This document shows, one piece after another, positions 1 through 64,000 of a DNA stretch of 64,000 nt. The stretch is from Raillietiella orientalis (lineage: Eukaryota): the NCBI GenBank assembly GCA_036172245.1, contig JAYWIR010000044.1, positions 1,364,001-1,428,000 of the forward strand, in the 5' to 3' direction. Numbering within the stretch: the first letter of the stretch is position 1; each line of letters begins with the position of its first letter. Under the pieces are notes generated by a model, which worked only from the letters and a program-made list of their open reading frames with translations, searched no databases and had not been told where the DNA came from. A program made the position numbers and the translations under genes.

Positions 1-1700
1 CCTGGTGTCATCAAACTCTTTGGTGGACGGATTTCAGCACGGCTGACTGACACGTGCACACAAAGACCCCGGGCCCGGGTGGCCCACACGCTCGGACAGC
101 ACCGTACACTTCAGCCTACATCCGTATTGGTCAGGGTTCTTCCTGCACTGAGACATGTGGTGACTGACTCCTGGTCACATCTCGACCAGGGATAACCACT
201 TCCACCGCTCAGTGGGAAAAGCTGCGCAGTGGTGCACGGAGACCTTCCTCAGCATCCGAAAAGGTGAGTGGATATCTTTGGAATTTCCTCTTGAGGTCTC
301 GAGACCTCGGACATTCCGGTCGACGTCCACGTCCTTCTCTTCCCCCCTTACCCCCTTATCCATCACCTTGCCAAGTGCATCAGGCATTCACACCAAATGA
401 GAAAAGAAGGACTCTTCCATGTCTCACCAGGGGTTCTGCCCAAAGAACGTACCCATTGAGGGACGGCGGAGGACCACGTGCTCTTTGAGGGATGGAAGAG
501 CATCGCTGAGGGTGTACTGTAACTTTCCAACGCTGACCCGGTGGACCTATTTGAGAAGGTTTTGCCACCTCCAGGCTTTCCAATTCGTCCCTCCCACCGC
601 CAGCGGAGGCACCACCCCTTCCATGCAGAGTGGGATGGGGTGACCCAAACTGAGATGTGAAACCCAAATAAGCCTCGAGGCAAACCGGGTCGAAATCAGT
701 GCTGCACCGCAGCCTCCTTGGGAATTCTCCTTTTCGCCACGGAGCCGGTTCATTCGACACCCCATTTCCAAGACTCTTCCTCAAAAGCCCTCTAGAGGAG
801 GTCCGAAATCCTTCCGCTTCGCTTTGGTACGCGCTGGTGTCCTCACAGCAAAAATTTCATGCATCAGGGTGGTGAAAGGAGGGAGTTTCAAGGAGGAAGC
901 TGGTTCCATAGGCTCGCAGGTTAGGCTACAAGAAAAACCAGGAGGGCGCCGGTCCGCTACCCCGCGTCTTTCGCTTCAGCCTACGTGCCGTGCAGAAGAC
1001 ATCATTCTTCCTACCCTTGCTCCAAGCGTGGTCACTTCCTCTCCCTAAACCCTCTGCGTCATGTGGATACCGCCTTGCCCTTCCTAGAGGACGCTGCACA
1101 CTGCAGCCGAGACAACTGATTTCCCGTGGCACCTGAGGGACCGCTGCGACCTCCCAGAGCTGGTTCAATGTATTGGTGAATTATCCCTGCTTGCGTCTTC
1201 TCCCTTGAAAAGTACCTGCCCTCTGGACAGCGCGCGCAGGAAACGTTCCCTGACACGTGCGTCCATTTGTTTGCGAACGGGTTCCTCAGGACGACCAGTG
1301 AACGAAGGGCCGAATTCACATGACTCGGGGTGTGGTAAAGTTCATGGTGGATGCGTGATTTGTAAGATCCCGCCAGCCACAGGGTGCACTGGTAAAGGGA
1401 AAAGGGAACCCACCTGGATTTCGCTCCGCTTTCGTTCATCCCGCGTGACCGCGCGCAGGTCGCGCCCCAGTTTGATCGCTAGGCAGTCTTGAGATTCGGA
1501 ATTCGGGAAGGCCGAGAGCCATCCCCTCGAAGCGCGTGCGGGCGGAGGCGGAAGTTTGTTCACATCGCGGGGAATGCCAAGCCGAAAATAGGCGCCTTGT
1601 GGGAGGCCATTTACTCGCGCGCGGGATCGGAAAAGCACCTCGTTAGCGTTCCCCCAAAAGTCGGTGAATAACTCCCGGTGTCTTCATGGGAACCCAGAGT
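1..1700 (-). mobile_element. Decayed L1/Tx1-like LINE ORF2 (RT, thumb, C-terminal Cys/His region)
   Basis: Minus-strand frames give a degenerate RT motif 'EIQVGSL..PYQCTLWL' (~1430-1375), a thumb-like 'NSQGGCG' (~720) and 'RWKWLSLV...CRLKCTVLSERVGH...C' (~210-50); many frameshifts. Confidence 0.5.
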
Positions 1701-3499
1701 GCTCGCTGCGTGAGTCCCCTGCGCACCCACGACGATCGGAGGTTGAAGTCACCTCCGGACAGTGGCTCTGCGAAGCAGCATCGACTGGCCTTAGCCGACT
1801 TACCCGCGCAAGCGCGCCACATGACTCGCGAGGAGGCAGAAAAATGCACTCGTGTGCGAAAGAACACGCTGCACTTGGGTGAAGTGTACTAAACCAAACC
1901 GCGCGGACATTCACGCGCTCTCTCAGAAAAGCATCATGGATGTCGGCCTGCGACTTCCCAGCCGACTCCCCTCTCGGATTCGGCCTGCACTCCCTGGCCA
2001 GATGGCGACGACGACACTTGTCTGAATCCGTCGCCTTCTCCGCCCTGCAAATCGAATTGCCAACTGATCCTCGAGTCGTCCTTGCTTCCCAAAGGGATTC
2101 ATTCATGCCGCGTCTGGCGCCTAAGGGAGCGCTATGAGTTCCCTAAAGAGATCGGCTGATCTCGGAGTACTTCGATCGATAGTCAGCCACCTGATGGTAA
2201 GGTCGGTGGAGATGCGCACATCGACCGAGCCAAACTGCCACTGAGCCATCCTTCCGACGTCGCGCTCTCTGCCCTCAACGTAAGTTACGGCGCCTAGTAC
2301 GGCCGCAGGGAAAGACGAAAACTTCGATGGCAGCTGTTTGGGATATGCTCCGATCTGTGTCATGCGGCCGAGGCAGCTCGCTGTTTTCCTTGCATCCCAG
2401 ACACTCCTCTCGAGTCCGTGTCTTTCGGTGAGGCAAGCCAACACCAGCAGCATCTGGCGGCTCGGAGCGCTGTGCACTCCGCTTACAAGCGAGCAGCAGT
2501 GGTCCATCTTTTTCAGGGAATGGACCCAGAAGTTTCGTGGATGATGCTCTACTACCTGTGCAACCTGGACGCCGCCCAGATCAAGGGACAGAAGGACAGG
2601 AACGGTGCATCTCCAGATGTCGAAGAATTCGATTCCTTCTCCTCCACCTCTTTCTCACCACGGATCAAAGAACGGGAAACTATACCCGAGCAGTTTTTCA
2701 AAGGCAAAGACAAGCTGAAGAGAGTCCTGAACTTTGCCTGCTGCGAGGGAGGAATGAGATGGCACCCTACAAAAGATCCTGAGGGGAGGAATTTTTGAAA
2801 ATTATCGAGAAGTTTCCGGGAAAGCCATCGACCTGGCAAAGATCGGCCGCCGCCTCGAAGAAGATGCAAGGCTTAGGGATGATAGGGATGCGAAACCAGA
2901 AGAGGATCTGGTGCTGCTCAGATCCTGAGGGTTGAAGCCATCCGAAGCTGGGACGACGGACGCAGGGATACAGAAGACGCTGGTTCTTGGAGGACAAGGG
3001 TCCCGCCTGAATCAGAGTGGATGGCCGCCAAGACCGAGCCAACGTGTACCAGTGGATCGACAGAGCTCTTTGGTGTCCATCGGCAAGCTTAGTGCAGTGA
3101 CATGAGAGGATTTCTGATAGGAAGATCGTGGGTAGCCGCCGGAAGTGGGAAATGGGACGATGTGGCCTCACCAAGAAGGACGGTTTCCATTGGTTGAGGT
3201 GCTTGCGAGCAAAGGTTTCTCATGCTCCTTGGCTCAGAATCGCGCGCACACTACACGTACTCTTCCTTCTCCTCGCATAACACCCGTCGCCATCATCTAG
3301 GCTCCTCCGTCGGTGAAGCACCATAGTCTTTATTCGGCCAGATGTCTCCTCTGTGGCTTTTCTCGTGTACTTCATGCCGCTAGGTGGTCACGCAAGTTTT
3401 CCCGACATCCTTCCGGACGTGTGGTCATCTGTGCCTTCGTCGCGGGGTGGCGCTGAGATGTTTTTGATCACGTCCCGTGGAGCGGAAGCGGAAACTTTC

Positions 3500-3975
3500 A
3501 CAGTGAGGAAGTTGAGAAATGTCAGCAGTCTAAATCAGCTGTCTGCCGAGAAGATGTCTGCGTTGTCAGCGAGCTGATTTAGTGACAAACGCCCCTTGGC
3601 ACGCTCTCCTTGCAGGCGCTGCTTTGCTATGTTGTGGGACAGGTTTAGACGCTGCTTCATCGTGGCCGTAGTTTTCAAGTCTGTGAGTGCCCAGTCTGCT
3701 TGAAAGACATCAAGCCGCTGAAGATGCACTGTTTTCTGGATAGAAGACGGCTTTTAGTGCATCCTGGCTTCTGCCTGGAGTAGGTCACAGAGTTCTTCGG
3801 GATCTCTGCGCGTTGGTTCGACCGGACTGTCGAAAGGAGCAGACCGTTGGACGCGCCCCGCAGCGTGTGATCCTTGTGCAGTGGAGCGCGCCCTGCCTCT
3901 TGGTCTGACTAGAGACCCATTTCTGCCTCCTAGAATAATCTGTAGAGCTCTCCATTTTATCGACAACTGAAAAAC
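3500..3975 (-). mobile_element. R2-like RLE retrotransposon C-terminal relic
   Basis: Minus frame 'WVSSQTK...RCGARPTVCSFRQSGRTNAQRSRR' resembles the R2 CCHC knuckle/RHN region; heavily degenerate. Confidence 0.4.
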
Positions 3976-4435
3976 GTCACCTGTACACGCAACGAACGAG
4001 CCTTATGTGAATGAGAACTTCGTCTTCCAGAGGATTGGTTCCAGAGATATGCTGGGCAGTAGCGTGCTCAGAGATCATCGTCGCTTCATGCCTCGGCGAT
4101 GAATTCTTGTGGGCCGTGTGGAAGGAGCCGTCTCTGCAGAACATTTGGATGCCCGCGTCAGAGACCACGTGGTTACGGTGGTCTCCGCGTGTGGCCCTAT
4201 GCGTCGTGGGTTCGAATACTCCGAAGGAAACGACTCAGTGCGTCGTAGGTTCCGAGTTCATCCCATAAGTTGACGATGGTTGGCCTACATTCATCCGGGT
4301 GCGGCACTGGTAGCGGTTGAAACCGGATGCTCTCGATGAGAATCGGGACAAATGGGAGTCGACCTCCGAGTCCTTAGAGGAATCAAGGAGTGGGAGCTCC
4401 CCTCCGGTTGTGAAGGAGCGGACTGCCCATTCACT
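3976..4435 (+). mobile_element. Family B L1/Tx1-like 3' fragment
   Basis: 'RVRDHVVTVVSACGPMRRGFEYSE' plus the nucleotide block gggagtcgacc...tcaaggagtgggagctcccctccggttgtgaaggagcgga, shared with the copies at ~17.9k, 28.2k, 35.4k, 50.7k and 56.5k. Confidence 0.7.
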
Positions 4436-5030
4436 TAAGCTGAAGTGCTGAAGGTCTCTTGCATTACCTGATACGGGGCAGTGTTGAAGGCTGGATATTT
4501 AAAAGCGGCTCACAGGTCATGGAATCTGTCCATCGTGGCTCTGCTCCCGATTTGCTGCTCCAAGATTGTAAGAAAAATCCTTATCGCTTGGACTGATAAT
4601 GCTGTTGCCCACTGTCCTCTCTCGAAACCCGAGTGGCAAACCCTTTGCGTACAGGCCATAGACGCAATCTCCCTTGGATATTGGCCCTCAGTCGTCAATT
4701 TCGCCGAGTTTATCTGAAAACCACATCTGGAAATTAATATGGTAATGGAATCTTCTCCTTAGGACAGAATCTTCAGTGCCTTCGAACAAACACCGAAGAC
4801 ATCTTCCGGATCAGTATTCTCACATCTGTCATAAGAGATCATTCCCGATGAAGAATTCGTGCACTTCTTCACCTCCTGAATGAATGCTGTGAGGTCTATT
4901 GAAAGAGGTTTGTTCGTCCTTCTCGCTCTTAACGTTGTTGCACTAGAGATGCATCCAGATGTAATTCGACTCCCATTCCCTCTCCTCAAATTCTCCTTCC
5001 AATCAGCCCACGGGGATACCACAATGTGAT
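4436..5030 (-). mobile_element. R2-like RT relic
   Basis: ORF 4759-5022 'GCISSATTLRARRTNKPLSIDLTAF' resembles the R2-clade 'GC..N..L...ARR..KPLSI..LD..KAF' motif; 'CGFQINSAK' follows downstream. Confidence 0.55.
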
Positions 5031-5299
5031 TCTGCTTGCGCTGCTTGCGATGGTTCTCTTTCGGTAAATTTTCTACAATTTCTGCATTGCAGATTCTCTG
5101 TCAGGATCGCTTTTCTTCTCCGAAGCCAATCAGCGCCTGTTGCTGCGGATATTTCCAAGTTTTGGTGGAACTTTTCCAAGAAATCTTCTAGGAAAGCTTT
5201 GGAACCTCATGGCATTCGTAGTTTTGATTTTTCCCCAGCTCATCGTCTCCTGAGACCTGCTGAAACTCGTGGTCCTTGGATAGAGATAAGGTTACATCT

Positions 5300-5800
5300 G
5301 CCGGCGCTTTGAGGCGATGAGGTTGTCCTGCGATGCCGATTGCGCACGCTGGACGTCACGCTGCAAAGTTCCGCTTGGGGAAGACCTATTTCAGGTGGCT
5401 TTCCCGTGTGTTTTTACGCTCGAGGAATTGCAGATTTCAGTGGGAGCGAAAGCACTTCGTCAGAAGCCTTGGACTTTTTTCTGCCTCTCCCTTTCATGGT
5501 GTTTTCCACAGCACAGCTCCATCCCCATCTCATAGGCTCAGTCGAGTCCTCAAGGGTGGAGATTTGTGTCTGTTTTGCTACGGAGTGCAGACGCATAGAG
5601 CGGCCCCACAGAGAAGATGACAGTGCTCTTTGGGGGCTTAATAAGTGTCGGGTCCAGTCTCGCTCCTGCTCTCAGATTGATTTGCTCTACGCCCACAGTC
5701 CCGTGTAGGGATCGCTCCTCCGTTAGCGAGTGCCGCCATTCTCCTCCGCTCTGATGTTTCGAAAAAGAAGCGTGGTAGAAACACGCAGCAAAGGTTCATT
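5300..5800 (+). mobile_element. L1-like ORF2 C-terminal (zinc-finger) relic
   Basis: 'HRLSRVLKGGDLCLFCYGVQTH' in ORF 5333-5620. Confidence 0.4.
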
Positions 5801-6289
5801 GATTCATGTATGTTGGCACGGGAATTCAGCAGAACCAACCATTCTCATCTGTCCACAACAAACAGACAAAATAAAAGTACAGTTAGAAAGAAGTGGACAT
5901 TTGCCTCTCCGAAGCGAAAGCGATTAAATCTCGTTTGGGACATGACTGGGGAAGTGGATGATAAGAAAGGAAAGCTAAAGATGAAAATTAAATAAATAGG
6001 AATAAAATGGAAGGACCTCAACGTATGAGGCGAGACGCTTGAGGGTCTGCTGCGGACAAGAAAGGGATGAGAGAGGAAATGCAGTGCTATCCCTTGTTTG
6101 TCCACAGCTGTCCTCAGTCTCCCTTCCGCTTCCCCTTATGTTGGGCGCCTTCGTGACACCTTGCACGGAGGAAATGGAAAGCCTGAGAAGTTTCTTTCCT
6201 GCATTCTTTTTTCATCTTGGCTACTTCTGTTGCGGTAGGTGGCAGAGGGGCGATGGAGAGTGATGAGAGCCTGTGAGCTCTAGAAAGTG

Positions 6290-7625
6290 AACATTCTGAT
6301 CAGGGTGTTCTTCTGGGCATCATTAGGCAATTAACATGCATTCAGTCCTGCTGCAGCACGGATCCTTCTAGAAGCACATGAGAAAGTGTCTTTATGACTA
6401 CGCTCTTTGGAACTCTTCCCAGTGGATGCGCGATGGCCTGGCTCTTTGTGAGAGGTTTTACTGTTCTTCCAACAAGAAAGCGTCCCACAACGCAATCTGA
6501 AAACAGGATGAACGACTTGAATACGGACCGCCTCGAGCTGGGGCTTTGCAGTGTAACGTCAGTGTGTGGCGATCGGCATGCAGCCCAATAGTGATGCATA
6601 CAAAAATATGTATGCGAGATAGAGAATCCAAGATCTTATGCAGTGGACTCGCACCTTGGCAGAAGGTGGATGCAATGAAGTCATTCTTCTATCCCAGCCT
6701 CTTCCATTTCGAAAGGCTTGGAACGCATCCAAAGAGTGACTGGAAATATTTAAACAGTGAGATCCGCTGGTTGATGAAGAAGCTACTTCATATACCTACA
6801 AGGTGAGCCAATGACAACCTCTGTGGAGATAGAAAGAAAGGCCGTGTGAATATGATGAAGTTATCGGAGGTAGCAGACACATTCATCGTCGACAGTTGCT
6901 TCAAACTCCTTATGTCTCCAGATGGTGTTGTAGGAATCCTAGCAAAGGAATCTCTTCAGGAGGTGGTTTACGAAAGAATATTATCTACACCTAATAACGA
7001 ATACCTTGGAAGATTCCTCTCGATGGCAATTTTCAAAGATCGAATGGGAACATCAGGAGTCTGTGGGCGGTGGAAAGATGGGCCTCGAAGAGGCTGTACG
7101 CAGTGTGGGAGTTTGTTGATGGTAAACCTAAAATTAAAATCGCGGAGACGGTCATAGAGGCAACCCAAAGAAAGAAAATAGCTTCGATAATTCGGAATAC
7201 CTAGCGAGAGTCAGCATGGCTTTCTCTAATCAAAGAGTATCCCGATCAGAGGAAAGCCATGAGGTGCGTTGGACTCCATCAAGCTTCCAGCTATTTTCTA
7301 ACGAATGGGAATTGCGTTTTGCAGATTGCCTCTTCATCCACGTAGCAAGGCTGAACTTGCTGCCGATTCGAAAGGTGCAAAGAAGGCCTCAAGATGATAG
7401 GCTTGTCGAAGATGTGTGCCTGGGATGAAACCCTGCCTCACATACTGAACCACTGTATGAGGCTCTCGGTCTTGATAATAGGATGACACAACGCCATCTG
7501 GAAAGAATGAAGCAAGCCATCACCTTGACAACTGGATGGAGACTTATATCAGCGAACCGACGAGTCCCAGGAGTTGATTCATCACTAACACCAGATCTAG
7601 TGTTCCAGTATGTATTTCTTTTCCA
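6290..7625 (+). mobile_element. Utopia/NeSL-like RLE non-LTR retrotransposon relic (thumb to endonuclease)
   Basis: 'LAPWQKVDAMKSFFYPSL', 'DTFIVDSCFKLLMSPD', 'RFADCLFIHVARLNLLP', 'DETLPHILNHC' (~7425-7460), 'QRH..RMKQA...LTPDLVF': collinear motifs typical of Utopia-type elements, with stops and frameshifts. Confidence 0.85.
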
Positions 7626-9959
7626 AACGGGAGTCAACAGCCCCTCGAGAACGTGTGCCGCGAAGAGCCGAAAAGGATATCGAGGACACTCCGAAAGGCC
7701 ACAGCGACCGCGACCGCAGTCCTGAAGAAAAAGGTTTCCCCTTCCGGCAAGCGGTCCGGGCTCGGGCTGTGTTGCCGCATCGGCACCAGAATCCACGGAC
7801 GAAGTCGGAGGGCGGCGGAGGGCCACGACGACGAAATGGAAGGCGCCAGCCGCACGCTCATCTCGTGTCGACCGACCGCTCGGATGGACTTCACGGGAGC
7901 GCCTCTTGGCGCGCGAGAAAAAAAACTGCTGCCGTGGTTTCCGTCTCCGGGATGCTACGCAAAGGATGATCCTTCGACCTTCAGTCAGATATGCAGCCTA
8001 GCAGCAAGTCCTGGTCGCCATTTGCGTTCGATGTATCGATGCTCAATGTGCACTGCGATTCACATCGCGGCACGTGCGGTCAGCTGTGGCCCTCACCAAC
8101 CCACGGGTCCAGCAATGCATTGCTCAGAGCGTTTGTTTTTCGCTTCGTTGCCGTGAAACTGCATGCCGGACCGCCTCTCGCTCAAGGAGGATAGAGTGGG
8201 AAACGAACGGTCTCGCTCGCGGGATAGGAGACGATGCCCAGATTGAGGCAATTCACACCATTTCACATGAGAAAAATGAAGATGACAAACTGCTCCCCGG
8301 GATCAGGTCCACACACTGTCTCTGTTTGGAGGATACCATTGTTTGCAAGTGGGAGATCCAGCAAGGAGGCAGCTAAAAAGCAGGAAAAGTTGAATGCTGT
8401 TTCGAGAAGATTCCACGAAGCGGTTCGGAAGACTGCAGTTCCTCTCTGATGCTTTTCCTTCCATGGTCTTCCGCATTCAAGAACGTCCAGGCAGAGGGTG
8501 CAGTCCGCGCAGACCCGGTGATCTTCCTCGCTTCCTCAGGAAATCTCGGCCTACCCAGCAAGATTTTAGACTCCGAGTGGCATGGAGGGAGGGCGAAGAA
8601 GACAATCAGAAAGCCAGAATCTCAACGTTCCTGGGGAAGTGCAGAAAAACTCCACCCATCTTCTCAGGTCCCAAGCGAGGTCTTCGGAAGTGGTCTTGTC
8701 TACCAGGCGAGCCTCGGTGACGCCCGCTATCCGGCAGGTAAACTTTTGCGCTGCATAAGAGTCTCAGTGTTCTCCTTCCAACGGATGCAGTTGGGGACGC
8801 ATGGCATCCTAAACGGGATCGGGGTGACCCGTCATCAAGGGCCTCGCTGAGGGGAGGTCGAAAGCACTGCCGGATTATTCTTCACAGTACCCCATCTTTC
8901 CGATGATGGCCACGCATTCCTCTCAAGTTAGCGGCAGAGTGGATACTCGTGATCAACCCCAACAGCGACACAAATGTGCGAAGCGGTTGACGGACCATTC
9001 CCCCGTCCACGCCTGCTTGGGAAGATAGACACAAGTACCTTCTCAGTTACCTACACTCTTCGTGGGACCAGCTCTCGTTTCACGCCCTCGCTACGAGTGC
9101 TGTCCTCTGACACGATTCCTGCATACTTCAGCACCCTGAAGATGGTTAGAACGCTTCCAACTTCTGCAAACTCGTGCACAGGCTGCTTTCTGCCTCCAAG
9201 TGCATGTTGGATTTCTTGTAATAATAGAGAGGCCCCGAGGTAATAAAGGGCAGCTGATAAAAGTCCCCTTTGATCCATGATGAACTCTGTCAGGTCCGTT
9301 CAATTCATATCGTTTCGTTTGTTTGTTGGGTTTCCCTTTTCACCTTCACCCTTTCGTTGTTCCCTGTTGAGGACTTTCATTTCCAGACAGCAGATGTCTG
9401 ATACTTGCTGATTGCATCTTTGTTTACTTATTTGATTTGAAAGAAACGATCCAGCTCTCCGGAATGGGAATCCACAAATGGACGAGAAGAAGGGTATGCT
9501 GAGTGTTTCGGGAAGCTAGAGACATCTCTTAAAGGTTTCGGCTTGTTTCGACTCGACTTTAAATCATCTGTTATTTCCTTTCAAGAACTATCGCAAGGAG
9601 AGCTCAGAGTCCATCTCCGTGTATCAAGATGGCCTGCGAGTGAAGAAACCCATGCCTCTCTGTTAGGCAGATCTGTTTTGAGAAATCAAGAGTTCGGGAA
9701 TGCAGGAGATGCCGCTTCATCCGCAGGTTATTTATAATCTGTCCCACCCGGATGCTGTTATCTTCCTGATTGATGTTCCTAAATCCACTCGTCCCTAATT
9801 CCAGCGCGCATTCCGTAGGCAAACCGGAGAATTCCCATTGTCTCGAAATGGGAACGCCACTGCCCATAAACCGGGATCCTCTACTGACCGCGGCCATCAT
9901 TTCGAGATGATTGATCTCAAGAAGGGAGCAGCTCTTCTCAGGCAGATGAAAGTTCCCGG

Positions 9960-10240
9960 TTGATGATCACATGATGGCGCCTTTTGGACCACATCATAGC
10001 CATACTTGTTTTAGATTCTCACTAGGTCTCACTAGGAGATGCATGGAACGAGAAGAGTCGCCGAAGCATGTCTTCAATCACTGCACTGGCTGTTCAGTGG
10101 TTACCAGGAGACACGATGATGAACCACCAGTCCTGATCAAGAAGGACACCTAGAAACTCAAGAGGATGGCGATCTTAAATCCATCTGTCCCCAGGAGGAT
10201 TTCAAGGTCTCATTAGATTTGTTGCGCCAGGGATAAGAAA
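9960..10240 (+). mobile_element. RLE-type element fragment (CCHC knuckle)
   Basis: ORF 9971-10153 'RRCMEREESPKHVFNHCTGCSVVTRRHD'. Confidence 0.55.
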
Positions 10241-10879
10241 CAGTGTTCGTGCTGGGCCGCCCTTACCCCCGGGGCTGTCTGTAGAGGCTCCAGGGCAGGT
10301 GACACGAAGAAAACTGTTTCGGTACAGGTGGTTGCTGCAGGGTTCTCAGTTTCATAAGACCCAATGGAAGACAGGGACTCTTTGAAGACCGGAAGAAAAC
10401 AGACACGTCAGGAAAGCAACGGTGCATGCTTGAGCACAAGATAATCCTGGGGCATGTATGAAAAGCACTATCTGCAACACTGGTCATGACATAGTCGCTC
10501 TCAAAAACCATAGGCTCGTTAAGAAGGAAAAGATAAGAGAAAGTGAAGATTGGAGAGAAGCCGGACAACTGGGACCGTGGTTTTGAGCGCTCCAGTAGCA
10601 TCCACTGAGGAATGGAAAACCTCCCTTTGCTGGAGCTGTCTGATGGGAAGAGTCGCTTCAGCACCAGGAATGTTCGCAAGCTGATGCTGCGCTAATCTGT
10701 TAAAGCAAGGCAAGAAAAATGCAGCACGAACGATAGTGTCTTCGGATAGGAAACAAATAGTTCTTGATCTTCTGGAGGCTTGCATGAAGTTCCCTTCTTC
10801 TCTTGTGCGTCTCTGTCATTTGCGCTGAACCATCGAGGAACATCTCAGGCAAACCACCGCTACCTCGCCTAGAGCTGTT

Positions 10880-11730
10880 TTGAGATTTCAGATATCTCCC
10901 TAGCAATGAGCACCACCTACGCTCTGCGGACAGTAAGTTGGTGCACACTACTCCTCTTGGCCTTCCGCTCACCTGGCCTTTCGAGCACCAGCCGAGGCAC
11001 ACGTCCATCTTCATGAGGCCGCCGGAAACCGGAAGCTGTCGAGGACTTTCAAGCGTCTTTCAAGCTCACTTTTGAGTCTGCACCAGGAAACACGACTCCT
11101 CGGAAGAGTAGGATGGCGACTGCATCGAGAGGGTGAGCATCCGACGATGGCCAGCAGCCATGCGATCATGCTCGACCCGTGCTGCACATCGACGGCATGC
11201 AAGAAGGCGCACGAAAAAGAGCCGAACAAAATATGGGAAGCACTGTCTTTCTCTCTCAGGAAGCCAAGCGCCAGTTTGTAGGAGGATCCCGTGGTCACCA
11301 TCAGACAATGGGCATCTCGACAGTCGCTACAATGGCGACATGTAGTGCGAAATTCCAGGAACGCGGGAGAACTTGCCGTTTTGCGGACTGAACTCAGGGG
11401 TTACGAAGAGAGGTCTAGTTAGTTCTCTGCACTCTCCCTTCGACTCGAGCAGCTTCTCCTTCTTCCTGTCCATCCTCTTGCTCCTCTCGCATGATGCTAT
11501 GATACTGCCTTCAAGAATCCTCCGTACACATTTGTCTCCTGCTCTCGGATGTCCTGTTCGTCTTTTTCATCGGTAGGATGTCGCATTCTATGGATCCAAT
11601 GGATGTGTCGGCCATGGTTTATGTTGGGTACAGCAGCCATGATGTATAGCCGCGAATATATCTTATGGCAGCTGGCATAACCGAGGTATTGCCGCAGGAA
11701 CTGTCCAGCATGTTGATGTCTAGCATTCAT
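10880..11730 (+). repeat. Inverted repeat 1, left arm; 3' portion of an RLE-type element
   Basis: Reverse complement of ~16690-17490 (coordinate sum 28370; identical ORF translations 11373-11576+ and 16794-16997-). Encodes RLE-like 'GWRLHREGEHP...AIMLDPCC...KKAHEK'. Confidence 0.9.
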
Positions 11731-12099
11731 CGCATTCATCGCATCGACTGCATCAAGAAGGCGAAAGATGGGAGACCTTAGGCGGAATCCGTGCTATTAT
11801 GCTCGATCCATACTGCTCAACGGAAAAAACACTGGAGGCACACAAGAAAGCGCACGAAAGAAAATAAGGGAAAATGTTCAAACTGCGTAGAAGAGCTGCA
11901 CATTCCATGAACGCAATGTGGAAAGCAGCTGTTTATAAACTGAATGGAGGAATAGAAAGAGTGAAGGGGTGAGGATGTTCACAATTTTCACCGCGTTCTT
12001 GTATCCTCCATCCTGTTTGGATACGGTTGTCGTATCATTCCAAGAGTACTCCGGTTCAACTGGTACTCTTTCCTATTAAATGTCGCTGTTCCAAATTTT

Positions 12100-12662
12100 T
12101 TTTTTCTACGAAAGGGTTCCCGATCTGCGGATCCAATATTCATCACAGCCATATTGGATGTTAGGAGTAGACATAAGTCTAATTAAGGCTACCGCTCTCT
12201 TAGCTGCGTGACCTCTCCGTTTTGGGAATCCCAGAACCCATGGGAGAACAGCTATCGAAGCATCCACAATGAACAAGGAGGAGCAAGGTCTTCGTATTTG
12301 GTCCTCTTTCTTCGTGGAGCACTTCTGAATGCATCAGAAGCTCTCACGAAGGAGCAGGCAACGTCCTTGATGACCACTCTTTTTCCCTTGGGCAATCCTG
12401 GATCCAGACAGAGACGAGAATTGGCACCAGGGCAAACTCCTTGTGGGAGACCACTTCTCATCTTCCTCCCATAGCCATACTCTGTCAGCATCGGACGTGT
12501 ATTGTGTGGAACGCACGGGTGAGGCCTCCAGACACGGCATCGCTTCTTTGCAAACTTTTCATCTTCTTCTGCTGCTGCTGCTGAGAACTTGAGTGTAATG
12601 CACAGTCTTCTTGACCGAAATGAGGTCGAGTCACAATGCATGAATGAATCCGTGATCCTCAC
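12100..12662 (-). mobile_element. Utopia/NeSL-like RLE endonuclease fragment
   Basis: ORF 12252-12662 'RCRV...PGANSRLCLD...KRVVIKDVACSF...AFRSAPRRKRTKYEDLA', then 'GFWDSQN' (GSWDPxN-like). Confidence 0.8.
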
Positions 12663-12747
12663 TTCCCTGAAATGAGGAAACGGCTCGAACTTCTGGGTTC
12701 GAGCCGTTTCCTCGGCGTTCCCCTAGCTGCAATTTTTTATCAGGGAA
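12663..12747. other. Perfect 17-bp stem hairpin inside an 8-bp outer inverted repeat
   Basis: gaggaaacggctcgaac (12674-12690) / ttctgg loop / gttcgagccgtttcctc (12697-12713); outer ttccctga (12663-12670) and tcagggaa (12740-12747). Confidence 0.9.
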
Positions 12748-13249
12748 CAACCATGACGACTGTGCTGTCCAGCACAGACGGTACTTTTGCACTCATCGAC
12801 TAGGATACCTTCGAAGCAACAAAGTGCTGGTTCTTAGTTCCTAGCAACGCTGAAATGCGACCGAGACTGATTATTGCAAATTTAGAAGTGTTTATTATTT
12901 TTATTGGAAGGATGCCGGTCAGTGAAGATTCTCGCTTCATGTCTTTCCCCCAGGGAAATGAGAATATGAGGGCCTGAAGAATATGATGTAGTATATAAGG
13001 GGCTGGAGGTGTTTATTATGTAAAAGGCAGGTTAGGGAAAGGGTTACGGATGAGAATGGGAATGGGTCAGGATATGTAAGGTTGAAGAGAAAATGGCTGG
13101 CGGCCTGTTATTCTGGTTACTTGCCTTGAAGGCAAAAGACAGCATCGTACTCCACTTTTCGAGCACTTCGACTGTTGGGCGTTTCTCCCGACAGTCAGAA
13201 TGCTTCATTTCCATAAGAAACGCAACCACTTTATTCTATGATTCCATTC

Positions 13250-13410
13250 TATGATAGAATGAAAATCTGGAGATAGAATCAAGATATGGAGATGACAGAA
13301 AGAAGATATAGAAATGTTAGGATGAAGACATGGAGATAGAATAGTAAAATAAAGAAAGGAAGAATAAACGACAGAATGAAAATGTGAAGATCGAATGATA
13401 GGCTGAAGGG
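13250..13410. repeat. Degenerate pentamer tract, (ATAGA/TCTAT)-like
   Basis: atgat agaat gaaaa ... agata gaatc ... ataga atagt aaaat; lies 3' of a possible minus-strand RLE end ('RARSAWSS', ~13640). Confidence 0.65.
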
Positions 13411-14499
13411 TGGTGCCATGGCATGTACTTTGCATTTTTGGATGATTGCCATTCATGGAAAAAGTCAAAGGGCGATTCTGAGGATTCTGCTTGGAGCGTG
13501 CCAGCTGTTCCTCGGCGCGCTGTAAGTGCCGACGGCAGCCAGTCCACCCGTCCCCAGGGCTGGACTGGCTGTCCGGCGAAGACCCCAGTTTTTCATGTGC
13601 CTCTTCTTCTCTGCTGAGAATCGTTGAGCTCCACGCGCTGCGCGCGCGCGGCCGCGCAAGAGCGCGACGGTGCACAGCGTCCGTGAACGACAGCGACGGG
13701 GCAGTCACGTCCGAGGACGTCACTGATCGAGCTACACCCATGAGGACGTGGAGGGAAAACCCGAAGGCCGTGTGTGTGGATTTTCGCCTACCAGTGCGAC
13801 AGGGTGACCATCCGTCACATCCCGGCCTCACTCTCCAGACAGCAAAAACAACGGCGCTGCGTCCGAGCGCCCGTTTTCGGCGAGCTTCCGCGGCATCCAT
13901 CACGGAGACAGTGAAAGATGAGAAGGCATCGGGAGGACTCCAGAGGTTCTTGAAAGCAAGACATCGAGAACTTTGACATCTGCTCATGGTTCCCGTTTCC
14001 TGCTGACAGCGAGCAATCCTGCTCGTCGGGGACGCAGGATTGTGAGCAGGATCATTGACGCAGGATCCTTTTTTGTCAGGGATGCGCAGCCAAGTTCCGC
14101 TTCGGGATAGCATGAAAATCCAGAAGCTGAGGAGGAACCTCGAACCCGAGGGAGCGATCAGACTGGCGATAAAAGGGGTAAAGAAGCAATTTTCGTAGGC
14201 AACCCGTGTTTGGCGGTTGTCGCAGAGCCACAGACCACATTTCTGCAGTGACCGATTCTCACTCTGAGAATGAAAACATTCCTTACCTGGCTTTTAGGTG
14301 ATCTTCGACCACTCCGATTGGGTTTACCTCTGGCGGTAACCCCAAATTTGGCTGGAAGGCCGTGCGGGCTCCTGCAATCGCTCGAAAGGGCAAGCCGTGA
14401 AGTAATAGATGAAACCCCATTTGACCCGCGAAGCGTCCCTCTGCCTCCAAACCTCCATAAAGGATAAAGTGTGAATCAGGGAGTGTGTATTTGTTTTTT

Positions 14500-14860
14500 G
14501 TATGGGTAAGAGGCTCCCACAGGCACTGACAGCACGTTGTGTGGAAGTGCCCTACCCACGGACTGGATAGTCGATGACGACCGCCACGACATTGGAGGTG
14601 TGCCGGCGTCGGCAGCATTGCAGCCAAGAATGCTGAACGCCATGGCAACCACGACGGGGAGGACGGGCCCCGCCATGTTTGAAATCGGCAGAGCAAAGAA
14701 ACCCGTATGAGATTTGAAACGTGAGGTCGACAGGGACCCTGCAGCTCGCCGTTGTGCGAGACGTCTACGTCGCTCTCCATAATGAGAATATGAGTTTCAA
14801 CAGCACGAGAGCGGGCGTCCTTTGCGCTCTCGGCTTCATGCTGTCCACTTCCCATGATGA
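14500..14860 (+). mobile_element. RLE-type element fragment
   Basis: 'HVVWKCPTH...RH' knuckle-like motif and 'LAVVRDVYVA' endonuclease-like strand. Confidence 0.4.
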
Positions 14861-14949
14861 ACTGCTCATCAAATAGGGCAATGTGCTCTACGCAAGGCTG
14901 TTTCGCGGAATGGGACAGATCTCCGCCACAGTCTTGTATTTCTAGGGCA

Positions 14950-16260
14950 TGGCTGCCTGACCAATCAGGTTATGATTGGGATTTCTTCTTCTAGTACGGA
15001 GAAGTACGGAAAGCTGGGCTTCATTACGGCATTTTCGCTGGCGAAGCGATGACCTGAATCAGTCTCTATGACGGAGCCAGAATCCTGCGAACCGTCGCCG
15101 TCGACGCTCAATTCCAACGCGTACTGGTGCAGTACCGGAGTCAGTCCACCTTTCCTGCGGGCTGCAAGTAGTTTGGGCACCGGTCAACATCTGCCCGGAG
15201 GCGGAATGTTTCAAGTGCAGCGAACTGACTCGCGACTGCTCGAGGCCACCGCAGTGCCATTACTGCAAGCTTTTGGGTCACATCAAGCGCGAATGATGGA
15301 GGAACTCAGCGAGGTTCGTAGCCCAGGGGCTTCCTCCGCTTCTTGAAATACAGAAGAAGCAGCAGCAGAAGACCCGGGTTTTATCAAGGCCAAAAGTGAA
15401 AAGAAGAACAAAAGGAAGCTGGTTGCCGAAGAGCCACCTTCTTTTCCGGAAGCGCCGGTGGACAGTTGCGTGACCGACGAGGCGGAGCAGCAGGAAGCGG
15501 CCAGACTTCCGGACAAGACGGGCAGGAGTACAAGGAGGTCCTAGTCTTCAGGGCGAGATAATGAAGAAGGCATTCAATGAAGAGCAGCGATTGCAGCTGT
15601 TGAGTCTGTGACTTTGATGAAGGCCAAACTCTCCGAGTAGGACCAATGTGTCTTCATGGCTCTGCTGAGAGGACACAAACAGCGCCTCCAAAGCAGAGGA
15701 CGGGAAAGAAAGATGAATTCTCTAATTAATCCTTGAAGGCCTGTCGTTCCCCAAGAGTATGAAGATTACTTCCTGGAACGCCAACGGAACTCGCCACCAG
15801 GAGAAAAGAACCAGGCGTATCATAAAGCATGACGAAATCCTGAGCCTACAGGAGACCCACGAGATAGGCCAGCAGATCCTGCCTCAAACTCGAGAGACGC
15901 CCAGATGCCCAGCTGTCCGGTGGTGTCTGTTCGGACATTCAGGTACACTCTGCAAAAGCTGTACATTAATGACTGCATTTCCACAAAGTGGCGGTCCACA
16001 AGTGAACAGAGTTAGGTCGGAACACCGGAATGCGACGTCCTGCGTGGACTTGGGCGACACGTGCAGTGTTTTGCACATGATGCTAAGATCCGGTCGAAAG
16101 TGTGTTAAAGCCTCCGATGCGTTTTGTCAGGAAGAGGGGAAAACAATCGTTTGCATCTGAGATCACCCCATGGCTTGTAGGACTAAGCAAAATGGACATC
16201 GTAGACAAAGGCTTTTCTTCGCCCCAGGGAAGTTGGTTTTTCTTCATCAGGCCAAACCTG
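14950..16260 (+). mobile_element. Tx1/L1-like element: ORF1 CCHC knuckles followed by ORF2 APE endonuclease start
   Basis: From 15192: CPEAECFKCSELTRDCSRPPQCHYCKLLGHIKRE*; ORF at 15759: MKITSWNANG...ILSLQETH...LGD. Confidence 0.85.
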
Positions 16261-16689
16261 CCTCTTTGCTCCTGGACCTTTGGCGCTGCACGGGCGAAAC
16301 ACTGCTGAGGCGGCGGCTTCTTCGAGCGCGTGTGCCACTGGGATTCGAACTCGCGACATGCTGGTCAGAACTGGATGCAGAAGAGGAATTGTCCGCAGTT
16401 CCCATCGTCTGCTCAGTCAGTCCAGCTTCGTTCACGGCAGATGTGAGTGCAATGGTTGAATGTGTGCTCTTTACTGAAAGAAAGCTCACACGAGTCTCTT
16501 CCTGCCGTTTCAACTCCCAGCTTCCCTCTCGACTCCGGGCTTTTCGTCATTGCATCCTCATCGATTGTTGGAGTTTCAGAGCTGCCGGGAAGCAAACGCT
16601 GGTGACCTTCTGAAGACGCAACCATGTGGGTCCGTGCTCCATCGTTCGCAAGTCATCTAGCCTGTACGTTCCGTAAGTGTATCTGGCTA

Positions 16690-17490
16690 CCATGGATGCT
16701 GAACATCAATATGCTGGCCGGTTCCCTTCATGGCTGCTGTACCCAACATAAACCATGGCCGACACATCCATTGGATGCATAGAATGCGACATCCTACCGA
16801 TGGAAAAGACGAACAGGACATCCGAGAGCAGGGGACAAATGTGTACGGAGGATTCTTGAAGGCAGTATCATAGCATCATGCGAGAGGAGCAAGAGGATGG
16901 ACAGGAAGAAGGAGAAGCTGCTCGAGTCGAAGGGAGAGTGCAGAGAACTAACTAGACCTCTCTTCGTAACCCCTGAGTTCAGTCCGCAAAACGGCAAGTT
17001 CTCCCGCGTTCCTGGAATTTCGCACTACATGTCGCCATTGTAGCGACTGTCGAGATGCCCATTGTCTGATGGTGACCACGGGATCCTCCTACAAACTGGC
17101 GCTTGGCTTCCTGAGAGAGAAAGACAGTGCTTCCCATATTTTGTTCGGCTCTTTTTCGTGAGCCTTCTTGCATGCCGTCGATGTGCAGCACGGGTCGAGC
17201 ATGATCGCATGGCTGCTGGCCATCGTCGGATGCTCACCCTCTCGATGCAGTCGCCATCCTACTCTTCCGAGGAGTCGTGTTTCCTGGTGCAGACTCAAAA
17301 GTGAGCTTGAAAGACGCTTGAAAGTCCTCGACAGCTTCCGGTTTCCGGCGGCCTCATGAAGATGGACGTGTGCCTCGGCTGGTGCTCGAAAGGCCAGGTG
17401 AGCAGAAGGCCAAGAGGAGTAGTGTGCGTCAACTTACTGTCCGCAGAGCGCAGGTGGTGCCCATTGCTAAGGGGATCCCTGAAATCCCAG
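16690..17490 (-). repeat. Inverted repeat 1, right arm
   Basis: Reverse complement of ~10880-11730; core ~16727-17395 nearly identical. Confidence 0.9.
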
Positions 17491-17499
17491 AGGAGCAGG

Positions 17500-18230
17500 A
17501 GGCGCTCCGCAGGTCAGGGTGTTCTTTGGTCACGGATCCCCTGGATTCGCTGGGCAGGAGACATAATCTCGTCATATGCAGAGATGGAAGGCTGTTTTTT
17601 TCATGCGTCCTCAGGAGATTATGAATGCCTTTGGTTCTTGGTTGTAGATTTCCAGAGAAACTCGTGCTCTACCAGATCCGCTTGGTGGCGATTTGCAGTT
17701 TTTTCTTCGTCACCACCTCGTCGGGAGCTTCCCGGTGAGGAGACGTCGTCATCCACTCTGAAGGATTCTTCTCCGTAGGGGATTCTCAAGGGGACTCTCG
17801 CTCCTGTCTGCTCCTCTGAAGAGAATCCCGAAGAGACGCTTTCGAAATTTTTGAGAAGGACGCTCCTCGAAGGGGACGGCACGCTCCTCTGAACTCTGAA
17901 GAGGTACCACACCTACTCTATGGTGCGAGACGGAGGGTCCCCTTTGAAGGGGAAATGGGGGATCCACTCCTTCGCACAACCGGAGGAGAACCCCCACTCC
18001 TTGATTCTGTTTCTTGGAAGGACTCGAATGTCGACTCCCGTTGTACTGGCCACTCATAGAGGGCATCCCGTCTTGACAGTGCCGCATCAGAATAAAGGCT
18101 AGCCAGCGTCATTTTGCATGAGGAACTCGAACCCAGGGCGCACCCATTGCTTGGCATGAACTCCTCCCTGGGTGAGATTCGAACCCTCGACGCTCGGTGC
18201 CACTCGCGGACACCGCCGTGCACGGAATGT
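17500..18230 (-). mobile_element. Family B 3' region (C-terminus and spacer)
   Basis: ggcaccgagcgtcgagggttcgaatc (KRRGFE-type block), 'KMTLA' and the conserved gagacggaggg...ctccttcgcacaac...tccttga block. Confidence 0.75.
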
Positions 18231-18399
18231 TTTTAGTTTGCTGCCGAAGTTAGTAAGTCTGTTGCTTGAGTTGGAAGGGGGAGAAACTCGACTCTTGTGG
18301 CGCGTTTCCTATTCACTCACCTCAAACGAACTTGAGTTGGTTTGAACTGGGAGAGCTTACGCTGGCCAAAACCCCTTCAAACCGCTCATGAGGTCACTG

Positions 18400-19050
18400 G
18401 GAAGTAGCCACGAAACGGCGCTGCATTACTCTTGTCATGAATTCCTTTCCTTTTGAAGATCCTTCAAGGGTAGCTGAGATGTGGCTGCATCAGAAATCGG
18501 ATACGCCTCAACTGTCTGGTCCTTCATCCAGAAATCGGGAATCAGGGTGATTTTATGTTACACGGCAGCAGATAACGAGAACCCCACGCAAAGGACCAGT
18601 GGAACGAATTGACAGCCCTTAAATCCTCGCCCAAATGACCGCTGCGATTGAGAGGGGCTTCTGTACATTTTGCTCTTCAAACTTTCATTCCCCATTACAA
18701 GCGTTTGAGGATTTGCACCGCGCTTCTCACCCCACCCGCCCATCCCATGTGGCAGCACTCTCGCGCGCTGCCAGGTAAGGCCAGTAAGCCTCCTCGAACG
18801 CCAGCATCGAGGAAAGAGGAGATGCTTGTTCTCCAAGTTGATCTGGGCGCGGCAAAGTCCACGCGTTCCCTCAGCTGCTGCGGTACAGCGGTGGTCTCCA
18901 CTGCAGCGGGAAGGAAAGCCGTGCGGCGGCCCCACCACCGGAGCCAGGCGGCCATGCAGAAGCCCCCTTAGGGGGCTTCTGCAAATCTGCCTCAAGAAAG
19001 GCGGTTCCAGGGAATATGTGAGGTTATACGCTGCGTGACGTGAGAGGGAC
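18400..19050 (-). mobile_element. Possible RLE-type 3' relic
   Basis: 'AWLRWWG..AFLP...ETT', then 'QFVPLVLCVG' in the position expected for the terminal RLE strand; weak. Confidence 0.35.
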
Positions 19051-19810
19051 ATCGGAATTTGCAATAAGCCGATGTCGCTAGCATGACGCGCTCAGGATAC
19101 AGAAGAATAACGAGCGATCCCATACTCTTCCTCTCGTGCTTGTTTTTTTTTTTTTCTTCATTCATCAACAGACCATGCAAGCGGCGTTGCATTGGGCAGG
19201 CTCCACGGCCGCGGTCGCCTACCCTCTTCTCTCAAGCAGCACTGGATTACGTGGTTTGATCGGTTTATCCATAAGACCTGGTCCCGTTCCTTTTTCTCTT
19301 CTTGGCGCACCTCACATGCCTGGTCTTGGGTCATCTGCCCTTTCGAGCGAGCTCCTTCATCTGCCTTAGGAAACGGCGCTGTTTTCTTGCTCACTCTTCT
19401 TCAGCGTTTCGGTCTCCTGTCGCGGCCGAAACTCGCCTTCCTGAATTCTGTGTTGCTTAGGAATGACTGTCCCATCCTACGTCCATTTTCATGATTGAGA
19501 AAACAAAGCAGTGCATCCGCCGATTCACTTCATTTTTGTGACACCGCGTACGTGCTTTCATGAACAAATTCCAAGGAGTACAGAGCATGAGACCTGGCGC
19601 CTACTCGCTTCTCACGCTTCCCACGAAACAGGATGGAGCGTGAGGGATGACGCTACGGTCGTTTCGAGTGACGGTGGCACTCTTCAAGTCGAGCTGCACA
19701 AAGTGGAAGACTTTTGGGTCATGCGCAACCATGACCCAGAAGCCAATCAATTTATACACGCGCGTAGGATCGTAGGGCCTGCCTAGGTAGATGAGCTTCG
19801 AACGGCTAGG

Positions 19811-20100
19811 TTTGTCACCCGAGTCTGCCCATTTATTATAAAAAATTATTATAAAAGTCGTCTACATTACAGATTAGTGGTTGAACACTTGGTTCTACCA
19901 CGCGCGAAGGACTTGCCAAAATCCGGTACTCAGAGCGGTGAGGTCCGTTCCATCGGCGGTAAAAAAAAGAGGAAACAAAGGGGAGGAATTTGTTAGGGAG
20001 GGTAGAGTAGGGAAGGGAACACTGTTTCCCTGGAGGAGTCCTCTGCATTCCTTTTAGGATGCCAGGAAGTGCTGTTTAGGCATTACCCAGGTAGGGCAAT
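19811..20100 (-). mobile_element. Family A 3' UTR and terminus
   Basis: Sense-strand aataaatgggcagactcgggtgacaaa (partly deleted terminal motif) preceded by a pyrimidine-rich UTR. Confidence 0.55.
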
Positions 20101-20799
20101 CTCGGCGCAGTCCTCAAAAAGATCGTCGTCCAGTAAATGGCGTTCCTGACATTTTGCCCTCTGCTTGTCGCGTGCCAGCATGCTACAAATCCACGGACAC
20201 AGCAGATAATTGCTCAAGACTCTGCTGACGACAGATCGGTACTCCGGAGGAGGCATCGAAAAATGTCCCTTGGTTCGCCCTCCAGTTTTCCTAGGATCGT
20301 CGAGGGACGATTCCAAAGTGGTCGAAGGGCAAAACGGTCTTCCAATAAGTGCGGAAGGTCTCCTTCTCGTCGCACTTTGTACAATGGGCATCGAAGCTCT
20401 TCCAATCCTCTCCAGCAGCAGTGCGTTCGACCTCTTAGTCCCTGATGATGGGATCACCGCGATCCATCTAGAATGCCATGAGCCCCCAACTGCATCCGTT
20501 ATATGAGGAAACCGTGGACTCCTGCAGAGAGAAAGTTCGCCTGCCGGATAACCGAGGTTATCGAGGCTCAATGGGAAATGACCTCGCCTGGTGGACAAGA
20601 CCAATCCCGAAGACCTTGCTCGGGGCCCGCGAGGATGAGCGAAGTTTCTCTGCACTCCCTTAGGAAACGTCGAAACTTCTGGATTCCCGAACTACATCAC
20701 CGCGATTTCCTGAAGAGGCGCTTTTCCCAGAATGGGGGGATGAAAAAATGAAAAAATAAGGGAGGGAAGCGGCAGAAGTACTCTAGACAGCGGCCCGTT

Positions 20800-21660
20800 C
20801 CTGCATGACGGAATTTGCCGTCGAGGAAAGGGCCGAGAGCCAACTCGGCCTTCCAAGCCCCACCTTGGCTACTCTGCGCCATCGAGTAAGTGGGGAAACA
20901 CCTAGCCCGGTGCACTACGAAAGTTCTGGTCAACTCCCTGCTTCCAGGAAAAGCGCTTTCCTGGCGTGGGCTAGATCTCTGAATGTGACCTCGGAGGGAC
21001 TCTACTGTCCTTCCCATGCGGCGACAACATGATCTGGTTATGTTCTTGCGTCCGGGTTTCCTCTGAAACAAACGCATGCACCACGTGATGAGGGAAACTG
21101 TTTCTGCATATTGCGCCAGGAACTGCCAGTGAGCTGCAGAGTCATCGGTCCTTTGTGGGGGAGGCTCCTTGATCCAAAAAAAACGCCGGCTGAACTGCTG
21201 CGCCGCTTCTTCACGCGAGAAGATATCTCGCCTGCCGCCGTGACCACAACCTTGTGCTGCGTTTGCCAGCATCTTCATGGCCCGGTACTTCTCGCTGGAG
21301 CGGCACCAGAGGCAGCGAAAGGCTGCCTGCACTGGCTATGGCCTTCCTGAAGAACGCAAGCAGGCATCCTCGCCTGAAACCGGAAGTCAGCAGGAAAATC
21401 ACTAACCTCGCACGGAGGCTGTAGAAGAGAATCAGCAATCTCGGTGTTCCCATTCTTATCGAGCAATTATTTATTTGTTTATCCCTGTCCCCAATCAATG
21501 CTGCGGATAATTTCTTCTTTTGTCCTGCGAGTAGGAGACCCCCTACTGTTGAGCTTCCTCTCGTTTGTTTGTCTGTTTTGACTCCCAAGGAACTCCCTGT
21601 TCCTTATTTTTTTGCGACTTTAATCAAAAAAGAAATGCCTTGCTGCAACCGGGTGAAAAA
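20800..21660 (+). mobile_element. Family A L1/Tx1-like 3' fragment
   Basis: C-terminus 'LAMAFLKNASRHPRLKPEVSRKITNLARRL*' and terminal motif aagaaatgccttgctgcaaccgggtgaaaaa (21630-21660). Confidence 0.75.
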
Positions 21661-22090
21661 AGCCTTCTGAAGGCAGGCCTACCTCGCTTCTGCTGCGCAG
21701 AAGTCGCCAAACGGAACGCCAAGGTTTGAAGCACCTGCTCGTGGAGATCCCCAGGCGGAACCAGTCGGTCTGCCCTCCCACAACGCACCCACTGGTACGA
21801 CCATACACTTCATTCTGTTGATGCTCATGCCCGCATCCTGATGGATCAGCTCAAAGAAGTCCTCCAACCTAGATGCCGCGGTGGACTCGGGCAGCAGGAG
21901 AAGCAGGTCTTCCTCTCAGGCTGTCATGGACTGCGTTCCCGAGCAGGAGCTAACCACTTTGGCCAGAGTCAAACTGTACTCCTTTAGCACCAACTCAAAG
22001 TATAGTGAAGGGCAGGCGCCTCAGCGCACGGCAACGCCCGTACACGTTACGGCAGCTGAAATAAGAACTGCAGTGGAAGTCTGAAATGCT
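21661..22090 (-). mobile_element. L1/Tx1-like RT fragment
   Basis: 'YFELVLKEY...EEDLLLLLP...LEDFFELIHQDAGMSINRMKCMVVPVG', homologous to the RT at 59099-59383. Confidence 0.8.
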
Positions 22091-23089
22091 ACCGAGTAAT
22101 GAAGTGTCTTTTCTGCATGCGTGAGTAACTGGGAACCCTTTGCTGCTTGGTCGGCGGCGAGGGAAAGAACGCTTTCCGAGACCCTGGCACTCTCCAGATC
22201 CTGTGTGGAAAAATAGGTCCAGCCGACACGCGTAACTGAATCGGATGTGCTCTAAACGGAGAGCAGAACACTGTTGTGACCACTCTGATAACTCTTTACA
22301 GTAGAACGTTGGGAAGGCAATCGTGAAGAAAGTCGGAAGAAAGTTCAAACAACCCAGTTCTGCTGAGGCAAGAAAGAGCTGATTCCAGAGCTGAATCTGT
22401 TTGCCTGTCCTTCTCTGGTGTAGGTGAGAAGATGAACTCTTAAGGGCCAGAGGCAATAAAGATGCCATAAAGTTCGATATTGTGGATGAGAGAAGCGGAT
22501 GTGGTGGTTTCGAAGCCATCTGAGGAGAGGAGGCCAAGCGTATGGATTGAGGTCAGGAGCCATTGTTGCATGAAAGTTTGCAAAAATTTGATTTCCATCC
22601 TCGAGGATCGATGGGTCTTCAGTCCCCTGATTGTCATCCTCTTCGGACGTGGTGCAGAATCAGCACCTGAGGTAAATGTGATCACCTTTCCAACTGCTCG
22701 TTGGAGCGCCCGACCAAGGGACAAAGTATGGCTCATCTCAGCGAGTGACAGTTTGGGATGACTTAGTTAGCGATGCCCTTTCTCTGGCGTTTGCGTGAGA
22801 ACGCCCATCCGATGTACCTCTCAAGTCATCGCGTCACTCCGGACTGTTCCAAGGACTTTCTTGCATCTGTAGGTATTGCGTATCCACGCCTTATCTCCTG
22901 CAAGAACCACATTCGCATGAGTGGCTGGTAGACCTTTCCTTAAGATGGAATCACACGAAAGGTTGGTAATCAGGTCAAGATCGGGAAAGTCGAAGCGCAC
23001 GATTGCTGTCTCCAAGTGTACAAAGAGCATCGCATCTTCCTCTCGTAGATGCACAACAATCTCCGCAGAAATTTCGTGACCGAGTAGGC

Positions 23090-24000
23090 CACCTTGGGGG
23101 AAACAAAGAATCCCTACTTCCTAGAGAACACCTTCCGTGTCTGTTCCGGGAGTTCTCTCGAGATCTTCTCCGGCCGTCGGGAAGGGTCAGGACGTTTGTC
23201 TGAGAGACTGCAGGAGGACGCTTGCAATCCGTCTGGACCGCCTGGCTTTCTGGTGCTGGAAGTGGACTCGAAGATGCTCTTCGCGTCCGGAAGGCAGCAA
23301 GATGTCTGTGCGGAGTGCCTGATGTCAGAATACGCTCGGAAGGGACGGCGCAAATAGGGACAACGATAGCGGTACAGGAGTGGTGCTGTGAGCAGTGCCT
23401 TCCACAGGAAGGTGATTGGTCTGTCTACGAGCCGCGCACGGTGGCGATCCCCAGTGAAAAGTTCTTTGAGCTGCTGCGTTGTTTCATTGGTAGTGGCGGG
23501 CACAAAAGCCATCTTCCGCTTTCTTCTTCGTCGAGGAATTGCAGCGCGGTAGGGGAGGCGGGAAGCTTCCTGCCTCCTGTGACCCTAAGCGACAGTCTGC
23601 ACAGTCCACCTTACGGACTCTCCGGAAAGCGGGAGGTTGCAATCGCGGACAAAGCGGATGGCGCCGCATCCGCGATCACGTGGCTACAAGGTTTCCTGAC
23701 CACTACACCCTGCAGATGTAGCTGCTATGTTGGATGCTGGGACGACCCCATCGTCTCTCCGAACTGCTTCGACCAGATGTCGTCCGTACTTGGAGGGCAT
23801 TGCTGCTCTGAGGACGTGGTGCGATCCATGAGATTGTCGTCGGGTCATCGGGAGATCACTGGCATTTTACAAACCTCGGAAATTGCCGAGGAAAGTCTTC
23901 CAGGTGCAAAAGTGCCGTTCAATACCGATTCTGGAGGTTCAGAGATGCTATTTCCTAGCTGCCTACCGCGCGCCGAAGATTGGCGGGCGCATGGAGATGC
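23090..24000 (-). mobile_element. L1-like ORF2 endonuclease/linker relic
   Basis: ORF 23114-23512 contains 'RKPGGPDGL' (KAPGPDG motif preceding RT). Confidence 0.5.
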
Positions 24001-25499
24001 CAGCGTTGGTTCCACTTCCAGTTCCAGCTAACACTTCAGTGGTAGCCTGCGAAAGTTAACCTGCACTTCCACTTTTCCCAGCTTCGGCATGTTGGGTTCT
24101 GCTCTATGACAGGGGATCAACGGGTTTTTTAAACGCACCCGGGACATTGATAGGCAGCGCAAGGCTGCTTGGACAATTCTTTCCGTCTTTTTTTCGCATC
24201 GTAGGGAAGGGGTCAAGCAAAATCCAGAGGCAGAAGTAAGGGGACGAATAAAGAACTTCAAATTGCGGCGCGAGGTGGAAAGAAGGAGGAAAAGAGGAAA
24301 ATGAGGTTTTGGCAGGAGAAACTGTCCAGCATTCGGAAGGTATTGAAAGATTTCTCCCCCTTCTGAAAGCACTTAAACAGCCCTTTTGTGACGCAGAAAT
24401 CTCCCATGAGTACATCAACATAGTAGACGGTGCGACTCATGAGGTCCTTCAACAAATGCAGCCCATTTTACCATCCCAGGCCGCACCAACAGGATGCACG
24501 CTCGACTTTGTCCTTTCGACTCGCATGTCCGCTCTCCGACAAACATGGCGGACGTATTTTGTCGGCGCTCCAAGACCACGAGTGAGTGCCTGGTTTAAGC
24601 AATTCTGAGTGATGAATTTGGTGTGGTGGCTGGAAGATGGCAGGAATGGGATAGAACTCGCGGTTAACTAGGGAGCAAGGAGAGGGAAGAAATGCGTCAC
24701 CTTTCCCAATAAAGACGGAGGCAGTTGCCTCCTGATACCCCATGGACTGAAAGACGTGGAGTCAGATGGTTACCACTTCGACTCCCGCAGAGCAGGCAGG
24801 ATCAAGGGTCTACTTGTCCCATCTGATCCTCCCATATAGGATAAACCGTCTAGGACTGGATTTAGCTGCTCACTCCTTCACAGATAGGCTGAGCAGAATC
24901 AGCGTTTACAAAGGAGCAGGAAGGCTTCCTTTTGACTAGAGGGGCTCCATTCTTAGAACTGACTTGCAAACAAGCAAGTCCCTCTCAACGACTTCTGAAT
25001 GGACCCGTTGCCGTCACAAACCTGTTCCCTACATTTGAGGGTTTGTTTGGGGGCAGTACGCTCCACCGTTCCTGAAGGGAAGAGCTTTCCCTCTTGGATG
25101 AAGCTCCACGAAGATTGCGCCGAGCTGTGGTCTCCTAGAAAGCAAGAGTGTTTAGCCACTGCAACAAAATGGAGCATCCAAAGAGAAGACGTTTCGAAAT
25201 AAGCTGCGGACTGATGGACTGCATGAAAAGCGTGTGTCCAGAAAGACTCGTGCGTGACACTCTGGGAGCAGAAATGAAGAGGAAAAAAAACAGATCGCGC
25301 ACCGAACGGTTCTCCAGAAATAAAAAACAAGAAGCAGCAATAGGGACTGAGTATGCTCCCAACCAGCCGAGGAATCGGCAGATGCTTCCGAAAAAGGGGA
25401 GGAAGGAATGATGATGTGGGATAGGAGGTAATAGCACGCAGAAAGGATGGAGTAGAGAAAGCACCAGTAATGAAGAGATCAGGACGCTGGGGCTATCCT

Positions 25500-26057
25500 G
25501 CAGCACTACGATCTGCCGCTAGCCGGCAATCGAGGCCAAGCCCGAAGAGGTGGAGAACGCCACCAGCGATGGCGCAATGGAATTAACGATCAATACAAAC
25601 GAAGATCACGACGCTGCTGCCCTCTTCCCGAAACACGAGGAGGTGGCGGCAACTTGTCAAAAAGAGAAAGCCGAAAGGAAGGCCGCGATGTCGCAGAAGC
25701 ACGAAGAACCACCAGAAGCGGCGAGGAGGAACGCATCCGCTCCAGGAAAGGAATGCATCCTCCGCGAAAGACGGAAGCGTGCTGACGAGTTCCCGGGAAT
25801 CGTTCGTTGAAGAAACATGGTGAGAGAGAGGCAAAGGAAGGAAATGTCCGTCCTTCCACATCCCCTTCCCTTCTGACTAACGAGCTGGAGTCGACCCGCC
25901 CTCTTCCCAGAGGGTACTCGCCTCTTGCCTGCATGGCCTGTTGGAACATCAATGGGCTGCGCAACGACCTCAAGAGACGAGATGTAGCCCTGATTTCCTT
26001 CGATCCGACGCCCTTCCAAGAGATTCACACATGTCTCGGCGGAAGAAGTCCAGAAAA
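25500..26057 (+). mobile_element. Tx1/L1-like ORF1 tail and ORF2 APE start
   Basis: Charged low-complexity frame, then 'MACWNINGLRNDLKRR...FQEIH'. Confidence 0.7.
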
Positions 26058-27050
26058 TTTGTCACCCGGTCACGCCAGGCATTTATTCGAAAGATGAGCA
26101 AAACTTCTGGAAGCCACCAATTTTGACCCAAAAATAACAGAAAGTTCAAGAGGATGGTGCACTCCGAAAGTCCGGAACGAATGGATGTGGATGATAAACA
26201 AAAATTCAGACAAAAGTACGGTAGGCAGGACCAGAAGTCTTTGGTTTCATCCCCGTGCCTTTATGTGCAGCCAAGAAAAGTCCTGAACGGGAACGGGAAC
26301 TGATTTAATAAAAGAGGAAGGCTGACGAGGACAGAGGTCACAGGCTTGGTGCCTTCCTTCTTTATAGAACCGGCACAGAATGCTGCCGACCTCCACCTCG
26401 ACTTGCTCTTCTAGGCGAGGCTACCTAGCAGCCGCCCTCACATAGGCAGCTGCCAGGTGGATGGCCTCCCTCCGCTGTCCTTCCTTCTCCGAGGCGTGAT
26501 GCGGACCATGACGGTGGTGCAGGCCCGACTCAGGCCAGGCTCTCTTCGCCATCACTAGGCCTGCCGGGATTCCGCTGCGGCGGATCACGGACGGGTGTCT
26601 TCCAGGTGCAGCAGAGCTGCAGCCGGCCTTCGCCTCAGTTTGCTGAGGCCACCTCAGCTCAAAGACAGGTGCGGAGGGATCGACCCCATCGACCCGCACC
26701 TGGCACAGCCCGGGAGCGCTTCCCCGTAGCGCTGATTGCACTGAATCTTCAGCAACAGCTCGTGCTGCCAGTTAGTAAGGGGCGTGGACGCGTTCGAATA
26801 CAAGGGAGGACCAATAGTTCTTCGGGGGCAGAGCCTCAAAGTTCACTCCTCTGAGGGAGCGGAGTGGCGTCATCCACCAGTTCGCACGTCTTCCAGCCAC
26901 CCGGGAGTTTCGCCTTTCCTGCAACGGTGTAGGAAGTCTTCCACCTCGCCGGTTGAGCGGCGCTGCTTCGGCAAGCGGAGTAGCGGACATTAAAAAGTTA
27001 CTCGAGTCCTGCAGTACCACTGCCGAAGGATGGCCGGAAAACTCTACGGA
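26058..27050 (-). mobile_element. Family A 5'-truncated copy
   Basis: Zinc-finger region, C-terminus 'EAIHLAAAYVRAAAR', terminal motif at 26058-26087; core 26251-26625 nearly identical to 51923-52297. Confidence 0.8.
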
Positions 27051-27052
27051 GC

Positions 27053-27660
27053 TTTTCCACCCGGTCACGCCGTGGCGTTTATTTAATAAATCAAAAAGCA
27101 TCCCGGAACGCAGTTCTCGGACATATGCAAAAATAAGCTAAGGGTGGGATCCACTGTCACGCAGGCCGGACATTCTAGAATTCCAGAGCGTGAGGGAGGG
27201 GACAATAAATGATAAAAGAGGGAAGGGTAAGGACAGGTGCCTTTGATATGGTCACTCCTTTTTCCGTAAAGTCCGGAGCGAGAAGGAGGGACAAATAACA
27301 TAAATAAAATAAAGTGGGAGATAAGGGCAAAGTCTTTTAGCACCAGTCCCTCCTCCTTAATAAGATCCAGAGCTCTGAGTTGGGACAATAAATAAAAATG
27401 GAGGGAAAAGGGAAGATGGTTCTTTGGCATGTGCAGACCCTTCTCCTAGGTTCGGTGCTGAAAGGCGACTATCTCCGCCCTGACTCCTTCTTCGAGGAGA
27501 GGCCACTTAGCAGCCGCACGTAAGGAGGCAGCTGCCAGATGGTGGACCTCACTTCGCTGCTCTGCGTCTCCATGACGTAGCAACAGTGGCGCGATTGCAA
27601 CGGATTGTTGCGAATTCCGCGCCACCTTAAAGCCCGTGAAAAAGGGCCGCAGCAAGTCCT
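27053..27660 (-). mobile_element. Family A short 3' copy
   Basis: ORF 27446-27655 'HLAAASLRAAAKWPLLEEGVRAEIVAFQHRT*'; terminal motif 27053-27083. Confidence 0.8.
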
Positions 27661-27669
27661 TTGCGGTGT

Positions 27670-30200
27670 CTTCCGGGATGATGGAGATCCTTTTTGTTTT
27701 TGTTTTTTTGTCTTCGCTGCTTTCCTTCCAGTTTTTTCTTTCAGGTTTTCATTTTCTTTGGTTCGCCGAGTACCTCAGGAACCGTCGCGCGCCTGGCGGC
27801 GGCTCACGCAGCTCTTTAACGCTGTTCCACGCCAACCGAGGGAGCGGGTAATTCTTCAAGGTAGGGGGTATCCCAGGAGAGGACCATCCTATGAATCCAG
27901 GAGAGAACTCCGGAGAAGGGAGTCCGGTTCCTCTCACGCCTGGGGAGGGATTCCCGACCCTCCACCCTGGTTGTCTCCGAAGAGAACCAAATGGAATCAC
28001 CTTCCTTACTCTCTCCGGGGGGATCCCCGAAGGGTCCGCCCAGAAGGGAACCCGCAAGGAAACAGCTCCTTCCGGGTCCTTCTCAGAAGGGCAACCCGAA
28101 GGGAGCGGCATGCTTCTTTGCACTTTGGAGAGGTGACATCGTTAATCAACCTGCTCCATGGAACGAGACGGAGGGTTCTTCCCGAAGGGGGGTCCGCTCC
28201 TTCGCACAACTGTAAAGGGAACCCCAATCCTTGACTCAGTTCCTGGAAGAATCCCGGAGGATCTACTTCCAACCCTGGTTACTCATCGGAGCATCCGGTT
28301 TGAACCGCTATCCTGCGGCGCCGCACCTGAATGAATATAGGCCAGCGTCATCTTGCAGGAGAAACTGGAACCCACGACACACCCATCTCTCGGCGCATCA
28401 TCTCTCTTTCCGAGTATTCGAACCCACGACGCCTGGTGCCAAGAGCAGAGACCGCAACCACGTGGTTGCGGGCACGGCAGTCGAGCAAAAGGTGCGGAAA
28501 CGATTCGATCGTACCCCACCTCGAGCAGTTCAAGGAGACAACTCCCCTGGCAACGATTCATTGCGACTGATTACACTGGAATCCTCAGTGTTAAAACGGC
28601 AGCAAGCCCTGTTTCCATCGTAGAGGGAACACCGAGGTGTCCAAACAAGCAGGGGGAACCATTAGTTCTTTGAGGAACACAGTTGACAGTTCGCTTCTTC
28701 CAAGAAGTCTTTCAACCTGAGTCGCCAGAGTGGCAGCATACACCAGTTCCTTTGTCTTCCAGCCGCCAAGGAGCTTGGACTCTCTTGTGGTGGTGTAGAA
28801 CAAGTTCCACCATGCTGGTAGGCAACTGTCATTGCTTGCCCTCAGAGCACACAGAGCTGAGGCAAGAGGTATGGAGGCTAGGCGATTACACTTCTTGTCT
28901 TTCATGACATCTTCCAGAGGATGGCTCAGCAGAAGTCGCAGTCCTCGAAGATCTTTCAGGCGCATTCCTATGTACCGTAGCCATGACATAATGGCCTCCT
29001 GCGTCCATGCATCGAAGTCCATAGGGTCAGATTCTTTCCTGGTGTGCCGAAAGTGCGGCAGCAACGAAAGCAGTCCTGTTCTGCTGATGCAGCGCCGAAT
29101 AAGAAGACGCGCAGGTAGACACCAAGGCATACACCAAAGTTTGGCACACAGTGCGAGCATTCGGAAGTGCACCTGCAGTCCAATCTTCTCGACGGTAAGG
29201 ATATCCAAGCCAGCGTCTTGCGAGGCATCACCAAGTCTTTCATTCGGATCCAGGACTTTGCAGCTCCCCACAAGATTTTGATTAAAGGCGCTGCGCTCGG
29301 ATCTTGACCAAATAAGGGGACAGGCACACAAAAAACAAGGGGCAGAGGAGGGGGACAACGAAGCTGTTTTAGATGGAGGGTCACTCGCCACCCAGGAACG
29401 GGCCAAGATCCCACTCTGCCTTCTAAAAGCAGTCCGACCACGCTTCTGCATTGCAAAAGTTGCCCAATGGAACGACAAAGTACTTGAAGCACCTGCCTGT
29501 GGGGATCCTCAGGCAGATCCAGTCAGACGTGAGGAAGGCCTCACGTCGCTCACAGGGATGACCACACTCGTACTCCTGTTGACACTCACGCCGGCTTCCC
29601 GACGAATCAGCTCGAATAAATTCTTGAGAATGTTCGCCAAGATGGACATGGGTAAGAGGAGAAGCAGGTCATCTGCATAGGCTCACGACTAACGTACCTG
29701 AACAAGAGCTCGGCACATTGGAGAGAGTCAGCCTGTATGCCTTCAGTACCAACTCGAAGGAGATGCTGAAGATCAGAGGGTTTAACCTGTCTCCTTGCCT
29801 GATGCCTCGCCATGCCGATATGCCGTACACGTGGATGCTGCTGAAAAAGATGCAGGTGATCGAGTGGCACCAGGAGGAGCTCAAGTAGGACAGCAGGACT
29901 GCCGGAAGACCGAGACTTTGCAAAAACTCCAGAAGAAGGCAGCGAACGCTTTTTGCAATTCGACTGCGACCGCCAAGGCTTCCGGAGTTTCTTCTCGCGG
30001 CCGGATCCTATGCCTGTGGTCGGTAGCAGCCCTCACTGCTGCTCGACCATCCAGCGCATCGCGATACTGCAGCCGGAGCCATGTCTGCTCGAAAAGGTGC
30101 TTCTCATTCAGGGACTGGGAGACAATTTCCAGCGTAGGTCTGCTACGGAGAGAGGGAGAAGATCACAGATTGGGGCCATCACCATGAGAATAGGACTTGG
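27670..30200 (-). mobile_element. Family B L1/Tx1-like element (RT, thumb, zinc finger, extension, spacer)
   Basis: 'RGIRQGDRLNPLIFSISFELVL', AYADDLLL after a frameshift (~29700), ORF 28591-29478, 'NCSRWGTIESFPHLLLDCRARNHVV...RRRGFEY'. Confidence 0.9.
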
Positions 30201-30337
30201 TTTTTCGATGCCCTGAGGCGGGATTGCCTGGCCGATGAAGACGTTAAAAAGAACCCTGTTCCTGGGTGAGGTAAATGTCCATTGGAGTCGGGATGGGAAG
30301 GAACATCGATCTCCTTTTATTCGACGACCAACTATGC

Positions 30338-32690
30338 TTTCTCACCCAGTCACGCCGGGGCGTTTATTCCGTATAAGGTTATACAAAATGAGATTATATA
30401 AAATAAACCAGTTGGGGACCAGGTTCCCAACCAACGACTAAACAAAGATCGAGAGAATTTTCCCTGGCACGCATTCCAGAATAACAGAGTTCGAAACTCC
30501 GTGAAGGATCGGGAAAACAAACAAAAAAACAAAACAAAAAAACAACGTGGGATGTGAGCAGAAAAGGGTCTTTGGGATCTCTCCGGGAGACACCAGGGTA
30601 GAAACACTGGCACCGAGAATTCAACAGAGCGAACAGGTTGGGACAAGGGTGGGTGAGAGGTCACAGGGATCACCGGAGTACACCGTTCTTAGACGTCTGT
30701 GTACCGGCGATGGATGCCGGCGATATTCTCTTCCACCTCTTCATGAAGGCAAGACCACCATGCGGCCTTCTCTATGGATTCAGCTGCAAGCAGGTAGGCG
30801 TCCCTTCGTTGCGCTGACAACTCCAGGGCGTAGCGGGCCATGACTATGGCACCAATGCAACACACACGATCACGATTACCGAACGTCCGTTTGCTCTAAG
30901 GAAGCGTCGCAGCACATCAATGACAGTGCCTGTCTGCGGCATGATGATTAAAGTCAGCCCTCGTCACAGTTCACGAAGGTCACCGCAGTCCAGCAAGAGG
31001 TGCGGGAAAGACTCGATCTCTCCGCACCTCAAACAGTTTGACGAAGCAGCTCCCGCGGAAACGATGCTTCGCAGCTGATTACAATGGAGACCCCAGTGAG
31101 AAACAGTAGCACATCTTGTTTCCATTTCAAAAGGAACACGGAGCTGTCTAAACAAATGGATGGAACCACTACCTCTTCGGGGGGCACACTTAAATGTTCG
31201 CTCCACTGAAGCAGGCCCTTCGCCCGATTCCGAGGCGGCGGCTTGCACCAGCTCCTTTGTCCCCAAGCCGCCAAGGAGCTTAAACACTCTTGCAGTTGTG
31301 CAGGAGAACTTTCATTCCGCCGGTTGACAACTGTCATTGCTTGCCCTGAAGGCAGACAGCGCTGCGGCGAGGGGTGTGGAGGACAGACGATCCGACTTCT
31401 TGTCCTGCATGACTTCGTCCAGGGGATGACTCAGGAGAAGTTGCAGGCCTCGAAGATCTTCCAGGCGCATTCCTTCAGAATCAGCCCTTGATGCAAACGA
31501 TCGACGACTTCGCCCTGTTCACCTCCAGGCTAGTCCCGTGGCGTAGCAACTCGAAGAAATATTCGAGCGCGTACACTGGGATGCACCCGAGGAGTAGCAG
31601 CAGAAGATCGTCTGCTCAGGCCGACACGGCAGGCGTGCCAGCACACGAGCTCGGCGGGGTAGCCAAAGTTTCTCTGTATGCTCTGAGCACCAACTCGAAG
31701 TAGATGCTGAGGAGCAAGGGGTTCAGGCTGTCTCCCTGCCGGATGCCGCGGCGCACTGGCACACCGTACGTGTGCCGGCCGCTGAAACAAATATTTATTA
31801 ACGCGTTGCGCCAGCAGGAGCGCAGGTAGGACTGGAGCACGGCCGGGAAACCCATGCGTTCAGGAACTCCAGGAGTACCTGGTCGACGCAGTCAAATGCT
31901 TTACGCAAATCGACCGCGACCACAAGGGCTCCCTGCGTGTCCTTCTCGCCACCAACCAGTTGTTTTTGGTCAGAGGGGAGCGCAAGGTTCCCTCGACCTG
32001 TCGCTGCAACTCGTTGTCGCAACTGCCACCATGTGCTGGTGGGGAACAGGTTGGCTTCCATAGTTTCTCCAGGAACAGCGTAAGTATGCTCCGGACTGGT
32101 GCCGGGATAAGACGCATTGCGCGCAAGTTTTACTCCTTCCTATAGGCAGAGGCACTTTTGCAGCGTTTTCCCTGCCGGAGGGCGTTCCAGCGATCAATGA
32201 GTAGATGACCAATACCCCAACGAGTCATTCACGATGGAGTGGATCATTTCCTTCATCAGGAACCTCAGTAGGAGGAAAGCACAAGGCGAAATTCCATCGA
32301 TGCTTACCCCCCTCCGGTGGAGCGGCTGTGAACGCTGATTCGAGGAAGAGGGAAGGTGCCCACCTCCTCCTGATCAGCAAGAGTACCTCCGCTGCCGAAC
32401 GTAGGAGACCTCTGTAGCATTGGCAACCGGAGTCCGATTACCGTGATGTGCGGACGCCAAGCTGATGGGGAAGTTTTGGACGGAACGCCTGGAGCGGTTA
32501 GCCGAGACGTTCATCATTCCGGGCTTGCTCTGTCCCAGAACAGAGCACTGACGCGAACCTCTTCCTGAGCAGCTCCTGGATCCGGTTGCAACTAGGACTT
32601 GCGCCGGCCGCCCAGAGGAATGCCGAATGCGTTGAATGTTGCTTCTCTCCTGCGGCATCGACCGCAGCTCTGGTGCTGCTCACGCGGTGT
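30338..32690 (-). mobile_element. Family A element, internally deleted (EN remnant, RT, zinc finger, 3' end)
   Basis: 'VAVDLRKAFDCVD', 'RRGIRQGDSLNPLLLSIYFELV', 'HWGLHCNQ...NCLRCGEIESFPHLLLDC'; terminal motif 30338-30368. Confidence 0.9.
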
Positions 32691-32699
32691 TTAAATGAC

Positions 32700-33165
32700 A
32701 GGAGTCTACATTGACAGTGGACAGCCGACCAGAGACGTCATTTCAATGGTGGTTTCCCGTTTGAGAAAGATCACAAGGTGTCTGTATCTCACTCGGCATT
32801 AGGAGGAACTTGCTGGCATGCTGGAAAGGTAGCAGAGGAAGATGTCGGTAATCCCTTCCTCCTCTCCCCAGTATTCTTGAATACAATTTTTTTTTTGTTA
32901 CTTATTTTTTGCCCGCTCCTTTCTCCCTCATTTTCCTTCCCATTTCCCTCATTTGAGCAAGAATTCTTATCTTCAAGGCAGCCTTCTCACTAGCAGCAAT
33001 CGCCTCCAAGCTTCTTACCGATGTAGCGGGATCGCAATACCACTGTATCCTTTTTTTTCCTCGTTGCGTCGACAGTTTATTTGCACGTTTCTACGATTAA
33101 TGTCCCGTCCTGACCTAGCGAAAGCTCCCTGACTCGAAGCTCTCTAGCAATGCCACCGGGTGGAC
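32700..33165 (+). mobile_element. Family A C-terminus and 3' UTR
   Basis: gaggaacttgctggcatgctggaaagg ('EELAGMLER') homologous to other family A ends; T-rich UTR; possible degenerate terminus gcaatgccaccgggtggaca. Confidence 0.5.
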
Positions 33166-33195
33166 ATCGGTGACAGAGGAAAGAGGTCGCTCATA

Positions 33196-34140
33196 TTTGT
33201 CACCCGGATATGCCGGGGCATTTATTAATCTAATTCCTATTAGTTAATAAAGCCTCTTAATAGGTTTTTGTGGGAAAACACTTGGTTTTCCCACGCTGGT
33301 AGACGTGTCGGGAGCCGGTGCCGAGACCGGCTAGGTCCTTTCCCGAGGCGCAGGGGAAGGGAAAACTAAAACAAAAAGAAACAAAAAGAGAAATAACGGG
33401 GAGGGAAACAGTTATATGGGGAGATGGGGGGCAGAGAAGGGATCCCTGGGCGCCTGGGTTGGTCCTCTGCATCGTGTTCAGGAGGTCGCTCACGTAAGCC
33501 GACAAGGATGCCGCCTTCTTTCGCGCCTTCGGCGGAGTTTTCTTAACGCGAGCTCTCCTTAGAGGGAACGGCCTTGACCTTCGCCTTAAATTTCGTAACC
33601 GACTGCGGAATCGCGAGTTCTTTGCCGACGCAACCTACGCCACTCCGGTCTGCCACGACTCTGGAGGACACCTGCGGATCGACGCGTCTTCCGTGCCGCC
33701 CCACAGGAAGCGGCTGCATCATCCCTGAGCTTCTGCTCGACACCTAACCGGAAGTGGAAGCGAAAATGTTCTTGTTCCTCTGGAGAGAGCTCTGCGGGCT
33801 GCTCAACCTTCTTTTCGCTCCTCCTTTCCCTCCTTACCTTCATCCACCCTATTTCCTCCCACTGCTGTTCCTCAGAGGACTCGGGGTGTAGTTTGATGGT
33901 GCTGACGAGTGAAGTTGCGGATGATTCCTCCAACTCCACCCTTCATCTTTAAATTTTTTCATTTCTCCTTCCCTCTCTACAGGTGACTGCCCGCGGCCGG
34001 GTCTTCTGGCTGCATTGCAGACACCTGGTGGGGAGGCGACGTTTCTTCAGGTGTTCCACCTTCAACGCAGTAGCTGCACGCCTTTCTCTTTCCCACATGC
34101 CACAGGGAGATGCAGCCACCGTCCACCCGCAGCATGCAAC
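33196..34140 (-). mobile_element. ORF1-like region joined to a family A 3' end
   Basis: Frameshifted knuckles 'KACSYCVEG.HLKK..PTRCLQCSQ' (~34090-34000), charged tail, then cctgaacacgatgcagagga...gatcccttct (family A stop region) and terminal motif 33196-33226. Confidence 0.6.
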
Positions 34141-34148
34141 CCGCGTCG

Positions 34149-35060
34149 GTTGACACTCGGTCACTCTGGGGCATTTGTTTAAAAAATAAACATACACTCA
34201 AGTGGCAGGATGTGTGATCCTGCCACGTTATACACGGATGCCGACAACCGATGTCCAGGCCGGCGAGGTCCGCCTCGGCAGCAAAGATGAAGGAGATACA
34301 AACAGAAAGAAAAATAAAAGCAGAAATGCAAACAAAAGTGGAGGGTTCTGGAAAGTATCACTGGAGGGCACCCTCTGCAACCTTGCAAGCATGCCGGCAA
34401 GTTCCATCCTCAGGATCCCCAAATGGGGCCATCTTGACTCTGTCCTCAGGAAGAAGACCGCAAAATACGTGGCGTCCATGTGGTTCTGACCTCCACTGGC
34501 GTAGCTCCATGCAGCCACGATCCCGCGTAAGCAGCACAGTGCGGCTAGGGATTCAACCGGCGTGAGGGCGTCGCGCTAGAAGAGGTGCTTTCAAAGGTCT
34601 TTGGGGTTGCCCTCAGGGGGATCCCTGGGGACGACCCCAGAGACGCAGCAAACTAGGACTTTTGCGGGAACGCTTTGCCGCAGGGACGCGGCAAAGAGTT
34701 CTCACATGGGATGGAGGGGTATAGAATCCATGAGCAGGTGTGAGAGGGACTCTCTCGCGTTGCGCCTGCAGCAGTTCGAGCGTACACTCCCTGGGTTCAG
34801 TGGTATCGGCGAGCATTACACGGGAGGTCCCAATGCAACAGCAAGGTCGCTGACTGCTGCTACTTCAAGAGGACAGTAGCACTATACCAACACGCTGGGG
34901 GCTACTTCACCTCCTCCAGAGGAAATTTGTATTAATTCTCCCCAGCGTAGCAGTCCGTTTGGAGGGACACCCGGGGTCATGGCGCCCGCCAGCTACCGAG
35001 TTGTCTACTCACCCAAATGTTTTTCTTTGGTGCTTCGTAATACGCAGGTCACTTCCCATC
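34149..35060 (-). mobile_element. Family A 3' copy
   Basis: ORF 34228-34518 'ESRWPHLGILRMELAGMLARLQR'; terminal motif 34149-34179. Confidence 0.8.
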
Positions 35061-35099
35061 TCGCTGGATGTTGGCTGTCCATTGTCCCCCATTGCTTAG

Positions 35100-35730
35100 G
35101 GAGGGCATCACTGGGATGAGGGTGGTGAATCATGCCACAGCAGATTGTTCCCCAGAATCTCCCTCAACGGCTGACGAGAGTATTTTCTGTTCCGGAGTCG
35201 GACAACTCGCGTCGGAGACCTTGTGGTCGCTGTCTCCTCTCATGGAGCCACCAAGCGTCGCGGGCTCGAAAACTCGAGAAGAATCGACGCCGAGATGGGG
35301 GTGCGTCGTGGGTTTCAGTTCCTTCCGCAAGATGACGCTGGTTGGCCTCTTTTAGGATGCAAGACTGTTAAAACCACATCACCTCAATGAGTGGTCGGGA
35401 TTGGGAGTCGACCCCTGATCCTTCCTGGAAACAAAACCAGGGACTGGGTAGTTCCCCTCTGGTTATTCAAAAAAACGGACCCTCGTCTCGTACCACGGAG
35501 TACGGGTGTTAAACTGCTCCAGATTGCGCAAAGTGCTTGCACAGTGAGGGGATCGAAGGAGCAGCGATGAGTCTCCTGAAGATGGTTTTGATAAAACAAA
35601 AGAGTGGGTGAAGGAGCTCACGCACTCCGAATACGGGCGAAGAGGATGGCGCGGACATTGCTGTCGGTCTTCGCTCTTCCTCTATGCAAGCTGGCAGAGA
35701 AGGAAAGCAGGAAGAGGAAAAGAAGCGTTT
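35100..35730 (+). mobile_element. Family B 3' fragment
   Basis: 'RVGDLVVAVSSHGATKRRGLE', 'RKMTLVG', gggagtcgacccctgatccttcctggaa block. Confidence 0.65.
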
Positions 35731-36699
35731 TTGCAACTGTTCTCTGAGTGGGTCGGCGAATTGCCGAGCAGAGAACTGCCCTGATTGGCGCTTTGGGTTC
35801 CAGTGACCCATTTCGAGATCCGCCGAACGAACGGCGCGATGTCTAAAAAGTCGTTTCCAGAAGCTTCCGGCCTGTAGAAGGGACCTCAGAACTGCCCTCC
35901 TGCGCTTGCTCCGTGGGGGAGGGAGCACAGGGCAGGGTTCCTAGTGCCCTCATCTTCTTCCCAGGAGTAACAGATGTGCCAATGAGAGAATCCCGATGCG
36001 ACGGAACCGGTGTCAGGAAGGACTCGGTTGGCAATTTTGGGACCAGCGCTTTGTCGCGCCCATCTATAAGAAAGCGCAGCTATGGATTTTCCACTTTCTT
36101 CTCCGAAGGTCAGAGCCCTTCCATCGAAATGCATCTTTATGCTCCGATTGTGAAAAATCTTCGCTTAAGCGGGAGTGGCTCAGGCGTCGCCAAATTCCTT
36201 CTGGATGGAATGGTACCGGGCGTACCGGGGAGGGAAGATCGCGTGCCACACTGGAATGCTTTCCTATTACACTTCTGTACATCAGGAAACCTCGTTACCA
36301 GACAAAGTCCTCGTAGGATGGGTCGAAAGGGAGCTGCTTTGTTCGACCAAAGTAACAGCATGGATATAACCTCAAAGACTGAATCCGTATGTAACTCTAT
36401 TGAGCCTAGGTGGTAAACCCCCTTATAGAGAGGACAACTCACTTCGGCAAGGAAACAAGCATCCTCTGTAATGGCCGTCGCTACGGAACACTCCATCCTT
36501 TGAACATCCCTCGATGAACAGTCTCTTCCAGCATGGACTACGCCGGACGTATTCATCATCCCTCCGCGGTTCAAGGTCAGCGTAAGGTTTTTCCGGATAG
36601 CCTTTTTCGAGTAGTCGCTCTTGGCCAAAGGTGGGGTCAGTCGACTAGGAGGCAACTAAGTGTCTTCGAATCGTTGGTCTTAGCTTGGTGATCCCCTTT

Positions 36700-37600
36700 C
36701 CTAAAAGCGGGAGTGCGGCCGGGTGTGCTGTGGTTCACTGGTGGTGTGGATCTATGGTGTACCCTGGAAAGGCAACCAGAAGAGAGTGAGCTCTCCCGAG
36801 TGGTCTTAAAGATGTCGCGGGAGCTGCGCAAAGGTTGCAGCAAGAAGCATCATCGTGCGGAGCTACACTCAACGCTTGGTGCCACACGTGGAGAACGCAG
36901 CCATGTGGCCGCCAAAGAGAGCGTGTGGCTATGGCTGATCGGCGTGACCACGTGCTCATGCATCTTGGCGGGAGCAGCAAATTCCCTCGAGCGTCGATCC
37001 AGGACGCTCATCTCCCCATGCGCCATCAAGCACCTTGCACGCGTGCGGTACCTGCCTCTTCGTCCAGGCGCCGCTTTCACGGGCAGCAGCACACGGAGAT
37101 ACGGGAAGTGCGTATGAGGCGCTACCCGAACATTCAAACATCATCAGGGAAGATTCCAACACAAAGGGGAGCCGCCCTCTATCGAGTCGGAACGGATGAC
37201 CCCTCGAGCACCAATGCCCACCGGTCACGAACGCATCTTCGATTTGTCTTCGCTTCGCCTCTGGAGAAGTTCAAGTGCGTCGACCACCGCATGCAATGAG
37301 GGCTGCTATTCGGCGAAGTGTCACCACCTTCTCTGTGTGCTGCCAGGCTTTAGGCAGCGGGTAGACTTCGACGGCCTCAAGCTGGAGGCAGCTGGGCCGC
37401 GTCGCAAACTCCAAGTGAAGGATCTTTGTGCACCGACGTTCCTGAAGAGCCTTTAATTGGTCGACAGCTCATTCCGCGCACGTCGCAGAGACTTCAGGAC
37501 AACCCTCTCGGAAGTCAACCAGGATATCGGCCGCTGGCGCCGTACGTGAGATGAATGCACCGGGTCGAGAAAACGTCTTCTTCCTAGCCAACAAACTTCA
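36700..37600 (+). mobile_element. RLE-type element 3' portion
   Basis: 'AIKHLARVRYLP...RRYGKC' and terminal 'GGSWAAS' motif; 37320-37590 is homologous to the reverse complement of ~46205-46475. Confidence 0.6.
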
Positions 37601-37762
37601 ACACCTCACTTATCTCACCTAACAGAACCCATCCTTGAAAATTCAATCAACTCAACATAGCCTACTCAACCCAATCTGACCCATCTAACCTAACATTAGT
37701 CACCTTAGCTAACTAAACCAACTTAACGTGACCTATGCTACCTCTCCTGACCTAACCTAAGT
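37600..37762 (+). repeat. Degenerate (CCTAA)n-like pentamer tail
   Basis: ...tctaa cctaa catta ... ctaac taaac caact ... gacct aacct aa; 5-nt phased. Confidence 0.75.
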
Positions 37763-38919
37763 TGCAGAGCCAATTGAGGGTGAGGAAGCAAGAAAGAATG
37801 CCTTATACTTTGCCTTGCGCGAAAATCGAACGTGGATCGGCGACTCGGAGTCCCCTGCCGGAACGCGGAAGTGAAGGAAGGCATCGGAAACCAGATCGAA
37901 GCGGTCAGGGGACGAGAGAGGGTCACGCCTTGCGAGAACTCCGACAGAAGTTTTCGAAAGTTTGAAAACTTCCCTCAAGAAAGGCAGCATCCCGAAATCA
38001 TCGGGGCACGAAAGTCTCCCGAGAAATCTCCACCGGCTCCGCAGCTAAGATGAGCCGTCCGCCTTCAGCAAGTCTCCCGGTCCAATGCTCCATGGCAGCA
38101 AGGAACGTGTCCAAGGAGGAGTGGCGTTCACCGGAGGATGGGAACGTTCCATCCCGGTTCGAAATGGGGGCGCGCTTGCCACCGAGGTCCGCTCACTCGA
38201 GACCTTACTTTCGGTCTTGTTCTTCAGCTTGGCGGTCCCATCGGTCCGGCATCGAATGCCTCTCGCGCTTGAGACGTTGGGAGCTTGAGAGCTTCCTCCA
38301 GGGTGCGATACTTCTCGCAGCGCGTGCTCCTTACACGAAAGTGGTCCGCTGGTCCTCATCCACTGTTTGTCTTTCTGCTGGACGGGATTCCAGCCTTCAC
38401 GAATGCACTGCAGAGAACCCGAGTGGTCATATGGAACTGGTCGCCGCTGTTCGTTCGCATTCGAAATGATGGCAGCGTCCTCACCCTGGGATGCAGGTCC
38501 ATTCGTTCAAATTGAAATCATAAGATTGGAGGAGGAGCTACGTGCATCAGCCCAAAACTGGGAGGCAACCGCCTCCGTGAATGGAAGTAGTGGTGGCGGG
38601 TCAGGATTCAGTAAATAGGTATATAGGCAGGAACGACCTCGCGAAAATAACCATGGATCCGGTGGACTCGCATGTGGTGGTCACCAGTAATTTCTTGAAG
38701 GATCCAGAGCCGGCCTGGTAGCCATGTTGGAAGTGTCTGATCAACTGGACTCGAAAGCGTGCCGAGGTCAAAAGTGATCGGGTGATGGGACAGCCTGAGC
38801 CGATGGTCACATCCGGAGCTTTGACACGCTATCCACGCTCGAAGAAGGAAAGCCTCTTCTAGTCAGTGCACCCTCCGGACCAGGGACACCTGGGTCTCGC
38901 TCCGGAATGACCGGGTGAC

Positions 38920-39460
38920 TTCACCCAGTGACGCCGGGAAGTCCATTGAAAAATGAAGGATGCACCAAAAGTCGGAGGGGGACTATGTACCTTGAATACC
39001 AGAGATGCTCCCCCCCCAAAATACATGACAGATGACCACTGGCCAGCTTCTATGAAAGTATGGAACGGAAGGAGGGGACAATAAATAAATTTTAAAAAAA
39101 AAGGGAAGGATAAGGACAGTCCTTGGTTTCATTCACTCCTTTCTTTCTAGAATGGTCTGTGCGTGATGCCGACCTCACTTATGACCTCTGCTGGCTAATA
39201 TGGACACCTTGCCTTCAAGGAGATGGCTGCCATACTGGTGACCTCCTTCGCTGCTAACCGGACTCCAACATGCGGCAGACTGTCACCATGGTGCGGATGC
39301 ACCATCTCGCTGCGATCACGGCGCCCGTCTTCAGCACGCCTCGAATGAGCGGCAGCAAGCCGAAAGCTGAAGCAAGGGGCCTGCGGTCGAGGGTGCCCCG
39401 AAGCAAGCCGCTGCGACTACTCCGCGAGGGCACTGAGCACATACACTCTTTTCCTCAGAT
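38920..39460 (-). mobile_element. Family A 3' copy
   Basis: 'MAAISLKARCPY..AEVISEVGI' C-terminus, UTR similar to 27200-27260, degenerate terminal motif 38920-38947. Confidence 0.7.
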
Positions 39461-39639
39461 CCGAAAAGCGGTTTATTAAAACCAACATCTGCGCACATGC
39501 ACTCGCTTTTCCAGTCCCTCGAGAGTTGGGCAAATTTAGTTTTGTATTCATACCACAAAACGCGTTCACTCCAACAGGGGGCACAGATTCACTAAATGTT
39601 TCCTCTGTTGGATGTTCACTTCACTGCGTTACTTACATT

Positions 39640-40440
39640 AAGGTTTTGCACTGATCATTGCTTGCACTAGGGGGACTGAGAGTTAAATGTACCTGGGGAA
39701 TGTCCTCAATCCTTTTCAGGATGTAGAAGTTCCACCAGACCTGCACTCGTCCACAATTCCGGATACCAAACTCCTTTTGGATAGTCCCTTTCAGAATTTC
39801 CAAGGGAGATACGGCTGCCCTGGCTGTCATCTTCCACCATCTCATAAGGATGGCGGTGATGAGCACAACAATGGCCATCCTTACCATCGGATTGCAGCAA
39901 ACGAGGCTTCCGTTCACTGGAACATCCCGGCCAGGACTTCCTTCCTCGAGCTGTTTGGCAGCCCTATCACCCTTTGCAGAATTTGCAGGTCTCGATGCAT
40001 CGTGGGACATGTCAAGACATGAAGTCTCGTGTCCACGTCACCACATGCCCTGCAATCCTCATCTGCTTGGTTGCCCGTGAGGTATTTCATCCTGGACCCA
40101 CTCCAGATTCCAACGTAGTAAAACATTAGGAGGTCTCCCTGGTTGTCCAGCTATAATCTGCTCACATGCACTTGCCAAACTGCGGCCGGAGAGTGCATAT
40201 CGTTGGTCCTGCAAGGTGGCTCTTTTATAGCACTTGGAAAAGAGAAATTTTCGAGGAATTGCTAGGGCTGTTATATGTCTATTTCCCTCAGGAGCATACA
40301 TTTAGAGCTGAGATAGTTGGACTCAAGGTACAAAGGATAAAGAGGCATAAGAGGAATACGCATAAGATCGAGAAGGTGCTAATAAGTTATGGATCCACAA
40401 GATACAATGCAGACACACCATTAGCAAGATCTTCACATCA
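39640..40440 (-). mobile_element. L1/Tx1-like ORF2 C-terminus of a third lineage
   Basis: ORF 39914-40126 'DEDCRACGDVDTRLHVLTC'. Confidence 0.6.
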
Positions 40441-40449
40441 CATCCGCGA

Positions 40450-40620
40450 TGGTGAACCCTCCTGGCTTGCCCCTGCGGTTATGGTACAGGTCTCAATAAG
40501 ATTCGTCTGTACCAGGACGGAGTGTGTCATGTCCTTCTCCACAAGAAAAGGTCTGTTAAACCATCGAACCTGGAAATGCGGACGGAAAACTACATTCTGC
40601 TTCCGAAGGGAGCACAGTCT
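40450..40620 (+). mobile_element. N-terminal zinc finger of an R2/NeSL-type element
   Basis: 'FVCTRTECVMSFSTRKGLLNHRTWKC'. Confidence 0.55.
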
Positions 40621-41660
40621 CTGAAGGAGGCCCATCTATGTAAGTACCTGGAGAAGAAATTCGAAGAGACTACACAAGAACTAGCATAGAAGCCAGAAGA
40701 TCAGAGGGAGGAAAACAAGCCAGAAGGAATATTACCCGAGGTGCCCCCACTAGAGGAAGAAGGAGGTTTCCTTGGCAATTTAGATTCAATTATAGGCCCT
40801 CTAAACGAAGACCAATCGAAAAAAGACACAGAATAGGAGCAATGACAACCTGTTCTCATCGACTATGGTATGACTCTTCTCTTCTTCTAGGCCAGCATCC
40901 CCCAGCTCCAGTCGCTCAGAAGAGTGAGCAGGAACAGCCATTTTAAGACGGAAACAAGAAGAAAGCGATGCAAGAGATATAGAACCAAAGGACTTCAAGG
41001 GAGTTCTTCGGGAGCGCATCGCACAGGTCGCTTCACGGAAGAAATCCTTTTTCCCGGGAAAGGAAAGTGGAGCCTTCCTCCACTTCGCCCATCTTGCAGT
41101 CATCGAGGAGTTCCCGGACTCCTGCAATTTTGTCTATCCTGCTTATTCGAAGGGAAGGTCATCTGGCTTAGTAGGGAACACCCGGGATCCGAACAGTCCA
41201 CGCGGTGCCCCTGGAGCTTGCATTCCAGGAGAGCGTGGACTGCGGGACTGAGGGACTCTGGCGCCGAGGATCGCAGGTGCAGAAGGTACGTCGGGTGGTC
41301 CCATCCTCAGCCACCGCAAGAGTAACTGCAGTCTCACATCCTGCAGACACGACGACTTTCCGGTGCATGTCGAGGGGAACATGTCTTGTCGGTGGCTACC
41401 TGCAACCAAACCGAAGCTCCCACGAAACCCGGTGAGCCGAAACGACTTCCAGGAGGGCAGCCACCCTCACACGTAAGTCATTCTATCGGGTACACGTCTC
41501 CAGCCTCCCTCTTCGCGAAAGGCCGCCAGAGACGTGGAGACGTGAAGATGCTCGAAGAGTCGGGCAAACATCGAAGACCCACTTTGAACCACCCCGCCAG
41601 CGGAGTGCCTGTAGGGCTGCAATCACAAAAGCCCAACGAGCACCAGCGTCTGAACCGGTA

Positions 41661-42110
41661 CCTGATCTCCCTCTTGCACCTGTCGTGGGATGGCGGATCC
41701 CACCGACTGCTGAACGCAGGAGGCCACGACGACCTCGCACCCAGACGGACGTTAGTGAGCGCCCGCAGCATGCAGATCTCCGTGGTGACGGCGGGCGCCC
41801 CACCGCAGTGCCGGAGTTCTCGCCTCTCAGCTGGCGAGTCGGTTGCGAGCGCTCTCTATAGGCGCGCGCCGGAAGCCTCCGCCCGCAATGAAGGATGAAG
41901 GGGGCGCCGCCGCATACTCAGGGGCGCGGCTGCCAGTCTCTGGATGGAAGCAGGGAGTCGCAGAGAGCTGTACAGAGACGAAGAGAACCGACGGATGGCG
42001 GGAACTTGGGGGAGATCTCTGCTTCCCGGCGTGCGGCCGACTCGGCTCCTCCGTATTCTGGGCTCGCTCGGATCCCCTACTCCAGGCCCAAATCCAAGGC
42101 AACCGATAGA
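41661..42110 (-). repeat. Inverted repeat 2, left arm (RLE-type RT/thumb piece)
   Basis: Reverse complement of 44573-45022 (sum 86683); ORFs 41843-42109+ and 44418-44840- nearly identical; 'QRLAAAPLS' resembles the R2-type APLKP thumb motif. Confidence 0.9.
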
Positions 42111-44519
42111 AAATCCCCTCCTCGTTCGCACACACTCTCCATCCGCATAGACCGGAATGAGAAGGAAAAAAAAACTTCAAGGAAGACGTAAGGATTTCAG
42201 CTCCCAGAATTCGTAAGGTGGGCTTCCCGATCACCTCCAGAGCTGTGGTAAGGGGAACCTTGGAACATCCACAGGCACGAATTTCATTTTGGTATACGCG
42301 GTGGAGCAGCAGTTTACGAGAGCTGAGGTTCCGGAAAATTTTTCTGGGTTTTCCTAATCAATCCTAATCAAGCCGCTGCTGCCGTCAGAGATGCCGATCC
42401 CATCGTGGAGTCGCGGGAGGAACGGGAAGACAGCAAGTGAGCTTCCTGCAGGACTAAAGAGGGGGAGCAAACTGCCGCCCCTCAGAGAGCTTCGTGATCG
42501 GAGTCTCGTCATTTTGATGCGCCGGATGCTGGATGAAACCTTCGCGAGCTCCATCTTATCAGCTTGCAGAGAAACTTCAAGCCTTTCGCATTCACCGGCA
42601 ATCTCTTCGTAGTTCAGGCCTTGGTAGAACCCAATTCCCAGTGGTCTCTGTGTCTGGGTCAAAGATATCGGTCAAGGATGGTGATCAGGGGTGACCCGAT
42701 CTATCCAGAGAGATCGCGGATCTTGATCTGTTGACATACGGACAAGAGCGGATCAGCATACCTGACTCGGGGAACGCCTGAAAATCAGGATGGCCTCACA
42801 GAGAGATCCGTGGTGTCAGTGTTAAGAATTCCCGGCCGTCCACAAGAGAAGGCATGAAGTCCCCTGAAGCAAACACCCGACTGAGGCCGGACGCCCACGT
42901 GGCTGTTCCCGAAGTGTCGCCTTCGTTCGGAGTCTTCCGCGCAAGTCGGAAACGGGGAAAGGAGCAGAACACGACCGTCTCCAAGAGCGACGTAGTCACG
43001 GTAAGCTCTATCATGTCCGGTCCGCTAGTTAACGACTGTCACGAAGGCAGCCGGCCTCGGAGTCCCAGCTGTCGAAGCCTGGTCCATCTCTAGAGACACC
43101 TACAGAGAGCATGGCATCAAGCTCCCCAGCCAGACTTCCACCCCAAAGGTAAGTTCAAAGGTCAAGCGTCCCTATCTGAGCTGGTCTCATGCAGATGAAC
43201 GCCAGAAGAGGGACCGTCTAGTACATACCCAGAGAAGATCAGTTCACTACCTGACTTTTCCGGGGGAAGAGTCCACCAATTTCCTTACCCTCTCCTTCTT
43301 GCATTGCTTGAGTCTTCCGTTTCGACGAAGGAACCGCGTATTCCAGAGGAGCCGCGGCTAAGTGGAAGCCCGCTGGGAGCTCTGACAAGATGCGCTGATG
43401 GAAGTCACGTATCTCACAGATGCAGGCCTCAGAGGTCGACCGGCCGGAGAAATTGGCGGTCGCAACATCCGTTCTTCGGCAAGAACTCCCCAGTGCTCGA
43501 GGAGAGGGAGCTGAGGGCTCTTCTAAGCGACCGTGGGAAGCTGCTGCTGCTTGTGAGGGATCACGTAGAGCGGTGATGCCATTCATCTTCCCCAAATCAG
43601 GAGTGCAATTTTTCCGGCAACTATTCATTTTTTTTTTCCGCCGAGTGTCTGAAGAGTAACGGTCAATACTTGGAATCCTGAACCACGGAGAAGGGTCCAT
43701 CCGCCACGTGACTTGGAGATGAGCGTGTTTGGGATGCTGACACGCTCCATCTCAGTCGGCAGAGATCAAAGGGATGCAAGAGTTTTGGAGAGCAGCGTGA
43801 GGAATCGTCGATGATTCTTCAGCATGACATCGCAGCCACATTTTTGCTGTGATCCACAGAAAAGGAGTCGAATTTCTCTTCCTCCATCAAGCCTCCGTGT
43901 CTCTCCTAGTCGACACGCGAAGCACAGCTTCAGAAAGCGAGAGCGTTGCTTGCTCGTGAGGAAGCTGATGGACCTCGGGTTGATCAGCTGGTCTTCGTCG
44001 GCTGACCGAGTTACCTCCCTCCTGTTTCCTGCTCTTCTTCCTGCTGAAGTTGCAAGCTACAACCACACAAGGTTCCTGCTAGTCACCACCATCCTCTCTC
44101 TTCTCTCTCTCCTCATCATATCTCTCGTCCAGGGTCTTCTTTCTTGCATCGGAAGCTGGGACGAGCAGAGAAGGCCACTCTGGAGCCGGCACGTCATCCC
44201 AGCTCTAGAGAGCACTGCAACGTGAGCTCGTGGCAGGCAAATTCGTGAACGCGTGGGAAGAGCTGTCTGCTGGCACCGGACAGGAAACCAAAGTCCATCT
44301 TCCCGGATGAGAGCAGGGGATGCTGGCAAGGAAGAACGTGTGGGCGGCGGCATGGATGCTTGGAAATCGGACCGGATGTGATTGTGCGTGCGGATGCTCA
44401 CGCAGTGGTCTCCCGCTCTACCCACGCTGCTGACGACGGCGTTTTCCCCCTCTCGAGCGGCAGCTCCCTCGGGAACTCGCAGAAACTTTCCAGCAACGGT
44501 CAACTCTAGGGCTAATCGC

Positions 44520-45610
44520 AAGGCTCTCGGGAATTAGAATGCAAAAATTTGTTAGCGGCAGAGCGGGAACGTTCGATCGGTTGCCTTGAATTCGGATCTG
44601 GAGTAGGGGATCCGAGCGAGCCCAGAATACGGAGGAGCCGAGTCGGCCGCACGCCGGGAAGCAGAGATCTCCCCCAAGTTCCCGCCATCCGTCGGTTCTC
44701 TTCGTCTCTGCACAGCTCTCTGCGACTCCCCGCTTCCGCCCAGAGACTGGCAGCCGCGCCCCTGAGTATGCGGCGGCGCCCCCTTCATCCTTCATTGCGG
44801 GCGGAGGCTTCCGGCGCGCGCCTATAGAGAGCGCTCGCAACCGACTCGCCAGCTGAGAGGCGAGAACTCCGGCACTGCGGTGGGGCGCCCGCCGTCACCA
44901 CGGAGATCTGCATGCTGCGGGCGCTCACTAACGTCCGTCTGGGTGCGAGGTCGTCGTGGTCTCCTGCGTGCAGCAGTCGGTGGGATCCGCCATCCCACGA
45001 CAGGTGCAAGAGGGAGATCAGGACCTCGCGTCTCGCCTTCCCCGAGACTCTCTCTCGGGGTGCTGATGCCCGTGGGGCAGTGGTCGCCGCAGCTCTAAAG
45101 GCACTCCGCTGGCGAGAAGGCGCAAGGCAGATTCCCCACGCTAACAGGGCATCTCACGCTGATAGGGCCGCTGCGCATCTCGCTATGGGGCAGATGACGT
45201 CCACTTTGTCCACTAGTTCCTACCCTTTCTCTTAAGGTATCGAACAATGCCGGAAGTCGACTCGCATCGGTGGAAAGCGCGAGTGAGGTGCCATGGAAGA
45301 TATGAAGGTTGATCGAAGGCTTGATGCAGCATTCACTCCGAGCAGGGGGAGCGATGCGATCTTCCGAAGAGTGCTGGCTCCTGAGACAGAGTCAGAAAGC
45401 GCTCGTGCGGAGCGAGAAGTGTGCCTTCTTTTGCTGGCGCCCGCTGCAAGGAAGCTCTGTTCCTCTTGATGACTTCACACCTGTCAGTAGAAAGATAGGC
45501 ACAGCGAGGACCCCAATTCCCCTTGACCAGTGCACGAGGGACATGGGGGAACAACACCCTTGGCATTGGGTACGAACGTCATTCTTTAGAGGGTACTTGG
45601 AACCATAGAG
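44520..45610 (+). mobile_element. R2/NeSL-like RLE element relic containing the IR2 right arm
   Basis: Thumb-like 'RLAAAPLS', 'GGIRHP' (GGLGIP-like), knuckle remnants ~45200-45270, terminal 'SARGTWG'. Confidence 0.5.
44573..45022 (+). repeat. Inverted repeat 2, right arm
   Basis: Reverse complement of 41661-42110. Confidence 0.9.
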
Positions 45611-46084
45611 GGTAGTTCTCTCTTATGGAGTTAGTTCCATCTCTCTTTTCTTCCTCATATCACTCTTCTAGACGTGTCCCTTCTTCCAGAAAACGGTCTT
45701 TCTGTGCCGACAGCAGCAGTCAGCTGAAGTTACTCCTAAAAGCTTCAATTTCCACCAAGACGAATCATTCTCATCTGCCGGTTCACTGACTTCTAGATCA
45801 CATCCCTGAAATCTCGAAGCAACTAATGACCGTGTCATCTAATGGCCAGGGTTCTTCGATGGAGTTTCTTTGCAAAATGCAATCGCTAGGGGCGCTACGC
45901 CTTTTTCCTATTAGAAAAAATGCACTGCACCTCCCATGAACTCGAGAGACCTTGTTCCCTCTATTAGCCAAATGAGTACGGTCAATGCGAGTACACTGAT
46001 TTCCTTTGCTTCCTTTGCGCCTCTTCTGAGGAGTTTCATTAGCTATAGTTCATTCACTTCTGTGCTGGCTTTGCATCGGCTCTG

Positions 46085-46205
46085 AAAGTTAGGTTAGGTT
46101 TGATAGGTCCTGTTGAGTTGGTTGTGTTGGATGGCTCAGACTGGGTAGGGTAGCTTATATTTAGTAGACTAAGGTAAGTAGAGTGGGTTTCGTTAAGTAG
46201 GATAG
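46085..46205 (-). repeat. Degenerate (TTAGG)n/(CCTAA)n-like tail
   Basis: gttaggttaggtttgatagg...gggtagggtag...taaggtaagtag; lies 3' of the minus-strand element at 46205-46830. Confidence 0.7.
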
Positions 46206-46830
46206 GAGGAAGGCATTTTCTCGGCCCGGTGCATTCTTCTCACGTGCGGTGCCAGCGGCCGATATCCTGGTTGAATTCCGAGAGGGATTTTCTGAAGCCC
46301 CTGCGGCGTGCGCGGAATGCGCCGTCGACCAATTAAAGGCTCTTCAGGAAAGTCGGTGCTCAAAGATCCTTCACTTGGAGTTTGCGACGCGGCCCAGCTG
46401 CCTCCAGTTTGAGGCCGTCGAAGTCGACCCGCAACCTGAAGCCTGGCAGCACAAAGAGAAGGTGGTGACCCTCGCCGAACAGAGACGGTTCTTGCATGTG
46501 GACCGGTGCCTGTTTGCCGTGCTGTTGGCAGCTGTCTTGGGGGATGACTTCGACATTCCACCCTCAGAAGTCTTCATCTGGGAAGCTCCGTGCTCCAGCC
46601 AGGTGGCGGCACGGAGGGGCATTGCTCTTTTCTCACTGGGACTGTCTGCGAGCACCAGCTCCGAGAATGCTGCAGGACGAAGAGCGCCTCCCGGACGACG
46701 CCAGGTCTGCAGGATTGTGGGAGCTTCCCTTCGCCTTTCCACCTTTCGGGGGGCTGGAAACGCCTCGCGGCTGGTCTCTGACCGATGCCGGCACCTGCAG
46801 GACGTTTGCAGACAAAGGCGCAGCTTAGTC
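46205..46830 (-). mobile_element. RLE-type element 3' portion (same family as 36700-37600)
   Basis: 'SCRCRHRSET', 'GGSWAASQTPSEGSL'; clear nucleotide homology to 37320-37590. Confidence 0.65.
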
Positions 46831-47399
46831 GCTGCGATTATAACTCGCATATTTAGAATTCCAAGAATTATTTGTCACTCCAAAGAATACTGAGAACGCT
46901 TCTTGTTTCTGATGCCTGAAATAGGGACGCTTTCAAGGCTAGAGAGGAGCGATGAACAGATGGATTTCAGTGCGACTTTACCTCCACTATGTGAGAACGC
47001 CTCCGAAAAGAAGGTATTTGTCACCATCAGACCATTGTCATCAATTGGTACCCTTGATCGATCTTGAGAACGAGGTTCTCCAACATGCAACCCATGAAGG
47101 AAGAGCTCAGAAAGCAGCCTACACGCACTTTGCATCTGCTGACCATAGATGTATCGAGAAGGCTGATGGAAATGATAGTGGTAAATCGTTTTTTTCCGAA
47201 TTTCGGATGGATCTACACTGCTCTTCGAACGTAGAAAGCCGTAAGAGCCCAAGAGCGTTTTTGCAACAGCTCACCGAGATAAATGGACTCTTATCAACCT
47301 GTTCCTTGTTGCTGTGAGCTTTCAAAGATTCCCCAGATTTTGAAGGAAAGGGGAAATCAGTTTTTCAACGTATAGTCCTTCATGTGAACTCCACCTCTG

Positions 47400-47800
47400 A
47401 ATCTTCCTCATCAGCTGCTGAGATTGGAACATGTCCTCATGCATCTCGAAGATTCCAGACGCATGAAGCTATGTTTAAGGAGAATCATCAAAGAAATCCA
47501 TGCCAAAGGGCAACCCTAAGATCAACATTTGCCATAGTTACCGTCTTCAGCACTATCCGGTCCTGGAGCAGCGTTGGGCGATGAGAACGTGGAGCTGACC
47601 GTGAGCAACTCTTTTGGGATGTTTTCGTTCCAACACTTTACTCTCCACTCGCATGCTCGCGTCCCAGATCCTGGAACGGCTGACGGTCGATGAGAGTTGT
47701 CCCACATTGTCCCACATTTCAAGTGCCCTGAGAGTAAATCTTCCTTTGACCTCTTCGGCGCAGCGCAACGGTCGCGTCTCATGACAGCTGCCACCGTCAG
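47400..47800 (-). mobile_element. Non-LTR pre-RT region fragment
   Basis: ORF 47522-47803 'PNAAPGPD'. Confidence 0.45.
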
Positions 47801-48678
47801 CAAACTGCTTGAGGTCCCGAATGGTCAGTCATAAAAAAAAAAAATTGTCTCTATAGCTCAGCCGGCTCTGTGGTACTTAGAGAATGGTCAGTCTGGGATT
47901 TTGGCGCACCGGATGCTCCATCAGAGCCTTGGAATTTGGAAAATCTTGTCGCGCCAGAAGCTCGGACTTGGTTCAAAATTCCAAACGATCAAAATCCCGA
48001 AAAGATCTAAAAATAAATACATAAGTTTATTGAACATATCCACATATAAATTCATGTGTGGATTCACATAAATATGTGTGCTTAGGATGAAACCGTTCCA
48101 AGCGCGCGATTCCACCCCGGGGTCCTGCTCTCCAGCCTCAAACAGCGGGATCTTCAAGAGGTGGGAAGGCGCGGATCTTGCGCTCCGCTTTCAGGAAAAG
48201 GCAAAGCGGCAGGAAGGAGGAACAGGACGGGGAGCGAAGTCCGCCTTCCGACGGAGTCCGGAAGCTCCGAAGGAGAACGCACGAAGAGTTATGGATGGCT
48301 CCGGGTTCCGAAGCAGGAAGCATGAAGTCCACAGACCGAGATGCAGGCTGGAAATTGGGCGATGAAAATGGCAGTTTCCGAGGAATAATTTTTTTTTTCC
48401 CTGTCTCCGAGATTCGGAGAGGAGGCAGTTTAGGGAAGACGATACGTTCGATCATCTTGAGCCGCGGACTGCCTGAGAGATGGCCTGCTTTTTCTGCCGA
48501 CCTCCAAGCAGAATTACAAGAACTAACGCGGTCTGATCCCACTCGTGGCGATCCTGCAACCGATTTATTTTCCCTGTGGTCAGCCTTCCTCTCTAGCGGG
48601 GAGTTAGACTGCCACTTCACCGCCGATTTTCATGGACGAGGAATGTCCACTGCAAGGATCCGGATGTGCTCCTATTTG

Positions 48679-49200
48679 TTCTGACACTCGGTTGCCACGG
48701 GGCATTTATTTATATAAAAAATAAACCTACAGGTCAGTAGCAGGACGTCTGATCTTGCCACGTTGCCTATAAATACGAGAAGGAACCTGCCGAGAACTGG
48801 CATGCAGGCCAGCGTGGTCGCCTCGGCAGCAGAGGAGGAGAAACAACAAAGAAAAATAAAACAAAAAATGTATAAACAAAAAAATTGGGAGGGTTCGGGA
48901 AGGGATCACCGTGTGCTGGAGGGCGTTCTCTGCATCCTTGTAAGGATACCGGCAAGTTCCTGTTTCAGGACTCCCAGAGTCATCCTCATGGAGAGGACAG
49001 CAAAATAGATGGCCTCCCTGTCGTACTGACCTCCTCTGGAGTTGCTCCATGCACCCACGATCCCATCGCGTGGGCAGCAAAGTGCTGTTAGGGATGCGGT
49101 TGGCGTGAGAGCGACTCTCTGGAAGAGGCGACTTAGAATGTCTGGAGATTCCACAGGACGCGGCAAAACGATTTGTTGAAGCGCCACGCGCGCAAGCGCC
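48679..49200 (-). mobile_element. Family A 3' copy
   Basis: ORF 48906-49187 'TALCC..GIVGAWS...KQELAGILTRMQR'; terminal motif 48679-48710. Confidence 0.8.
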
Positions 49201-49549
49201 GAAATCGCGGTCGCTCCCCTTGGATGAGCCGCCGGCTTTTCTCGGACCGCATTTCGGGAGAAGGTGGGACTCCTGCTTTTCTACCGGGAGCGCTGCTGGG
49301 CTAAGCGCTTCGTCTCCGTTATTCAGCTTTAATTTTTGTTTTTTTCATTTTCTTCTTTCTTAATGGCTCAACCTTATCATACCGTCACATCCAACCATTT
49401 GTTCAAAATAAATAAATAAATAAGGATACAGTCAAGGAGGGTCAGACCTACGTCTGACCCTTTTCGTGCTGCTCGCAGAGAAAGGGTCGAAACGTTACTG
49501 AGGACTTGGCTGCGAAGGGTGGAAAGAAGCTGTCAGTGATAAAATGAGT

Positions 49550-51330
49550 AAACATCACCACGATGGACAGGTTCCACTGCGGTGATCGTGTCTCTCGGTT
49601 ACCTGGGAGAGCAATCGCCGCTGACCACCCAGTTTGTCCACAGCCTCGTCGAGGCTTCCTTTGGTTCCATCTTCCAGTTTAAGCTGCCACTGGTGCACCC
49701 TTTTCCATTCCTGCTACTGCCACCGCCACAGGTAGCAGGGAGTGGCCAAGGTGGATGGGCACCTCGCCTCCTGCCTGCGCAGTGCCCTGCAAGCCCTCGG
49801 TCCAGCCTGCTGCACCCTCGGAACCTTGGATTCGCCATTTTTCCTTTCGGAGAGGAGCTTTCGATAGGTGAAACTCCTGTGTACCTCCCCTTCGTAGGTT
49901 CCCTTCGGCGCAGGTGCGCAATAGAGGACCAGCGTGGCAGAACTTAACGGTGGAGGGCTCTGAGAAAGAAGGGGTCTGAACTTTAGTGCAGGGAGTCCGA
50001 GGGGGAGTTGCGGCAGCTTTGACACCACTCACCTCCTCGGACGAGGTTTGCACCGACATCCACAACGGATGAGAACCCAACCATCTGTTTCCAGCCCGCT
50101 AGTCCTGGTAGCGGCGAACTGCTTGGGCGACATCGGTATCGCGGAAGCGCGCCCGTGACTGCCTTCCGAGGGCTGGGAGGGCTCCTGACACGTTCCTCGA
50201 TGGCGAGTTCGTCTTCCCGGTACTCTTCGTCATCGGGAACACCTTCGCCACCTCTTATTCTCACCTTTCGCTTTCTGCCTTTCTGTCTCCTCCATTCTGG
50301 TTTTCTTTTTTTTTGGGGGGGGGGGTTCGTTTGCCTGGGGGCTCACGAACTCTTCAAGTTCGAAAAAGACCATTCTATGGGTTCAGGAAGACTCAGGAAG
50401 AAAGGGTACATTCCCAGTACGCTTGGCAGGGATATCTGAAGGAAACCTCTTCCTTATTTTCTCCGGAGGACTTCCCTGGAGGAGGCCACTCCTTGTTTCT
50501 TCTCTGAAGAGAACCCGGAAGGATCCGCTCCTGGAATTTTTTCTTCAGAGAGAGCCAGCAAACAAACCATTTCTCTGAAGAGAAGCTTGAAGAGACTCCC
50601 AATTTTTCAGAATGGTCGCTCCCTGAAGAGAGCAGCGCGTCTCTTTGCACACTGGAAAGGTACCGCTAATCCATCAGCTCCATAGTGGAGTCTCCTTGGC
50701 ACAGCCGGAGGAGAAACCCTGAAGGAAACCGGGCTCCTCGATTCCTGGAAGGATCCCAGAGGGTCAATCACCAAATCCCAGACACTCAACGAGGCATCCC
50801 CGGTTTTCGGCTTACACCTGTGTCGCACCCAAAACCGGTCAGCGTCATCTTGCGGAGGGAACTCGAAAAACAAGACGCACGCCTTTCTCGACGTCGATTC
50901 TCCGACGGAGATTCGAACCCATGACGCTTGGCGCCATGAGCTGAGACCTCGTTCACAAGACCGCCGCCAATGCGGGCCCGATTCTGAAGAGATCCGGGCG
51001 CACTGTTTCCTGAGGAAGGCATTGTGGGGCGCTGAAAGATCGCGGATCCGCCTTCAACACTTTGTGGTGCTGCGCTAGAATGCTGGCTTGGACGTTCTGA
51101 CCGTGGACAACATCGGAGCCGCAAGTGCACTTCCGACAAGTAGTGCTCTGTGCCAAACTGTGTGCTACCTCTTGGTGCGCTCCTGAACGTCGTCTCAACC
51201 TTCGGCGATGAGTCAACACAGAAGGAACGCTCCAGTTGCTAATGCGCTTCCGTTACGAGATGTGAAGATTTGTTTTCCCGCTAAGACAACTGGTCTCGCT
51301 TCTGGAAAGCTTCCCAGTGGATCTTTGCCT
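49550..51330 (-). mobile_element. Family B copy: ORF2 remnants, spacer, then ORF1-like region
   Basis: 'VSAHGAKRHGFES...RKMTLTG', 'IDPLGSFQE', spacer 50270-50770, then 'KLPQLPLGLP...' and 'NPRFRGC...AGHC'. Confidence 0.7.
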
Positions 51331-51710
51331 AACTGCTTCGAGTTGCTGGAACTGCGCTGCCCTTCTCGAAACGAAAGACAGAGGCTGTCTTTCGGTTCGA
51401 GCAGCGCTCTCTTACTTGGAGAATACCTCCAAGGAGTTGCTGAGATGACAGACTTTCGGCAAGCGCTGTGGCCGCAACGAGATGCCGTATCCGCTCCACG
51501 GTCACAACTCGTCGTGTGCTGCAGCCTCGGGCACACGGGCACATGAGAACGACTGCGAGGTGATCTTACCCGGAGAAAGTGGAGCCAGAGACGGCCGGTA
51601 TTCTACGCAAGCTCTGGAAAGAAACGGTCGGCTGCTACCACAGACATCTGTTGTTTTCTGTTTATTTGTCTCCCTCTTCCTGACACTTCAGACTTCTCCA
51701 GTAACTCTAT

Positions 51711-52740
51711 CACTCACAGGGTCACGTCAGGGCGTTTGCTTAATAAAAATGTACATATCAGGAACTCAGTTCCCAACCAAATAGCTAAGAATAAGTTTCA
51801 AGGAGAGAGTGCACCGATACGCAGATCGGTCATTCTATAAGCCTGGAACGAATGGGAGGGAATGATAAGCAAAAATGCAAACAAGAGGACGGTAGGAAGG
51901 ACCAGATGTTTTTGTTTTCATGCCCCGCGCCTTTATGAACAGCCAAGAAAAGTCCTGAACGGGAACGGGAACTGATTTAATAAAAGAGGAAGGCTGACGA
52001 GGACAGAGGTCACAGGCTTGGTGCCTTCCTTCTTTATAGAATCGGCTCAGAATGCTGCCGACCTCCACCTCGACTTGCTCTTCTAGGCGAGTCTACCTAG
52101 CAGCCGCCCTCACATAGGCAGCTGCCAGGCAGATGGCCTCCCTCCGCTGTCCTTCCTTCTCCGAGGCATGATGCGGACCATGACGGTGGTGCAGGCCCGA
52201 CTCTGGCCAGGCTCTCTTCGCCATCACTAGGCCTGCCGAGATTCCGCTGCGGCGGATCACGGACGGGTGTCTTCCTGATGCAGCAGAGCTGCAGCCGTCC
52301 ACCGCGCAGTTTGCTGAGGTCAATGCAGTCCTAAGGCATGTAAGGCGGAACCGATTCTGCCGACCCGCACTTAGCACAGTTCAGGGGTGCAGCTCCCCTG
52401 GAGGCGAGGTTCCAGCGCCGATTGCGTTGGAGTTTCCAATGCAGGAGCGGCAGCACCCGCAGCAGCTGAAGCCATCCACATAGTCCCTTTGCTTGTGGAC
52501 GAGGAGTGGCAGTGGCCACCCGCTCGCTCGCTGTCCATCGGCTCTAAGGTTTTTGGTCTCTCCCGCAACTCCCACCCCGCCGGTAGGTAATTGTCCTCTC
52601 ATGCCCTGAGGGCAGACAACGCAGCGGCAAGAGGTAAGGCGCCAGGGTGGAAAGTTTCTTCGAGTCCTGCAGCACCTTTCCCAAGAGATGACGAGCGAAC
52701 AGGCGCAGCGGACGATCTTCTACGGCGCGCATTCCCTGGA
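51711..52740 (-). mobile_element. Family A 5'-truncated copy
   Basis: 'LHWKLQRN...LNCAKCGSAES', 'EAICLAAAYVRAAAR'; degenerate terminal motif 51711-51741; homologous to 26058-27040. Confidence 0.8.
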
Positions 52741-53259
52741 ACGCGGCTCAGGGTGCAACCGCCTCCTGCCTCTGGGCATTGAAGTTCAGAGGGAAGCAAG
52801 AAATGCATTGGAAGCTTCCATGAACAATTCTCGCATCTTGCAACGGAAGCGCGCCGGCAACCGGAGCAGTCCTTCGCTGCCGGCTCATCACCGCAGGATG
52901 AGGCGGCGCGCAGGCACATGCCACGGGGAAGTCCACAACGCAAAGGAAACAAACAAAACTGCAACTATAGCCGCGTCAGGACGCCTCGAGGAAGCATCCT
53001 GTGGCGCTTCTATGTCTTTGAGGCGGACACTGAACCCTCTCAGGTTCCCGGAACGCGCCGCGCTGCAGGCGTTGCGCTTGGAGATTGCCCGAGCAGGGCG
53101 GGAGGGCGAAAAGCAAAGGGCGGAGGATGGGGGCGGCGGAAACGCATTCCACGTGGCGTCTTGCTCCGGCGAGAGGCAGCTGCCACCGGGGAACGGGCCA
53201 AGAGACAAACTGGGACCTCCTGGAGACAGTTCGACCACGTGGAAGCGGAAATCGACTCG

Positions 53260-55070
53260 GCCATGACTGGCATTCTGCGTCGGCTCTGGAATGGAGGAAT
53301 GGTCGACGCCAAAGACTCTCCGTTTCGTCCCTTCCTTTATCTGCGTTTCTTTCCCTCCAGCTCCGGAATATTACCGTGAGCGACCTGCCAGCGGTGAACC
53401 CTCTCTCTAAATTTGATTTTTGGAGATTCCTGTTTCGAGGGTGGCGTTCCCGACTTCCCTGCCCATTTTTTGAGCATCGCTCGGCGTTGCTTTGGATGTG
53501 TACGGGACTTTCCAAATTGTTGCCGCGACGCCGGAGGTAGGATGAAGGGATTTAACTTACTAAGGATAAACACGTCCTGACCACTGGAAGATCACAGCAG
53601 GATATCCTGCCTTCCCACGACCTGGGATGAGTGAAGACCGGAGGTGGTTGAGACCAGGACTGCAACCCTGTAAAACGCTGATGTGGGCGACTGCCATCGT
53701 GCCAGGAAATGCTCCGGAGCTGCCGGGAGGGAAACCGTCCGTTCTCCCTACTGGACTCGGCAAAGGCCTCCGGAGTCCCCACTGGCCGCCCAAGCCGATT
53801 TTCTTTTTTCTCCAATCCACGAGGCTCTTCCTATTGGCACTTTGGATCCGACCGGTGGATGAAAACGCTGTCTCCGGACGCATATTTCTCCTCTTCGGCA
53901 GGATGCTCCTACAGGAATCCACTTCCTCCTGCACTTGGAAGTCCATCGGTAAACTCAAGTGACTCATCAGCTGATGGCTTTCGGCTCCGTCTTCAGCATC
54001 CACTTAGTCATCGCGGACAGCGCGTCGCGTTTCGGGAGCCGCGTGCGGCTCAGCTTGGCGTGCCGTCCCGCTCGAGACGGATTGGCGCACGACGGCTCCC
54101 TGTTCTACGTCTCCTGGGAACCCGGATCTTCACGGATCCACGGCCTCTGCACTCCTAGCGGTGCTGCCACGAGCAATTGCCTTGGAAGCTCATCCCCGCG
54201 AGACCGAAACGCCTTTTCGTAATGGCCGCGCTCGTCCTTTCGTGTTGACCACCACCGCTTCTCCAGGTGGAGGAAGATGCACGAGGACGAGGCAACTGAT
54301 GATGGCGGGGGAAGGCTGGGGGAAGTGAGCATTCCTAGAGGTCCATTCTGCTGGGTGCCGCCGGGCAGCTGGATCAAGTTCCAGTGGAAGAGCATGCGGA
54401 AGCGTTTCCACGACAACGCACTGTCCCCCTTTGGCGGAAACAGGACGCTTTTCTGCTGGTGCATTGGGGTTTATACTGCAACCAGCGCGCGCACCTGGTT
54501 TCCAGGGGAGTTGCGTCCCCGAACTGTGCAAAGAGCGGTGGAATCGCTTCCTCATCCGCTAATGGAATGCGGTGCCCTTCAGGAGCTGTGGCGGCGGCTG
54601 TCTTCAGCGCTCCTGCACCCCAGACACACCGCAATGGATTGTATGCGCCGCTTCCTCACGCGTGGTGGTCTTTCTCTGGGAGCGGTCGTCGCAATCATCT
54701 TCTGCGTCGGCGCCAATGTCAGGGCCCGCCACGTATTGCAGATGCGAGAGGTCCCAACATCGGTCCCCGACACTGCAGCCTGCAACCTGCAAATGGCTGC
54801 CGGATGGCCACACCTTGGAGCAGGAGTGAGGACGGAGATTGCCAGCATTCACCGCCGGTTCTGAGAATAGGAACGCTTGAACTGCATACCCCTATCCCCA
54901 CCCTCCCACCCTATTTATTTATTTATTATCCCCTCCCACCCGTTCCGAACTCTCAGTGTGCCCGACCTGCGAGCCGGGAACCCTCTTCACCATGTTCTGT
55001 TCCCCTTGCCTGGGAGCACAGTTCCCAGGTGATATTATTAATAAACGTCCCGGCGCATCCAGGTAATAAA
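53260..55070 (+). mobile_element. Family A element, internally deleted
   Basis: EN-like 'SKFDFW...FEHRSALL', 'HWGLYCNQ...SPNCAK', 'ESLPHPLMEC...AAGWPHLGAGVRTEIASIHRRF*' (stop 54864); terminal motif 55040-55070. Confidence 0.85.
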
Positions 55071-55299
55071 CGACAACGCACTGCGCGCACTCTCATCAAG
55101 CATCCTTCCCACGGAGAACCTCGGGACTCATGGCAATGGGTCCCTCTCCATTTCGAGAATGGGTATCCCTTGAGCTACATCTTCACCTTACACCTAATCT
55201 ACCATCTCCTCGTCGCTCCCGGCACCCTCAGGAATATCCTTAAGGAATCCTCGCCAGCACGTTCCCCACCCCCTCCCTTGGCTGAGATGGGGGTTGCGG

Positions 55300-57400
55300 C
55301 CGCCTGCAGGTCTGGGGTTTCTCTCGGCACAAGAGACTCTCTACTCACACCGCGAGTGGATGAGTGGTGCGTGTAGCTGTTCATGGGAGCGGTTTCTGCA
55401 AGATGGCGGCGTACTGGTAGTCAAGGGAGGAGAGCAGAGCAGGCGATCCGGGATTTGGAGAATCCTTTGGATGGGTCCGGAAGACCGGATCGAACCTTTC
55501 GGCACCCAGATCCACCGGAAAAGCACTCAGAGCATCGTTCCGTAGACCAACCGCGTCGTTTACCATGACAGCAGGGACTCTGTCGCCTTGGAGATCCTCC
55601 TGCACCGCATCAGGATCCTCCTTCAGACGGTGGGTTCTTGAACGTTCGGCGGAAGTTTTTGCCCGAAGTCAACAAGTAGTGGAGCCGCTGAAGTAACGCA
55701 TGCGGCCGTCTCATTGGACAAAAGTGCTCGGCGGCAGGAATCCCTGGCAACGTGGATGCGAGGGACAGTCCAACACTCCCGAACAGCAGCGCCATCAGTT
55801 GTCTGGGGAATTACCCCCTTGCAGGGATACTAGACGATGTGGATCCTCTTCCCCACATACCGGCGTGTGACCATTGAGGACTTTATAGTCGGTATCTGGA
55901 GGAGGAGGAAGAGGAAGAGGCGCTTCGAGGTCACCCAGTCCACTGGCTGGTGGAAAACCCACTGCCTGGAGAACGAGGTTACTCCAGTGGTTCCAGCTCA
56001 GCGTCTTCAAAGACGAATGGAGTTTCTGAGGATTTCCAGGAAGAACTCCGAGATCCTGTGCTTCCTCGCCGTAGAAATTCCGTCTTCCGTCTTCGGTGCC
56101 AGCAGACCTCCTTCTTGCTGGAGCACTGGACCCTTCATCGAAGCGAGGAACGCCACCACGCCTTGGCAGAGAGGGTGCTAAAGGAATGCTCCCATTGCAA
56201 TGTGGGATGCCGCGTCAGGAATGAGAGGGAATCGCTGAGGCACGTCAGTCCCTCGACGCCGCCCCAAGAGACCGACGCTTGGTGTCTGCGTCGGAGAGCA
56301 CGTGGTTGAGGATGTCCGCGCGTAGCACGAAGCATCGCGGGTTCGAATCCCACCCGGAGAAGGATGAATGCCGAGAGATGAGTGCGTCATGGTTTCAGCT
56401 CCCCCAGCAAGATAACGCTGGTTGGACTGCATTCGGGTGCTGCATTGGTGGCTGTTGAAATCAGATGCCCTCAGTGAGTGGCCGAGACAATGGGAGTCGA
56501 CCCTTCGGGATCCTTCCAAGGATCAAGGATTCCTTCGGGCTTTCCCTCCAGTTGTTCTAAGGAGACATTCCCTAACTATGGAGCTGGTGGATCGATGACA
56601 CCTCTCCAAGAAGCGCACTGTTCCCTTCGGGGAGGGACGCTTCCGAGAAATTGGGAAGCGTTTCTTCGAGGTTCTCTTCAGAAAAGAAAGGAGAGGTTTC
56701 TTAGCTGGCTCCCTTCAGAGAAGAAATTCCAGGACCAGATACTTTCCAGGTTTTCTCCAGGATAGAATTAGGAAGAGATTCCCTTCGGAATTCTCTTCGG
56801 GGACACCAAGATGAAAAGGTTCCCTTCGGGGATCCTTCGCAGGCGTGAGGGAATCGGACTTGCAGCCCTTTTTGTACTCTCATAGGGCGATCTCCTCCTG
56901 GGGTATCCTCTGTCTTGAAGAATTAGACGCACCCTCGGTTGGTGTTAAAGAACCGCGTGAGTCGCCAGGCGGACGACGGTCCGCGAGAAACTCAGCGAAC
57001 CAAAAAGAAAAAAAAAGTAAAAGGCCGGAAGGAATGCAGCGAAGGCAGAAGAGCTCGGAAGGATTCCCATCATCTGAGGGGAAGTGAATAGTTGCATGGA
57101 AGCAAAGAAGAGGAAGCATTGGAGGTGTGGGCAACCCGGGAAGTGACGGACGCTGCGACCCTGAGTGTCTCCACCCACGGACTTGTACTCTGGGGAAAGC
57201 TGCCTGACATCCCTCCAGAGAAGGAGGTGAAGCGACCTCAGCATTTTGGAAGGGCTCTCTTTCTCGAGTGGCGGGAGTTGGCGCTGCTGGCGTTACATGG
57301 AGGAATGCAAAGCGCACCTCCACCACTGTACGTGGGTCGGGTAGGGAAGGAGCATGGACGCTCAGAGTGCCACATGTCCAGGAAGAAGGAGATCCTCCTG
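55300..57400 (+). mobile_element. Family B copy: ORF2 3' part, spacer, then ORF1-like region
   Basis: 'CRVRNERESLRH', 'KHRGFES', 'GVDPSGSFQ', CTTCGG-rich spacer, then 'KLPDIPPEKEVKRPQHFGRALFLEW...PPPLYVG'. Confidence 0.75.
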
Positions 57401-57414
57401 CTCCTGCTGCTAGA

Positions 57415-59400
57415 TTTTCACCCGGATTTCTCCGGGTCGTTTATTAAAAAAAATAAACTTTATGGTAAAAATGTCAGTGGCTGCAGCAACGCTGCAGCCA
57501 AGCACGAAGAACCACGGAGCCTGCCAGGTCACCGGTTCTCAGACCGTTACGCTCCACCAAGGCAGCAGGGGAAGGGGGAAAAACAAAAAAAACTAAACAA
57601 AAAGAAAAAAAGAGTGGGAGGAAACGGGAAGGGATCACTGTTGCTGCTAAGGCCGCATCATCCTTCTCAGGATGCCGGCAAGCTCTTGCTGCATTTGAGG
57701 ATCCAGGTGGGGCCATCGCGACGCCCTCCTCAGGAATTGGGAGGAGCACTGGATGGCATCCTTATTGCGTGGTTCTCCCGTAGCCGTGCTCCATGCGGCG
57801 ACGATCCCGCGAAGGCAACACAAGGCCGTTATCGAGGCCGCTGGCCGGAGGACGTCGGCAACGAAGAGGTCTTTTAAAGCGTCCCTGGGGTTGCCGCAGG
57901 GGATTCCGATGGCCGCGGCAAAGCGGAACCAAAAGGGCCGAAGGGCAACACAATCCACATGCAGGTGGGGGAGGGACTCCCGTTCCCCACACCTAACACA
58001 ATTGGGATCCACCGCTCCCCAGGTCCAATGATGTCGGTGGGCATTGCAGGGGAGTCCCCAATGCTGCTGCAACAGTAGAGCCGACTCCTGCCATTTTAAG
58101 GGAGGGTGGAAGTGTTCATGCGCACCGGGGGCCACTTCAGATGTTCAATCGGAACATCGAGCAGCGCTCCCCAACGCAGAAGTCCATTAGGAGGCGTACT
58201 CGGGGTCGCAGTGTCTGTCAACTGGCCCGTCTTCCACTCTCCTATCTTCTTCTCCTTCCCGGAGATTTTTATCCTAACCTCCCACTTCGCCGCAACATCG
58301 CTGTCCAGATCTTCCATCAGGGAGGGCAGCGCAGCAGCGAGGGGGGTTCTTCCTGACCACGCGCGCTTCTTCGGATCCTGTAGGATCTCTAGGAGCGTGC
58401 AACTTCTGTAGCATCCAAAAAGGAAACGCCGTTCCTGTTGGGAGCGTTGCATGCCGCACTGTGCCCACGTGCAAACGGTTTCCTGCAACCAGGCACTACC
58501 GTTCGCGGGGAGACAGGTGATCCATCCTTGGTTTTTTCGAACCAAGGGGGCCACCCTCCGCAGCTGGAGCCCACATCGGTTGATGCGGCTTCGATGGAGC
58601 GCAAGAAACGACGTAAGTCCCGTCTTGCCGGTGGCTTGCTGGAGAAGGAGACGTGCAGGGACGCACCAACAGGTGCACCACAACTCTGGAACAAGTGCCG
58701 ACATTCGGAACTGGAGCTGAAGCTCCAGCCGCTCCAATGTCAGGAGACCGAGACCGCCGTCCCGACACGGAGCGCACAAGTACTTCAAGCGGACTCGGGC
58801 CCTTCCGTTGCCCCAAAGGGCGATACGGAGGAGGTTCCTTCGTCCGCTTTTTGATCCTCTCTGTGGGGGGGCAAACAAAAAGCAGGGGGCGGAGGAGAGG
58901 AGCCGCGAACGTGTTCCAAACCGCGGCCCGTTCAGGCAGGAAAAACCTATCGCCTCGGAACGGGCCGATCGCCGTCTCTACTTTTTGGAGGCAGCCGGAC
59001 CACGCTTCCGCAGGGGAGTAGTCCCCAACGGCTACACCAAGGTACTTGAAGTACCTCACCGTGGGGATCCCCAAACGGACCCAGTCCTGCTGCCCTGCTC
59101 ACGCCGCACCAACTGCCATCACGGACGACTTCGTCCTGTTCATTGTAAGTCCGGTTCCCCGATGCAGCAGGTCGAAGAACTCCTCGACCGCCGCAGCCGG
59201 GGTGGACATAGGGAGCAGCAGCAGAAGCTCGTCCGCGCACGCTGGAACCGCAGGCGTACCGGCACAGTCGCGCGGCAGGTGCGCCAGAGTTTCCCTGTAC
59301 GCTCTCAGTACCAACTGAAAGTAGGTACTGAAGAGCAAGGGGCTCAGGCTGTCTCCCTGCCGGATCCCACGCCGCACCGGCACGCCTTTGCACGCCTAAC
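57415..59400 (-). mobile_element. Family A element, best-preserved copy (RT to 3' end)
   Basis: 'RRGIRQGDSLSPLLFS...ACADELLLLLP', 'YFKYLGV', 'LCAPCRDGGLGL', 'HWGLPCN...NCVRCGERESLPHLHVDC', 'SRWPHL..ELAGILRR'; terminal motif 57415-57445. Confidence 0.92.
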
Positions 59401-59429
59401 CTCCTGCTGCTAGACTGCGTCGCCTATCA

Positions 59430-59900
59430 ATCCCTTTGGGATCGCCCAGAAACGACCCTAGGAATCATGGTGGGTGGCTCCAGGGGCATTTTCAGACGTC
59501 TCTCCGTGGAGGATGCCGCCGCGCTGCTGCCAGTCGCGTCCCTCGCAGTTCCCTGCTGTCTCCGCCAGACCAGAAGAGGCCAAAATGGCAAAGACGCCAT
59601 CCAATGGGCACGGATACTCCTAAAGACTGCCTCGAGATGGCCCTAAGTGGGCTCTATACCAACAGAACCTGCCAGCATCCTGAAAAGGATGCAGAGGACG
59701 CGTGGTATCGTACTGTGATCCCTTCTTCGTTCCTCCCTCCACGAGTAGGAATCCTCCTTCCCTGTTTTTGTGTATTTATTTTTTAATTTTTCCGTTTTCC
59801 CCTCCCCTACACTACCGAAGTGGACCCTGCCATTCTGCGCAGGTTTTCTGCAGGTTCATTGTACGTGACAGAACCAAGGGTTCTACCACAGCAATGTACC
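59430..59900 (+). mobile_element. Family A C-terminus and UTR
   Basis: cctgccagcatcctgaaaaggatgcagagga...tgatcccttc homologous to the minus-strand copy at 48970-48890. Confidence 0.7.
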
Positions 59901-59929
59901 TTCATTGCTTTATGTGGTAAATGCTTTGA

Positions 59930-60450
59930 TGGGCGATGATGATCATCTGAGGACAAGAAGAATGCGGCTAGCAGCCTAATGGGGCACTTGCCAATCTCCA
60001 CCACCCATATCCGAAGCACGATGAAAATGTCCCATTCTGGGACGAGGGGCGCGAGTGGATTTCGGAGCGCTTACGGGCAGACTCGGTTGAAACCGCTGAA
60101 CGCACCTCCCATTCCTCCTATTTCCGTTCCGGCAAAGATGATCGGCACCCGAGAGGGATGCCCTGAAGCTGGTCCACCCCCGTTTCCTGTTTTTAAATCC
60201 TTTCAATGTCCCTGCTCCTCTCCTTCGTCTCCTACCTACTTCTGACCTCCGCAGCAGAGGTAGCTCCTGGTTTGTGTCGGCGAGTGCCGGAATCCAGAGG
60301 CAACGTCTTGATTTACTTATTCTCTTGAAAGGAATGGTCCAGCCATGAGGTGGTCAAGCGGAGGAGAAGGAAGTAAGACCCCGGGAGCACAGTGGTCCCC
60401 AGCATTCGAAACGGGAGCGGGTTGGAGGAGGAGGCGGGAAAGGCGTGGAG
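59930..60450 (+). mobile_element. Possible R2-type N-terminus (zinc finger/Myb remnants)
   Basis: 'KCP..G...FRSAYG' and 'RWS' remnants; weak. Confidence 0.3.
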
Positions 60451-60689
60451 GCAAAAATGTGGCAAGAAGGATCGGTCCAGCTCCGAGCTCTCGATCGAAA
60501 CCTCCGAAATTCATAAATTTCAGAGCGCTCGTACAAAACCCGGAAGCATCCGAGAGGACTCGAGCAAAGTGCGCACCGATAATTCCCAAAAAGAACGCTG
60601 ATTTTGTTTACAACCAGATATTTTTTATAACAGACATTTTTATCCCCTTTCAATTTTTTTCCACTGTTGATAACATTCATATGTAAAAC

Positions 60690-61520
60690 CTCAGCACGGT
60701 TCACGAAGATGACCGCGACATGTCCGAATGCGAACTCCAGCTCTTGCGGTTGGCTACTTGTCGGAAGAGAACGGTTGCATCCCCTGCAACTCAGCAAAAC
60801 GTACGGACCGGTCAAAGGAAACAGTTGCCATGCACGCGAAGATCAACGAGCCCACATCGGAGTGATCGCAGCGGTTGCCGTACCTCCTTTACAACAGTTG
60901 TTCCCTGTAGGGGGAATCATCGTTCACCTCGTGAAGACTGAGTGGGGAAAGACAAACTCCCTTGCCGCAGCGCTGAGGATGCAAAACGGCAGCAGCCAGC
61001 AACGTGGGAGCACTCTTGCGAAGTGAATTCAAGCACAAGCCGATAAGAGGTTGCACCTGACCGACCTCAATAGCCCTGCAAAAAAGAATGTTTCCACTTT
61101 TTACACCCGAATTCCTCACGAGAATCTGATTTGGCAGCCCATGAGAGCCCGAACACTCGCAACCTCCCCATCAGGTGCATCGCGGCGTCGCGGCCACCAC
61201 TTTAAGAAGATACAAATAAACACAGGGAGGGCAAACAGTTGCAAGTGCGAAGACCTAGAATTTCTTTATCACCTGCTTGTGGATTGCACATCGAACTCCG
61301 AGATCAGCGAGAACGTTCCGCAGCCGGACACCGGATCCCAGCGCGCTACCCCAGATGTGTTTTTCTTCAGTCCCTCTTCGCCCAGAAGACTCCCTGTCGC
61401 CAACTGCGCCGTCAGCAGCTCTGTGCCGTCCCCGCGGGACTCCGTCGGCATGGAACGACTCCAGAGCTGGAGAGGATGGCGCGATAGGAACGGCATCGAT
61501 TTCCTCTTCGCTTCCTAAGG
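60690..61520 (+). mobile_element. L1-like ORF2 3' relic
   Basis: ORF 61051-61518 'NSCKCEDLEFLYHLLVDC'. Confidence 0.6.
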
Positions 61521-62649
61521 AGGAAAACGAGAAGGACTCACCCGGAGAACGCACAACCGCACCTTGCAGACCCCTCTCCCCTCCTACAAGCAGGCCACGT
61601 CCATGCAAATGTAAACGCCAATGCACCTGACATGCGGTTCCCAAGTATGGCCTGAGTGGAACAAATCAGAATCTTATCATAAACCACACCGCGCAGCCTC
61701 TCTGCAGAGTTCCAGCTCGGAAAATTCGTACACACGAATACCTCGCGGAAGCTGCCCAATCCTCGAACACCCCCAGATGGCCCCGAAGCTATCAAAGCAT
61801 CCAGGAGCACTTTCGCTAACAAGAGTTTCTAGCTTGCTTTGCTTGCGCTGGACTCTCCCTCGTTCCCTCTGCATCCGAGGACCATCCACACAACAGTTCC
61901 CCACCAGCAACACACAGGCTCACCTGACACTACGTTCCCCGGACGTTTATCAGGTCAGCAATAGAGGGAGAGGGACAACGGCTGTCCGGTTATTGGACAG
62001 CGTCTGCATGGCTCCCTCTGGTTTCCACGAAGCGATTGCGGTCATCATCGCTGCCTATGCATCGACTCGGGAGCACACCAGAAAAGGAGAATTCGATTAA
62101 ACGAGGACGGACATTCCAGTGCTCCTCCATCATTCATTCAACCGGATGCAGCTTCCCCAAAAAGCTACGTCTCGTGAGTTCCGGAAACCACGCGGAACTC
62201 GAGCACGAAGCCTCAAGGGCTGCAACAGCAGCCACTCGCACAGCAGCACCTTCGCATGCGGAGCAAGATGCCCTGAACGGCGCTCAACACTCTCCAACCA
62301 CCGGCGACAAAGAGCTTCCTAAGACCCGCAGCCGAGTTTGGCACAAGCGGGCAAGGGACCGAATCTCCTCGCAGCCGGGCGCAGCATCTCGCCCGTACAC
62401 CTGCACAGGAAAGCGACGGACACTTTTGACTTTTCAATCCGGACGTCAATCGTCGACACTCTCGAAGGATCGAATCAAAGCAACGGTGCACTCCGAATTT
62501 CCATTGCATTCCCTTCCACGAAGACCAGCCCCTCTCTCCCTCTTCTCCTTCCATGACAGCTATCCATGCGAATGCGCACTCCCCGCAAGGTATTCGAGGG
62601 AAATCTCATGTACCATCAGCATGTGGGTCCCTCCTTTCCTCCGTCCCTC

Positions 62650-64000
62650 GGGCTTCTTTGACCTCACACTTGCCGCCCCACATTCCCATTTTCGCCGCCA
62701 CATTTCGCTGCTCTTAGCGAAGACCGCAGTAGGGCGATGAAGTCTTCCTTGTCCACCGCGTGCTTCTGCATTTCATGGGACCACAGATGTGAACAGTCAG
62801 GAAGTCCACGGGTGGAAACTTCGTGCCTGTCAACTGCTGTGCTTTTGGATGGAGTAGAGGAAATTTGGATGAGCCAAGCTGCTTGGGGTCCACTGCAGGT
62901 GTCCACCGAACGGTTCGCGCTTCTTAAGTGTTTCCCGCAAGAGTTGCTCACTTGGAAAACGTGGTTCACTCTTTCTAGCCTGCATGGACACGCATCGTTT
63001 TCACGAGGCCCCTGTGCAAAGGGTTTTCCCGGTTTCAAAAACCTCCCGAACTCGAAAGGAAAGTAAGTACATTGACGCAGCAGCAACGACTTCAGAACTC
63101 GCGTGAAGGAGGGAAGAACGCTGTTACTGGAGTTTGCGCTGCTTGCGAGCAGGGCCTGGTTAAGCTTTGCAGCCGTTCCGTGGTGCCTATTTTGCATGGG
63201 GCCCGTCTGGAGGTGTGAGAGCGCGCACGCAATTCCCCTTGCAGATCCTGGTAATGCAGCCGGCATCATTCAGGATGAAAGCAATTGCGTCGGCTCGATC
63301 CCCATCTCCTCAAAAAGGTGCTGGGATCCTTAGAGGGCGCAATCCTTCTTTGGAATCACCTACCCTTCCTGTCGCGCATTGCTTTCTGGTCGTGAGGAAG
63401 GGCTGCAACTTGTCCGGTTTCTTCGATCCGTTTGCTTGCAGGTTGCTTCCTCTGTTTGTTTCCATGGAAAACCTCGGTTTCCTCCGTGGATCCTGCCCGA
63501 AGCGAACCGAATGCGTGCAATGGCACAAGCCGACAACGGAAGTTTCCAGAAACGGTTCGCAGGATTCGTGTGGGGTGGGATGGAACATCCTCAGAGCGTG
63601 AAGCGCAGTGACGGGAATCAACATCCCATCCTCGTCTGGCTGCTCGTCCTCAGGATCTTCGAGCGATGGAAGATCCACTGGTTTCCTGCGTCGTAAGCAC
63701 CACCTCTTCGGCAGGGTGGGAAGTCTGAGAGCTGAATACGAAAGGAACAAGATCCCGTGATGCAAATTTTTGAGCAACCCTTGCATCCGGCAGCCAGGGC
63801 AGCTTGTCGGTGATTTTGATGTGATTTTCTCCTACCACGCTGCTCGGCTCTGAGCCACATAGAGCTGAAACATGAGCATGGCATCGCAGAGACTTGAGAT
63901 ATAGCGATTACCGGTACTGAAATGTGGCATTTCCAACTCTTGGTCACAGAAATCGAGTCACTCCAGTGGTTTTCCTGTGTTATGAAGAATGCATCAGCTT
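62650..64000 (-). mobile_element. L1-like ORF2 3' relic
   Basis: ORF 62664-63269 'DACPCRLERVNHVF'. Confidence 0.45.

Follow-up and report, generated by a model that had tools for sequence, protein, structure and literature searches.

Conserved 3' termini and covarying upstream hairpins in a diversified, probably L1-type LINE family of Raillietiella orientalis

Twelve LINE 3' ends in one genomic window

The window, a 64-kb stretch of R. orientalis DNA, holds 12 sites at which 5'-truncated members of a single old and diversified LINE family have their 3' ends (Table 1). Family homology is colinear up to a terminal box in all 12 copies, the lengths of which range from 288 nt to ~3.1 kb. None of those in the window extends to the endonuclease or ORF1, and an intact source element was not seen there. 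The copies sort into two subfamilies, G1 and G2, so that this dataset of 12 copies from one 64-kb window does not consist of independent copies. The 12 intervals, their strands and the motif consensus had been given in a first-pass annotation, and they proved accurate: an nhmmer profile built from the 12 boxes recovered exactly those 12 in the window (E 4e-10 to 8e-5), the next match having an E of 0.21. Only three of the sites have 3 or fewer mismatches to the 27-nt consensus, the expectation from 100 shuffles being 0.

Table 1. Positions of the family's features in the window
Feature	Copy	Positions	Strand	Remarks
Terminal box	s19811	19811..19837	-	4-nt deletion takes out 5' arm; copy ~600 nt
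Terminal box	s21630	21630..21660	+	copy ~655 nt
Terminal box	s26058	26058..26087	-	copy ~980 nt; H1 deleted, H2 disrupted
Terminal box	s27053	27053..27083	-	longest copy, ~3.1 kb
Terminal box	s30338	30338..30368	-	
Terminal box	s33196	33196..33226	-	perfect 5-bp stem, loop CATAT; element 33194-33481, 288 nt
Terminal box	s34149	34149..34179	-	decayed, AACAAA
Terminal box	s38920	38920..38947	-	AATGGA replaces AATAAA
Terminal box	s48679	48679..48710	-	
Terminal box	s51711	51711..51741	-	most decayed of the boxes
Terminal box	s55040	55040..55070	+	element 54424-55069, 646 nt
Terminal box	s57415	57415..57445	-	7-bp stem, GAAA loop; element 57415-59400, 1986 nt
RT and post-RT remnant	s57415	58372..59386	-	76% and 54% identity to P0001
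RT remnant	s30338	31060..32097	-	matches P0001
RT remnant	s27053	28960..30135	-	matches P0001
Last ORF2 open frame	s57415	57650..58144	-	C-x2-C-x7-H-x4-C motif; stop leaves ~230-nt 3' UTR
TSDs, 14 bp	s57415	5' 59401..59414, 3' 57401..57414	-	3' TSD directly after GTGAAAA
TSDs, 14 bp	s55040	5' 54410..54423, 3' 55070..55083	+	first A of 3' TSD = last A of box
TSDs, 11 bp	s33196	5' 33482..33492, 3' 33183..33193	-	3' TSD 2 nt (TA) after ...GACAAA
H2	s57415	57477..57501	-	10 bp, loop GTT
H2	s33196	33270..33294	-	10 bp
H2	s34149	34202..34226	-	10 bp
H2	s19811	19877..19901	-	9 WC of 11 frame pairs
H2	s48679	48737..48761	-	7 WC + 2 GU
H2	s30338	30409..30433	-	8 WC + 2 GU
H2	s27053	27099..27123	-	7 WC + 2 GU
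H2	s51711	51755..51779	-	9-bp stem incl. 3 GU
H2	s55040	55007..55031	+	8 WC + 3 GU
H2	s21630	21584..21608	+	7 bp
H1	s33196	33313..33332	-	7 bp, loop CTCGGC
H1	s48679	48796..48813	-	6 bp; T-A instead of C-G
H1	s51711	51813..51830	-	6 bp; A-T instead of G-C
H1	s34149	34247..34264	-	
H1	s30338	30462..30481	-	

The 3' UTR measures ~230 nt in G1 and is longer in G2. Along it, a pyrimidine-rich tract is followed by two hairpins, H1 (~100–135 nt from the end) and H2 (~40–100 nt from the end), an A/T-rich stretch containing AATAAA, a GC-rich box of 19–21 nt (CCCGG-N5-CCGGGTGA) and only 2–4 A. With E values up to 1 allowed, the 12 sites matched no Rfam family, and a degenerate box pattern gave 0 matches in a collection of prokaryote contigs. 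A description of the motif was not found in the literature searched; the family may already be catalogued in Repbase or Dfam.

Several details of the local arrangement were recorded. The orientation is common to 10 of the 12 copies, all within 38 kb. About 12 nt separate the 5' end of s26058 from the 3' end of s27053, an inverted ~20-nt copy of the box stands tail-to-tail with s38920, and an antisense RT fragment lies 4 nt from the end of s21630. A stretch of ~97% identity, converted or duplicated, is shared by s26058 and s51711, with the box outside it, and one copy possibly carries a 5' inversion. Nesting of s27053 in the s26058 copy was considered and rejected, no matches having been found.

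Reverse transcriptase of the non-LTR type is represented by three remnants, which match P0001, a 619-aa RT protein (RVT_1 match E 5e-24), with up to 76% identity. P0001, whose cluster has one member, was the single relative of a 293-aa frame at 58099-58977(-) when 1.84 billion representatives were searched (E 1e-44, 54% identity). Its best match in the PDB was human LINE-1 ORF2p (E 7e-40 to 5e-39), followed by R2 at ~1e-17 (7e-17 or weaker), a comparison that discriminates clades weakly because other clades are without a solved structure. Full-length relatives of P0001 (~30% identity) carry Exo_endo_phos, RVT_1 and zf-RVT, PF03372 being their endonuclease domain family, and 28 of them used as tblastn queries detected only 2 copies. 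The zf region of P0009 gave one tblastn match (E 1.7e-4), and outside the window the P0001 search gave one distant locus with 26% identity. A Pfam search of 64 frames with a length of 150 aa or more gave 0 matches at E 1e-3; 128 shorter frames gave sub-threshold matches only, which lie upstream of the tails (RVT_1 E 6.5e-5; zf-RVT E 0.035 and 0.14), and the zf-RVT match of E 0.035, below the cut-off, falls in the last ORF2 open frame of s57415. The L1/Tx1-like lineage proposed in the first-pass annotation is supported by the RT remnants and by the best PDB match of P0001, which point to 3' ends of a non-LTR retrotransposon of the L1-superfamily (L1/Tx1) type.

Insertion marks and conservation of the terminal box

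Exact target-site duplications (TSDs) flank 3 of the 12 copies, for which the chance expectation is 3e-5 (s57415), 3e-5 (s55040) and 2.5e-3 (s33196). One further copy, s27053, has an 8-bp candidate that remains weak, and none were found in the other 8 copies. The TSDs start 0–2 nt past the A run, with sequences (TCTAGC, ACGACA, TGAGCG) that are not rich in A. In none of the 12 copies does the terminal A run exceed 6 bases, and the TSDs adjoin 2–4 A; thus no long poly(A) was copied at insertion, as it is in a relaxed-type L1, and the short run noted in the first-pass annotation is genuine.

Because the TSDs adjoin the box, the box belongs to the element, not to its target, as had been claimed. 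Many Tx1-clade elements are described as target-specific in a passage of PMC4494074, and the motif might on that account be taken for the host target site of a site-specific, Tx1-like element. This is refuted for these copies and retains practically no probability: the TSDs lie outside the motif, differ between copies and are unrelated to one another, they and the flanks show no common target (downstream flank identity 0.30), homology ends right behind the A run, and the motif does not occur in the window without the element upstream.

The box is also the part of the 3' region that has changed least. Mean pairwise identity is 0.67 over the 31-nt box, 0.41–0.51 over ten upstream 31-column blocks and 0.30 over the downstream flank, so that conservation of the 3' end exceeds that of the rest of the element, and that of the UTR background against which the motif had been proposed to be judged, as in stringent-type LINEs. 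Between the G1 and G2 consensuses, 25/31 positions of the box are identical, compared with 0.19–0.26 of the remaining UTR and 1/30 of the flank. Recent shared ancestry, or gene conversion between neighbours, would give a conserved box with no selection, and the copies do lie close together, two of them being ~97% identical over a stretch. We consider such an origin very improbable, since the adjacent UTR in the same copies is more diverged than the box, the subfamily consensuses agree over most of the box and over only ~0.2 of the UTR, and the high-identity stretch of s26058 and s51711 excludes the box. In practice, 3' ends of this family can be annotated precisely by the box. A search for a SINE or other short element with the same tail, which the first-pass annotation had suggested, found none in the 64-kb window, a small sample in which all 12 profile matches carry LINE sequence upstream.

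AATAAA is located 21–22 nt before the CA/A end, which is the usual spacing of a cleavage and polyadenylation signal. A LINE needs such a site internally because downstream signals are not copied, and the box with AATAAA could define it; the motif would then serve 3'-end formation of the transcript, not RT recognition, and the short A run would be a by-product of the place of priming on the tail. The high conservation of AATAAA (majority base in 66/72 cells, the best-kept part of the motif), the constant AATAAA-to-end spacing of 25 nt, the CA at the expected cleavage position in 5/12 copies and the G/U-rich character of the box (GGGUG) all agree with this. We nevertheless judge it unlikely as a replacement for RT recognition, as reverse transcription primed on poly(A) should leave A tails that vary and are often long, whereas just 2–4 A precede the TSDs of the three datable copies, and the covarying hairpins upstream would be left unexplained. 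The two functions are compatible.

Base pairing in the 3' UTR

The first-pass annotation had read the box as a stem-loop, with a stem perfect at 33196 and 57415 and a loop more variable than the stem. Both observations were confirmed, as these are the only 2 of the 12 copies with 5 Watson-Crick pairs, and the majority match is 99/120 at stem-arm positions against 40/60 in the loop (Fisher P 0.023). A compensatory change, which it had also proposed to look for, was seen in 0 of the 5 terminal stem pairs, and column shuffles pair in 84% of cells versus the observed 82%. A 5-bp stem is weak in itself, since 15% of random 25-nt windows reached a best-of-frame score of 4.5 or more. Pairing in the terminal stem is accounted for by sequence conservation alone, and a hairpin role for the box, or its dependence on one, stays hypothetical.

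A different result was obtained for H1 and H2, which hold their pairing while the sequence changes; compensatory changes were found in both, in contrast to the terminal box stem. H2 was counted by script on ungapped 25-nt frames, because MAFFT made register shifts on frames of this size. Its pairs form in 77% of 132 cells, a percentage inflated by centring the frames by hand on the hairpins, as against 27–46% with a slid partner and 52±3% in shuffles, of which 0/1000 were as high as observed. Double-change cells numbered 34 versus 8–19 when slid, and 6/12 copies scored at least 9 of 11 (null probability 0.010–0.025; binomial 2e-7). For H1, which was counted on the columns as aligned by MAFFT, pairing holds in 80% of 65 cells, compared with 14–50% when slid, and double-change cells numbered 12 versus 0–4, with 1/1000 shuffles as high as observed. 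Both hairpins were also predicted by RNAalifold from 5 G1 copies; 90.4% of 115 cells pair in this alignment (28–46% when slid), and its covariation score was matched by 0/500 shuffles, the structure having been predicted from the very alignment on which it was scored. The strong covariation of H1 and H2 means that the 3' UTR has a structure. When the last 145 nt were folded, z-scores were -4.8 (s57415), -4.0 (s33196), -2.9 (s34149) and -2.2 (s55040), which places all three copies with TSDs in the top four; in 6/12 copies they lay between -0.55 and +0.95.

Two further pairings were tried and rejected. An A/U hairpin of AATAAA with an upstream TTTATT, seen in folds of the best copies, was not above composition-matched shuffles (P 0.05–0.92 per copy). 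A long-range helix joining the post-H1 segment to the box's 3' arm, predicted by RNAalifold for G1 with one covarying pair, had duplex energies no better than shuffles (12 copies, mean z +0.15).

Over H1–H3, G-U cells outnumber A-C cells by 32 to 17 (P 0.044), which favours the sense strand. This bears on whether the box acts as DNA, either as a preferred landing site for new copies (homing to resident tails) or as a fold-back primer for the second strand. The shared orientation of 10/12 copies within 38 kb would suit such a role, as would the close junctions: s26058 with s27053, the inverted box copy adjoining s38920, and the s21630 end beside the antisense RT fragment. It appears quite improbable, however, given that three copies have exact TSDs and flanks unlike the box and unlike each other, that downstream flank identity is 0.30, and that the G-U excess points to a fold of RNA or the sense strand; the clustering may reflect merely a repeat-rich region.

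Probable tail recognition and its meaning for the L1 group

The choice of template by LINE reverse transcriptases is understood for few elements, and dependence on poly(A) is the usual assumption for the L1 group. The textbook stringent-type LINEs are eel UnaL2 and zebrafish ZfL2, both of the L2 clade, and in R2 the 3' UTR structure is required and the RT start is precise. Our favoured and probable reading is that the family described here is a "stringent-type" L1-superfamily LINE, in which the start of reverse transcription is fixed immediately past the box. Copies would be inserted by target-primed reverse transcription. The ORF2 protein presumably attaches to the structured 3' UTR of its own RNA, where shape would identify H1 and H2 and sequence the terminal box, and cDNA synthesis would begin right after the box, among the first few A of the RNA's tail, such that a T-rich primer annealed to long poly(A) would not be needed. 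The transcript may use a poly(A) site at AATAAA, and as the spacing is usual for cleavage and polyadenylation, its 3' end and the RT start would coincide. The first-pass interpretation is upheld in part: the covarying H1 and H2 are stronger evidence for it, while the terminal stem on which it had been based shows no covariation.

The accompanying contrast, which assigned stem-loops to L2/CR1 and poly(A) to L1, was too sharp, because structured 3' ends in L1-clade LINEs have been published. Ohshima (2012; PMC3472496) described L1-clade LINEs of maize/sorghum and of Chlamydomonas with conserved, structured 3' ends. In monocot group 1a (LINE1-1_ZM), divergence is 0.144 over the last 45 nt and 0.570 elsewhere, and the partners are ZmSINE2/ZmSINE3 and sorghum SINEs (PMC3472496). 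It resembles the present family as an L1-clade element with a conserved 3' end and a hairpin with compensatory mutations, and was likewise read as stringent-type (PMC3472496). Monocot 1a, however, has a poly(A) end and partner SINEs, while the present family ends in 2–4 A and no such SINE was seen in the window. Its stem varies, but the loop (UCU) and a 3' flank (CGAG) stay constant; in our copies the terminal box keeps its sequence and shows no covariation, and the hairpins that do covary are found further upstream. Chlamydomonas L1-1_CR is again of the L1 clade, and its ~80-nt 3' end is a recognition module common to SINEX-3_CR (PMC3472496), though both of these end in poly(A), unlike our copies.

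In human L1, the RT of which is the closest solved relative of P0001, we find the same 5' truncation, TSDs of 11–14 bp and, in one copy here, a possible 5' inversion. Human L1 is of the relaxed type and relies on long poly(A) and T-rich target sites (PMC3472496), whereas no poly(A) was copied here and the TSD starts are not A-rich; a stem-loop in its 3' UTR is a computational proposal, according to a passage of PMC5135761. UnaL2 and ZfL2 (treated in PMC4176376) are similar in having a conserved 3' stem-loop, taken as the RT recognition element, and no poly(A). They belong to another clade, and their tails are tandem (TGTAA)n for slippage, as a passage of PMC3747384 has it, in place of the oligo(A) after an AATAAA-containing box. 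For silkworm SART1 (R1 clade), a passage of PMC3472496 reports a required 3' UTR structure and a precise RT start, with poly(A) also needed. SART1 and R2 are of other clades and target-specific, whereas the present family shows no common target.

Recognition by an element of its own tail is rare in the L1 group, yet already described (Ohshima 2012, PMC3472496), and the present family is an added case for specific tail recognition being old and recurrent in the L1 clade. Its ~140-nt RNA module is compact and testable with the ORF2 protein. A bolder and tentative proposal is that this L1-superfamily lineage does without any poly(A)-dependent priming, the sequence-specific box directly after a retained AAUAAA and two shape-conserved hairpins setting the RT start within a few bases, like R2 or L2. 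If true, the family would be a clean natural "stringent" example in the L1 group beyond maize and Chlamydomonas, and would offer a handle on how L1 ORF2p-like proteins read specific RNA.

Occurrence of the box and identity of its carriers

The 64 kb (approximately 53% G+C) contained no N and no tRNA gene. None of the 64 stop-to-stop frames that reach 150 aa had a Pfam match, and the window accordingly looks like repeat-rich eukaryotic DNA. The observed/expected ratio was 0.84 for CpG and 0.49 for TpA, and self-comparison of the window gave old repeats of 65–75% identity. A decayed, full-length 5.8S rRNA-like sequence was located at 7975-8131 (-) with 44.6 bits against a gathering score of 42. 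The window has no 18S or 28S match, and the sequence may represent a retrocopy or an orphan piece of rDNA. The box, a 31-nt copy terminus composed of AATAAA, a proposed CCCGG/CCGGG stem-loop and a few A, was present at all 12 intervals and on the strands that the first-pass annotation had listed. Only 3 of the 12 sites differ from the 27-nt consensus at 3 positions or fewer, for which the expectation is none, and a profile made from the 12 sites recovered exactly the same 12 from the window (E 4e-10 to 8e-5), with the best non-member match at E 0.21.

The sequence preceding each motif (1500 nt) was compared all-against-all using nhmmer, which gave colinear homology up to the very 3' end in 12/12 copies and two subfamilies: G1 (s19811, s33196, s34149, s48679 and s57415, each copy named by the start of its box) and G2 (s26058, s27053, s30338, s51711, s55040, s38920 and s21630). 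Copy lengths range from ~290 nt to ~3 kb, indicating 5' truncation, and no full-length element is among them. Pfam signals in the frames were weak and all below cut-offs (RVT_1, E 6.5e-5 and 0.02; zf-RVT, E 0.035 and 0.14). Among 1.84 billion representatives, the frame 58099-58977 (-) matched only one relative, the 619-aa RVT_1 protein P0001 (E 1e-44, 54% identity), whose best solved relatives were human LINE-1 ORF2p (E 7e-40 to 5e-39), R2 proteins being far weaker (7e-17 or worse). P0001 mapped RT remnants upstream of three tails as well as several orphan fragments in the window. Its full-length relatives share only ~30% identity with it, and the majority carry Exo_endo_phos, RVT_1 and zf-RVT. 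The final frame ahead of the s57415 tail contained a C-x2-C-x7-H-x4-C motif, and one of 28 full-length relatives tried (P0009, with PF13966) matched the window in this region. Based on the RT remnants and the relatives of P0001, the family is assigned by sequence to the L1-superfamily LINEs, at superfamily level (L1/Tx1) only. P0001 itself is a singleton from a 2870-nt contig and the only close family relative in the 1.84 billion representatives; the host lineage is hardly represented in protein collections.

The region 19811-57445 is a nest of insertions, in which 10 of 12 copies share one orientation and several adjoin or interrupt each other. The copies s26058 and s27053 are separated by ~12 nt, and the distance from the end of s21630 to an antisense RT fragment (21664-22008) is 4 nt. 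Six pieces resemble one another at 67–77% identity, and one of them sits in s27053 at ~1.1–1.4 kb from its end. They occur in both orientations, none has its own tail, and they probably derive from ORF2 of this LINE family as orphan fragments. In s30338, residues 97-203 of P0001 were mapped at 32311-32624 (+), inverted relative to residues 166-245 at 31861-32097 (-), which looks like a twin-priming-type 5' inversion with overlap. The copies s26058 and s51711 (26040-26400 and 51690-52070, -) share ~97% identity over the first ~170 aligned columns and ~55% towards the 3' end, and the former stretch could have arisen if the body was partly duplicated or underwent gene conversion. Three inverted repeat pairs are far younger than the LINE copies.

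Coordinates of target-site duplications, RT remnants and repeats in the window
Feature	Position	Strand	Size	Remarks
TSD of s57415	59401-59414 (5' copy), 57401-57414 (3' copy)		14 bp, exact	element 1986 nt; chance 3e-5
TSD of s55040	54410-54423 (5' copy), 55070-55083 (3' copy)		14 bp, exact	element 646 nt; chance 3e-5
TSD of s33196	33482-33492 (5' copy), 33183-33193 (3' copy)		11 bp, exact	element 288 nt; chance 2.5e-3
RT remnants upstream of tails	58372-59386, 31060-32097, 28960-30135	-		mapped with P0001
Inverted repeat pair	10866-11661 / 16709-17504		796 nt	96% complementarity
Inverted repeat pair	41661-42118 / 44565-45022		458 nt	97% complementarity; nested inside 37317-37592 / 46197-46472
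Inverted repeat pair	37317-37592 / 46197-46472		276 nt	90% complementarity
Six similar pieces	4145-4431, 17954-18219, 28192-28466, 35208-35464, 50742-50948, 56279-56564			67-77% identity

The 3' end of the element

Three copies are bounded by exact target-site duplications (TSDs). The 3' TSD begins immediately past GTGAAAA in s57415, shares its first nucleotide with the last A of the box in s55040, and begins 2 nt (TA) past GACAAA in s33196. A weak 8-bp candidate was obtained for s27053, and no TSD was found for the other 8 of the 12 copies. The terminal A run was 6 nt or shorter in 12/12 copies. The box is thus the very end of the element, as the first-pass annotation had proposed in assigning the motif to the element rather than to a target site, since the exact TSDs start 0–2 nt past the A run; the alternative that the box is a target site is refuted for these copies. 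The short A runs together with the abutting TSDs indicate that no long poly(A) was copied when these copies inserted. Nor do the TSDs begin with A-rich sequence, an argument against a T-rich target having annealed to poly(A) as primer. An inverted, ~20-nt copy of the box (38901-38920, +) lies tail-to-tail with the end of s38920 (38920-38947, -), having no A at the junction; AATAAA is absent upstream of this inverted copy, which may have arisen by fold-back or as a second insertion truncated to an extreme degree.

Conservation and pairing in the 3' UTR

The last 330 nt of the copies plus 30 nt of flank were aligned using MAFFT. Mean pairwise identity was 0.67 for the box, above the 0.41–0.51 of ten upstream blocks, and 0.30 for the flank, so that the box is conserved above the UTR background. 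The majority consensuses of the two subfamilies agreed at 25/31 positions of the box, at 0.19–0.26 of the remaining UTR and at 1/30 of the flank. Conservation of the box through shared ancestry is a weak reading. Within the box, the majority was matched in 66/72 cells of AATAAA, 48/60 and 51/60 of the stem arms and 40/60 of the loop, in line with the earlier statement that the loop varies more than the stem (arms vs loop, Fisher P 0.023). For the terminal stem that had been proposed, the pairing counts gave no covariation: compensatory, two-sided changes were found in 0/5 pairs among the 12 copies. Of 57 cells counted in the aligned register, 82% were paired; when the 3' letters were shuffled between copies the figure was 84%, and 1000/1000 shuffles reached the observed value. 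Five Watson–Crick pairs were formed in only 2/12 copies, and three further copies had four plus one G-U in the same register. A terminal stem is possible, its pairing being accounted for by the conserved, palindromic sequence.

Unlike the terminal stem, two hairpins upstream of the box, H1 and H2, covary; all pairing statistics refer to 12 related copies in one 64-kb window. H1 (6 bp, loop near CTGCGT) was paired in 80% of 65 cells on MAFFT's own columns (11 copies), compared with 14–50% for a slid partner, and had 12 double-change cells against 0–4 when slid, a value reached by 1/1000 shuffles. H1 is missing from s26058 by a clean 19-nt deletion, an example of the hairpins being deletion-prone. 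H2 measures 7–12 bp. Its stem is perfect over 10 bp in s33196, s34149 and s57415, with a different sequence in each of the three, and perfect over 7 bp in s21630; s55040 forms 12 bp, 3 of them G-U. In ungapped 25-nt frames of the 12 copies, which we centred on the hairpins, 77% of 132 cells were paired, compared with 27–46% for slid partners and 52±3% after shuffling (0/1000 reached the observed value), with 34 double-change cells against 8–19 when slid. Frame scores of 9 or more were attained by 6/12 copies, for which random windows gave 0.010–0.025 (binomial 2e-7). RNAalifold independently predicted H1 and H2 on the 5 G1 copies, in which 90.4% of 115 cells were paired (slid, 28–46%), the structure coming from the same rows as those counted; the covariation score was 0.429 vs 0.08–0.18, reached by 0/500 shuffles. 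For the final 145 nt, the fold z-scores were -4.8 (s57415), -4.0 (s33196), -2.9 (s34149) and -2.2 (s55040), two others gave -1.35 and -1.2, and six fell between -0.55 and +0.95. The three TSD-bearing copies, presumably younger, are among the four best. In our own tally over H1–H3, which adds the box-stem counts, G-U cells outnumbered A-C cells (32 vs 17, P 0.044), favoring the sense strand. A role of the box at the DNA level is a weak reading.

Proposed recognition of the tail, and related LINEs

Hairpins kept in shape, a box kept in sequence, a fixed end and the absence of copied poly(A) match LINEs of the stringent type, and by this analogy such recognition would be the most likely mechanism, one that we favor with moderate confidence. 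AATAAA is positioned 21–22 nt before the CA/A end, CA being present in 5/12 copies. The RNA may well be cleaved and polyadenylated at this end, and reverse transcription would then begin inside the first few A. The box might instead chiefly define the poly(A) site, which is compatible with stringent-type recognition; this is rather unlikely, as it leaves both H1 and H2 and the missing tails unexplained.

No description of this motif was found in the literature searched, Repbase and Dfam aside. A monocot L1 lineage has its last 45 nt conserved (divergence 0.144 vs 0.570) and a tail hairpin with compensatory mutations that is common to maize and sorghum SINEs; a Chlamydomonas L1/SINE pair was also described, and stringent recognition was proposed to be ancestral in the L1 clade, in which families without a 3' repeat number 9/233 in flowering plants and 5/15 in green algae (Ohshima 2012, PMC3472496). 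A 2013 review repeats this account (PMC3747384), another paper claims a 3' UTR stem-loop for human L1 on computational grounds (PMC5135761), and Tx1 target specificity is summarised in PMC4494074. Because L1-clade tails of the stringent type were already described by Ohshima, the present family is another, rather clear case of a known but rare kind, with an invariant box downstream of AATAAA and a nearly absent tail as its particular features.
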